From the NCBI RefSeq assembly GCF_964194025.1, contig NC_134468.1:24118001-24182000 (forward strand): 64,000 nucleotides of DNA. Direction: 5' to 3'. This document shows, in pieces, positions 1 through 64,000 of this stretch (its first letter is position 1; each line of letters starts with the position of its first letter). A program made the translations under genes and the position numbers. The stretch comes from Convolutriloba macropyga (lineage: Eukaryota). Under the pieces are notes generated by a model, which was not told the origin of the DNA, ran no database searches, and worked only from the letters and a program-made list of their open reading frames with translations.

Positions 1-2437
1 TTAACCTATAATCCGCAAAAAGGTAAACATTTTTCCTGAAACTCTGGTACTCTCCATTGAAAAACGTGCAACTGAGAACAAGAAATAGTATATGATGGAA
101 AATTTCAATAGCAACTAACTTCATGATAAAGAAGAACGATTCATCCAATCGTGACAGCTTATAACCTGGAATCTTGCAACAAATACAGACTCAAATGAAA
201 AACAAATACCATACGCGATCAACTATTGCCATTTCTCAAACAAACCGGGCTCCAAAAACTATATCTATGAACACAATTTGAACAATAATAACTGAGCATC
301 AAATTCTGATATCAACAGAAACAATGGGGGAGAAAAGCAGCCAATAAAAAATATAAATATAATCAATTAATGAATAATTATTCAAAAACTATTTTTTATT
401 AATGCTTTTTGCGTGTATGCTGGCTCAGGTTGAACACGACAGATGCTCACAAGACTATAATCCTTGAGTTTAAAAAAATGCACACGGTGCAATAAATAGT
501 TGTACCCCAATGAAAAATTACTTCATATGGAATGAGAAACCAAATTTGTCTCGTAGCAGAAAACATTGTTACCAAGATCTTAAAAAGCAGAACAAATGAA
601 AACAAGTGGAAAAACAATTATGATACTAAGAAAAAGAAAAATTTAACGTGAACACCAATATTAAACAATATTTTTGGCGATGGTATAACAATATCCAAAA
701 AAATTAAAAACAAAATACATTATAAAAAATTGAATTGTAGTTGGAAAGATTACTTTGAATTATTTCACAAGGAAATGAGCTACCACACACTGAGCAAGAC
801 GCAGATAATATCGTGTCTATTGAATCCCAACAAAACTATTGGATCCGTGAGAACCGCGGGCGGGCATTGAAAGATGAAGCCAAATTTATAGTCCCATATC
901 TAACATTTTTATAAACAATTGCATCAGATTTTATTCTTCAAGTGGAGCTAAAAGATATCTCATAACTCCTGTATTAAAAAGAAGATAATTAGGGCTAACT
1001 TCATTAACAGTAGCGCTCTCCAAAGCCTTTGAAACTCGAAACAAAATTAAATAATTAAAAAATTCATTGATGGAAATTGCAAGTACAAATATCAATCGTT
1101 TAGCAATTGGCATTATGGTGTCTATGGTTCGAACCGCCAGCACAGTGGAAGCTTTCAACACTAAAAACGGTACTGATAGACAAGTTAGCATGATTTTCGT
1201 TGAAAAATTATAGACAAACATTTACTTGATATCGGTAAGATCGCAATATTAAAAATAAAGATTAACTTAAAATTGGCGGCGCAGGTGTGATGAATTTAGT
1301 GCCCAAAGTCTTGAATCCTAAGCGGAGATTTGAAATTTCCATGGGTAACGAAAACTGCAATATCTGACACAATAGTTGTTGGATTAACCTATAATCCGCA
1401 AAAAGGTAAACATTTTTCCTGAAACTCTGGTAATCTCCATTGAAAAACGTGCAACTGAGAACAAGAAATAGTATATGACGGAAAATTTCAATAGCAACTA
1501 ACTTCATGATAAAGAAGAACGATTCGTCCAATCGTGACAGCTTATAACCTGGAATCTTGCAACAAATCCAGACTCAAATGAAAAACAAATACCATACGCG
1601 ATCAACTATTGCCATTTCTCATACAAACCGGGCTCCAAAAACTATATCTATGAACACAATTTGAACAATAATAACTGAGCATCAAATTCTGATATCAACA
1701 GAAACAATGGGGGATAAAAGCAGCCAATAAAAAATATAAATATATTCAATTAATGAATAATTATTCAAAAACTATTTTTTATTAATGCTTTTTGCGTGTA
1801 TGCTGGCTCAGGTTGAACACGACAGATGCTCACAAGACTATAATCCTTGAGTAAAAAAAATGCACACGGTGCAATAAATAGTTGTACCCCAATGAAAAAT
1901 TACTTCATATGGAATGAAAAACCAAATTTGTCTCGTAGCAGAAAACATTGTTACCAAGATCTTAAAAAGCAGAACAAATGAAAACAAGTGGAAAAACAAT
2001 TATGATACTAAGAAAAAGAAAAATTTAACGTGAACACCAATATTAAACAATATTTTTGGCGATGGTATAACAGAATCCAAAAAAATTAAAAACAAAATAC
2101 ATTATAAAAAATTGAATTGTAGCTGGAAAGATTACTTTGAATTATTTCACAAGGAAATGAGCTACCACACACTGAGCAAGACGCAGATAATATCGTGTCT
2201 ATTGAATCCCAACAAAACTATTGGACCCGTGAGAACCGCGGGTCGGGCATTGAAAGATGAAGCCAAATTTATAGTCCCATATCTAACATTTTTATAAACA
2301 ATTGCATCAGATTTTATTCTTCAAGTGGAGCTAAAAGATATCTCATAACTCCTGTATTAAAAAGAAGATAATTAAGGCTAACTTCATTAACAGTAGCGCT
2401 CTCCAAAGTCTTTGAAACTTGAACCAAAATTAAATAA
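1..2437. repeat. Tandem duplication, period ~1383 bp, near-identical copies; extends left of the window
   Basis: ttaacctataatccgcaaaaagg occurs at 1 and 1384; 1-1056 is repeated at 1384-2437. Confidence 0.95.
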
Positions 2438-2454
2438 ATTTTAAGGATGACAAA

Positions 2455-3110
2455 AGTACTGTTTTAACAGCACTAATCAATCCCTCAAAAGCTTTTTATT
2501 AAATAAAGCATAATAAAAATAATTCTATATAAGCATCCGCATGTGAAAACCATGCTTCGAACCAAAAACAAGCTTCCAAAAAAACGTAGAGTACAAAAAG
2601 CGCTATTAAATGACGATGAATCAAAGTCAATTAATTTGTACTAAGGGATTCTCAGGGAACTGCTAAAGGTCCTCTATTTTTCAATATAATTATCAATCCA
2701 GAAACAACATATTCACATTCAATCCAGAAAGAACATAATTGGGTCGCAAAATCGAATTACAACCTCAAGAAAATAGACTCTTCTCACGATTTAAAGTTAA
2801 AGCAACCGACCTATACAAAATCCTTTCTGGAAAATTTCTCTATTTTCTAAAACTGACCATTTCTTTCATCAAAACAACCAAAATTTGCAATAACTTTGAG
2901 CCCAAATGCGAGTCCAGCTACCTACACAACTTCTTTTTTGCAACAGCTGCACAATCATGGAACAATCTTATCAAATACGATGATTGAAGGTAGACAATGA
3001 AGGCTCTCAAATCGCTAAAACATGCTTCAATGTAAAAAGAAATTTACGGATTTTGTGATCTGAAGCCGCATCATGGAGACTTCACGTTCAATGAAAAATT
3101 ACCATCAAGA
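2455..3110 (+). mobile_element. Decayed non-LTR retrotransposon (CR1/L2-like) RT and C-terminal fragments
   Basis: Remnants of DLSKAF (~2480), G.(P)QGT..GPLFFNI (~2643-2688) and FFFATAAQSWNNL (~2930-2970). Frames are broken. Confidence 0.6.
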
Positions 3111-6100
3111 AACTTTTAGATTTAAGACAATGTAATTGGGCCATGGCTTATACTTTTTTACAACTATCTGCCCACTCACTCTATGCACTCTAATTGCCAT
3201 GGTATCGTATATCTGACATCAAAAACATAACCAGCAGATTTCCTGAAAATAACTGGCATTGAATCAAATAAACCCGATTGGCATTGAAAATAAACAAATG
3301 AAAATTCCTTCCGCACAATAAAATTTTTGAAGTGCCAAGTTTCTATTTTTGTTCTTTTTTAAAACGGATTCTATAGATGCAAAATTATTCTTCGGAGCAA
3401 CTCCTGCTTAACAGCATTTCGAGAAAAATGACAGACGCGAGAAACTAGCCGAGACAAATCAGATTTTACGCAAAATGCTGAGCAAGCTGTGAACAAAAGG
3501 AAAGCGCGACAATTTTTTTTCGATGAAAGTATAGAACACATATCAGGACAAAACCTTAACTAGAATCCAACTACACAAAAAATAGACGAAGTATTTAGCA
3601 ATTAATCCAGAAACTTATTTTTAAAAATCAGAAACATTATTTTAATATTATTTAAAAAACACCAAAACTAGCAAAAACAATCACAATCGAGAGAGCGAAT
3701 TGTTGTTCAAACAGCTTTCTCTCATGCCGCAAAACCACACATATCATAGAGAGAAAAAGAATTCAAAATATTGCAAAAGTTAAGTTAATCAGGAATAATG
3801 ATTTCTGGACTCAAGAATATTCACAAAAAAATATCGGTCAAAACTGTTAGAAGTATTTCCAACAAGCAACTGATAAAAGCAGAGCGACAAGAAACTGTTT
3901 CTTAGGAGAACTCAACAAAGATACATGCTAAAATGTCAAGAATACGGACACATTGTAAACAAAAACGAAAAACTAAGTTAATTTAGAAAATTGATTTCAA
4001 AAATGAGGTATTAAAACCAGGACATTTCAATATTTAGCATACGCGGCTCAGAAAAATTAAGAGAAATTACATAGCAATCTTCCTGTCTAATTGAAACGTC
4101 AAAAGCGCATTCTAAGATTCAAAGCGTTTTATGAAAAACTATTTTATAAAAACATTTGTCAAAATATTGATTAAATTGCACTAATGAAAAACCTTTCACT
4201 GAATTTCCAAGATTTAACGCCCGAAAAACGATCGATTGATAAGAGCACCAAAATAAACGTTTTTTGGAAGAAAGTGTGATCAATGAAAACAAAACAATTA
4301 ATGAACAAAAAGCCAAACATCATTATCAATTTTTAGAAAAATATGCCAGTTTTGCGCTTTAAAATGCATATTTCAGGTTATTTAAACTGTTACCTATATC
4401 TCTCAAAAACACTTCCAAAGTCGAAATGATATTCACTGATTGCAGCACATGATCCATAAAATTCCACTCAATCAGAAAAATTAGTTGACACGACACTCGC
4501 TTTTAGCCTGTCTGAAAAAATACTACTTCCGTTAAAAAAAACAAAGAAGGCTGGAAGAATTCCGGAAGCATTTCTAAGCGTCGGAGCTTTGCAAACAAGA
4601 AACCATAATGGCGAACAAAATCATTGTTTGACTGAAAACAATTATTCTTTGCCCCACGAGAGTTAGGTGAAAAATTCCGGAGAAATTAAAGCCCCGTTGT
4701 AACGAGAAAAATTGAATTCAGCTTTGACATTAATGAAGCACGCAAATGTAAAAACAATTTCATCGTCGTTCGAAAATCTTCCCAAAAAAAGAAGAGATTG
4801 GACAGGAAACTCACAGTAAAATCTTTAAGACGGACAAAAACTAAAAAGCTCAAAAAACTCCCAGAGCTAACAGCCTTAACGAAATAATAGATCTCAAAAT
4901 CCTCAGTTAAATCAGCAACTCAAAAAACAGACTGGAAAGCATCAGGGAGAAAGCATTTGAAGAAACTGAATTGCTTTGTAGAACAAATTAAAATTAAAAT
5001 TCAGGTATCAAGAAACCAAGAACTTTTCGTTGTTGCGTCACAACAGTTCGAAAAAATTAACAAAGTCTTTAAATTGAAATGAAACGATTGCAAAACTTCA
5101 ACTTATCAGGAAAAAGAGAAAACAGATTAAAACTCAAAAGCAAGAAACTGTTTAGAATCAAAATCCAGCCCAAGAAAGCTAAAAGAAATATCGGTCATTT
5201 GCCTCGCAAATATCAGTCAAGAAATATGATTATTTTCCAACAATTTCTTTGAGCTGAATTTTGTAAAATCAAAAGGACTGCAAAAAAATTATAAAACATA
5301 AAAACTTTAAAAACTTTTTAAACAAACCAGAAAGGCTGAGCAAATAAAATAAAAGGTTATAGCAAAAACATAAAATATTTGAGAGAAAAAAAGCTATCAA
5401 ATGTTACAGAGTAAAGGTTAAGGACACAATGGAAAAAAGTAGTACCAAAGGCATCTTCGTAATTCCGAAAGTTGAAAAACAAACAAAGATTAAGTAGAAA
5501 AGCAAGTATATTTCATTGTATAGCACTAAGGCCTAGCAAAAATACAACGAATCCTGTCAAGAAAACATTGCAAGCAAAATTCAAAGATTTGATTTATCGG
5601 AATAATTTGACTAAAATGTCTAAAATATGGATAAAATTTTGATTAAAAAATACTCAATTCCAATTCAAATGATCAGGACGTTGAAATCCCTGACGAAACG
5701 CAGAAAGCTTTATTCAAAAATCAACCGACAATACATACCAAATTAATATCTGGACAAAAACCGCTGAAATCGGATTATTAGGTGTACAATGCAATATTAT
5801 AAACACACCTCACTTCAAAAACAGAGGCATTTAATTCTAGAATTATCAAAGGGACGTTGCCATAGACATTTATTACAAAAACATTTGCTCAAACATCCAA
5901 AAATAAAAACATCGAAAAAACGAAAATTAAAATAGATATATGACAATTTTGCGCTTGAAACGCATGGTAAGGCTCTAGTAATCACGGAACTATCAATTCC
6001 AGAGGATTAGATATTAATCCAGCGTCAATCCAGACTATTTCTACAAAAAAAAACTGCAAGCAGAAAAATTGAGCCAAAAGGTCAAAAAACAGCCAAAACT

Positions 6101-6557
6101 GTTATCTTAAGGGCTATTTTCTCAAAATGGCCGTTTTCCATGGCCGAATGTCATTCACTCAATCAAAACAGCGCATGAACAAAAAACTTCTTTCGCTCAG
6201 AAAAAAATTAGTTCAGACGTCAATTTTACTCGCTTTCACTTTTATGTCAAAGCGCTATCTGAACAAATAGTACTTCCAGTAAAAAGAAACCTCAAGAATA
6301 CCAATACTCAAGAAAACCAATACAACGCCCCAATAAAATTCAAATTCTTTGAATTTTAATAAGGCCGGTTGAAAAGCTGAGGGCGGCTATTAATTAGTGG
6401 TTTTTAATAGATTTTCGAAAAATGGAAATAACAGGCAGACGGGAAATTAGTTACTAAATCTCACGCATTCAAATCATGTTCGCCGAAAATAAGGTGAAAA
6501 AGGACGCGTTCTTATTCCGCGTTCTCAAAATTGGTAGACAGACGATGAATAACATAC

Positions 6558-6869
6558 ACCAGGTGCAAATCCTCGAATTCCTTCATCCTCATCACCCTTC
6601 TGAGCCAAGATACTTGCACTCAGTAAACAGTTGTAGTGGACAGATACATCTTCACTGCGAAGGAACTCGCCATACATCACTTCATCGTCCGTGTCCTTCT
6701 CTGCCCTCCCACAAAATATACAGTTGGTTGTGTGAACCAATGCATTTGTCAGAAGCACAGGCGACGCATCAGGAGAGCCACATTCAAAACGCCGCATCAG
6801 TTTGGTCGCTTGAGGCGATGTTTTCTTCTGACCAGAAGTGGACGTAGATGGAGACTGTGCTTTTTCCAT
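6558..6869 (-). CDS. First coding exon of a G2E3/PHF7-like extended PHD-finger protein; further exons not found in the window
   Basis: CIFCGR...YGE...VHYNCLLSAS.L.QKGDEDEGIRGF matches the C2HC pre-PHD of G2E3/PHF7/PHF11. Likely donor GGT|GTATGT at 6557. Acceptor-like ttggttccag at 6934. Confidence 0.8.
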
Positions 6870-7439
6870 TCTTTACTTATTTTTATTTCACATCAAACAG
6901 GCTAATACCACCTTCAAAGATCAAATCTCAAATCTGGAACCAAATAAATTTTGAATAAAACATGTTAACGTATGTTTATGCATGAGCAGGCAGTTAGCAC
7001 ACAAACACACACAACCTATCTTGTTTCAATTTTTATCGTTTTCTGCCGTAGAATGCGATTAAGCTAAACTAAAATCTTTCAACGATTCATGGCAGGATTG
7101 AACATTAAAATTGTACTTCTAACTTTTCGAATTCTGCTTCAAAAATTGTTCTCTAAACGGCAATCTGGCATTGATAAAAAAATACAATGAATCCGATTTG
7201 ATTCAGAGATGACGATTCCATTGTTGAATCATAATCCATAAAAAGGTTTTTAGCCATCAACCTGATAATTTAGATAAAACCAAACCATACGGACAACTAC
7301 AAATCCAGGTCAATCCAACGCACCAAAAACTATTAATTGGCCACATTCAACTCATAATAAATGAAAGCATATAAAAATTTCCAGAACTTTCCAAAAACTT
7401 TCCAGAAATTCATTAAAAAAGGTTACAAGACGCCAAAAT

Positions 7440-8200
7440 AAAAACCACCAGATCTTATATACGATCTTCCAATTTCAGTCACAAGTCCGTTTCACAGATT
7501 TTCGAACATTCAATCCAAGACCAAATGGAAGAAAATTTTGTCCGCAAAGAAAATTTTAAATGAATTTCAGTAGTTTTAGGAAAACCAAATCTACGCGACA
7601 GGCATTATCATATCTTGACAAATTAGTGCGCAATACAATTAATGCATCAAAACATTTTTTTAGCTTGATAGAGCAAACGCTCTCAATTGCAATAAAACAA
7701 GAAAATTTTCAAGACCTAAGAAACAAGGTTTTTCATATAGTTCCATGAAAATTTTGGAAAATTTGTTTTAAAATAGGAAGCAAGTTGAAAAATTAGAAAT
7801 GAGATATCAAATATGAAGCATACCATTTTATAAAACTGAGGTACTACATAGTAGAAAGGAAACAAGCAGATTTTAAAGAATTCCAATTTGCTTATTGTAA
7901 GAACCTAAGTGTCCACATTGACCACAATTTGAATTTTAACACACGAAAGGATATTTTACTCAGCAAAATTGCTTAAAGAATTCGATCTTATCGAATTAGA
8001 AACTCAGTCCCACAAAGCACACGAGTTATGCTCTGAAAATCGCTAGTTCTTTGATATAAGTTACAGTTCTGTTTTGTTTATTCGAACAACAAAATCAAAG
8101 ACTACACAGGCAAATAAAATGGGGAAAAATCTGCTTCATGAGAGAAGTATAATTCAGGCCCAGATTTGCTGCTGAGCAACAAAAAAATTAGCAAGAGAAG
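7440..8200 (+). mobile_element. Decayed LINE ORF2 fragments
   Basis: Remnants resembling YRPISVT (~7460) and CKNLSVHIDHNLNFNT (~7896-7945, cf. KYLGVHID..L.F..H). Confidence 0.5.
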
Positions 8201-8599
8201 AACATTCAACAACACAACTTAAACACAAACTAATATGTGTGACGATGAACAAAAATAAATTCGACTAAAGTGCAACACAAACAACATAAGAAGACTCGAG
8301 ACCTGTTTTGGCCATTTAGATTAGTAAATATCAAGTAAGTGCGAATGGATTTTTTTGAAGAGAGTTATCTCAAACCGTTTTCAAATATTGACCTGAAACC
8401 TGACGCAAAAGGGTAATAAACGAGACTTACATACGCCGTGAAGAACGCAAATTCAATTAAGAAGTAAACAAGGAAGCTCGGTAACGTATGTTCGCCCATT
8501 ATGTTCCGACCCATCTCAGCCAAATGTTTGACATAAAAGTCTCCAAAATGAAGAAAACGTTCAAAAATTTATATATTGCTCGAGATTATAAACTTCTCA

Positions 8600-9040
8600 C
8601 AATCGAAGTTTGTAGCAATTTTATTAGTCCTGTGGTCTTTTGTTTATGCGACTTTCCGCTTGACCGATTTTGAGTCCGACCCATTTGACTTTCCGTCCTC
8701 AAAAACAAGATAAACAGGTAGCGATTCGAGTTCATTAAGTTCTCTTAGAGCCCTAAGCCTCACTATACTCAAGAATGCGATTCACCAGAACTCTTTTGAG
8801 GAAACAAAGTCATGGTGCGAACGGCGGTTATTAATCTTAAAGGGTTGTTTCCCTCCCCCGCCGCCCAACACTCCCATTGTGAAGCTGGGAGGTAGGGTTG
8901 CTGGATGCGATGGGGGTTCAAATCGACAGCAGGTGAAGGGTTTAATCCAATTTGAACCCCCAACTCATCTAACAACCCTACCCCCCATCGCATGAATCCA
9001 ACCACTCCCATAGCATGAAACCAACCATCCCCCCACCACG
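8600..9040 (+). mobile_element. HINE family 1 (G-rich variant) in the opposite orientation
   Basis: cgaagtttgtagcaattttattagtcctgtggtc...ttgaccgattt...cctcaaaaacaagataaacaggtag is the reverse complement of the 46900-47040 sequence. Confidence 0.7.
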
Positions 9041-9071
9041 TGCCTGGTGTTTCCATTTTAAGAAATTGCTT

Positions 9072-12000
9072 CAAACTCAAACCACTAAAAGTTGAAAAAT
9101 GCCTTATTAGAAGGCCGATGACACAAAGGAAACTAAGAGAATCTGGACAACAAAATCAAATAAAAACGACAAGCATTAAATACGACCAACCCAATGTCTA
9201 TCCACTTTTCATGAAAAAAAAACTTAATAAAAAAAGTCAAAGTATCTTCAGATAAAAAATAAACCAACAAACTGACCAACGGATTTTGGCATTAAATATA
9301 TTGAATCTGTTTTTATTAAAGATATGGGATATGATAACGATATGATATGATAATGATAGGATATGAAGTAGACAAAAATCAAAATGCCAACGATAAAAAT
9401 TACGCCTATTCTTTTTGAAAAACAAATAATTTCAAAGTCCAGAAAAAACATTAGCTATCATTGAGACCTGTAAACAATGCAGTTTATCGTGTGACTACAA
9501 AGAGAACAAATACGGCCAAAAATCAAAGATTCAATTTATTTTTTACAAAAGGAAGCACTTAAAATCACAATCTGTCAACAACTTAAATATTTCAACGCAA
9601 AGCAAGTGATATGTGAATTACGTTCAAGGTGATAATTGGATAACAGAGCACAAAATAACTGAAAAACTGGAAAATGTCTAAGAATAAAAAGAGGTTAAGA
9701 AAACTCTAGTATCAAAGCCAAAAAACTTAAAATTAATTGATAGTAACTCAGAAAACACTACATTTTATTTCACTTGCACAGAGGATAATAGCTCTCCTTT
9801 TGCTTACATTTTTTGAACCAAATTTTAAAAAACCATAAGTCATAACAACCAAAACCTGCCTGCTAGGGTTTCAAACAATTTTACACAATGTCAAAACAAA
9901 AAAACGGTAACTTTTTCGTTCAAATTAAAACGTATGTTCTTCGACCCTAAATTGCCACTAAATTTGATTTTTTAATTATTGCGAAGTGATTTGAATCCAT
10001 TCTGATCTAGTAAACAAAAAAATATTTAAAAAAGGACAGCGCCCCATTAAAATCCGAATAACATTTTAATTTTACATCTCTACAATTATACCAAAACTAG
10101 TCGTGCTATTGCTGCTAATCCCCTGAAACAAAAAACTGCTCAAAATGTTACCAAAACAGCTAAGATGAGAAAAATAATTGCTTTATATAAAATCAAGTGA
10201 GAACAATTATATAGTTAAATTAGCGGAAAACCATTAGGTATCCACTGAAATTATTCAATAATTTGTTTAATAGCTTGACAGATAGCAATTGAGACCATTA
10301 AAAAATCTGATTCAGTCAAAACGGTACAAAAAAATGCTGGCAAAACAAGCACCTGTTGACAAATTACTAAGAATTTGTCGGAGCAAAAAAACCATGAGCT
10401 TGAATCAGAAAACACAATATTTGTTCGTTGAGCTTCATAAATGGGACCTCTCATTGATTGAACCTCCATATAGAAACGGACTTCTCTGTAAATGCGCTGA
10501 AAAAAATGCAGAAAAAAAAGATAAAAAGAGGAAGCCAAAAAACAAAAAGAATCCCTTTTCATTACAAAAATCAACGATGGAACATAAAGTGGCCTTGCTG
10601 TCACTGCGCAGCAGTTAACAAACCTCAGAGTTCCCAGTAAATCCGTAATAGTTTTTGGGAAAGGAAAATCTGAATAACTTAAAAAAAAATGTTGCATTGT
10701 TGATTTCAAATTTGGCCGCATATTAAAGAGTTCCAGAACACTTTTGTTAGGAACCGGAGTTAAAACCAGCCCTCAACTGGGTAAACAGAGATTAGTTTAG
10801 TAATTCTTTATCTACATTACCGGTCAATTCGGACAAAGTGGGATAAAAAACAGTAGTGCCAGTTTTCATAAAAAATGAAAACCCAAAGTGTTAAAGCTTT
10901 AGCCAACAACTTGGCCAAAAGGGTTGGTTCAAACAAAGTAGCAGCTCTCTATTATCACGAAATTGAAACAAATGCGACTATTGCTAACCAGTTTCATCAT
11001 ATTTGTAACCAAATTGATCAAAATTTTACCACAAATAACGAAAAATGTGAACAAAACAACGTAAGTTAGCCTAACGTTCAAAAAACGTTATAACCTCCGT
11101 ATCTACTCGAAAAAAACGAATTAAAAAAACTTTAATTTGATATTCTTACCATGACAAGCTTTCTAAGGATACCACGTACATTTCACTCAGATGAATATAT
11201 CGATCAGCGGAAATTGTCTTAACAGAAAAGAAAACCCAATTGAGTATATAGTTCCTCTCCCCACTGAAGTGGGTAGGAACAATGAGAATGAAGTCAAATG
11301 GTCGCGAAAGAATACTAGATGCAAACGACGAATAGAAAACCGAAGTTATGAAAAACAATACAAACAATTGCAAAAATTCAGAAAACTGACTATCATGACA
11401 ATCACCGCTTTCTCTAGCTCGACCAGCAAACTGTTGTTTGCATAAAAGAGGAAGTTATTGATAAATGTTAAAATTTTCTACAATTAAAATCTACTGATTA
11501 GTTATTGCGCAACAACACTGCAAAACAACAAACCACTGATCGGCTCAATGAGCTAACAAGAAACCACAAAAATCAAAAAGCAAACAACAGTGCTATACGA
11601 AAATTATTTTTTCAACGATACAGAAGGCAATAGAAGCAGAGATCATACTATGAAGAGAAAGAAACTGAAATTGGAAGGTTGCAAATATCACCGTTGGTGA
11701 TAACTTTTTGGAGTTATTTTCTTTAAAATCAAAAACAAATGAATGCAAACTAAAGATCTTGCTCGCTCACTAGCAGCCTAAATGTCAGTGTCAAAAATAA
11801 CAGATAGTAAACGCAAAAATAAAAATAAAATATATTACTATAACAATATCGGTTAATTAACACTTGAAAACAACAGTAAGACAGTTTGGAACACATTTGA
11901 AAACTTCTATGTGAAATATCAGCATATCACGTTTCAGGTGAAAAATATCAACATTTAACTTAAACCGAATATGGACTTTCAAGAAACATTTCAGAAAAAA

Positions 12001-15000
12001 GTTCAAAAGGTTGAAACAAAAATTGACAAATAGGTTGATTTTCAGAATTCACATTTTGATCAGGTCATTACTCTTAGGTTTCACAAAACAATTATCATTA
12101 CACATAGCGGCATTAAAAAATATGCAAATACGAAAGCGAATTGTTGCCAGATTACCTAGTGATAAATTAAAACAAAGAATTCAGACGTGCAGTAAAAAGA
12201 TTTAGCTAAGAGAGAAAAGAATACAGTTTCTCTTTCAACATTCATAATTTTTGAAAAATTATACAAAAATTCTAACTGATTATGAATCTAATCGCTGCGC
12301 TATTAAACAACCAAGATACCAAAATAAATCCATCGGAGAGATTATAGCAATGTGGACAAACGTGCTTCAAAACGGCAAGGTTCTAAGGGACACTTAATAC
12401 TCTCATCAAAAAAATCCTAAGTCCATTTTCCGAGTTTTTGCAAAGATAAATCAGAGGTGTTTTTCATAGTGATAAACATGCCATCGGGGTTCCACATCAA
12501 CTTCTTGCTCTGTTTTTTGCTTCTACAATGTAATAGAAAGGTTTAAAAAGTGCAAAAGATCAAGAGTTGATTTCATTCAAGCAGTTGACTGCACATATAA
12601 GAACTAAAAACCTGCTAACAACTACACTTTGATAACAAAAAATAGAAAGATCAAAAACACAACTCCTTCTTTTATTTGTTGCATCTCAGGTCGATTGCAC
12701 GGCGAGTTCTACGCGAGTTGCTTATAAATTTACCTGCATTTTATAATCATTTTAATCAATTTACACGCAATCTAATTTACTAGTGTGTTAATTTGAAGAT
12801 AAAAATGACCTAGAATACTAAACATAGAACAACCCCGTTTTAAGTTCAAGGACTGAGTTCAAGTACTGATCAAAAACCAAGCTACAAAAAAATAGCCAAG
12901 ATGCTTTTCTCGGGGTGAAAAATAATAAGGTTGACAGGAACGACTTTAGGTTGAGCATTGATTGGATACAATGCTGCATAAAAATGTTTACTCAGATTCT
13001 TCAAATGAAAAAGATATTATGTCAAGATCTCAAAAAAAACAATTTCAAATAATTGTAGTATAAACTCAAACGACTAAAAGTTTAATAAAGCCTTATTAGA
13101 AGGCCGATGACACAAAGGAAACTAAGAGAATCTGGAAAACAAAATCAAGTAAAAACGACAAGCATTAAATACGACCAACCCAATGTATCCATTTTTCATG
13201 AAAAAAAAACTTAATAAAAAAGTCAAAGTATCTTCAGATAAAAAAAACCAACAAATTGACCAACGGATTTTGGCATTAAAGATATTGAATCTGTTTTTAT
13301 TAAAGATATGGGATATGATAACGATATGATATGATAATGATAGGATTTGAGGTAGACAAAAATCAAAATGCCAACGATGAAAATTACGCCTTTTCTATTC
13401 TAAAAGCAATTAATTTCAAAGTCCGGAAAAACACTAGCTATCGTTGAGAGCTGTAAACAAGCAGATTATCGTCTGACTACAAATAGAACAAATACGGCCA
13501 AAAATCAAAGATTAAATTTATTTTTTTTAAAAAAGGAAGCATTTAAAATCACAATCTGTCAACAATTTAAATATTTCAACGCAAAGCACGTGATATGTGA
13601 ATTACGTTCAAGTTGATAATTGGACAACAGAGCAACAAATAACTGAAAACTGGGAAATGTCTAACAATAAAAATAGGTTAAGAAAACTCTAGTATCAAAG
13701 CCAAAAAACTTAAAATTAATTGATAGTAACTCAGAAAACACTACATTTTATTTCACTTGAACAGAGGATAATAGCTCTCCTTTTGCTTACACTTCGCTAA
13801 AAAGTGACAGAAATCAGATTAAAAAAGGCAAATCTAAAAACCATCATTTTTTGAATCAAATTTTTAAAAACCATAAGTCATAACAACCAAAATCTGCCTG
13901 CTAAGGCTTCAAACAATTTTACGCAATGTCAAAACAAAAAAACGGTAACTTTTTCGTTCAAATTAAAACGTATGTTCTTCGACCCTAAATTGCCACTGAA
14001 TTTGATTTTTTAATTATTGAGAAAAGATTTGAATCCATTCTGATCTAGTTAACAAAAAATATTTAAAAAAGGACAGCGCCCCATTAAAATCCGAATAACA
14101 TTTTAATTTTAAAACTCTGCAATTATACCAAAACTAGTCGTGCTATTGCTGCTCATCCCCTGAAACAAAAAACTGCTCAAAATGTTACCAAAACAGCTAA
14201 TATGAGAAAAATAATTCCGTTATATAAAAAAATTAAGTGAGAACAATTATATAGTTATATTAGCGGAAAACCATTAGGTATCAACTGAAATCATTCAATA
14301 ATTTGTTTAATAGCTTGACAGATAGCAATTGAGACCTTTAATAAATCTGATTCAGTCAAAACGCTACAAAAAAATGCTGGCAGAACAAGCACCTGTTGAC
14401 AATTTACTAAGAAATTGTCGGAGCACTAAAAACCATGAGCTTGAATCAGAATACACAATATTTGTTCGTTGTGCTTCATAAATGGGACCTCTCATTGATT
14501 GAACCTCCATACAGCAACTGACTTCTCTGTAAATGCGATGAAAAAATTGCAGAAAAAAGATAAAAAAAAGGAAGCCAAAAAACAAAAAGAATCCCTTTTC
14601 ATTACAAAAATCAACAATGGAACATAAAGTGGCCTTGCTGTCACTGCGCAGCAGTTAACAAACCTCAGAGTTCCCAGTAAATGCGTAATAGAGTTTTTGG
14701 GAAAGGAAAATCTGAATATAATAAAAATAAATGTTGCATTGTTGATTTCAAATTTGGCCGCATATTTAAGAGTTCCAGAACACTTTTGTTAGGAAACGGA
14801 ATTAAAACCAGCCCTCAACTGGGTAAACAGAGATTAGGTTAGTAATTGTTTGTCCAAATTATCGGTCAATTCGGACAAAGTGGGCTAAAAAACAGTAGTG
14901 CCAGTTTTCATAAAAGATGAAAACCCAAATTGTTAAATCTTTAGCCAACAATTTGGCCAAAAGGGTTGGTTCAAACAAAGTAGCAACTCTCTATTATCAC

Positions 15001-18000
15001 GAAATTGAAACCAATGCGACTATTGATAACCAGTTTTATCATATTTGTAACGATATTGATCAAAATTTTACCACAAATAACGAAAAATGAACAAAACAAC
15101 GGAAGTTAGCCTAACGTTCACAAAACGTCAAAACCTCCGTATCTACTCGAAAAAAAATGAATTAAAAAAACTTTAATTTGATATTCTTCCCATGACAAGC
15201 TTTCTAATGATACCACGTACACTCACTCAGATGAATATATCTATGGGCGGAAATTGTCTGAACAGAAAAGAAAACCCAATTGAGTATATAGTTCCTCTCC
15301 CCACTGAAGTGGGTAGGGACAATGAAAATGAAGTCAAATCGTCGCGAAAGAATAATAGATGCAAACCAGGAATAGAAAACCGAAGTTATGAAAAACAATA
15401 CAAACAATTGCAAAAATTCAGAAAACTGACTATGATGACAATCACCGCTTTCTCTAGCTCGACCAGCAAACTGTTGTTTGCATAAAAGAGGAAGTTATTT
15501 ATAAATGTTAAAATTTTCTACAATCAAAATCTACTGATTAGTTATTGCGCAACAACACTGCAAAACAACAAACCACTGATCGGCTCAATGAGCTGACAAG
15601 AAACCACAAAAATCAAAAAGCAAACAACAGTGCTATACGAAAAATATTTTTTCACTATGAATAGAAAGAAACTGAAATTGGAAGGTTGCAAATATCACCG
15701 TTGGTGATAACTTTTTGGAGTTATTTTCTTCAAAATCAAAAACAAATGAATGCAAACTAAAGATCTTGCTCGCTCACTAGCAGCCTAAATGTCAGTGTCA
15801 AAAATGACAGATAGCAAACGCAAAAATAAAATGAATAGGCGAAATTTTAATTCTTAAAAAGCTTAAAATTCAGGGAAAAAATTAGACGACAAAAACAATG
15901 CAACCCGAATGAGACAGTCAGCAGCCAGAAAAAGATAACCAAAGGGATGCTGAAAAATAACAAACAAGACATAAATGAGCTGGTGCTTCAGTTCGAGCAG
16001 GAAAAAATCAAAATATGCAATTTCAGTTACTATAACAATATCTGTTAATTAACACTTGAAAACAACAGTAAGACAGTTTGGAGCACATTTGAAAACTTCC
16101 ATGTGAAATATCAGCATATCAGGTTTCACGTAAAAATATCAACATTTAACTTAAACCGAATATGGACTTTCAAGAAACATTTCAGAAAAAAGTTCAAAAG
16201 GTTGAAACAAAAATTGACAAATAGGTTGATTTTCAGAATTCACATTTTGATCAGGTCATTACTCTTAGGTTTCACAAAACAATTATCATTACACATAGCG
16301 TCATATTTTGCCGCTATGTATTTTGCTTCTACAAGGTAATAGAAAGGTTTAAAAAGTGCAAAAGATCAAGAGTTGATTTCATTCAAGCAGTTGACTGCAC
16401 ATAGAAGAACTAAAAACCTGCTAACAACTAAACTTTGATAACAAAAAATAGAAAGATCAAAAACACAACTCCTTCTTTTATTTGTGTCATCTGCAGGTCG
16501 ATTGCACGGCGAGTTCTACGCGAGTTGCTTTTAAATTTACCTGCATTTTATAATCATTTTTATCAATTTACACGCAATCTAATTTATTAGTGTGTTAATT
16601 TGAAGATAAAAATGACCTAGAATACTAAACATAGAACAACCCCGTTTTAAGTTCAAGGACTGAGTTCAAGTACTGATCAAAAACCAAACTACAAAAAAAT
16701 AGCCAACATGCTTTTCTCGGGGTGAAAAATAATAAGGTTGACAGGAACGCCTTTAGGTTGAGCATTGATTGGATACAATGCTGCATAAAAATGTTTACTC
16801 AGATTCTTCAAATGAAAAAGATATTATGTCAAGATCTCAAAAAAAACAATTTCAAATAATTGTAATAAAAAAGGCAACTCCAAAAATTGATTGGTACTTT
16901 TTAACTGACACGAATCGCCAAAGTAAATCTGAATATAATTTTGCTGCTTTATCCACCCATTCATTCCATTGAGCGAATTCTAATGATAATTTTAGGCACT
17001 CCGTTCAAATTATGGAAAAGGAAAATCGACCAAGCAAAATTAGATAGAACAAAAAACAACAATTTTGTTCAAATATAGCTGGAGGATTGCCAGAAAATGA
17101 CCGCTATAGCTTCGTAGATCTGGAATATTAAAATGATAGTAAGAAAAACACCGAAAAAACTTCGTTCGACTGAAAACTGAGATGTTATATTTTGATTGAG
17201 AATCTGTAATTTATTGCTGCATTATATTCAATTGACCGTATTTCCTTGAACTAAAGTAAAAAAAAATGTGAGAGTGGGAAGGTCATTTTTGAGATTAAGT
17301 CACGTGTGACCAAAAACTTAATCAGGCGAATGAACAAAAGAATCACTCCACAAAGAGTGAAAAATGACTTCATGCACGCAATTCAGTTGAAATTGCATGA
17401 ACAAAAAGCAAATTTAAGTGAATGTGACACCATACGGTCGAAAAAAAAATCTTGAAGACAAAAAAAACTTCAGATTTTCTAATAACTAATATACACTGAC
17501 AGATTTCTTAATTATTGAGAAAAGATTTGAATCCATCTAGTTAAAAAATATTTAAAAAAGGACAGCGCCCCATTAAAATCTGAAAAACATTTTAATTTTA
17601 AAACTCTGCAATTATACCAAAACTAGTCGTGCTATTGCTGCTCATCACCTGAAACAAAAAACTGCTCAAAATGTTACCAAAACAGCTAATATGAGAAAAA
17701 TAATTCCGTTATATAAAAAAATGAAGTGAGAACAATTATATAGTTATATTAGCGGAAAACCATTAGGTATCAACTGAAATCATTCAATAATTTGTTTAAT
17801 AGCTTGACAGATAGCAATTGAGACCTTTAATAAATCTGATTCAGTCAAAACGCTACAAAAAGAAAAAAATGATGGCAAAACAAGCACCTGTTGACAATTT
17901 ACTAAGAAATTGTCGGAGCACTAAAAACCATGAGCTTGAATCAGAATACACAATATTTGTTCGTTGTGCTTCATAAATGGGACCTCTCACTGATTGAACC

Positions 18001-21000
18001 TCCATATAGCAACTGACTTCTCTGTAAAGGCGATGAAAAAAATGCAGAAAAAAGATAAAAAAAGAAGCCAAAAAACAAAAAGAATCCCTTTTCATTACAA
18101 AAATCAACGATGGAACATAAAGTGGCCTTGCTGTCACTGCGTAGCAGTTAACAAACCTCAGAGTTCCCAGTAAATGGGTAGTAGAGTTTTTGGGAAAGGA
18201 AAATCTGAATATATTAAAAATAAATGTTGCATTGTTGATTTCAAATTTGGCCGCATATTTAAGAGTTCCAGAACACTTTTATTAGGAACCGGAATTAAAA
18301 CCAGCCCTCAACTGGGTGAACAGAGATTAGGTTAGTAATTCTTTGTCCAAATTACCGGTCAATTCGGACAAAGTGGGCTAAAAAACAGTAGTGCCAGTTT
18401 TCATAAAAGATGAAAACCCAAATTGTTAAATCTTTAGCCAACAATTTGGCCAAAAGGGTTGGTTCAAACAAAGTAGCAACTCTCTATTATCACGAAATTG
18501 AAACCAATGCGACTATTGATAACCAGTTTAATCATATTTGTAACGATATTGATCAAAATTTTACCACAAATAACGAAAAATGTTAACAAAACAACGGAAG
18601 TTAGCCTAACGTTTACAAAACGTTAAAACCTCCGTATCTACTCGAAAAAAAATGAATTAAAAAAACTTTAATTTGATATTCTTCCCATGACAAGCTTTCT
18701 AATGATACCACGTACACCTCACTTAGATGAATATATCTATCGGCGGAAATTGTCTGAACAGAAAAGAAAACCCAATTGAGTATATAGTTCCTCTCCCCAC
18801 TGAAGTGGTTAGGGACAATGAAAATGAAGTCAAATGGTCGCGAAAGAATAATAGATGCAAACCAGGAATAGAAAACCGAAGTTATGAAAAACAATACAAA
18901 CAATTGCAAAAATTCAGAAAACTGACTATGATGACAATCACCGCTTTCTCTAGCTCGACCAGCAAACTGTTGTTTGCATAAAAGAGGAAGTTATTTATAA
19001 ATGTTAAAATTTTCTACAATCAAAATCTACTGATTAGTTATTGCGCAACAACACTGCAAAACAACAAACCACTGATCGGCTCAATGAGCTAACAAGAAAC
19101 CACAAAAATGAAAAAGCAAACAACAGTGCTATACGAAAATTATTTTTTCACTATGAATAGAAAGAAACTGAAATTGGAAGGTTGCAAATATCACCGTTGT
19201 TGATAACTTTTTGGAGTTATTTTCTTCAAAATCAAAAACAAATGAATGCAAACTAAAGATCTTGCTCGCTCACTAGCAGCCTAAATGTCAGTGTCAAAAA
19301 TGACTGATAGCAAACGCAAAAACAAAATGAATAGGCGAAATTTAATTCTTAAAAAGCTTAAATTTCAGGGAAAAAATTAGACGACAAAAACAATGCAACC
19401 CGAATGAGACGATCAGCAGCCAGAAAAAGATAACCAAAGGGATGCTGAAAAATAACAAACAAGACATAAATGAGCTGGTGCTTCAGTTGGAGCAAGAAAA
19501 AATCAAAATATGCAATTTCAGTTACTATAACAATATCTGTTAATTAACACTTGAAAACAACAGTAAGACAGTTTGGAGCACATTTGAAAACTTCCATGTG
19601 AAATATCAGCACATCACGTTTCACGTAAAAAATATCAACATTTAACTTAAACCGAATATGGACTTTCAAGAAACATTCTCAGAAAAAAGTTCAAAAGGTT
19701 GAAACAAAAATTGACAAATAGGTTGATTTTCAGAATTCACATTTTGATCAAGTCATTACTCTTAGGTTTCACAAAACAATTATCATTACATATAGCGGCA
19801 TTAAAAATATGCAAGCACAACAGCGAATTGTTGCCAGATTACCTAGTGATAAATTAAAACAAAGAATTCAGACGTGCAGTAAAAAGATTTAGCTAAGAAA
19901 GAAAAGAAAAAAGTTTCTTTCAACATTCAAAATTTTTGAAAAATTATACAAAAATTCTAACTGATTATGAATTTAATCGCTGAGCTATTAAAACTTCGTT
20001 CGACTGAAAACTGAGATGTTATATTTTGATTGAGAATCTGTAATTTATTGCTGCATTTTATTCACTTGACCGTATTTCCTTGAACTAAAGTAAAAAAATT
20101 CAATGTGAGAGTGGGAAGGTCATTTTTGAGATTAAGTCACGTGTGACCAAAAACTTAATCAGGCGAATGAACAAAAGAATCACTCCACAAAGAGTGAAAA
20201 AATGAATTCATGCACGCAATTCAGTTGAAATTGCATGAACAAAAAGCAAATTTAAGTGAATGTGACACCATACGGTCGAAAAAAAAATCTTGAAGACAAA
20301 AAAAACTTCAGATTTTCTAATAACTAATATACACTGACAGATTTCTTAATTATTGAGAAAAGATTTGAATCCATCTAGTTAAAAAATATTTAAAAAAGGA
20401 CAGCGCCCCATTAAAATCTGAAAAACATTTTAATTTTAAAACTCTGCAATTATACCAAAACTAGTCGTGCTATTGCTGCTCATCACCTGAAACAAAAAAC
20501 TGCTCAAAATGTTACCAAAACAGCTAATATGAGAAAAATAATTCCGTTATATAAAAAAATGAAGTGAGAACAATTATATAGTTATATTAGCGGAAAACCA
20601 TTAGGTATCAACTGAAATCATTCAATAATTTGTTTAATAGCTTGACAGATAGCAATTGAGACCTTTAATAAATCTGATTCAGTCAAAACGCTACAAAAAG
20701 AAAAAAATGATGGCAAAACAAGCACCTGTTGACAATTTACTAAGAAATTGTCGGAGCACTAAAAACCATGAGCTTGAATCAGAATACACAATATTTGTTC
20801 GTTGTGCTTCATAAATGGGACCTCTCACTGATTGAACCTCCATATAGCAACTGACTTCTCTGTAAAGGCGATGAAAAAAATGCAGAAAAAAGATAAAAAA
20901 AGAAGCCAAAAAACAAAAAGAATCCCTTTTCATTACAAAAATCAACGATGGAACATAAAGTGGCCTTGCTGTCACTGCGTAGCAGTTAACAAACCTCAGA

Positions 21001-24000
21001 GTTCCCAGTAAATGGGTAATAGAGTTTTTGGGAAAGGAAAATCTGAATATATTAAAAATAAATGTTGCATTGTTGATTTCAAATTTGGCCGCATATTTAA
21101 GAGTTCCAGAACACTTTTGTTAGGAACCGGAATTAAAACCAGCCCTCAACTGGGTGAACAGAGATTAGGTTAGTAATTCTTTGTCCAAATTACCGGTCAA
21201 TTCGGACATAGTGGGCTAAAAAACAGTAGTGCCAGTTTTCATTAAAGATGAAAACCCAAATTGTTAAATCTTTAGCCAACAATTTGGCCAAAAGGGTTGG
21301 TTCAAACAAAGTAGCAACTCTCTATTATCACGAAATTGAAACCAATGCGACTATTGATAACCAGTTTTATCATATTTGTAACGATATTGATCAAAATTTT
21401 ACCACCAATAACGAAAAATGAACAAAACAACGGAAGTTAGCCTAACGTTCACAAAACGTTAAAACCTCCGTATCTACTAGAAAAAAAAATGAATTAAAAA
21501 AACTTTAATTTGATATTCTTCCCATGACAAGCTTTCTAATGATACCACGTACACCTCACTCAGATGAATAAATCTATCGGCGGAAATTGTCTGAACAGAA
21601 AAGAAAACCCAATTGAGTATATAGTTCCTCTCCCCACTGAAGTGGGTAGGGACAATGAAAATGAAGTCAAATGGTCGCGAAAGAATAATAGATGCAAACC
21701 AGGAATAGAAAACCGAAGTTATGAAAAACAATACAAACAATTGCAAAAATTCAGAAAACTGACTATGATGACAATAACCGCTTTCTCTAGCTCGACCAGC
21801 AAACTGTTGTTTGCATAAAAGAGGAAGTTATTTATAAATGTTAAAATTTTCTACAATCAAAATCTACTGATTAGTTATTGCGAAACAACACTGCAAAACA
21901 ACAAACCACTGATCGGCTCAATGAGCTAACAAGAAACCACAAAAATCAAAAAGCAAACAACAGTGCTATACGAAAATTATTTTTTCACTATGAATAGAAA
22001 GAAACTGAAATTGGAAGGTTGCAAATATCACCGTTGGTGATAACTTTTTGGAGTTATTTTCTTCAAAATCAAAAACAAATGAATGCAAACTAAAGATCTT
22101 GCTCGCTCACTAGCAGCCTAAATGTCAGTGTCAAAAATGACAGATAGCAAACGCAAAAATAATATGAATAGGCGAAATTTTAATTCTTAAAAAGCTTAAA
22201 TTTCAGGGAAAAAATTAGACGACAAAAACAATGCAACCCAAAGGAGACAGTCAGCAGCCAGAAAAAGATAACCAAAGGGATGCTGAAAAATAACAAACAA
22301 GACATAAATGAGCTGGTGCTTCAGTTGGAGCAAGAAAAAATCAAAAGATGCAATTTCAGTTACTATAACAATATCTGTTAATTAACACTTGAAAACAACA
22401 GTAAGACAGTTTGGAACACATTTGAAAACTTCCATGTGAAATATCTGCATATCACGTTTCACGTGAAAAATATCAACATTTAACTTAAACCGAATATGGA
22501 CTTTCAAGAAACATTCTCAGAAAAAAGTTCAAAAGGTTGAAACAAAAATTGACAAATAGGTTGATTTTCAGAATTCACATTTTGATCAGGTCATTACTCT
22601 TAGGTTTCACAAAACAATTATCATTACACATAGCGGCATTAAAAAATATGCAAATACAACAGCGAATTGTTGCCAGATTACCTAGTGATAAATTAAAACA
22701 AAGAATTCAGACGTGCAGTAAAAAGATTTAGCTAAGAGAGAAAAGAAAAAAGTTTCTTTCAACATTCATAATTTTTGAAAAATTATACAAAAATTCTAAC
22801 TGATTATGAATCTAATCGCTGGGCTATTAAACAACCAAGATACCAAAATAAATCCATCGGAGAGATTATAGCAATGTGGTCAAACGAGCTTCAAAACGGC
22901 AAGGTTCTAAGGGACACTTAATACTCTTATCAAAAAAATCCTAAGTCCATTTTTCCGAGTTTTCGCAAAGATAAATCAGAGGTGTTTTTCATAGTGATAA
23001 ACATGCCATCGGGGTTCCACATCAACTTCTTGCTCTGTATTTTGCTTCTACAAGGTAATAGAAAGGTTTAAAAAGTGCAAAAGATCAAGAGTTGATTTCA
23101 TTCAAGCAGTTGACTGCACATATAAGAACTAAAAACCTGCTAACAACTACACTTTGATAACAAAAAATAGAAAGATCAAAAACACAACTCCTTCTTTTAT
23201 TTGTTGCATCTGCAGGTCGATTGCACGGCGAGTTCTACGCGAGTTGCTTTTAAATTTACCTGCATTTTATAATCATTTTAATCAATTTACACGCAATCTA
23301 ATTTATTAGTGTGTTAATTTGAAGATAAAAATGACCTAGAATACTAAACATAGAACAACCCCGTTTTAAGTTCAAGGACTGAGTTCAAGTACTGATAAAA
23401 AACCAAACTACAAAAAAACAGCCAACATGCTTTTCTCGGGGTGAAAAATAATAAGGTTGACAGGAACGACTTTAGGTTGAGCATTGATTGGATACAATGC
23501 TGCATAAAAATGTTTACTCAGATTCTTCAAATGAAAAAGATATTATGTCAAGATCTCAAAAAAAACAATTTCAAATAATTGTAATAAAAAAGGCAACTCC
23601 AAAAATTGATTGGTACTTTTTAACTGACACCAATCGCCAAAGTAAATCTGAATATAATTTTGCTGCTCTATCCACCCATTCATTCCATTGAGCGAATTCT
23701 AATGATAATTTTAGGCACTCCGTTCAAATTATGGAAAAGGAAAATCGACCAAGCAAAATTAGATAGAACAAAAAACAACAATTTTGTTCAAATAGAGCTG
23801 GAGGATTGCCAGAAAATGACCGCTATAGCTTCGTAGATCTGCAATATTAAAATGATAGTAAGAAAAACACACCGAAAAAACTTCGTTCGACTGAAAACTG
23901 AGAAGTTATATTTTGATTGAGAATCTGTAATTTATTGCTGCATTTTATTCACTTGACCGTATTTCCTTGAACTAAAGTAAAAAAAATCAATGAGAGTGGG

Positions 24001-24222
24001 AAGGTCATTTGAGATTAAGTCACGTGTGACCAAAAACTTAATCAGGCGAATGAACAAAAGAATCACTTCTCAAAGAGTGAAAAATGACTTCATGCACGCA
24101 ATTCAGTTGAAATTGCATGAACAAAAAGCAAATTTAAGTGAATGTGACACCATACGGTCGAAAAAAAATCTTGAAGACGAAAAAAACTTCAGATTTTCTA
24201 ATAACTAATATACACTGACAGA
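9072..24222. repeat. Four-copy multi-kb tandem segmental duplication with copy-specific deletions; content is mostly decayed TE sequence
   Basis: The same marker sits at 11191, 15231, 18728 and 21564 (spacings ~4.0, 3.5, 2.8 kb). Spurious ORFs recur, and 17853-18137 and 20691-20975 translate identically. Confidence 0.95.
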
Positions 24223-24842
24223 AGGCACCAAAGCAGAGAAAGAAACCTGAAGAATTAAAGAAAATCAAAAGAAAGAACCTAAAAAAACATAATTTTATTA
24301 CTTTCATTAAATTAGGATTCAAAGACACCAAGTTTCTCGTTTTCAAAAACACCAAAATACAAAAACTCTACATTTTTGAATAATTAATAAACACCGACAG
24401 AAGGCAACAAAGCAGAGGAAAATCCTCAAGATTAAAAATTAATCTATAAAATCAAAATCTTAATTTCATTAATTTAGAAAAAAATACACCAAGTTTTTTG
24501 CTTTATTAACACTCAATTCAAAGAAAAATCAAAACCAAGTCCCCAAGAATAGTTGCAGCAAGTATTATTCAGGTAAAATTTTAAACAGAATTCTAGCAAA
24601 ATCTCAAGGCTGCGTTACATTATATGAAATGAATGACAAAGCAAAAAATAAAAAAAGTTTCAGGAAACGGCTAAAATCATGATGGTAAAAAACACTTACA
24701 GAAAATAATTTTCCCTGAATTTCAAAGACTTAAGTATTACAAAGACTATAGTAATTAATACCAAAATACAAACAAAAAACTGCGAAAAATTGGTCAAAAC
24801 AACCAAAACGGGATTAGCATGAGTACAATGTCATAACATAAA

Positions 24843-25221
24843 CCGAACAACGTTGGACGAATTGATCTCGAGTGACATGCGACTCAATTTAGGGATGTAG
24901 CAAATATTTGTTATGGGTGCAAAAACTCTGAACTCATAGGGGCTCGCACCCGACACCTCAAAGATAGAATTCAGCGATCTTAACCACTAAGTTACAACGG
25001 CTTCGAGAATCAACCGCTCACAATCAATTTTATATCAGCAACAAACTTCATTTTGGTGTGACAGCGAATTAAATCACTCAACAAGAACAAGTGAAGCGAG
25101 AAAAGTCACTTCAGAAGTTACAGAATGTTCTGGAGCAAAAGCGCAAAAACGGTCAAGAGAAAGTTTTGCATAAGAGCAATGCGTTGACAATTATTGCTTC
25201 AAACTTCGTTCGAGAGCAATT
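24843..25221 (-). mobile_element. HINE family 1 copy with tRNA-like cassette
   Basis: Degenerate hairpin and subTIR at left; aacttcgttcgagagcaatt at right. Confidence 0.72.
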
Positions 25222-25952
25222 CAAAACAAAAATACTTCACGTTACAAAGAGATGTTTAATGTATGAATTATCAAATGGAAGTTGCCCTATGCACTGAACT
25301 CGGAAAAAAGTCCTCTTCAAAATCCAAAAATGAAAAGGTTGATGAAAAACTTGAAAATAAACTAAAGAATTGAGAAACATGAACGCATTTCAAAATTGAA
25401 CGAGAAAACTGCGCTCTCGAAAATACTGTGGTACCAGTTTCAGAGGGTTACATATTAATACAGCATCGAATGAAAATTAATTCCACGAAAAACCAAATTA
25501 CAAACAAACAAACTCGGCCAATTGAACGGAAAAACGACTATCCATATGCACCATTCTGTCGAAAACAGTTTTGAAAGTCGAAAAGTCATTCACTAAACGC
25601 ATCGCATGATAAAAAAAACTTTCTCGCTCAGAAAAAATTATTTCATATGTCAATTTTACTTACTTTTGCTTTTAGGTCGAAATGCGGTCTGAATGAATAG
25701 TCTCTCGGTAAAATATCAAGAATACCAATACTGCTCTTCGAGTCGTAAAAACCAAGAAAAGACCAACAATAGCCCCAGCTATCGTTTCGCGGCTCTTAGT
25801 AAGAACCTTTAATCGATTCTGCTGCTTTACTTTCTTGAAAATGAGACAGACAAATATTTGAAAAAAAAATCAAAACAGTAACAGCAGGGTTGTTAAATTA
25901 AAACAATAAATAAGTCCTCGAACTAATTTCTATAGAATTTTAAATGCATTTG

Positions 25953-27521
25953 TCAATCTTGCGACTTCTGTTTCTTAGAAGGAACAGGCGACGATTCCAT
26001 ATTTGAGTTTTCCGTTTTGCTGTTATCAGCATATGCTCTCTTCATTCGCCCCAAATTCTGTTTAAGGACTTGCGAATGCTCGACAATTCTCTTAGGGTAA
26101 TCAGTCCCAACAATGCAACCAGCAGCTTTCTGCACTGCAAAAGGAGCATTCCATGGTTCGTAAATGTACTCATTCGGGAACTTTCTCAGCTGAGGCAAAT
26201 ATTTCCTGATGTAATCTCCATTTGGGTCTGTTTTCTTTCCAAATGCAATTGGACTGTACACCCGAAAGTATTGACGGAAAAAGGAACTGGCAGACAACCA
26301 CATCCAGTTTGCAGCGTTCAAACTCCAATCGGCGTCCAGAAGCAATTCCTCGAAGACTTCTTTCCCTTTCTCCCATGATTGCCATAGATCACCTCTGGTC
26401 AGAAAACAAGCAACGCTGTGTCGCGCTAAGTGATGAATCCAACCTTCAGTACGTAATTGCGTCATTATTGCATCAATGAAGGGATAACCCGTTTTTGCAT
26501 TTGCCCATGCTTCTAGCATTGTTGGGTTGTTGTCCCACGGGATTTGTTTGCATATTGCGTTGCCTTTCATCTTATCAAAGTTCTTTATTTGCGAACCGGC
26601 AGTGTAGAAAAACTCACGCCAGTAAAGCTGCGCCATCAAAGACACTGGCGGCTTCGAATGCTTCGCTCCACTGTATACATCTATTAGTCTCCAATAAAAT
26701 GTTCTGGCTGAAAGGCAACCATATTTCAAATAAGGACTCAAAACAGTAGTTGATGGTTCTAGTGAGTTGGGGGAGGTTTGTGGCTTCTCAAACTCGCGAA
26801 CCCACTTAGCTTTTTCAAAGCATACTTTGTCGTCCAATCGACGCAATGCCTCGTTTTCTCCTCCGGGGTATAAACAGGGACCACATTGTGACTCGTCAAT
26901 ATCGAGCTCTTCAGAGGTCGGCAAGTTGTACTCGGCATCATCCAAAGATTGAGGTAAAAAATTTTCGAGACAATTAGGAGCTTCAACTGTTTTAGCCGGG
27001 TGTCCAATAGACTGTACAACAGATGTTAGTTTTTGCATTGTAAGCGGAACAGATCCCAAATTATGCGCAACTATACTCTCTGGATTGTACAAAGTGTGGC
27101 TGATCCTAGTTTCAAATTCAATTCCACGTTCAGCTGCTAAGATAGATATTCTGGCATCCCGTTCTTTGGAGTACGGTTCAGTGTCTTCTTCCCAGGTGAT
27201 TCTTTTTACATTCCACTTAGTAAACAATATTCCGAAAACTAATTCCGGGTCACCTCGTGCCACGTACAACCTCGATCCTAACTTTCTAAGCGAGCAATCG
27301 AGGTCTTGTAATGTCTGCAAGAAGAATCTGCGTCTGTTGTGACCGCATTTGATGTTTTTAGTGAGCCAAGGGTCAATAATGTATACAGGACGAAGAATTG
27401 GGAGCTCATCCGAGGCAGAGCCATCGATGGGTTTGAGACATGCAAGCAAAGCTGGGTTGTCATGAAGCCTCAGTCCTTTTCTGAACCAGTGAACGACAGA
27501 GCACGGCTCTTTGGAGGCCAT
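25953..27521 (-). CDS. phr6-4: (6-4) DNA photolyase (cryptochrome/photolyase family), intronless CDS, 522 aa
   Basis: VHWFRKGLRLHDNPAL, FEKPQTSPNSLEPSTTVLSPYLKYGCLS, GWIHHLARH (both catalytic His), DADWSLNAANWMWLS and YFRVYSPIAFGKKTDPNGDYIRKY. These motifs fit animal (6-4) photolyases better than vertebrate-type CRY. Confidence 0.92.
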   Translation of the reverse strand: MASKEPCSVVHWFRKGLRLHDNPALLACLKPIDGSASDELPILRPVYIIDPWLTKNIKCGHNRRRFFLQTLQDLDCSLRKLGSRLYVARGDPELVFGILFTKWNVKRITWEEDTEPYSKERDARISILAAERGIEFETRISHTLYNPESIVAHNLGSVPLTMQKLTSVVQSIGHPAKTVEAPNCLENFLPQSLDDAEYNLPTSEELDIDESQCGPCLYPGGENEALRRLDDKVCFEKAKWVREFEKPQTSPNSLEPSTTVLSPYLKYGCLSARTFYWRLIDVYSGAKHSKPPVSLMAQLYWREFFYTAGSQIKNFDKMKGNAICKQIPWDNNPTMLEAWANAKTGYPFIDAIMTQLRTEGWIHHLARHSVACFLTRGDLWQSWEKGKEVFEELLLDADWSLNAANWMWLSASSFFRQYFRVYSPIAFGKKTDPNGDYIRKYLPQLRKFPNEYIYEPWNAPFAVQKAAGCIVGTDYPKRIVEHSQVLKQNLGRMKRAYADNSKTENSNMESSPVPSKKQKSQD

Positions 27522-27530
27522 TGAAGTGTA

Positions 27531-27605
27531 CTAATTAGTAGGCATATAATTTACGATGACATTGTTCTATAAAATTAGTAACAGATAGACTGAAGAGAAA
27601 CCCAC
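27531..27605 (-). other. Probable short 5' UTR intron of the photolyase
   Basis: Donor AAG|GTGGGT at 27605, TACTAAT branch-like motifs, and acceptor ctactaattag 9 nt before the ATG. An alternative acceptor ttttatag lies near 27567. Confidence 0.5.
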
Positions 27606-27967
27606 CTTTGCAAAAGTTTGCTTCGAAACTATTTCAAGATTAATTTCTGATTTTTTTAAAAAATTTTAAGCTAAATGTATCTTAAGCAGTTGTTTATCTA
27701 AAGCTATTTTTCTTAAGTTTATTTATCTCAAGTTAACTAAGAAACAGTTTAATCAATGGGTACATAAGTGATAAAAACTTTCTGGTACCTCCTACTTTAT
27801 CGCGCAAAAAATGGATTATTTAATTTTTCTATTCTAAGACAGCATACTGAAAATTTACATTTATGCGAAAAATGTACATATCAATGAAGGGGAGTTTAGA
27901 GAAAATTATTGCAAATTATTGAAAAATCTTTACAAAAGACAGAATGTGAGTTTTTTGCCAGGTCCAA

Positions 27968-28269
27968 TCATCGGCTCCTAGCTTTCAAAGCTTCAGTGCC
28001 TTGCTTGGATTTCCAACCAGGAGCTCGTTCAAAGCCATTCCTCCCATGCTGGTAGTCCTCGAAAGTTTTCATGAGATCTTCTTCAGTTGTTAATACGAAG
28101 GGTCCATGCTGCACAACTGGTTCATTGATGGGCTCGCCAGCAATTATGATAAGTCTGGCGGGTTCTTTCGTACTCGCTTCATTTTTTATCACAATTTGTG
28201 TCCCCTCCATAGAGTAGGTAGCCAGTTCATGAGCTGACACTTTTTTGTCCGAGTTGGTAGTAACGGATC
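27968..28269 (-). CDS. PIR: Pirin exon 3 of 3 (joined protein ~297 aa)
   Basis: Acceptor tttttgtgaccag|GATCC; IAGEPINEPVVQHGPFV...DYQHGRNGFERAPGWKS is the pirin C-terminus. The exon is 302 nt and in phase. Confidence 0.93.
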
Positions 28270-28582
28270 CTGGTCACAAAAAGATGTGGTTTGCGCCTAA
28301 GTCCTTAATCTTATTTTTATGCATCTTGAGAAAACCATTTTACGTTTCGAATCTTAATGCAAATTTAAGTTTTCACAACTTCGGAACAACTGAACAGCGC
28401 CGATTCTCCCTTAGTATACCCGCATGTAGACGGTTTAGATTACTGGTATGCAATCACCGAAAATTAAGAGAATATAGCCGGCAGAGTGCCGGAATAGCCC
28501 TGGGTACCGTAGATTACAGATAAAAACCAAAACGCCGCTTAAAAATTATGTAAAACAAACATTCATCGATAAATTAAATATA

Positions 28583-28967
28583 ACCAACCAACGTCGCAAA
28601 AATTGCTCTCGAACGACTAGTTGAAGCGCCAACCTAATGCCGCCTGCTTCAGTCAAAAGGGGTAAATAGTTTCACTGAGGGCTTCAAATGACGTCACTAG
28701 AGGTCAATACATACCATTATAACCACTAAAAAAGTAAAAAAAAACGACACCAATTTTGGCGCTATTCATTTGACTTTTAGTAATGAACTGCCACCAATTG
28801 AGTCCAGCTGCTTAAAAAGTTGAATGAAAGAGAAATTTAGATCGCCCTAAAAAACAAATCAAGGGCGCAAAAGTCACTAGAAAAGTCATAACGGTCAAGC
28901 AAAAATTTTGCATAAAAAAGGCCAACACGTTTACAAAAATTGCTTCAAACTTCGTTCGAGAGCAATT
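28583..28967 (-). mobile_element. HINE family 1 copy with a different interior
   Basis: aattgctctcgaacga at 28601 and aattgcttcaaacttcgttcgagagcaatt ending at 28967. Confidence 0.75.
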
Positions 28968-29727
28968 GATAAGGCTGGTTAAAAATCACGCCTCAGAAAA
29001 ATTGTTTTCATTATAGACCCTCATTAGACAAATGAGCTTCTCTGAACATGAACTAATTCAAATTAAGCTTGAACTTTTAAGTGAAGAAGTCATTTTGTTG
29101 AGTCAAGTAGGTCATGTACGATCAAATCCTAATCACGCAAATGACCAAAAGACTTTTGATTGGGGGAAAGGCAAATGACAAAGCTCGCAAACACCGTTAG
29201 TGAGAGGAAGAAGTCAATAGAAAAACTACTTATTTCAGCTTCGCTGTGCGCACAAAACGTGAAACGAAAAAAGATCGTCAGAAGAAACATAGCAGGACAA
29301 GTCTTGAATTATAATTTAAAGAATTGAGTTAATTAACCATCTGACCATATTTTTCAGCAACATTAAATATTTTGTCAACACAGCATAATAAAACATAGGA
29401 GAACAATTTTATACATTAATAATTCCGAATATTAGTGTGGCAAAAATCATAGAAAATAACAACACTTTGACACTAAGGATCCATAGAATGCACATACCAT
29501 GCAACTACCTTACCGCAATCAGAGATAGGCAGCTAAAAAGGCACAAAAAACAAATTGATATTTTAAAATTGATATTTGATACTTCAAATTGATATTTTAA
29601 AGATTTTTGAAATAGTGGCCTCAAAGAAAAAACATCCATATAACAAAATCATTAAACACATCATAGCATGCGCCCTATGAGTCAAAAATATCGTATAAAG
29701 TCGATTAGTCGAAAAAAGGACAAACAT

Positions 29728-30183
29728 AGCTGGCAGATTGCCAGAAAATAGCCGCAGTAGCTTCGCAGATCTGCAGCATCCAAAAGATAGTAAAAGAAAC
29801 AGACCAAGAAGAAATTTCTTTTTTATTAAATACTGAGATGTTGTATTTTGACTAAGAATCTGTTTACATTATTGCTGCTTCTATAAGCTGCTCACAATTA
29901 ACCTTCAATAAGAGTGACACGCACTCACTTGACCTTATCTCTTTGAATTAAAAGTAAAGAAAAGTCAGAGGTAAGTCACGCGTGATCAAAATCTTAATCA
30001 CGCAAATGAAAAAACTCGCTCCAATAGGAGTGAAACGTCACGCACGCAATTTAGTTGAAATTGCACGAACGAATGAACAAAAACAGATTTGAAGTGGTTG
30101 TGACATCATATGGTCGTCACAAAAATATTGACGAAATAAAGAGAAGGCCAATAATAGCCCCAGCTATCGCTGTGCGGCTATTA
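29728..30183 (-). mobile_element. HINE family 2, full-length
   Basis: Hairpin ctggcagattgccag plus subTIR aatagccgc at left; aatagcc..gctatcgctgtgcggctatt followed by an A-run at right. Confidence 0.75.
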
Positions 30184-33100
30184 AAAAGCAATCGAGGCAA
30201 GTGGAGTGGAGTAGCGGAATATGGGGAAAGAGGGTCAAGCGATGTGGAGGACTGGACCAGAAGGGGGTCGCAACCACCAGATACAGGTCGGACTTGGGGG
30301 GGGGGGGGTGTTGTGAGTGGGCATTGCACCATGAAATGGTCTCTTCAAAACAGTTTTTGGCGAATCGCTTTTTAGACACACTGGTTATGCGTACGGCTTT
30401 TAGAGGACTGAATGCCCTCCGAGCGTTGCATGTTTATCCAGTTTTTGAGGACGAAAAATCAAAAGAGTCAAAAAATCGGTCAAGCAAAAGAAAACGCATA
30501 AAAAACGCACTTCGTTGGATAGCAATTAACCACTCTGGAAATGATAATTTGTTTAAACGCCAAAATTTGACTCCACTTCAAAGGTCATTTGAAAAAAGTC
30601 ACACTTCGAACCCAATAGCCGTTTCGCCCCTTAAGCTATAATGATTATTACCACACGATTGCTATCGCCACCGAGAAGTTATCAAACTCCGAGGCGAAGC
30701 CGAGGTGTTATGATAACTTCGAGGGCGATAACAACCGTGTGGTAATTTTTTAATCAACTGTTGCGATCATGTTTGTTTTTTTAGAGTAAAAGTGTATCAA
30801 ACTATTTCCATCATTAGACCACGAGTTTATCACCACTCTTTTATCGTCACTGTTTACTTAGTAACAGTGGCGATAAAAGAGTGTGATAAACTCGTAGTCT
30901 AATGCTGAGGAAGCGTTTTTCCAGTGTGGATCGGGTATTAAATTTTATTACACTGGCAGTTTATTTAACTGCTATTATCGCAACAGGTGTTGATTAAAGA
31001 GAACATGTGTCACAAAGAGAACTCAACTTAGATTTTAATCTTAGGTAAGTCACGCGTGATCAAATCTTAATCACGCGAATGAAAAAACTCGCTCCAATAG
31101 GAGTGAAACGTCACGCACGCAATTTAGTTGAAATTGCATGAACGAATGAACAAAAACAGATTTGAAGTGGTTGTTACTTCATATGGTCGTCACAAAAATC
31201 TTGACGAATTAAAGAGAAGGCCAATAATAGCCCCAGCTATCGCTGTGCGGCTATTAAAAAGCAATCGAGGCAAGTGGAGTGGAGTAGCGGAATATGGGGA
31301 AAGAGGATCAAGCGATGTGGAGGACTGGACCAGAAGGGGGTCGCAACCACCAGATACAGGTCGGACTTGGGGGGGGGGGGGTGTTGTGAGTGGGCACTGC
31401 ACCATGAAATGGTCTCTTCAAAACAGTTTTTCGCGAATGGCTTTTTAGACACTGGTTATGCGTACGGCTTTTAGCGGACTTAATGCCCTCCGAGCGTTGC
31501 ATGTTCATCCAGTTTTTGAGGACAAAATCAAAAGGGTCAAAAAATCGGTCAAGCAAAAAAAACGCATAAAAAACGCACTTCCTTGGAGAGCAATTAACCA
31601 CTCTAAAAATGATAATTTAATTAAACGCCATAATTTGACTCCACTTCAAAGGTCATTTGAAAAAAGTCACACTTCGAATCCAATAGCCGTTTCACCCCTT
31701 AAGCTATAATGATTATTACCACACGACTGCTATCGCCACCGAGAAGTTATCAAACTCCGAGGCGAAGCCGAGGTGTTATGATAACTTCGAGGGCGATAAC
31801 AACCGTGTGGTAATTTTTTAATCAACTGTTGCGATCATGTTTGTTTTTTAGACTACAAGTGTATCAAACTATTTCCATCATTAGACTACGAGTATATCAC
31901 CACTCTTTTATCGTCACTGTTTACTTAGTAACAGTGGCGATGAAAGAGTGTGATAAACTCGTAGGCTAATGCTGAGGAAGCGTTTTTCCAGTGTGGATCA
32001 GGCATTAAATTTTATTACACCGGCAGTTTATTCAACTGCTATTATCGCAACAGGTGTTGATTAAAGAGAACATGTGTCACACAGAGAACTCAACTTAGAT
32101 TTTAATCTTAGGTAAGTCACGCGCGATCAAAATCTTAATCACGCGAATGAAAAAACTCGCTCCAATAGGAGTGAAACGTCACGCACGCAATTTAGTTGAA
32201 ATTGCATGAACGAATGAACAAAAACAGATTTGAAGTGGTTGTGACTTCATATGGTCGTCACAAAAATCTTGACGAATTAAAGAGAAGGCCAATAATAGCC
32301 CCAGCTATCGCTGTGCGGCTATTAAAAAGCAATCGAGGCAAGTGGAGTGGAGTAGCGGAATATGGGGAAAGAAGATCAAGCGATGTGGAGGACTGGACCA
32401 GAAGGGGGTCGCAACCACCAGATACAGGTCGGACTTGGTGGGGGTGTTGTGAGTGGGCATTGCACCATTAAATGGTCTCTTCAAAACAGTTTTTGGCGAA
32501 TCGCTTTTTAGACACTGGTTATGCGTACGGCTTTTAGCGGACTTAATGCCCTCCGAGCGTTGCATGTTCATCCAGTTTTTGAGGACGAAAAATCAAAAGG
32601 GTCAAAAAATCGGTCAAGCAAAAAAAAACGCATAAAAAACGCACTTCGTTGGAGAGCAATTAACCACTCTAAAAATGATAATTTGTTTAAACGCCAAAAT
32701 TTGACTCCACTTCAAAGGTCATTTGAAAAAAGTCACACTTCGAACCCAATAGCCGTTTCGCCCCTTAAGCTATAATGATTATTACCACACGATTGCTATC
32801 GCCACCGAGAAGTTATCAAACTCCGAGGCGAAGCCGAGGTGTTATGATAACTTCGAGGGCGATAACAACCGTGTGGTAATTTTTTAATCAACTGTTGCGA
32901 TCATGTTTGTTTTTTTAGAGTAAAAGTGTATCAAACTATTTCCATCATTAGACCACGAGTTTATCACCACTCTTTTATCGTCACTGTTTACTTAGTAACA
33001 GTGGCGATAAAAGAGTGTGATAAACTCGTAGTCTAATGCTGAGGAAGCGTTTTTCCAGTGTGGATCGGGTATTAAATTTTATTACACTGGCAGTTTATTT

Positions 33101-35258
33101 AACTGCTATTATCGCAACAGGTGTTGATTAAAGAGAACATGTGTCACAAAGAGAACTCAACTTAGATTTTAATCTTAGGTAAGTCACGCGTGATCAAATC
33201 TTAATCACGCGAATGAAAAAACTCGCTCCAATAGGAGTGAAACGTCACGCACGCAATTTAGTTGAAATTGCATGAACGAATGAACAAAAACAGATTTGAA
33301 GTGGTTGTTACTTCATATGGTCGTCACAAAAATCTTGACGAATTAAAGAGAAGGCCAATAATAGCCCCAGCTATCGCTGTGCGGCTATTAAAAAGCAATC
33401 GAGGCAAGTGGAGTGGAGTAGCGGAATATGGGGAAAGAGGATCAAGCGATGTGGAGGACTGGACCAGAAGGGGGTCGCAACCACCAGATACAGGTCGGAC
33501 TTGGGGGGGGGGTGTTGTGAGTGGGCACTGCACCATGAAATGGTCTCTTCAAAACAGTTTTTCGCGAATGGCTTTTTAGACACTGGTTATGCGTACGGCT
33601 TTTAGCGGACTTAATGCCCTCCGAGCGTTGCATGTTCATCCAGTTTTTGAGGACAAAATCAAAAGGGTCAAAAAATCGGTCAAGCAAAAAAAACGCATAA
33701 AAAACGCACTTCCTTGGAGAGCAATTAACCACTCTAAAAATGATAATTTAATTAAACGCCAAAATTTGACTCCAAAGGTCATTTGAAAAAAGTCACACTT
33801 CGAATCCAATAGCCGTTTCACCCCTTAAGCTATAATGATTATTACCACACGACTGCTATCGCCACCGAGAAGTTATCAAACTCCGAGGCGAAGCCGAGGT
33901 GTTATGATAACTTCGAGGGCGATAACAACCGTGTGGTAATTTTTTAATCAACTGTTGCGATCATGTTTGTTTTTTTAGACTACAAGTGTATCAAACTATT
34001 TCCATCATTAGACTACGAGTATATCACCACTCTTTTATCGTCACTGTTTACTTAGTAACAGTGGCGATGAAAGAGTGTGATAAACTCGTAGGCTAATGCT
34101 GAGGAAGCGTTTTTCCAGTGTGGATCAGGCATTAAATTTTATTACACCGGCAGTTTATTCAACTGCTATTATCGCAACAGGTGTTGATTAAAGAGAACAT
34201 GTGTCACACAGAGAACTCAACTTAGATTTTAATCTTAGGTAAGTCACGCGTGATCAAAATCTTAATCACGCGAATGAAAAAACTCGCTCCAATAGGAGTG
34301 AAACGTCACGCACGCAATTTAGTTGAAATTGCATGAACGAATGAACAAAAACAGATTTGAAGTGGTTGTGACTTCATATGGTCGTCACAAAAATCTTGAC
34401 GAATTACAGAGAAGGCCAATAATAGCCCCAGCTATCGCTGTGCGGCTATTAAAAAGCAATCGAGGCAAGTGGAGTGGAGTAGCGGAATATGGGGAAAGAG
34501 GATCAAGCGATGTGGAGGACTGGACCAGAAGGGGGTCGCAACCACCAGATACAGGTCGGACTTGGTGGGGGTGTTGTGAGTGGGCATTGCACCATTAAAT
34601 GGTCTCTTCAAAACAGTTTTTGGCGAATCGCTTTTTACACACTGGTTATGCGTACGGCTTTTAGCGGACTTAATGCCCTCCGAGCGTTGCATGTTCATCC
34701 AGTTTTTGAGGACGAAAAATCAAAAGGGTCAAAAAATCGGTCAAGCAAAAAAAAAACGCATAAAAAACGCACTTCGTTGGAGAGCAATTAACCACTCTAA
34801 AAATGATAATTTATTTAAACGCCAAAATTTGACTCCACTTCAAAGGTCATTTGAAAAAAGTCACACTTCGAACCCACTAGCCGTTTCGCCCCTTAAGCTA
34901 TAATGATTATTACCACACGATTGCTATCGCCACCGAGAAGTTATCAAACTCCCAGGCGAAGCCAAGGTGTTATGATAACTTCGAGGGCGATAACAACCGT
35001 GTGGTTATTTTTTAATCAACTGATGCGATCATGTTTGTTTTTTTAGACTACAAGTGTATCAAACTATTTCCATCATTAGACTACGAGTTTATCACCCCTC
35101 TTTTATCGTCACTGTTTACTTAGTAACAGTGGCGATAAAAGAGTGTGATCGGGCATTAAATTTTATTACACTGGCAGTTTATTTAACTGCTATTATCGCA
35201 ACAGTGTTGATTAAAGAGAACATGTGTCACACAGAGAACTCAACTTAGATTTTAATCT
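29970..35258. repeat. Five-unit ~1.07 kb tandem array in pirin intron 2
   Basis: ggtaagtcacgc...gattttaatctt units start at ~29970, 31044, 32111, 33178 and 34238. Confidence 0.97.
30647..30996. mobile_element. Double-hairpin MITE/foldback-like element (one copy per array unit)
   Basis: Hairpin 30647-30746 is centred on ccgaggcgaagccgagg. The foldback 30751-30996 (taatcaactgttgcgat...atcgcaacaggtgttgatta) encloses palindrome 30812-30904. Confidence 0.7.
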
Positions 35259-35560
35259 TTTCAAAAATGACTACTAAAAGTTAGACATCGTTCAGATACA
35301 AATGATTAATTTTCGATTTGACTTCTAATGGCACTGATAAAAAACTCAAGCTCTTTTTGGGGCACGCACAAAACACAAGCCCCTTTTTAAGAAAAACTAG
35401 CCTTCGAGGTCCTCAAGTTGAATATACCATTTTTCAGTTAAGGAGGCGGGCGGACTCCAAGTCAACCATTGCTTAATAACCCAACTAAGCGTCACAACTA
35501 TCAATCTGAAAGATTAGTGTTAATATTTCTGAAAAATTACTTCTCTAAAATAAAAATAAA

Positions 35561-35950
35561 GCGACTAACTTCGGATGAATTGCTCTCGAACGACAAGCGG
35601 GTGGGGGATTTAATTTAGATGTGTAGCTGAGGATTTGTTGGTTGGAAAAACTCGGACCTGCTATCAGTTCGAAGCCTCAACCTCCAGGATATCAGTAAGA
35701 AATCGTAACCACTAACGCACAACGGATTTGTTACTCAACCGCTAACAATCACTTTTATATTAGTAACAAACTCCATTTCAGCATGGGATTAATTGAAATA
35801 ATCACTCAAAATGAAGTGACGCGTGAAAAACTCACTTGAGAAGTCAGAATTTTCTAGAACAAAAGCGCAAAAATGTTCAAGCGAAAATTTTGAATTAAAA
35901 AAGACCAACACTGTTACAACAATTACTTCGAACTTCGTTCGAGCGCAATT
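35561..35950 (-). mobile_element. HINE family 1 copy with tRNA-like cassette
   Basis: cgactaacttcgg hairpin, aattgctctcgaacga, and terminal ttcgttcgagcgcaatt. Confidence 0.75.
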
Positions 35951-36600
35951 AAAAAACCATAACCAGGCTAAGAGATTCCATTTCAAAAATACCAAATAAT
36001 TCAAAAGAACGAACAAAAAAATGTTCTTGTATTAGTAGACCGACGCGGAAAACAAGGTCAAAACTTTTAAACACAACAATGCCTATTTTCCTCTTTCAAT
36101 ATTTACTCCAAAAAATATCAATTCGAAAACGACTCTCCACTAATAATTCTATTCAAATGGAAAAAAAGGCAGTGCCCATGTGGAATTATCAAAAATGAAT
36201 TTAAAAAAAGGTGAAACATACACGAAGCATTGGGTAAAAGTCGTGAACAATTCAATTGACAGGAGCAGGTGCCTCTTGAATTCATATATTTTAAGTTCAT
36301 ATAGTTTTGAGTTCATATGTTAAATTCTTACATTCCAAAAAATCAATTCTACGAAAAAAAATCAAAATTTGAAGCTTCAACGTCTACTCATAGCCTCATA
36401 TTGCTACTTAGGATACCCATGAAGTTTCATTTGACGTGATATATTGCACCAGATCAATGTTGTGAACTTTTAACCGCCTCCAACAAACCTTTTAACCGCC
36501 CGCTGTTGCGGGCCATTGATACTGTTATAAGTAACCAAAATTGGATGACATTTAACTGTTTAAAGCCAGTGCAACAAACACACCTAAAAGTCACACCTAC

Positions 36601-36987
36601 CATCAACAACATAGATTGCCGAGTTGAAATTCGGAGGGATGTGTTGAGAGAAAGCTGCTCCTGGTTGCAGCTCGAAGTCCAGATAATAAGCCTGTGTCAA
36701 GGTCTGAACTGGACTTTTAACTCCCATACTTTCACCAGCAATTATGGCTACTTTCACCCCTTCCTTCTCAGCCCTTGGAATATCTCTCGCCTTCTTTTCC
36801 TGATATCTTGGAGCCACCATTTTGTCCTTGCCTTTCAAATTTACCCAGAGTTGAAGTCCACGTACTTCACCAGCATTTTTTCCGGGGATCTCGGAGTGCA
36901 CAATGCCTCTCCCAGCTGTCATCCACTGGACATCCCCAGTTTCAAGACGACCAGCTGCGCCAGTGAAATCCTCATGTTGAAAGGCTC
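36601..36987 (-). CDS. PIR: Pirin exon 2 of 3
   Basis: Acceptor ctgcatag|GAGCC; HEDFTG...GDVQWMTAGRGIVHSE...GLQLWVNL...PRYQE; donor GATG|GTAGGT. The exon is 387 nt, phase 1-1. Confidence 0.94.
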
Positions 36988-37175
36988 CTATGCAGGTCAC
37001 CAACCCCGTTATTTGATCATCACGTCTACCAGTGAAATCAGTTCACCTTCTAGATGAACATTTCATTTTTGATCAAGACAACTCGCTCATTCTCAAACCT
37101 CAGATCAACTTACATATAACTTACATATGGTGATATAACAAAAGTCATATAAGTTACAGCTTTTGTGATACTAAC

Positions 37176-37380
37176 CTTTGATAAGGTAGGACACAGTCTC
37201 AAATCCTCTGTGTGGATGATCTGGAAACCCATTAGGCCATTCTCCTTTAAACTCATCGAGCAGTAGAAAAGGATCAAGTCTTCTCAGGGATCCGCTTCCA
37301 ATCGTCCGTCTGACACGCGCTCCTACACCTTCTGATTGCTCCCTTCCTACCACCAGACGTTCGAACGATTTAAGAGACAT
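37176..37380 (-). CDS. PIR: Pirin exon 1 of 3
   Basis: REQSEGVGARVRRTIG...LDPFLLLDEF...GFPDHPHRGFETVSY (iron-binding His motif). Donor AAAG|GTTAGT. An in-frame ATG at 37407 is an alternative start. Confidence 0.93.
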
Positions 37381-38148
37381 CGGTTCGCTTTCACTAATAT
37401 CTGACATTGGGAAAGAGAGAATTGATATGTACAGTGACCAGGGGCAAATTAAGCTAGGCGTCTTAATCAATTTTACATAGTCTGCTTCGCTGCGAAGTAG
37501 ACATCAAATCTGAAATTGTCGGGCCCGTTTATGATCGTGAATGGCTCGGTTTTTATTATCTCTTTATCTGCATTATATATTTCCTAGTCGTGACTGTCGT
37601 AAGCAGGGTCCCCAGCCTTAATTTAGCACCCCCCCCCCCCCCAAAAAAAAAAATAAGTTTTCGCGAACTGTGAGAGCGATATTTTCATTTCATTGAAACA
37701 AGAGTGTCTAGGTAGATTGAAGGCCCTTTCAGAATAGTTTCCTAAAAATAATTTAAAAATCAAGCCCTTGAGGCCAATAACACCAAAAATGATAGAATAC
37801 AAAAATTTTAGCGCTAGCAGAAAAGATCCTGAAAATTGATGTCAAAAGAGAGTCAAATAAATATGTCAATTTAAGATTGGAGGCCGTATAAATATGGACA
37901 ATTTTATTTTCATCTACTTCTAATGAAATAATTTCAATCTGGTCAAGTCAAAATTGATTAAGTAATAATTAATTGCCATCTCTACGTACAATAAGATCAA
38001 CAATGCACATTAGCAGCAACAACAGATACAAGTTATAAAATAGGAGGGGGTTACACAATTTTCATACATCAATTACAATTATTCAGTTGTATTGTGCCAG
38101 ATTAGGAGACCAGAGAAAAGAGGCCAACCACATCCACAAGCTGTAGAG

Positions 38149-38248
38149 TTAAAACTGTAGCAGTGGATCTTCAAAAGTTGTCGTTGTGACTGCTGGTTGT
38201 GCGCCTTTGGCTAAACTCTGACTACTAGCTGTTCCACTCTGTTGGCTT
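38149..38248 (-). CDS. NECAP: NECAP terminal coding exon (joined protein ~282 aa)
   Basis: Acceptor ctgcgtttcag|AAGCCAACAG. In phase with exon 1 it reads (L)SQQSGTASSQSLAKGAQPAVTTTTFEDPLLQF*, ending in QF-stop like the NECAP WVQF terminus. It is non-repetitive sequence directly after the repeat-rich intron. Confidence 0.8.
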
Positions 38249-40049
38249 CTGAAACGCAGTTATACTATTTAGTTAAACGAACACGTGACCTGAAACTTTG
38301 AAACAGTAGAAATGTGAACCAAATAAATACCGCAAACTTTATTTGAGGACAAACGAACTTCGATAGAATGCCGTTGCCATACAAGTCAAACTTACAATCT
38401 GTTCTTAGAAAATGAGAGTTAATGAAAAGCCGTTATTTTAACATAGGCAACAATTGAGACAACAGCTGCGAAATAGACTGCTGAGACCCCTAATTAGAAG
38501 CGACTACTGAGACTGAGGGCAAAAGGTGTGCTGCACAAAAACATCAAAATGTTGATTTTCAATTCTATCCTTATTTTCAAATAAAATTTTGAATGAGTTT
38601 TCACTAAAAGAGTCTTATAACAATTTAGGTTGAGTTACTTCCATTGAATTTCAGGATCTTTTGCGTTTGTGCTCCTCAGTTACAGAGCACATGTCATTAC
38701 ATAATAAATAAGCATAGCCGGCAGATTGCCGGAAAAGCCGCCGTTGACTCGCTAGACGCACATCGGGATTAAATCAGAAAAAGAAAAAAGAAGAGATAGA
38801 AATTGACAAACACTTTTTCCTAAGTTTCAACAATTGTCCTACTAATTCAGTGTGCAGTTTCAGTTAGATTTTAAACCTATCTTACTTCAGCTTCTAAACT
38901 GAAGGGTGTTAAGCCTAATACTAATATCAGCTAGCAATCGCTCTAATGAAATTTGATAACCTAACGCACTAAGTATTAATGACCGAGCTTTATCGGTTTA
39001 TCTATTTTCTGTTGATTTTGATTTAGCTCTTTCGACATTGACCGTATTCATTATATTGCGTAATTCAATGCGTCAAAGAATTAAGAATTCCGTTGACACA
39101 GTGAGTGAGGTAAGTCAGAAAACAAACGTGAAAATCGGGACTTACCTAAAACGAAAAACGTGATCAAAAGGTTATGTGAATTAAAAAAAACATAGAGGAA
39201 AAGTCCTGACGTACAATTCAAAAAAATTTCAATGACTAAACAAAAAACTAGATCTACAACGGACTATGAGTGAATTGAGAAAACCATTTCTAAAAAAAAT
39301 CAGATAAAAAATTGGAAAAACGCAGAAAATCAATGACAAAATGCAGCATGTGAACAAAAAACCACTAGAGAAACAGAAATTTAGTTCAAACAAAAAGCTA
39401 GGCCTAGAATGATCTATGAGCCGATTGGGAAAACAATTTAGAGAGTTAAAAATTAAAGTTAAACTGCCATATGTGAACAAAAACCACTAGCAGGAAAGCG
39501 AAAATTTGTTCAAACACCGTTTTCTCAATCTACTATAAAATTAGAGCAAAAAAATCACGCATCAAAACCACTTGCTTTTTCGCTCCACTTCCTGTTTCGG
39601 CGTTACCAAAATCACAACTCGAATTTGACTTCCAAAATCATTAGAATGCGTGAACAGATCTTAAACAAAGCCAGCAGATTGTAGGAAAATAGCCACAATA
39701 GAGGCCTGTGGCCTACCATGAACTGAAACAACTAAAGAAATAGGATTGACAGATCAACCACCATCTTTTTAATAGATCACTAGACTTCTTTAGATTCATT
39801 TTTATGAGACACATTTGCTCTACAAGGAAAAAACCCCAAAGGAGCTTTTTCAAAATTAAGATTCGATACTAAAACTCAGGACTCTATTCCTCAGGAATCA
39901 TGGTATATAAGTTTGGCACTATTTAGATGCGCACTATTTACTAATTAGTTTCATAAGTGAGTTCAGAATTCATTTTTTTGAGTGAGGTATTTCAAGCAAC
40001 TAATCTAAAAGCACAAATGACGTCACGAACACAAATTTTAACTGCAAAG

Positions 40050-41810
40050 CAGTAAGGTCACTGAAGTCATTGAAAAAGTCGATTCCACGAAGTGAGGGTA
40101 AGACGAAACAAAAATCTGTTAGACGAAGTAAAAAAAACATAGCAAGACAAGTCCTGAAATACAATTCAAAGAATTGAAAGAAAAACTTAGAAGTACTCTA
40201 CCTGACAATCAGATCAGTTGAACAATGCCAGCAAAACAAACAAAATCTCAAAAAACTGAGAAACAAACAATCAAATAAACTAAAGAAAAATATACTCACT
40301 GCTAAAACTCTTGAAGCTTTTGCCCCTATGCCAAAAATTGATCCCTTTATATATACCTAATTCAAAAATACGTTCAAAACCAATTTTTGTTTCTGAAACC
40401 TGAAATCATTCCAGTATTCATGTGCAAGACCTGAAAAAAATTCATTGGACCTTGAAGATCGATTAACTCGAAAATGACAGAAAATTTTAATTAATCGATC
40501 TTCAAGGGCCAATGAATTTTTTCAGGTCTTGCAGATATAATACCGGACCAACTTCAGAACCAAAATTGGTTTTGAACATATTTTTGGATTAAGTATATAT
40601 AAGGGGGTCAAATTTTGCTAGAGGGGTAAAAGCTTCAAGAGTTTTAGCAATGAGTATATTTTAGCTTGTTTGATTATTTCCTCCTGTTTTTTTGATTAAT
40701 TTGTTTGTGTTTTGCTTGGCATTGTTCAAGTGATCTGATCATCCGATAGAGTACTTCAAAGTTTTTCATTCAATTCTTTGAATTGTATTTCAGGACTTGC
40801 CCTGCTTTTTTTTTTACTTCGTCTAACAGAATTTTGTTTCGTCTTACCCTGCCTTCTTGGAATTGAATTTTTCAATGACTTCAGTTATTTTGCTGCTACA
40901 GTGATATTAGGGCACTGCATAGTTTCTAGTAACAATGCATTGGTTCTTAACAATTTAATATCTTGAATATTAAACATTTCATAAAATCTACAACTTTTTA
41001 AGGTTTCCTTAAGTCCAATCTCCTTAAGTCCAATCTTTTTCCAATCTCAAGCGCAAGAAAACCTATTCCACGGTCTGATAAAAGTTACTGAATGGTGGTT
41101 AACTTCAATGCATTTTCAATAATTTCAACAATTTAACCTTTCAAATTTTAAAAAATTTTTTGATAAAATTTGCATTTTTTTCAAGTTTTTTTCAAAACAT
41201 TCGTCTTTTATTCAATTTTCCTCGCCTCAGTAGCCAGATAACCCCATCAAGGGTTTGATAGTATATTATTAAATAGTCGCTAGGAGGCAATTGAATGGTT
41301 TTCAAGATGGTTTCAACGAACTTCTATTTTTTAAATTTCGAAAGGTTAAATTGTTGGAAACAAATCCATTGAAACTAGAAACTATGCAGTGCCCTATTAT
41401 CACTGTAGCAGCAAAGTAACTAAGTCATTGAAAAAGTCAATTCCAAGAAGGCAGGGTAAGACGAAACAAAAATCTGTTAGACGAAGTAAAATCCATGGCA
41501 TGGCAAGTCCTGAAATACAATTCAAAGAATTGAATGAAAAACTTAGAAGTACTCTACCTGACAATCAGATCAGTTGAACAATGCCAGCCAAAACAAACAA
41601 ATTTTTCTCAAAAAAATTGAGAAAAAAACAATCAAGAACAAAGAACTAAAGAAAAATATACTCACTGCTAAAACTCTTGAAGCTTTTACCCCTATGCCAA
41701 AATTTTATCCCTTTATATATACCTATTTAAAAAATATGTTCAAAACCAATTTTTGTTTCTTAAATCTGAAATCGGTCCTGTATGTGCAAGACCTGAAAAA
41801 CTTCAGGAAA
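40050..41810. repeat. Three-arm inverted repeat (+,-,+) with ~420-460 bp arms
   Basis: Arms at ~40050-40466, ~40491-40960 (inverted) and ~41345-41810. The centre is gatcgattaa-(~24 nt)-ttaatcgatc. Confidence 0.9.
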
Positions 41811-43442
41811 CCTAAAATGAAATTTAAACGTTAAAACCAATCCATTGGTACTAAAAACTATGCAGTGCCCTATTGTCAAACCTGCTCGAAAAAATGACAA
41901 GACAAAAATTTTCAAAAAAACTTTGAAAATTGCAAAAATTAGTATCATTTTGCGTGTTTGTGTTTGTAGTACTGAAACATACAGCTCATAAAAGGGTCAT
42001 AACAAGTAATTTGGTCTCGCAAAAGGCCTTAATCAACTTTTAAAAACTTCAACCTAAGACTAATCAAACAAAAAACTAAAAAGATTTTTGAAAAACAAAA
42101 AAAATTGCACCAATTGCCCAAAAACTGTAAAAATGAATTTTTAACCTTGAATTAAGGCCATCCCAGCAGCTGCACCACTCTAAGCACTTGAATGACTACT
42201 AAAGCTCACTTTGAGCCTCTATTGAAACTTAATGCCCGCTGGGCTTTACCTGTTTATCCCGTTTTGAAAGATCGAAGTCATTGAAAAATGTGTGAACACA
42301 TCTTTAAAAACACAGCGCCCCTATACAATTGAAATTCTTTGAATTGTAAAAAAAGGACAGCGCCTAAATAAATAAACAGCCATTTGAGAGGCTGACGGCG
42401 GCTATTAATTATGTAACAAAATGCACCCACTAAGCTGGAGGGAACAAACGGATAATACCCGAATTTCATTTCGAGTTTATATTCTAAATTCAAAACTTAC
42501 CGAGGATGGTACTCGGTAAAGCGCATTTGCACTATGCTTCGACACGCTCATCCGCATTTTGCTCATTTATCTTTTTCGAAATGAAACAGGGATAAGGTAC
42601 CAAATGAAACATACCAAATCAAAACAAGACTAAAAACCTAGGCTCAAATCAGTTTTCAATTAGGGAGATAAATGAGAATCAGTTCTGCCTATTTTTTTGT
42701 ATTTCAGGAGCAGACGTAAGATAAACTCCAAGAAAATGTCTTCTTATTCTGAAGCAGAATCAAAAATTAAACCAAATACAGTCGGACAAATGGCTCTCAT
42801 ATGACAGGCGAGGGGGCGGGGCGGGGGGGGGGGGGTGAAACGCACATTTCGAGCCTACTAAAGCTCTGAGACCAGCTCGGACATTTAATCCCCTTGTGCA
42901 TTACAATTTTATCGCATTTTTGAAGACGAAAAATCAACTTAAATCACTTAAGCGAATGGAAGAATGTTAAATCACAAATCTTGAACGAATGATTTTGCAC
43001 AACGAATTAATTTGTAAAGTAGAGAGTAGAAAAGGGCTTTCTTTTCGTGAATCTGAAGTTCGCTAAAAAGGAAATTGACGAGTTTGGAAGCAGAACTTAG
43101 TAAAATATCAGCCATTGACAAAATAGACAAAATTAATCAACTTACGTCGCCGCATATCTACTTTTGAAGCTCTCCAGCGTTTGCCAACCTTCAAAATTTT
43201 TAAATTGAACAATTAAAAAATCTGTTTTTTAAGGAAGTTATCGGAATAAACATTTCACATACTTATAAAAACTTTTGAAAAAAATTATCAGAGATTTCAG
43301 TTATGGTATCACAAAAGTCGACGAATTGAAATGCAGATGCATCAAACACTTCCAAAAACCTATATACCTATCAATAAAGAACTTAATCGATGATTGTAAA
43401 ACATGAAGACAACTTTCTCTGCCCTAGCTCAAATGAAAATAA

Positions 43443-44345
43443 ACTTACTAACGTTGGATGAATTGCTCTCGAACGACAGACGGGTCATTTTAATTTAGGG
43501 GGTGTAGCTTAGAAAAGTTTTATGCGTGCAAAAAACTTCCCCACTGGAGTTCGAACCCTGACCATGTTCGCCGCCTGACATCTTAACCACTCAGCTACAA
43601 AGGCTTTTCTTTCCTTTCACTCACAATCGCTTTAACCAACGAATCTTGTATCAAAAACGCAAATGCGATCAATCAAAAAAGAACTAATGGGTCACTCAAG
43701 AAGTCAAAAACAAAAACACAAAAGTGTCAAGCAAAAATTTTGCATAAAAAGACAAGTTTAAAATAAATACTTCAAACTTCGTTCAAGCAATTAAAAACGC
43801 AACCAGCTAATGTCAGAATTACTTTCAAATCGCTTTTCACTCACAATCGCTTTAACCAACGAATCTTGTATCAAAAACGCAAATGCGATCAATCAAAAAA
43901 GGAGAACTAATGGGTCACTCAAGAAGTCAAAAACAAAAGCAAAGTGTCAAGCAAAAATTTAGCATAAAAAGACAAGTTTAAAATAAATACTTCAAACTTC
44001 GTTCAAGCAATTAAAAACGCAACCAGCTAATGTCAGAATTGCTTTCGAAAACCAGGCGGGTGTATTATACTTTAGGGTTGTCGCTTAAAGTTTTTATGTG
44101 GGCAAAAACTCCGACCTCATCGGGGTTCCAACCCATAGAATAGAAGTGTGACATCTTAACCGCTGAGCAACAATCGCTTTTATATTGGCAACAAACAATC
44201 AAACGAGCAATTGAGATCAATAAAAAAAAGTGAAGCGAAAAAATCACTTGAAAAGTCAACGAACGTTCTAGAAAAGCGCGAAAAATTTGCTTAAAAAGAC
44301 CAAATCGTTTACATTAATTGCTATGAACTTCGTTCAAGAGCAAAT
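43443..44345 (-). mobile_element. HINE family 1 cluster: full copy 43443-43792, ~220 bp tandem duplicate of its end, then a truncated copy
   Basis: subTIR at 43461; ttcactcacaatcgctttaacc block at ~43616 and ~43836; tRNA-like segments at ~43538-43604 and ~44110-44175. Confidence 0.72.
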
Positions 44346-45559
44346 AGAAAAATCGGAAAATTCAAAACACGGTAATTGCAAGATGGTAGAAAACAATGGA
44401 TAAAACTAAACAGCTTTTCTGCCTTACATCAAGAAAATCTCTAACACGGGATATGGATCATGGACAAATTCAAAGTTCAGTAAAGATCAAAAACAACAGA
44501 AATCATTGGGAAAAAGTTGGAAAGCTTGACTTCAAGTCACGTCCTTTGTTTCGAAAGTGTTTGCCATATTATTTAAAAAATTTTGCTTTTTATAATTAAA
44601 ATTGTCAATTGAAGTAATTTATTAGAAACCTGACCACCATAGCTGGACGATTGCCAAAATTTCTTCGAACATATGCAGTTTCAAAATGAGAGAAAAGACA
44701 AAAAAGAAACATCAGTTTTTACTGACTGCTGAGATGTCATAATTGTATTTCAAAAAACTCCTCAAAGAACTTTCAATTATAATGAAAAAACATGAAGTGA
44801 CCTTATCTTCAATTAAAGTAAACAAAAGTCTCTGGGTGAGGGAAGTATGTCACTTGTGACCAAACATTTAATCACACGAATAAACAGAACGCTCGCTCCG
44901 TTAAAAGTGAAAAATGATTTTATGCAAGAAATTGAATAGAGATTGCATGAATGACAGAACAAAGAACATTTGAATGAGCGTAACATATGGCCGTAATAGA
45001 AATCTTGACGAAAAAAACAGCCATAATAAATTCCTGAAGCGACTAAAAAAATATAAAATGATTAGTGTAACATGAGCTGCATTAAATGAAAAAAAAACGC
45101 GTGCTATTCTAATCGATAAAACAACACTAAAAAAGGATTGGCCAAAGCAAAGAAATTACCGGAACACAAGCGAAAAACGAAGTAACACATCCAATTGACG
45201 AAAAGGCAAACCACTGCAGCGAGCACGTCTGTCATAAAACTTTGCTTAATACACGCACGCACACACGAGATGAAAAAAACATACGTAAAAAACTGACTCA
45301 GAGAAATATAATCAAAACTGGAATCATCAAAGTTATTCAGTTTCTTCGAAGAACGCCCCATACAAACAAAAACTCTAACGAAACAATGATCTTATTAAAC
45401 TCGTATTTTGTGAAGAAAAGTTTCCAGCCCAGGACTAATCGAACACCAAAATGAAGCTCTCAAAAACTTTTAAATCCCCCCATATGCCTACCAAATTGCA
45501 CAAACTAAAATTATCTATTACATTAACTAACTAAAATTATCTACTATATTAAAACATAA

Positions 45560-48425
45560 GCCAACTAACGTCGGAAGAATTCTCCTCGAATAACCGGCAG
45601 GGCATTTCATAGCGTAGCTTAGAAAGGTTTTATGGGTGAAAAGCTCAAAATAACTTTCATATAAGCAAAACACTTATCTCAGAATTCGAGCAACTTAGAT
45701 CACTCAAAATTGAAGTATTCGCGTGATAAAGTCGCTGAAGAAGACAAAGAAGTCAACAGAGCCAAAACAGCCAAGCAGAAATTTTGCATAAAAAACACGT
45801 TTACAAAAATCGCCTCAAACTTCGTTCGTGATTAAAAAAAACAAGACATTATTCAAAAATCTTTAGAAACAACTCTCAAGGAAACGTAAAGGAGAAAACC
45901 GCAAATTTTATCGTCCTGGCAAATGATTTAAATAGCTGAAAAAATGAGCTTTCATTCTGTGAGTAAAACTGGCTCAATAGTAATAAAACGCGAGTTGTTT
46001 TTTTGTTAAAACCACATAAATGGTCAATAAAAAGACTCGATTATCAATTATTTAATGTTAGACAATTTTACCCAGACAATCAATCTCTCAACCTTTTGTC
46101 ATGCGAAAATCGAGAAGCATGAAAAAGTCACTCGAGAACTGAATCGAGCTATGTCGAACAAAATGTTCAAGCAAAAAATTTTGCATTGAAGATCTTTACA
46201 ATAAATTCTTCAAACTTCGTCTAGGAGCAAATCAAAGCAGAGGTACACATTTTAAGTAAAATAAACAAAAAATTCCGGACAAACACCAAGAAAAACATTA
46301 ATATTTACGTTCAAAAAAACTTTAAGAAGTAAAATATTAAAGTAAAATCTTAAAGTCCTTGTTTCATTTCCTCGACTTCTTAAGATACGAGCTTTCAAAC
46401 GTACTTTAAAATCATGAAAAGGCTTAGAAACCCCTTTATGGAAGTATAAGGCAAACGAATTATCCCATATTCGGACAGATCGAAACTGAAAATGAAATTA
46501 AATGCTAAAATTAAAAATAAAACAGGATTCGAAAACGTAATCGACTAATGTTGGACAGCTTGCTCTCGAACGACTAACGTCAAAGATCAGTTAAACACTC
46601 ATTTTGGAGCCAAACATCATGAGAGGTGCAATATAGAAAAACATAACCGACTAACGTCGGGCGAATTGCTCTCAAACGACCGGCGAGGGGTTGGCTTCGT
46701 CAGTAGCTAGCCACGGGGGGGGGGGGGGGGGGACCGGGGGCTGATGGGGGGCAACAGCGCGGTGGGGCGTGGAGGCAATAGAGGGGGTGGGGTTCAACAG
46801 GGGGGGGGGGTGTCTCAACCTCTAAGAACCGGCCTTCACACCACACCATAAGTCTCCAAAACAGTTTGAGCTGAAACAGCTGATAGGCTCTAAGAGCACT
46901 TAATACCCGCTGGGCGCTACCTGTTTATCCCGTTTTTGAGGACGAAAAGTCAAAAGCGTCAGAGGAAAAATCGGTCAAGCGAAAAATCGCATTAAAAAAG
47001 ACCGACAGGACTAATATAATTGCTACAAACTTCGTTTGAGAGCAATTAATTAAGTATCTTCTAGTATCCAATGCAAGTATTAGTTGATCCGGAGCGAAAT
47101 TGCTCCGGTAATACCAAAGCCCCAACAACTCTGCTATCAGGGCCTTGTGAAAGCCTGTCTTACGGTCTCTTTTGTATTAGTAAGAGAGTTAATTTTTGAC
47201 ACAGAGCGATTTAGGTTATTATCGCTCGAAAAGTGAATAGAAAATTCTCTAGAAAATGGTCAAGCGAAAATTACATGAAAGAGACGTTGACAATAATTGC
47301 TGGAAACTTCGCTCGAGAGCAAATAAAAGCAGTGGAACATAAAAGGGAAACAACCGACTAACATCGGGCGAATTGCTCTCAAACGACTGGCGAGCGGAGG
47401 TCAGATTTTTTAGACTAAGAACCTCCTTTCACACAATGAAATTGTCTCCTCACAACAGTTACGGTGAATCATATACTTAGAAACTAGTAAGGCTCTAAGA
47501 GAGCTACTCAGCAAATTTATGCCCTCCGTGATTTACCTGTTTATGCCGTTTTTGAGCACAAAAGTCAAATAGGTCAGACGAAAAATCGGTCGAGTGAAAA
47601 ATCGCATTGAAGAAAGACCACGAGACTAATATAATCACTACCAACGACGATTGAGAGGAATTAAAAAATAATCTGAATTTTCCGACACAAAACAAGAAAA
47701 ACTGCTTGAAAATCCCGTTGAAATTTTTTTCTAAGAACCAAAATTTATTAGCTAAAACATTTAACTCGGTGTTTTCTTTAGTTGAACCCTTACGTCCTTT
47801 AGTATCTTGAAAGGATTTCCAAACTGCGTTATGGAATTTAAATGCATAAGAATGATCCCAGATTCGAACAGAACGAAACTGAAATAGAAACAATAGCAAC
47901 AATAAAAACCAAGTTTCAACAGTGTTGGGCAACTTGCTCTAAAACGACTGACGTTATAGATCAACTGAACACGCATTTTCAACACAAACATAATAGGACT
48001 TGCCAAAATTACGTCGTTTCTGAGATTGAGAAAATTAAAAAAGCAAAATTCAATGCAACAAGTTTTAGTTGCTATAAATATTAACGAGAAAACACTGTTT
48101 TACAGTGTTTCAAGCAGGGTGGTGAAAGGGAAATGCAGTGATACGCCCCAGAAATCTGTCTATCACAAAATAATTTTGTGTCTTCTCAGAAGCTTCGGTG
48201 ATTTGTACACTTAAGAGACTAGTGAAGCGCTAAGAGAACTGCTCAACCAAATTATCCCATTACCTGGGCTTTACCTGTTTATCCCCATTTTTGTGGACGA
48301 AAAATCAAATGGCCAGACCAAAAAAAAACCATTAGACAAAAAAGTCAGTAGCACAAATAACTGCATTAAAAAAGAAAGACCAACGCGACTAATATATTTG
48401 CAACAAACTTTGTTTAAGAGCGATT
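45560..48425 (-). mobile_element. Stack of six or more head-to-tail HINE family 1 copies/fragments (best copy 46647-47047, G-rich interior)
   Basis: ccgactaacgtcgg/aattgctctc ends at ~45560, 46540, 46647, 47353 and 47920. aacttcg...gagcaatt-like ends at ~45830, 46230, 47047, 47323, 47660 and 48425. Confidence 0.75.
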
Positions 48426-48490
48426 AAAAAGCATCGTTAAAGGCCAAACCTTCAAAGCGTGGTAAATGTGGTTCGAAAAATTTCGCTTAC

Positions 48491-49239
48491 AAGAAATCGG
48501 ACCACTCGTCTGTTGCTGCAGTGCCCGAAGTTGATGGGTTAGCTGAGCTCATACTAGGAGACGGAATGGGTTTAGGAGCCGTCACAGAAGACGGAGGGGC
48601 GGCAATCACGGGCTGAACAGGGTTCTGGGGCGCATTGTTCCCTCTATTCCTGCTACTGGGACCAGGAGGTGGGGGTAACAAACCAATTGGCCCACCGCCA
48701 GCGGAGGCCCCTTGCGGCCTCCTCGGTCGACTGGTACTTCCGTCGCCACTTTTACCTCCAATATTTATTTTGATAGTCTCTCCAGCTTTGAAACTAAGGT
48801 CAAGTTTAGGTGCGTTAGCTTCAGCTGCAGCTGCATCGTTGTCATCTGGTGTTTTCAGTTTCTTAAAATGATCTTGAAGAGAAACATTAAGATCAAAAGA
48901 ATCGCCTCTGTCCGCAAATCCGATTCCTATAAAAGCCTTGTCTCCTCTCTCGCTCACTAATCGTACGACAAAGTAGCGGCTAGAATCTGACACCGGTTCA
49001 ATAGCTGGCCCGGGATACTGTTCAATTGGACACTGGGCAAAAAGTTGACACGAATTTCGGTCTTCGAGTTTGAGAAAAAGTTTATCAGATTTGGATATCA
49101 GCCGCATACGACCTGTCCACTCAGGCTCTTCTAATTTCCAATCTGCAGCTCTATAGTTTCGGTTGCTGGTCCTTGGGGGGATTCTATATACAAACACTTC
49201 ATTCTTCACAAGCAGGATACTTTCATACGCGGCATCCAT
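48491..49239 (-). CDS. NECAP: Adaptin ear-binding coat-associated protein (NECAP), coding exon 1 of 2
   Basis: PHear domain ([19 protein letters not shown]...YRAADW...DSSRYFVVR...[25 protein letters not shown]), [23 protein letters not shown] and a WSDF motif. The apparent ORF stop overlaps a donor, TTC TT|GTAAGC. The exon is 749 nt (phase 2). Confidence 0.95.
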
Positions 49240-49799
49240 TATAATCTGAAAGAAAAAGGGATATTTTTAAGTGGTCAAGCTGTCATTTACTCAGAATTCT
49301 CGCAGTTGACTGAGTAGGGAATTTTTAGATCAGTCTTTTAAATTTTTCGTGTACCATTTCTTGAACAGAAAAAAACAACACTGCAGTCAACCTAAGTTTG
49401 TTCTGAGAAACCTAAGCTGAGTTCGAATTGCATGATGACTACCAGGGAAAAACATGGCACTCTTTTTTTAAATGATATTGCCGTTCTATAGGAGTACAAA
49501 ATATGGAAAATGTGTGCATAATAATTTGGCTAATTTAATTAAGACAATTTCTTGACATCGAGGACTTCAACATTCTGTGAAGTTAAGCTGTCAGCTTGCA
49601 CAAAAGTTGGACGGCCCCGCATAATCCATTAAACTTTCTCTAGAATTTGATACTTCTCATCGAAAGTTGAAAATTTCAAACGTGAATGCATCGTGCTCAA
49701 AGTTAAAACTCATAGTAATACACAAATTACACTCTTAGCAAAGAAGAAACTGCTTTTAACGTACGATATTCAGGATAACTTACCTATTGAAAAAGAAAT

Positions 49800-50172
49800 C
49801 AGGATTTTGAGTGGAGTATGGAGGGGGGTAGGGTTGTGACATCGCTGGACGAGAAGGGAGTTCAATTCGTCAGATTGGAGCAGGATGGACGGGGGGTGAC
49901 TGAGGGCATCAAACTGTTAAGAATAAGAATCGCCCACTCACACCCTGAAATTCTCTCCTCAGAACAGTTTCGAAGAATCGCATACTTAGGCTAAAAGGCG
50001 TAAGGCTCTAAGAGAGCTGCCCAGCCACTTAATGCCCCCGAGCGCTTCCTGTTTATACCACTTTTGAGGAAGAAAAGTCAAATGGGTCACATAAAAAATC
50101 GGTCAATCGAACAATCGCATCAAAAGTCCACAGTACTAAAATAAGTGCTAGCAACTTTGTTTGAAAGCAATT
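49800..50172 (-). mobile_element. HINE family 1 G-rich variant fragment
   Basis: Shares taaggctctaagag...ctgtttat...ttttgagga...aatcggtcaa...aactttgtttgaaagcaatt with 46647-47047. Confidence 0.65.
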
Positions 50173-53100
50173 AAAAAGTGTACTCATGCAATTTCGCCAG
50201 TTCTTTAAATATCTCTTCCTTGATTTAGAGTTGCTCACCTTATCCTTCTCGAAAGAAAACTGTTACTTTCTCCTTCAAAAAAATTGAACAGAACAGTTTG
50301 GCTCAACGGTTTTCCAAAAATGGTAGCTCGCCAAGTCGTTCCATTTTGTTTATAAGGATAGGTAGTCTAAGGAAATAGGACTATTTTCAATGCCTCATTG
50401 ACTAGTATGAGCCTTAAATAAAAATTTCTTTTCAACTCTAGCTGGTAGACTTATCACTTCCTGCATGAAAAAAATTCTATTAATTAGACCCAAGACAGGC
50501 TGATTTTTAAAATTAAGTTTGATACCTAAAACAAAGTTACAACTGTTTTAAATGTTTTAAAACAATTGTGCCGTGTTCAGTAATTGGAACGAAAATTCAA
50601 ACATGGCAAAGTCTTAGAAGCCTTTAGTTGCATCACTTGTATTTGCGTTCTAGCGGTTTAAATTGAGCCACCCAAATGGTCCGCTTCCCAGAATAAAATC
50701 TGACATAGAAAATAATTTTAGCATGCTGTTATTTTGAAGCCAACTCTGAAAATCCAAAAATCTTGCCTAAAGGCTTCCAAAAACGATTTCTGAGAAGTTA
50801 ACTAGGTACTTGCTCAATTTTAACATTTAGATTTGAGGTGCTTTTGAGGTGCGAAAGGGTGCCTACCCAAATGTGAATAACAGACAATACGGGAACAATT
50901 ACTTCAAGCAAACACTTTCAACTTACTGCTCTTCATGAGCTTTTTATTGTTCCGACCAACTTTATGCTCAACTGTTTTTTTTTTGCTCAGTAAATTTTCG
51001 CCGATAGATATATTCATCGTAGAGAGTTGTGATTCACATCATTAGTAAAGTAAGCTTGTCAAGAGTAGAATATCAAATTTAAAAGTTTTCGAATTTTGTT
51101 TTTTTCTGTGGAGTTACGGCGGTTTAAGGTTTTGTGAACTTCAGTCCCATTTCGTGTTGCACTGTTCAAATTTTCGGTATTTTTGCAGAAAATTCGATCA
51201 ATTTTTCTAAAATATGAAAAATTGTTAACATTAGTTCAATTGTTTTATGTTAAATTGACCTGTAATGCACACGTAAAAACTGCGGACTCAATTTTTATTT
51301 ACTGAGAGGAGGGCTATTTTTTACCTCTTGTTCCTAAAAAAGTTTTCTGGAACTAACATTTCGGCGCCCTTTTGATAAACTAAATCGACATTTATAAAAT
51401 ACAAACCATTTATTTTTGATGAAGGTTTTTGTTTGCCAAAACAACTGTTACATCACTATTTCCGACAATTAATTTTTTCAACAGCCGCTCAGTGATAGCG
51501 AGTCCAGTTTTGTTGTCAAGGTTGATTTTTTATAATAAGGGTTCAGATTGTACTTTTGTATTTTGGCATTATTGAAATGATTATCCCCATTTTTATCTCC
51601 ATTGCCAACAAGTCTATTTTCACGTAAAATTCAGTTAATGAGAGATTCCATTTATGATCAAAAGAGGCGTATTGAATAAATAGATTATTTTTTCTCAGGA
51701 AAATATATGTTTTATTGTTGAAAAATTTTTAATTTTCAGATCAGTCTTTTAAATTTTTAGTGCAACATCGCAGTCAACCTAAGTTTGTTCTGAGAAACCT
51801 CAGCTGTTTTCGAATTGCATGATGACTACCAGAACAAAACATGTTTTCGTTTCTTGAACTTTAAAAAGGCCTTGTTCGGTATCACAGCAGCTATTATTGA
51901 AACTTAAAAACACTTTCAGTTGTTATCTCAAAAGCTCATCGCTGATATAACTATAGTCATCAGAAATTGATAATTTCATATGGATATTGATTTTGCTAAC
52001 ATTTCAAAAAATTAGTTATTTTAATAAACGAGCAGCAAAAACAGGGCTAGCTTTGATCTAATTATGGAATTTTACAATCCAACGACTTGACGGATTATAA
52101 TGGCCACTCTCCTTGTTTAAGAAAATTGCCTTTCTTGGGTTTTTTGTTAATTACAGACCAGAATGATTTCAAAGCTTATGGAATTTTTGTTTGCTAAAAA
52201 TGGTTTGTGAAATTTTGAGCTTTACCTGCATTAATTATTGTTTTGCAGTCTTTGAACTAAGTCGCACTAATTACAGGTCCAACTGACTTCTTAAGTAGTT
52301 ACAATTTGAACCATTTACTACTTTTTGAACGTTTATGGTTATAACTTTTGAAAAAAATTAATGGTTTTGAGCTCTGCCACATTTTATCTTATTTCTGTAA
52401 CCTTGACGCTCAGTCTCAGCAAACAGAGAGAGATCACACCCTCTTTCGATTGAATTAGAATTTCGTCTATTTTCTGTTTCATCAATCAAATACTGATTTT
52501 TGGGCTTCGATACAAGTTTTCATAACTGTTTGATATTTGAACAATTTCCATTTTTGAAGTTTTTACTGCTGTCTTGGCACATATGACTCGCTAACCAGAA
52601 GTCACATATCACATTAATGACATTGAAAGAAGGCGCAATTGATTTTATCTAATTTTTAAATAGAACACGATTTTAACAGCTCCGACAGCCTTCTCTCTCA
52701 AAATTTAATTTAAAATTTGATTTTTGCCTGTATCTCTTCCTTTTGTAGTTGCATAACATTCTGGATGAGTAAAAGTATCAACGGCTGCCTAAGAGGCATA
52801 AACAAAGCTTTTGTCATTTAAGCTTTTTTAAATTTGCCCTTTTGGTTTTTTTTAACTATTTGATAATTATCTCAATAAAGACGGTTCCCAAATGTTTTCT
52901 AATTAAATGCAAGCCAATTTGTTAAGTTTTACCTGATGCTATCTTGAATTTGTTTTATGATTTTTTAAAAGAAACAGATAGTGATTTTTCGTCATAATTA
53001 ATACTTGTTGATTTAATGATTTTTTGTTTGTCTTGTCGTTTATTTTTGTTAATGGCAGGTATCAATTGCCCTCTAAAGATGCATTATTTAATTTGTTTAG

Positions 53101-54143
53101 TTGTATGAGCATAAAGTGATTTTTAGATCGATACGCCAACTATTCTTTTAAGAACTTTCCAATCTATTGCTCATTTGGTAGACTATAAAATCAAAAATGT
53201 GGTTGAGCGGAGTCGGAACATTATGTGCAAATGCACATTACCAAGCCTCCTTGTTGTTGCCTTTTATTATGGGCAAAATTGGGGCTTTTAAATAAGTAAA
53301 ATCTATAAAGACCACTTCTAGGATAACAAAAACAACAGCATGAAGGTATTTACAGCAAACTTCGTTTGAGACCTACTCGAAAACCAAATAATGCAGTCTT
53401 CCCAGCTGAAACTTTCCAAAAGTAGGATTGAGCGAAAAGGTGACCGAACTTACTTAAATTATCTCTTTGAAACAGGAATCTAAGCATCTTCAGACGTTTC
53501 GACGAACCATACATTACAAACTAGTTTAAGCCCAAGCAGACTGCAGTTTAGGCCCGCTCTCCCACCAAAAGTCAAATCAATGAGACCAAAAAATGAAACA
53601 AGCGGTACTATAGATCGTAGAAAAAGAAAAACCATCTTAAATACATGTCGCTTAACTAATATTGACCAATAAGTTATCCTGTTACAATCCCAGTTTTTAG
53701 TTCAAGAGTCAGTTTATCAGATAGGGTTTTAAATTAGGCATTTATGACAAAAACTATTACAACAATCAAACCTGAAAACGTCTTCAACAACAAATTGCTT
53801 TTGGAAATGTGATCTAACTAAATTCCACAGCTCTTGCAGCTCCAACTGAGTTGAAAAACAGAGATCGACGTCATTCGTTATCAGTTGAAGTGCTTAGGAA
53901 CTGACAGCACTTATTTCAAATCAACTTAGCGATAATATTATATTACATTTCTTAACTTTAAATACACGAAAAACGACATTTCAAATGCAAATGAGTGCCA
54001 ACACAAGAAAACTTAGCAATTTGTGCTCCTCAGTAACTATCGATATCATACATAACGCGGACAACAGACAGGAAATCACGTCGTAATCAATTTTTATCAA
54101 ATCAAATATTAAACTGATGGAAAAGTTGTCATTCAATTTCATG

Positions 54144-54415
54144 CTAAGTGTCTCCATTTCCATTTGATACTGAGTCATGATCATCGACATTCTCGTAGAC
54201 CTGTTCCTCGCCTTCCTCGTCCCCTTTAGCAGCAGCATTTTTATCAGGCACCCATAGTCCACTGTCCACACATTTCTTCAGCCACATTTCGGCTTCCGCA
54301 GGCTCGTATTTCGCAAATGTGTCTTTCAGCATTTGGATATCTTTGGTGTCAAAGCATTGCTTCAAATCAGCTGGTAGTTCTTCATACACTTCCACTGGAT
54401 CTAGACCTCCTGGTC
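54144..54415 (-). CDS. CDC37: Cdc37 coding exon 2 of 2 (joined protein ~381 aa)
   Basis: Acceptor gtcatttcag|GACCAGGAGGT. Joining restores the conserved ERQKRLGPGGLDPVEVYEELP, followed by LKKCVDSGLWVP. The exon is 272 nt and phase-compatible with exon 1. Confidence 0.95.
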
Positions 54416-55714
54416 CTGAAATGACAACTAAGCTCTTGAACGTGATGAAATGACAACTAAGCTCCTGAAATGAAAGCTTACATTCCCAATACAAAATTGT
54501 ATTTTCAGTAGTTCCTTATCTATCAATTGTATTGCAGATCTAATGAAAATTGAACACCTACACAAGAACAATTGTTGCAACTATCAACTTGTGGGCTATT
54601 CTATGCACTGATATTCATGTCAAAAAGAAACAGAACGAGACAGGCGATCGTTTTCAGCGTGTTGTTGTGTCATAATAGATGATATCTAAATCTCAGGCTT
54701 ACAAAAATTCGGGTTACAAATTAGCTCCAGGATGCCTGCGGCAATTAGAGCTCCAAACCGCGGGCGCTTGCACAAAATATCGAACTGCAAAGAGTTCTCA
54801 GATCTATTTTCTAACACATTTAGACCCTAATTTTGATGCTGGGAGTTTTCTTTGTAAGATCCAGCCTTCAGTGTGTTGTTCCAGCTCTCCAGCTTTAAAG
54901 AGCGTTGTTGTGTAAAAAGGAATAAACAATATCACTCAATTGGCAGTTATGAGCTCTAATTGCCTTCGGCCTCCCCGAACTATATTCTAGCATATACTTC
55001 GTACCTTTGCTGACCATACACTAAGAACTTGGTGAAGCTAAGGGAGCTGCTCAGAAACTTAATGCCCTCGTGCTTTACTAGTTCACTTCATCAAATACGT
55101 AAACGCGCGGATATAACAATGTTGAGAAATTTTGAATCATCTAGGGCTGAGCTGACCATAAACTTTCAGAAAATAATTAGCAAGTAAAGGAGAGTTTGGT
55201 TCCTGATTAAAGGCAATGCGTCTAGCGTACTTTCCATCAGAAATAAGATTCTTCCATTCCATGTAGTAATATTTCCAGCATTAATGTTTGCTTCTGGGTG
55301 TTCGGAACTAAAAAAAAGAAATGAATACGAACCAATCAAAACTTTAACAGAAAATTAAAGTAGACAGCAAATAAAAAGCGTGAACTGCATAAAAAGACAC
55401 AATGATCTAATGTAATATCTTGCCACTGCTTCACTACACAGTCTTGAAACAATTGTCGCTTTCAGTAGCATTATATCTGATCGTTATTCTATCGATCTGA
55501 GCAATTTCTTTGAAATACGCCGGAACAACCGGTGAACACTAAAGTTCTGCCTAGAATTCGATACCGAAGTCTGTGGCTCAACTTGTGGCACCGACCTGGT
55601 TTCCGCGCGAATATTCTGCCAATGTATTCGAATGTCTAACAAAAAAAAGAAAAGAGAATAAATCCTGCACTTGGATTTTCTCTGCCTTTGCGAAAAATAC
55701 CGTGGTAACTCAAA

Positions 55715-55812
55715 CGGTCGAGTGAAAGTTTTGCATAAAAACATATTGGCTAGAATACCGGTCGAGTGAAAGTTTTGCATAAAAACATATTGGGTAGAAT
55801 AACGGCTCGAGT
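55715..55812. repeat. 44-bp tandem duplication
   Basis: cggtcgagtgaaagttttgcataaaaacatattgg at 55715 and 55759. Confidence 0.85.
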
Positions 55813-56152
55813 AGTGTAATACAAAATTTAAACTATCTTTACCTAAATCAGAATTATTTAAGCCCAAATACTTGAAAACTAAAAGCTAAATGCGTAAAAA
55901 ATCAAGAAACCATAGAAAGTACGAATGGGGGCTCAAGTTCCGGCAATCTTTACTGATCAAATTAAAACAATGTATTCACATTGAAAATTTCTAACAATTC
56001 ATGGTAACTATACATTAGATTCTAAGCTACTGTGAAAAACCGAAGCTGGAAAATCGAAGTCAACGTTCGAAAAGAAAGTTCAATTCATGAACAAACTTGC
56101 TTCATCTAAAATCTGTAAAACACCAGTACTCCCCTTCGATTCAAATACATGG

Positions 56153-57428
56153 CCGGCAGATTGCCGGAAAATAGCTGCAATAGAAGCATGTGGCCTTCCA
56201 TGAATTGAAACAACTAAAGAAACAAGATAGATAGATTGACCACCAGTCCTTTAATAGACCGCTAGACCTTTTGGCTAGATTCGGACTGTCAATTTCACGA
56301 GACACATACACTCAAAAAGGAAAAAGTCCTAATGGAGTTTTTTTCAAAATTAATATTTGAAATCACAGACTCAAGACTCTAATGCTCAAGAATTAGCGCA
56401 CATACGTCTGACACTACTTAGATATACACTACTGACCTTTAACTAGTATGTTCATAAAAGTCTAAGTTCATTAAGCGAGTTCAGAAGTCATTTTTTAGTG
56501 AGGTAAGTCACGCAAGCAATTGGCTTAAAAGCAGAACAAATGACATCACGCACACAAATTTTAACTGCAAAGCATTAGAAATCACTAAAATTGAAAAAAT
56601 CAATTCCAAGAAGTCAGGTCGCAAGAATCATCGATGGAGACGACAAATTAAAAACATAACCGGTAGAATACCGGAAACGACTCGAATCGTCGTGCATTAT
56701 AATCCCTAACCTAACCTTACCGAAATCAGAACATCAAAATAGACAAGAGAAAAAAAACAAAAGTAGCCCAACAAACCACATTAAAGTGTTTTAAAAATAC
56801 CGACAATTTTTTAGGTGCAGAGGGAGCTAGGTGGGGTGGGTAGATAGGTTGGGGAGGTGGGTAGTGCTGGGGTAGTTGGGCGGGTAGGTGGGGGGTAGCT
56901 AGGTGAAGGGAGGGGTAGTTTGGGGGTAGGTGGGGGGGGGGGGTAAGTTGGGGCGGGGGGTAGGTAGGTGGTGTGGGGGTAGGTAGGTGGGTGGGTAGAT
57001 AGTTTGGGGAGGTGGGTAGTGCTGGGGTAGTTGGGGGTAGCTGGGTGAAGGGAAGGGTTAGGTGGGGGTAATTTGGGGGGGGGTGTGCGGGGGCGTAGGT
57101 AGGTGTTGGGGGGGTTGTGCGGTGTAGTTTAGATAATTAGGGGGACTTATATAGGAATAAAAAATCTCAAAATGACCTCTTCACCTTGAACATTACCAGC
57201 AGTTCCTAATTACTATACATTGCAAACGAAGCTACTGTTAAAGTCCAATGTTCGAAAACCGAAGTCAACAATCAAAAACGGAGGTAAATGCTCGAACAGA
57301 AAGAAGTCAAAATTCAAGTCATGAACAAACTTGCTTTGTACTAAAAAACCTGTAGCATCTCAAGTCCTTTTCGAGTCGTAAAAACCACGATGTCCCCAAT
57401 AATAGCCGCTATCGCTTCGCGGCTATTA
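56153..57428 (-). mobile_element. HINE family 2, long copy with internal G-rich simple repeat
   Basis: ccggcagattgccggaaaatagctgc at 56153 and aatagccgctatcgcttcgcggctatt ending at ~57427. Confidence 0.7.
56817..57145 (+). repeat. G-rich simple repeat (ggtag/gggggtag), potential G-quadruplex
   Basis: Dozens of G3-G10 runs with short loops. Confidence 0.9.
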
Positions 57429-57590
57429 AAAACACGCTTTTACAATAATTGCTTGAAACTTCATTCAAGAGCAAGTAATAACATTTTTCCCATAGCCAAC
57501 TCCTACCTAGCTATGACTTACTATTTCCTGATGCTTCTCAAACCAATTTAGATTTTAACCTGATTCTCATACCTATACACCAAAACATAA

Positions 57591-59033
57591 ACCGACCAAC
57601 ATCTGGCGATCTGGGCTCTCGAGCGATTGGCGAAGAAATCAATTTAGAAGGGGGCATAGCCAGAGAAACACTTATGATGAAAAAAATGACTAGCGAGGGC
57701 TTCGAAGACGCGAACTCCCTGATGAGAGTCCTTGACTGTAACAACTCTGCTATACGAGCTATGAACGTTTTTCTTTCACAATCAATTTTATTTTAGCAAC
57801 ATACTTAATTTGTGAAAGCTCACAGTTGAAATCACTCGGACAAAATCAATAATTAAGCGTGAAAGAATCATTGAGATTTAACATTAAAAGAATGTTCAAG
57901 AAGAGAACAGCCCACCAAAAAAATCCAAAAAGACACACGTTTCCCACAACTTTTTTTAAAACTCTGAATTAGGAGAAAATCCCTCCCCATATAGGGTAGT
58001 TGGTCAACTCGGATCGGTAAGTCAACTCATTTATACATGCAAACATTCTGGCAGTAGTCAAACGTCAAAACATTAAAAATATAGCTTAAGTAGGAATGAG
58101 AAAGGCCGCAATAGCTTCGTAGATCTGCAGTTTCAAACCAATAAATTTTTTAAATGCTGAGATGTTATATTTTGATAAAGAATCTTTTATAAAACTTATT
58201 GCTGCTTCTACTAACTGCCCTCAAATAACCTTTAATTAGAGCGACACACACATTCACTACACCTTATTCCTTTGAATACAAGTGAAGAAAAGTCAAATTA
58301 AGAGTTAGCAAACCATATTTGAGAGCGGGGTAAGTCACGTGTGACCAAAAACTTAATCACGCGAATGAGACAAAAAATTCGCACCAATAATAGTGAAAAA
58401 TGACGTCAAGCATGCAATTAAGTTTAAATTGCATGAAGTTATTGTGACTCCATGTGGTCGTAACAAAAATCTTGACGAAGAAATAAAAAAAACAAGCGAT
58501 TGCCAATAACCTCCGCTATCGCTTTGCGGCTATTAACGACAACCGCCCCATTTAATATGAATCCAATGGAAGCTTCAAAAATGAGAGATCAGTGCATTGA
58601 TCGCGCTCGCGCGCTACAGAGGCCAAGTATTGAGATACGCAAAAGCGCGGAGCTAAATGTTGTCCCGATGTATGTAATCACGTCAGTATATGAATCCTCT
58701 TTTTCTCGCTAATTCTTTCAGCCAACATCTGTATGGCTTTCGACGCTGACGGAAACACTATCAAAGTGGAGGTTCAAAAATAATGCTTGCACAGAAATAG
58801 CGGGTTTCTTTTCAGATTAAAAACCGCCCTTCAGAGAATAAATTGTCTCCTCAAAACCGTCTCGGAGAATAATATACTTGGAGACATGTTAATGCCCTAC
58901 GTGCTTTACCTGTTTATCTTGTTTTTGAGGACTGAAAGTCAAAAAGGTCAGACTAAAAATCGGTCAGGCAAAAAATTGCATTAAAAACAAACCACAGGAC
59001 TAATATAATTGCTACAAACTTTGTTTGAGAAAT
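57591..59033 (-). mobile_element. Cluster of HINE family 1 (57591-~57950, ~58790-59033) and family 2 (~58100-58535) copies in the CDC37 intron
   Basis: Same terminal and internal motifs as the other copies; tRNA-like segment at ~57690-57760. Confidence 0.65.
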
Positions 59034-59151
59034 TAAACTTCAAACGTGCAGTAAAAACCAGATTTAGCAGCAACGGAACAACTGCAAAAGTCAACAAAAA
59101 CTTGAAATTTAGCTTTACTTGCCATAGTCTACAATTGTTAAGTCAACTTGC

Positions 59152-60025
59152 CTAATCTTTTCTGCCTCTCCTCTTCTTCCGCTTCTTTCATGGCTTCCTC
59201 CAACCTTTCCTCGGCTCTTTTCCTGATTCTTCCACGAAATGCGTTCACTTCGTCATTGAATACTTCCATGTATTCAGGGTTGGCTTTGGCCTGCCTGTCG
59301 TAAAATGGACGAACAGCTGCTCTAGGATCTAATTTCAGCTCTTTCCCTAGTGTCAAAATGTATTGCATTGAAATGACTTGATTTGAAACCTGTTCCATTA
59401 GAGCAAATTTCTCCTCTAAAGCTAGATCAATACACCACAATGTTAAATAGTTAGCAGTTTCCTCGCAAACAAGGTCTGGATTTTTGGTTAAAAAGGCCAA
59501 GCTATCCGCTGGTTTTTTCATCATTCCAAATTCCTTAATGTTTGCACCACTCTTTTTATTGAAATCAATTTGTCTTTGCGCTTTTTCATCTTCACTCATA
59601 TCTTTAGTTCTGTCTTCGTGGTCTAGAGTAGCTTTGTTGACGCGAGAAGAGGTAAAACCAGGCTTTGACAATGTATCAACATTCATAGGTTGCTTCCGTT
59701 TCTCAGTATCTAACTCTTCTTTTCGTTTATCCAGGTCTCTTTTCTTTTCTTTCAAGGAATTCATCTTAGCTTCCAATTGTACAATTTTATCATCATCGTT
59801 AGCCTTTTTAGCTTCATTTAAATCTTGCTCCACTTTTCTGTAGTCACATTCCCACTCTTTCCACTCGAACTGGAAGCTCTGCTCACTCTGCTGCATCTTT
59901 TCCATTCTCTCAACGCGAGCCTGGTGTCGCCATCGGAATAAACTGGGAGTATCAATGTTTGGGTGAGTGTCATCTTCGTCATCTGAGACTTCAATGTGGT
60001 CCCACTTGTGATAATCGATTGGCAT
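59152..60025 (-). CDS. CDC37: Hsp90 co-chaperone Cdc37, coding exon 1 of 2
   Basis: The N-terminus MPIDYHKWDHIEVSDDEDDTHPNIDTPSLFRWRHQARVERM is the diagnostic Cdc37 start, including the SDDED CK2 site; LVCEETANYL is also present. The exon is 874 nt (phase 1) and ends ...AGA TTA G|GCAAGT. Confidence 0.96.
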
Positions 60026-60033
60026 TATTTACA

Positions 60034-60082
60034 ATTCTGAAAAAGATCATTCTGAAAAAGATCATTCTGAAAAAGATCATTC
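60034..60082. repeat. 15-bp tandem repeat x3.3 containing the acceptor-like site upstream of the CDC37 ATG
   Basis: (attctgaaaaagatc)3 reads as ctttttcag three times on the minus strand. Confidence 0.9.
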
Positions 60083-61089
60083 CAATTGATCTCTAGCCAC
60101 GAATGGTTTTGATTGTGGCCTTCTTAGTCTGAGGGGGGATTGCATTCGGAGTGGGAGGGAGGGGTGGTTGACATGAGATATCTCTCCAAGTTTTTAAAAA
60201 ATTGAACACAACGTTTTCAATATTCAACCCCTACATTAATGCTCTACCCTAACAATGAAATTGAGAAAACAATTCAATTCTCTTTTGCAACTATTTTCAA
60301 TAGGAAACCAAATTCCGATAACGTACACAAAGCTAAAACAAAAATTATTTAAAACTTGATTCAATAAAAAGAAAAACTCTACTCTACTCTGGTAGAGGAC
60401 AAAAGCAGAAAATATCTTTTATTATCATTATTCAGCCCTATTTATAAACTCAATCGTAGACAAACTCAAAAGGGATGTTTTCATATATCGTCTGAACTCA
60501 AGTTCACAATTAACAGACTTCAACTGAAACCGTAATTTGTGCAACTCAGTTGTCACTGCAAACCATTACAATTTTTTTCAACCCTGCATAGATTTGAAAA
60601 TTATACACATTATAAACTGACAAGACCATGAACATTTGAAAACTGTATTATAAAAGCTATCTAAGTAAGCAATTTGGAGAAGGATCTAGATCAGGGCCGA
60701 GAATATTAGTTCAAATCCTATTATTAACCGAATTTTAGGGTAAAAAATATTTTGTGTATGGCAAAAAGTTACAGAAATCAATTCTGGCTAAAACTATTGC
60801 ACGGAAACTCGACTAAAAGAGCGTGATCAAGCTCATGACGGACTGAGTAAAAATGAAGTAGTGCGAACTTGAATATACAGGATTGATCTGAAATATAGAT
60901 TTATGTCTTCAAACAAGCAAAATCCCAGCAATGTTCCATTTCTTGAGGTAACCTCAAAATAGGAGCCGCACTTTCATTCCATCTGTTCAAAATGAAAAAT
61001 ATCTCACAAAAAAATCTATTTTGTTTCATCTATCCAATCATATAATAGTAATAGAACAGGATTTAGAGTTTACTCAAAGATTTGCACTC

Positions 61090-62400
61090 GGAACAGTTTG
61101 TTTAATTTAAAGTTTGTATTGATTGATGTGTGCTGTGAGCTTTCCGTTGGGAATACAATTGTCGCATCTGCAGAAGTATCCAGGTGTAGGGGTTGTTTCC
61201 ATCCTATTTGTAACAAAAAAGCTCCAGAATAATTTGGTGAGGGTGCGTTTCTTCATTTGTTGGTTGTTTGCTAAGGTGTCATGACAGAATATTGAAGAGG
61301 AAACTTGATCTGTCAAAGAAGTTGTCTCCGGCTTTCTGTAGTTTATTTTTTGGGATGCTGAGTTCACTCCTGTTGCTTTGTAGCGTTATTTGCGTATCTA
61401 GTGGTGAATTGAACCGTCCGATCAATGTCATGTTTTCCTTCAATTAAGGCATGACGGAAAACGATCTGAAGTTCTAGGTAAAGCGATACTGGCAGGAGCT
61501 TGCAATGTTCAGTCATCTTTGTATGTCACACTGTTACCATAAAACCACTTTAGCTGTTTTTTAAATGCATTCATAATTTCTTGTAATTACACATTTGGAT
61601 ACGCAATGGGCGATCCGTAGCTTAGAATCGGCAATATGTTTCATTCATATGCGTTCAGATTGACTTGAAATTTGCAATTTCGGGACAGGCTCCTTTTGAT
61701 TAAGAAGAGTGAGCGAAACCCTTTGCTGAATCTTTGGAGTTCTCAGTCCACGTCAGATTTTTGCTGACCATTATTCCAAGATATTTTTGAGAACTGGACT
61801 TCTGGATATTTGTGGCACACAAGGTAGCATCGAGATCCCCCTTCAGACTCAGAATTGAAACCTTTTTGACGCTCAGTTTCATGCCGTTTGACTTGCACCA
61901 CTTTGTTAATGCCTTTGTCTTCTTGATTGACGGGTGTTTGCTGGTTAGGACAATTTTAAAGTTTTCAGCGGATTAGCCGTTGCCTATTTTTCGGGTAAGT
62001 CGTTGATGAAGACTCGAAACAGTAAAGACCCTTGTGGAAATCCGCTGGTTACTGGTAGGACAATTACATTTGATACAATTGCATTTACTTGTACTTGTTT
62101 GCGCTAGTAGCAGTATGGTGCTAGGAGTCTCAGTAGTTTCTGCCAACTCCAATCTCTTTTACCATATGGATGACTACTTTGAGACACCGTATCAAATGCT
62201 TTTTGCGCAGTCAAGGTAGACTATTCCTAGCTCCTATAATGTTTCATCGTCGTACAGTTTCTACACTTTGTCTAGAAAAATCAGCACGAATACCAGAGTT
62301 CTACCAGCACATTTATGAACACCAGAGTTCTGACAGTATCGACCTATAAATTTACCAAACTGCCGGTAAAAATTACTCGAGAAAGCTATTTCGATCATGC
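61090..62400 (-). mobile_element. 5'-truncated, decayed CR1/L2-like LINE (RT plus C-terminal Cys motif)
   Basis: The minus strand reads VTSGFPQGSLLFRVFINDLP (~61990-62055), KYLGIMVSKNLTWTEN, and a terminal CRCDNC. Confidence 0.8.
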
Positions 62401-62626
62401 AGACTTGAAGCGGAAATTTATAAAAATCAATTGAGTTTTTGCATATGTCCGATAAGAAAACTGCAGCGGTTTCATTTTTTTATACTCTGTACAAAACAAC
62501 AAAAACTAAAAAGTAATTTCAGATTTTACTTTTATTTGGTCAATCGTGACTCCAAATTCATCGTCAGGTTCCAAACTAAAATTTTGCTAAAGCGAAAAAC
62601 AAAACATTAAAACAATCAAACATAAT

Positions 62627-63018
62627 CCGACTAATGTCGGAAGAATTGCTCTCGAACAACAGGCGAGGCAATTAGATTCAGGGGCTGTGGCCTAGATAAT
62701 TTTTATATGGGTGACAAAAAAGTTGACCAAGCTCGGATTCTAACCATGGACCTCCTGAACCCTCACGAAAAGCACTGCCCACTCAGCTATCAGGCCCTTC
62801 TTTTTCCTATGTTGAATTCAATTTTGTTTTAGAATCAAGCTTCACTTGAGTGAGAACAATGGAGATAACACAAAAAAGAAAAAAGAAAGCGCGATAAAGC
62901 CACTTGAGAAGTCAAAGAATGTTCTGGACGAAAAGCGCAAAAAACGTCCAGCGAAAAATTTGCGTTAAAAAATCAACACGTTAACAATATTTGCTATGAA
63001 CTTCGTTCGAGAGCAATT
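62627..63018 (-). mobile_element. HINE family 1 (Helentron/DINE-1-like non-autonomous element), full-length, with tRNA-like cassette
   Basis: Minus strand: T-run, subTIR AATTGCTCTCGAACGA with adjacent partial inverted repeat, interior, second subTIR GTTCGAGAGCAATT, then hairpin CCGACattaGTCGG. Confidence 0.8.
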
Positions 63019-64000
63019 AAAAACAACTTAGCCTACCCAAGAAGAAAACTAAAACAAATTCACATACGTTTCCTTTTGGCAAATGCCTGAATAATTTTAT
63101 TCATGAATTGCTTGCAGCAGGTGCTTATCAATATGTTAGTTTCCTTTTTAGTTCAGAATGCTATTCTCTTTTCCCTAAAAACGGATTTTCCCGTGTCTTT
63201 AAATTTTAAATGATGGCTTTAAGTATGCAATACTTTCCAATGGAATGCTGTGCCGTCGTTGCTGCGGTTTAACCCGTGCTCTCACACCTTGGCTAGTTAG
63301 CTTTGCCAGGCTCAATAAAACCAAAAATTATTTAAAACGATTCAATAAAAAGAAAAAATCTACTCTGGTACAGAGGATAAAAGCAAAAAATATCTTTTAC
63401 TATCCTTAATCAGTCCTATTTATAAACTTAATCGCGGAGAACCTCAGAAAGGATGTTTTCAGATATCGTCTAAACTCAAGTTCACAATAAACAGACTTCA
63501 ACTGAAACCGTAATTTGTGCAACTCAGTTGTCACTGCAAACTATTACAAATTTTTTCTACCCTGCATAGATTTGAAAATTATGCACATTATAAACTGACA
63601 AAATTATAAAAATTTGAAAGCTGTATTATAAAAGCTATATAAGTAAGCAATTTGAAGAAGTATCTAAATCAGGGGCGAGAACTCAAACTAAAATATTAGT
63701 TCAAATCCTATTTTCAACAAAATTATAGGGTAAAAACCATTTTGTGCATGGCAAAAAGTTACAGAAATCAATTCGTGTGAAAACTATTGAGCGGGATAAC
63801 TTGACTAAAGGAGCTTGATCAAGTTCATGACGGACTGAGTAAAAATGAAGTAGGGCGAACTTGAATAAACAGGATTAATCTGAAATATAGATTTACATCT
63901 TCAATCAAGCTAAATTCCAGCAATGTTGCATTTCTTGAGGTAGCATTAAAATAGGAGCCGCATTTTCATTCCGCCTGTTCAAAATAAAAAATCAAAATAC

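Follow-up and report, generated by a model that had tools for sequence, protein, structure and literature searches.

The window analysed here, 64,000 nucleotides of contig NC_134468.1 of Convolutriloba macropyga, contains five genes on its minus strand: CDC37, NECAP, pirin, a (6-4) photolyase and a PHD-type gene (Table 1). The first four were identified through Pfam and the last through orthology to a zf-HC5HC2H gene of Symsagittifera roscoffensis, and the description of five unrelated, co-oriented genes given in an earlier note on this DNA holds. The CDC37 protein shares 82% amino acid identity with its S. roscoffensis orthologue, and its first coding exon is followed by a GC-AG intron (59151-54416) with a junction backed by a JGI cDNA (L038). 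In NECAP an intron of 10.2 kb precedes the last coding exon, and the C-terminus agrees with the cDNA of a relative (L032). The pirin coding exons lie at approximately 37380-37176, 36987-36597 and 28269-27968 (stop 27970-27968); the last intron, of 8.3 kb, contains five tandem repeats of ~1,067 bp, visible as a periodicity in the list of open reading frames. The photolyase is 67% identical to the S. roscoffensis protein named 'cryptochrome-2-like', the only match in this genome, and the two form a clade with support of 100/99. The PHD-type gene runs past the left end of the window.

Table 1. Features of the gene cluster in the order of transcription, in window coordinates.
Feature	Position	Strand	Remarks
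Three tandem 15-nt units (aatgatctttttcag)	60037..60081	-	Upstream of CDC37 ATG; an acceptor closes each unit
CDC37 coding exon 1	59152..60025	-	ATG at 60025; Pfam CDC37_N, CDC37_M
CDC37 last coding exon	54144..54415	-	CDC37_C; stop 54146-54144; tblastx to S. roscoffensis and species D
CDC37-to-NECAP spacer	49240..54143	-	CDC37 stop to NECAP ATG at 49239; interspersed repeats
NECAP acceptor AG (ccctttttctttcag)	49246..49247	-	Probable SL acceptor
NECAP coding exon 1	48491..49239	-	PHear/DUF1681 domain (Pfam); donor GTAAGC at 48490; cDNA of a relative
NECAP last coding exon	38149..38248	-	Ends ...LLQF; stop 38151-38149; tblastx to S. roscoffensis
NECAP-to-pirin spacer	37381..38148	-	NECAP stop to pirin ATG at 37380
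Pirin acceptor AG (ttctctctttcccaatgtcag)	37401..37402	-	Candidate SL acceptor
Pirin gene	27968..37380	-	Pfam Pirin, Pirin_C on exon ORFs; tblastx to S. roscoffensis
Pirin-to-photolyase spacer	27522..27967	-	AATAAA at 27723-27718
(6-4) photolyase/cryptochrome-type gene	25953..27521	-	Single exon, 522 aa; Pfam DNA_photolyase, FAD_binding_7
Photolyase-to-PHD spacer	6870..25952	-	Filled with ~2.8-kb repeated units (ORF periodicity, haplotype comparison)
PHD-gene acceptor AG (tttatttggttccag)	6934..6935	-	Candidate SL or cis acceptor
PHD-type (zf-HC5HC2H) gene, first coding exon	6560..6869	-	Orthology to S. roscoffensis gene, L031:19408 onward

The 'tiny spacers' first ascribed to the whole cluster are found at two of the four junctions. 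From NECAP to pirin the distance is 768 nt and from pirin to photolyase 446 nt, bearing out the previous figures of ~770 and ~450 bp, whereas CDC37 and NECAP are separated by 4.9 kb and the photolyase and PHD gene by 19 kb. A short intercistronic distance is thus seen between pirin and photolyase, and arguably between NECAP and pirin, but not at every junction. Both long spacers bear repeats and many AATAAA/ATTAAA signals, and both differ in length between haplotypes. In the CDC37-to-NECAP spacer a first look at the repeats gave 9,503 candidates, with one element of ~300 bp present in dozens of copies, and the alternate haplotype carries 54147-52268 twice, a duplication of ~2 kb. The short spacers had been described as lacking the HINE/LINE repeats that enlarge the introns; the NECAP-to-pirin spacer does contain a very-high-copy repeat of ~50 bp (37673-37724). 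The first ~330 nt of that spacer, which show no haplotype differences and include an AATAAA at 37908-37903, are probably 3' UTR, while the remainder varies between haplotypes and includes an indel of ~80 nt besides the repeat. A second AATAAA lies at 37557-37552.

AG acceptors lie 11, 6, 20, 9 and 64 nt before the ATGs of CDC37, NECAP, pirin, photolyase and the PHD gene, and the exon starts that would follow them (60036, 49245, 37400, 27530 and 6933) are exactly the positions proposed earlier. In CDC37 the probable spliced leader (SL) acceptor is the final AG of the tandem units (60038-60037); the alternate haplotype has two of these units instead of three, and in the CDC37 orthologues an acceptor lies 9 nt upstream of the ATG. 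The corresponding distance for NECAP is 4 nt in S. roscoffensis and 1 nt in species D, and in each of the three acoel genomes examined the acceptors of these two genes lie 1-11 nt upstream of the ATG. The pirin acceptor is present in both haplotypes, and in S. roscoffensis pirin no equivalent or strong acceptor was found within 60 nt of the ATG. The S. roscoffensis counterpart of the PHD gene has an AG at -62. For the photolyase there are three candidates, at 27591-27590 (-68), 27568-27567 (-45) and 27532-27531 (-9). The -9 site is present where it had been placed but is weak (aattag), and the other two are alternatives to it. The strong -68 site is removed by an 8-bp deletion in the alternate haplotype, which retains the -45 and -9 sites together with a tiny uORF (ATG TCA TCG TAA) downstream of the -45 site; the S. 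roscoffensis counterpart has an AG at -47 and then ATG GTA TAA.

Pyrimidine-rich AGs could arise by accident in AT-rich DNA and have no role in splicing. Under a rule chosen after the data were seen (YAG with pyrimidines at 7 or more of the 10 preceding positions) acceptor-like motifs are frequent, at 0.0081 per nt of the minus strand or 0.8% of positions, and the weakness of the photolyase -9 and PHD-gene sites, as well as the absence of the strong -68 site from one haplotype, would suit such an origin. Against this, a site no more than 20 nt from the ATG occurs in four of the five genes, where 15% would be expected (binomial P ~0.002, the rule being post hoc), the positions of the CDC37 and NECAP acceptors are conserved in three genomes and cDNAs of the orthologues of both are spliced at these sites. 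Chance would seem a very improbable explanation.

SL trans-splicing has been published for S. roscoffensis, where it affects ~30% of genes (Martinez et al, 2022, PMC9911081). Its SL has 2,612 matches in the C. macropyga genome at up to three mismatches, including 1,264 copies in which the SL is followed by GT, chiefly in arrays at C9:23.1-23.75 Mb. The C. macropyga leader of 31 nt (ending ...CUUAUUAAAUAG) is the same as the published SL, the 32-mer given for S. roscoffensis (PMC9911081) having one extra base, an A, past the donor site. The SL RNA genes have a GTAAGT donor and a U-rich Sm-like stretch, and the predicted fold of the RNA is canonical (z = -4.3), with a further hairpin besides stem-loop I, which contains the donor. 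The genome therefore encodes all the parts of an SL RNA, from the leader exon and GT donor to the Sm-like site and the stem-loops. Only one SL sequence was seen, with no specialised SL2-type leader.

Evidence for use of the leader comes from cDNAs of two other acoels rather than from C. macropyga itself. The cDNA of a NECAP orthologue (L032, Logan ERR550532, 79% identical) begins with 22 nt of the SL and that of a CDC37 orthologue (L038, JGI metatranscriptome, 77% identical) with 14 nt, joined in each case 6 nt before the ATG. Among the cDNAs examined, none was an SL-bearing orthologue of pirin, photolyase or the PHD gene. Environmental acoel SL-mRNAs (n=54) have a median SL-to-ATG distance of 8 nt, with 39 of the 54 at 20 nt or less, and an ATG follows within 11 nt in 12 of 15 dispersed SL-bearing copies in the C. 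macropyga genome. None of 80 environmental SL contigs examined was dicistronic.

The acceptors might instead end ordinary 5'-UTR introns, with donors such as those at 27605 and 53453, if each gene had a separate promoter and began with a short non-coding exon. The donor GT at 27605 (AG/GTGGGT) does exist; since it sits 13 nt before the -68 AG it can pair only with the -45 or -9 AGs, for introns of ~37 or 73 nt, and the 73-nt intron to the -9 AG is a possible one. The PHD-gene acceptor, at 64 nt from its ATG, is beyond most SL sites and ~70% of the genes of S. roscoffensis do without SL trans-splicing (PMC9911081), both of which would favour cis-splicing. On the other hand, the SL is found at such sites on the orthologous CDC37 and NECAP mRNAs, the distances of 6-20 nt between acceptor and ATG agree with the SL signature of the clade and the CDC37-NECAP gap in S. 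roscoffensis, measured from the stop (L034:9747) to the ATG (10028), is 280 nt, leaving little space for a 3' UTR, promoter, 5' exon and intron. Cis-splicing as the general explanation therefore appears quite improbable.

The earlier note had proposed an operon resolved by trans-splicing. The trans-splicing part is well supported by homology, through the canonical SL RNA genes, the published SL of a sister acoel and the presence of the SL on orthologous CDC37 and NECAP mRNAs, while a single operon fits poorly with the 4.9- and 19-kb spacers. It is most likely that the acceptors of the five genes would receive the shared 31-base leader in C. macropyga, though for this species we infer such leader use, as we do all co-transcription. 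SL addition is very probable at the CDC37 and NECAP sites given above and likely at the pirin site, while for the photolyase -9 site and the PHD-gene site the chances are in each case about even. SL RNAs from the large arrays, which are on another chromosome, would donate the 31-nt leader at the cluster acceptors, and this would supplant the RNA upstream of each acceptor and leave 5' UTRs that measure from a few nucleotides to a few tens.

In S. roscoffensis the five genes keep both order and orientation, and CDC37-NECAP is also found in a third acoel lineage (~70-74% coding DNA identity); protein identity between S. roscoffensis and C. macropyga is 67-88%. Both species have a short pirin-to-photolyase spacer (353 nt in S. 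roscoffensis, 446 nt here) and a long photolyase-to-PHD spacer (7.8 kb and 19 kb), though the short spacers are at partly different junctions. The conserved order and orientation would be compatible with an ancestral operon but are no proof of one. If one promoter ahead of CDC37 drove all five genes as a unit resolved by the SL, that unit would have persisted despite transposon-swollen introns and spacers. Such a polycistron would account for the shared strand of genes of unrelated function, the acceptor ahead of each ATG and the gene order kept in full in S. roscoffensis, and a scan of the 14 kb upstream of CDC37 found no other gene-like ORF. Each of the first three junctions is also short in at least one species (280; 768; 353 and 446 nt), which fits an ancestrally tight operon swollen later by insertions. 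What argues against it is that the 4.9- and 19-kb spacers are laden with repeats and polyadenylation signals, that spacer length is polymorphic between haplotypes, to the extent of the ~2-kb duplication between CDC37 and NECAP, that photolyase and the PHD gene are far apart in S. roscoffensis as well as here and that known operons have far closer spacing (less than ~100 nt with a single SL, and a median of 517 nt in Trichuris; PMC7986045). We regard one polycistron as improbable, and likewise an ancestral convolutid operon from CDC37 to photolyase, with or without the PHD gene, that is to this day read as one precursor through kilobase-scale, repeat-bearing spacers of polymorphic length.

On balance the locus is probably a conserved acoel cluster with SL acceptors before the ATGs, made up of at least three transcription units rather than one tight polycistron. 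These would be CDC37, NECAP with or without the following genes, and the PHD gene, parted by the 4.9- and 19-kb repeat-laden, haplotype-variable spacers. We infer this division solely from the spacing, and as introns of 10 kb are tolerated in this genome long spacers would be no strict bar to read-through transcription. Nor can trans-splicing itself separate an operon from independently transcribed outron genes in an organism with a single SL. Pirin and photolyase are the likeliest co-transcribed pair, with a probability that we would put slightly below even; here the AATAAA lies ~125-185 nt ahead of the candidate acceptors. Co-transcription of NECAP and pirin seems rather unlikely.

SL trans-splicing in acoels has already been published, and in the literature we found no report of operons in acoels or Xenacoelomorpha. 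An operon here, if true, would be the first described in Xenacoelomorpha. Operons are known in nematodes, tunicates, flatworms and chaetognaths, and acoels would join these animals if pairs such as pirin and photolyase were co-transcribed. Acoels are regarded either as the sister group of all other Bilateria or as members of the deuterostomes, and their operons would thus bear on the number of times that operons and trans-splicing have arisen among animals. If an operon with kilobase spacers were true, SL resolution would be independent of tight spacing. Annotation of the C. macropyga genome will need SL-aware gene boundaries, and the candidate acceptors would place the mRNA 5' ends of several cluster genes to within a few bases.

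Each gene taken singly resembles an outron-bearing monocistronic SL gene, such as those receiving SL1 in Caenorhabditis elegans, in having an unpaired acceptor just upstream of the ATG. In such genes the SL takes the place of an upstream outron transcribed from a promoter that belongs to that gene. This arrangement serves as the null model for every gene of the cluster, but it does not predict that the head-to-tail linkage of unrelated genes would be conserved. The S. roscoffensis SL system (PMC9911081) is like that of C. macropyga in its 31-nt leader, GT-donor SL RNA genes and five-gene order; it is a different species, with short spacers at partly different junctions, and no operons are described in that paper. 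The SL2 operons of C. elegans likewise hold unrelated co-oriented genes, and at the pirin-to-photolyase junction, possibly also NECAP-to-pirin, a poly(A) signal ~100-150 nt before the acceptor recalls their arrangement. C. macropyga differs in its one SL sequence and its 4.9- and 19-kb junctions. Tunicates (Ciona, Oikopleura) and Schistosoma are alike in using, in the summary of PMC7986045, a single SL for both monocistronic and operonic genes, so operons there are definable only by spacing and RNA evidence. The intercistronic distances summarised for them are 0-100 nt, whereas in C. macropyga no stop-to-ATG gap is below 446 nt and no poly(A) signal comes closer than ~125 nt to the acceptor. 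Although the operons of Trichuris muris are those of a nematode, with SL2-type leaders and RNA-seq backing, they occur in a genome with large intergenic distances and their median intercistronic distance of ~517 nt (PMC7986045) is comparable to the two short spacers of C. macropyga.

The five genes all lie on the minus strand, as the earlier note had stated, four by Pfam matches to their open reading frames and the PHD-type gene by orthology. Gene models were sharpened by tblastx against the S. roscoffensis loci and relatives' cDNAs, and the refined model places the CDC37 stop codon at 54146-54144. The 4.7-kb CDC37 intron (54416-59151, minus strand) is of the GC-AG type since its first bases are GCAAGT. 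NECAP has a junction at 48491/48490 with the donor GTAAGC, from which a 10.2-kb intron leads to the last exon (38248-38149), and its C-terminus, ...FEDPLLQF, is the same as in a relative's cDNA. The last pirin exon is 28269-27968. Within the last pirin intron, 30055-34900 holds a ~1,067-bp unit repeated in tandem about five times; with fewer repeats in the alternate haplotype, this intron is about 2.3 kb shorter there. For the photolyase the top named homologue, at 67% identity, comes from the acoel Symsagittifera roscoffensis, and as that protein matches one C. macropyga locus only, the two are orthologues.

Gene features of the cluster, listed in the 5' to 3' order of the minus strand
Feature	Position	Strand	Basis
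CDC37 ORF	59138-60025	-	Pfam
NECAP/DUF1681 ORF	48487-49239	-	Pfam
Pirin, three exon ORFs		-	Pfam
(6-4) photolyase/cryptochrome, single exon, 522 aa	25953-27521	-	Pfam
PHD-type gene, extends past the window's left end	start 6869	-	Orthologue of S. roscoffensis zf-HC5HC2H gene

Acoels are already known from the literature to use spliced-leader (SL) trans-splicing: in S. roscoffensis, 30.2% of genes are reported to receive the leader GCCTAATTGTTGTGATAAACTTATTAAATAGA (PMC9911081). This sequence occurs 2,612 times in the C. macropyga genome at up to 3 mismatches. The form in which ...AAATAG is followed by GT occurs 1,264 times, mostly in SL RNA arrays at C9:23.1-23.75 Mb; these arrays (L027-L029) are large, run in both orientations and have a spacing of 1.06-2 kb. 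The SL/GT copies carry a GTAAGT donor, a U-rich Sm-like stretch and a second hairpin, and the 117-nt SL RNA unit folds canonically, with the 3' half of the leader paired to the intron (z = -4.3). The SL tail sequence ends ...CTTATTAAATAG. Because the GT donor directly follows ...AAATAG, the true leader is 31 nt long and ends ...AAAUAG. The other SL copies are dispersed and continue into sequence resembling mRNA, in most cases reaching an ATG after 2-11 nt. More than 1,000 are found genome-wide (for example C1:6265183-6265214, L002; C1:19470236, L004; C1:27789419, L005), and they appear to be retrocopied trans-spliced mRNAs. Among them is a recurrent family that starts SL-AG-ATGAGCCAGCGAGGCATG; its presence in another assembly among the JGI matches (L094) suggests a mobile element whose transcript would have been SL-trans-spliced before retroposition. 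No retrocopies of NECAP or CDC37 were found in the C. macropyga genome, where each has its own locus only.

The C. macropyga SL is also found at the head of many marine metatranscriptome transcripts (JGI records L045-L124; Ga0073937, Ga0073981, Ga0073986 and Ga0073941), and two metagenome contigs, L084 and L106 (Ga0126343), hold the SL RNA genes of another acoel, with the leader followed by GTAAGTATTCC... Several acoel lineages in these environmental data therefore share a conserved leader. An SL 19-mer had at least 120 matches among JGI contigs, of which 80 were examined; the SL lies at the 5' end in 68 of these 80. Among those with a long first ORF the median distance from SL to ATG is 8 nt, and it is 20 nt or less in 39 of 54. 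The earlier note had pointed to acceptors lying just before each ATG, and this layout is thus the normal SL-acceptor signature in the clade. The 80 contigs examined, from at least 120 matches, include no transcript of the five genes and no dicistronic one.

Two relatives' cDNAs bear on the cluster. A NECAP contig (Logan, ERR550532; 79% identical) opens with 22 SL nucleotides followed immediately by ttaaacATG, and a CDC37 contig from a JGI metatranscriptome (77% identical) opens with 14 SL nucleotides followed immediately by acaacaATG; a third cDNA (SRR6713266) has only 3 possible SL bases. By homology, SL trans-splicing at the CDC37 and NECAP acceptors is highly probable. Our confidence is lower for pirin, the photolyase and the PHD-type gene, for which no relatives' cDNA was found among the 80 examined SL contigs or in the further searches for pirin and the photolyase. 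The one close pirin relative in the representative search was a 939-bp metagenome scaffold, and a JGI scan for SL, ATG and a pirin motif gave no matches. Exact-protein look-ups for the photolyase returned genomic contigs only, and in a tree of its best 60 matches the acoel clade holds only the other C. macropyga haplotype and S. roscoffensis, with no relatives' transcripts. Across 36400-38600, four DNA-type C. macropyga runs gave evenly tiled, uniform contigs with no joints or SL loose ends; being DNA, they are silent on expression. Directional poly(A) RNA-seq data exist for C. macropyga (ERR13669978; PMC13650328).

The exon starts that follow the AGs, 60036, 49245, 37400, 27530 and 6933, are identical to those of the earlier note. 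An acceptor was defined as YAG preceded by 10 nt with 7 or more pyrimidines, a pattern found at 0.0081 per nt on the minus strand. In four of the five genes this pattern occurs 20 nt or less before the ATG, against 15% expected per gene (P ~0.002, by a rule chosen after the data were seen). The CDC37 acceptor is carried by a 15-nt unit (aatgatctttttcag) present three times in tandem at 60037-60081 (minus strand) and twice in the alternate haplotype; splicing at an upstream copy would bring in an out-of-frame uATG. The pirin acceptor is present in both haplotypes, and S. roscoffensis pirin shows no strong counterpart near its ATG.

Three AGs, at -68, -45 and -9, are candidate acceptors for the photolyase, with exon starts at 27589, 27566 and 27530. 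The alternate haplotype lacks the first of these, a strong site, because of an 8-bp deletion and retains the other two. Four nucleotides after the -45 AG lies a tiny uORF, ATG TCA TCG TAA (within 27522-27568, minus strand); the other haplotype has TGA as its stop. In S. roscoffensis a strong AG lies at -47, with ATG GTA TAA 9 nt further on (within 9954-10000 of L031, its photolyase and PHD locus). Given the deletion of -68, the retention of -45 with its uORF and this arrangement in S. roscoffensis, the -45 AG appears at least as likely an acceptor as the -9 AG of the earlier note, and the uORF may be a conserved regulatory one. Pairing a cis-donor at 27605 with the -68 AG leaves 13 nt between them, too short for an intron. 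Nor does the intronless photolyase appear to be a retrogene whose SL has decayed upstream of the ATG, as no stretch of the window matches the SL 22-mer with up to 3 mismatches allowed.

The AGs are thus most likely SL acceptors, given the SL RNA genes and the orthologous cDNAs, but the operon proposed alongside them fares less well. Its tiny spacers are found between pirin and photolyase (446 nt; 27522-27967) and between NECAP and pirin (768 nt; 37381-38148), but not between CDC37 and NECAP (4.9 kb; 49240-54143) or photolyase and PHD (19 kb; 6870-25952). Repeats are also present in the spacers: the CDC37-NECAP spacer has interspersed repeats, the photolyase-PHD spacer consists of repeated units and the NECAP-pirin spacer holds a ~50-bp very-high-copy element. 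This last (37673-37724), a fragment of a very abundant repeat, reaches a word depth near 30,000 in DNA runs against ~36 in its flanks and adjoins a T-run/G-run homopolymer. The length of the CDC37-NECAP spacer varies within the species, because in the alternate haplotype (L166:15541-20095) ~2 kb directly after the CDC37 stop (window 52268-54147) is present twice, in copies about 89% identical.

At the two short junctions an AATAAA lies upstream of the acceptor: at 27723-27718, 125-185 nt from the three photolyase AGs, and at 37557-37552, ~150 nt from the pirin AG. For NECAP an alternative AATAAA at 37908-37903 is the better poly(A) candidate, since the first ~330 nt past the stop (37840-38148, minus strand) do not differ between haplotypes and the remaining spacer has ~5% SNPs and an indel of ~80 nt. 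This invariant stretch probably represents a 3' UTR under constraint, with its end past this signal. Poly(A) sites are predicted near 37880 for NECAP and near 27700 for pirin. Co-transcription of pirin and photolyase is plausible, and that of NECAP and pirin possible but doubtful.

That all five genes form one polycistron would fit their arrangement in S. roscoffensis, where order and orientation are conserved with successive spacers of 280 nt, 6.2 kb, 353 nt and 7.8 kb; in a third acoel lineage NECAP follows CDC37 after 2.4 kb. At least one species has a short spacer at each of the first three junctions, in keeping with a cluster that was ancestrally tight there. Coding DNA identity among these lineages is only ~70-74%, and the C. 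macropyga and S. roscoffensis spacers gave no alignment and no conserved block, so the linkage has outlasted considerable divergence as well as the turnover of transposons. The cluster forms a microsynteny block conserved in acoels; the 8 kb preceding S. roscoffensis CDC37 has no counterpart within 24 kb in C. macropyga and so gives no measure of general synteny between the two species. However, the 4.9- and 19-kb spacers carry repeats and many poly(A)-type signals, and the shorter of them is lengthened in the alternate haplotype by the duplication. With one SL type, moreover, trans-splicing cannot tell operonic from monocistronic genes. A single five-gene polycistron is therefore unlikely. 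No paper describing operons in acoels was found. The single-SL operons known to date are recognised by intercistronic distances below ~100 nt, and even in Trichuris the median is 517 nt (PMC7986045), compared with 446 and 768 nt at the two short C. macropyga junctions and 4.9 and 19 kb at the others.
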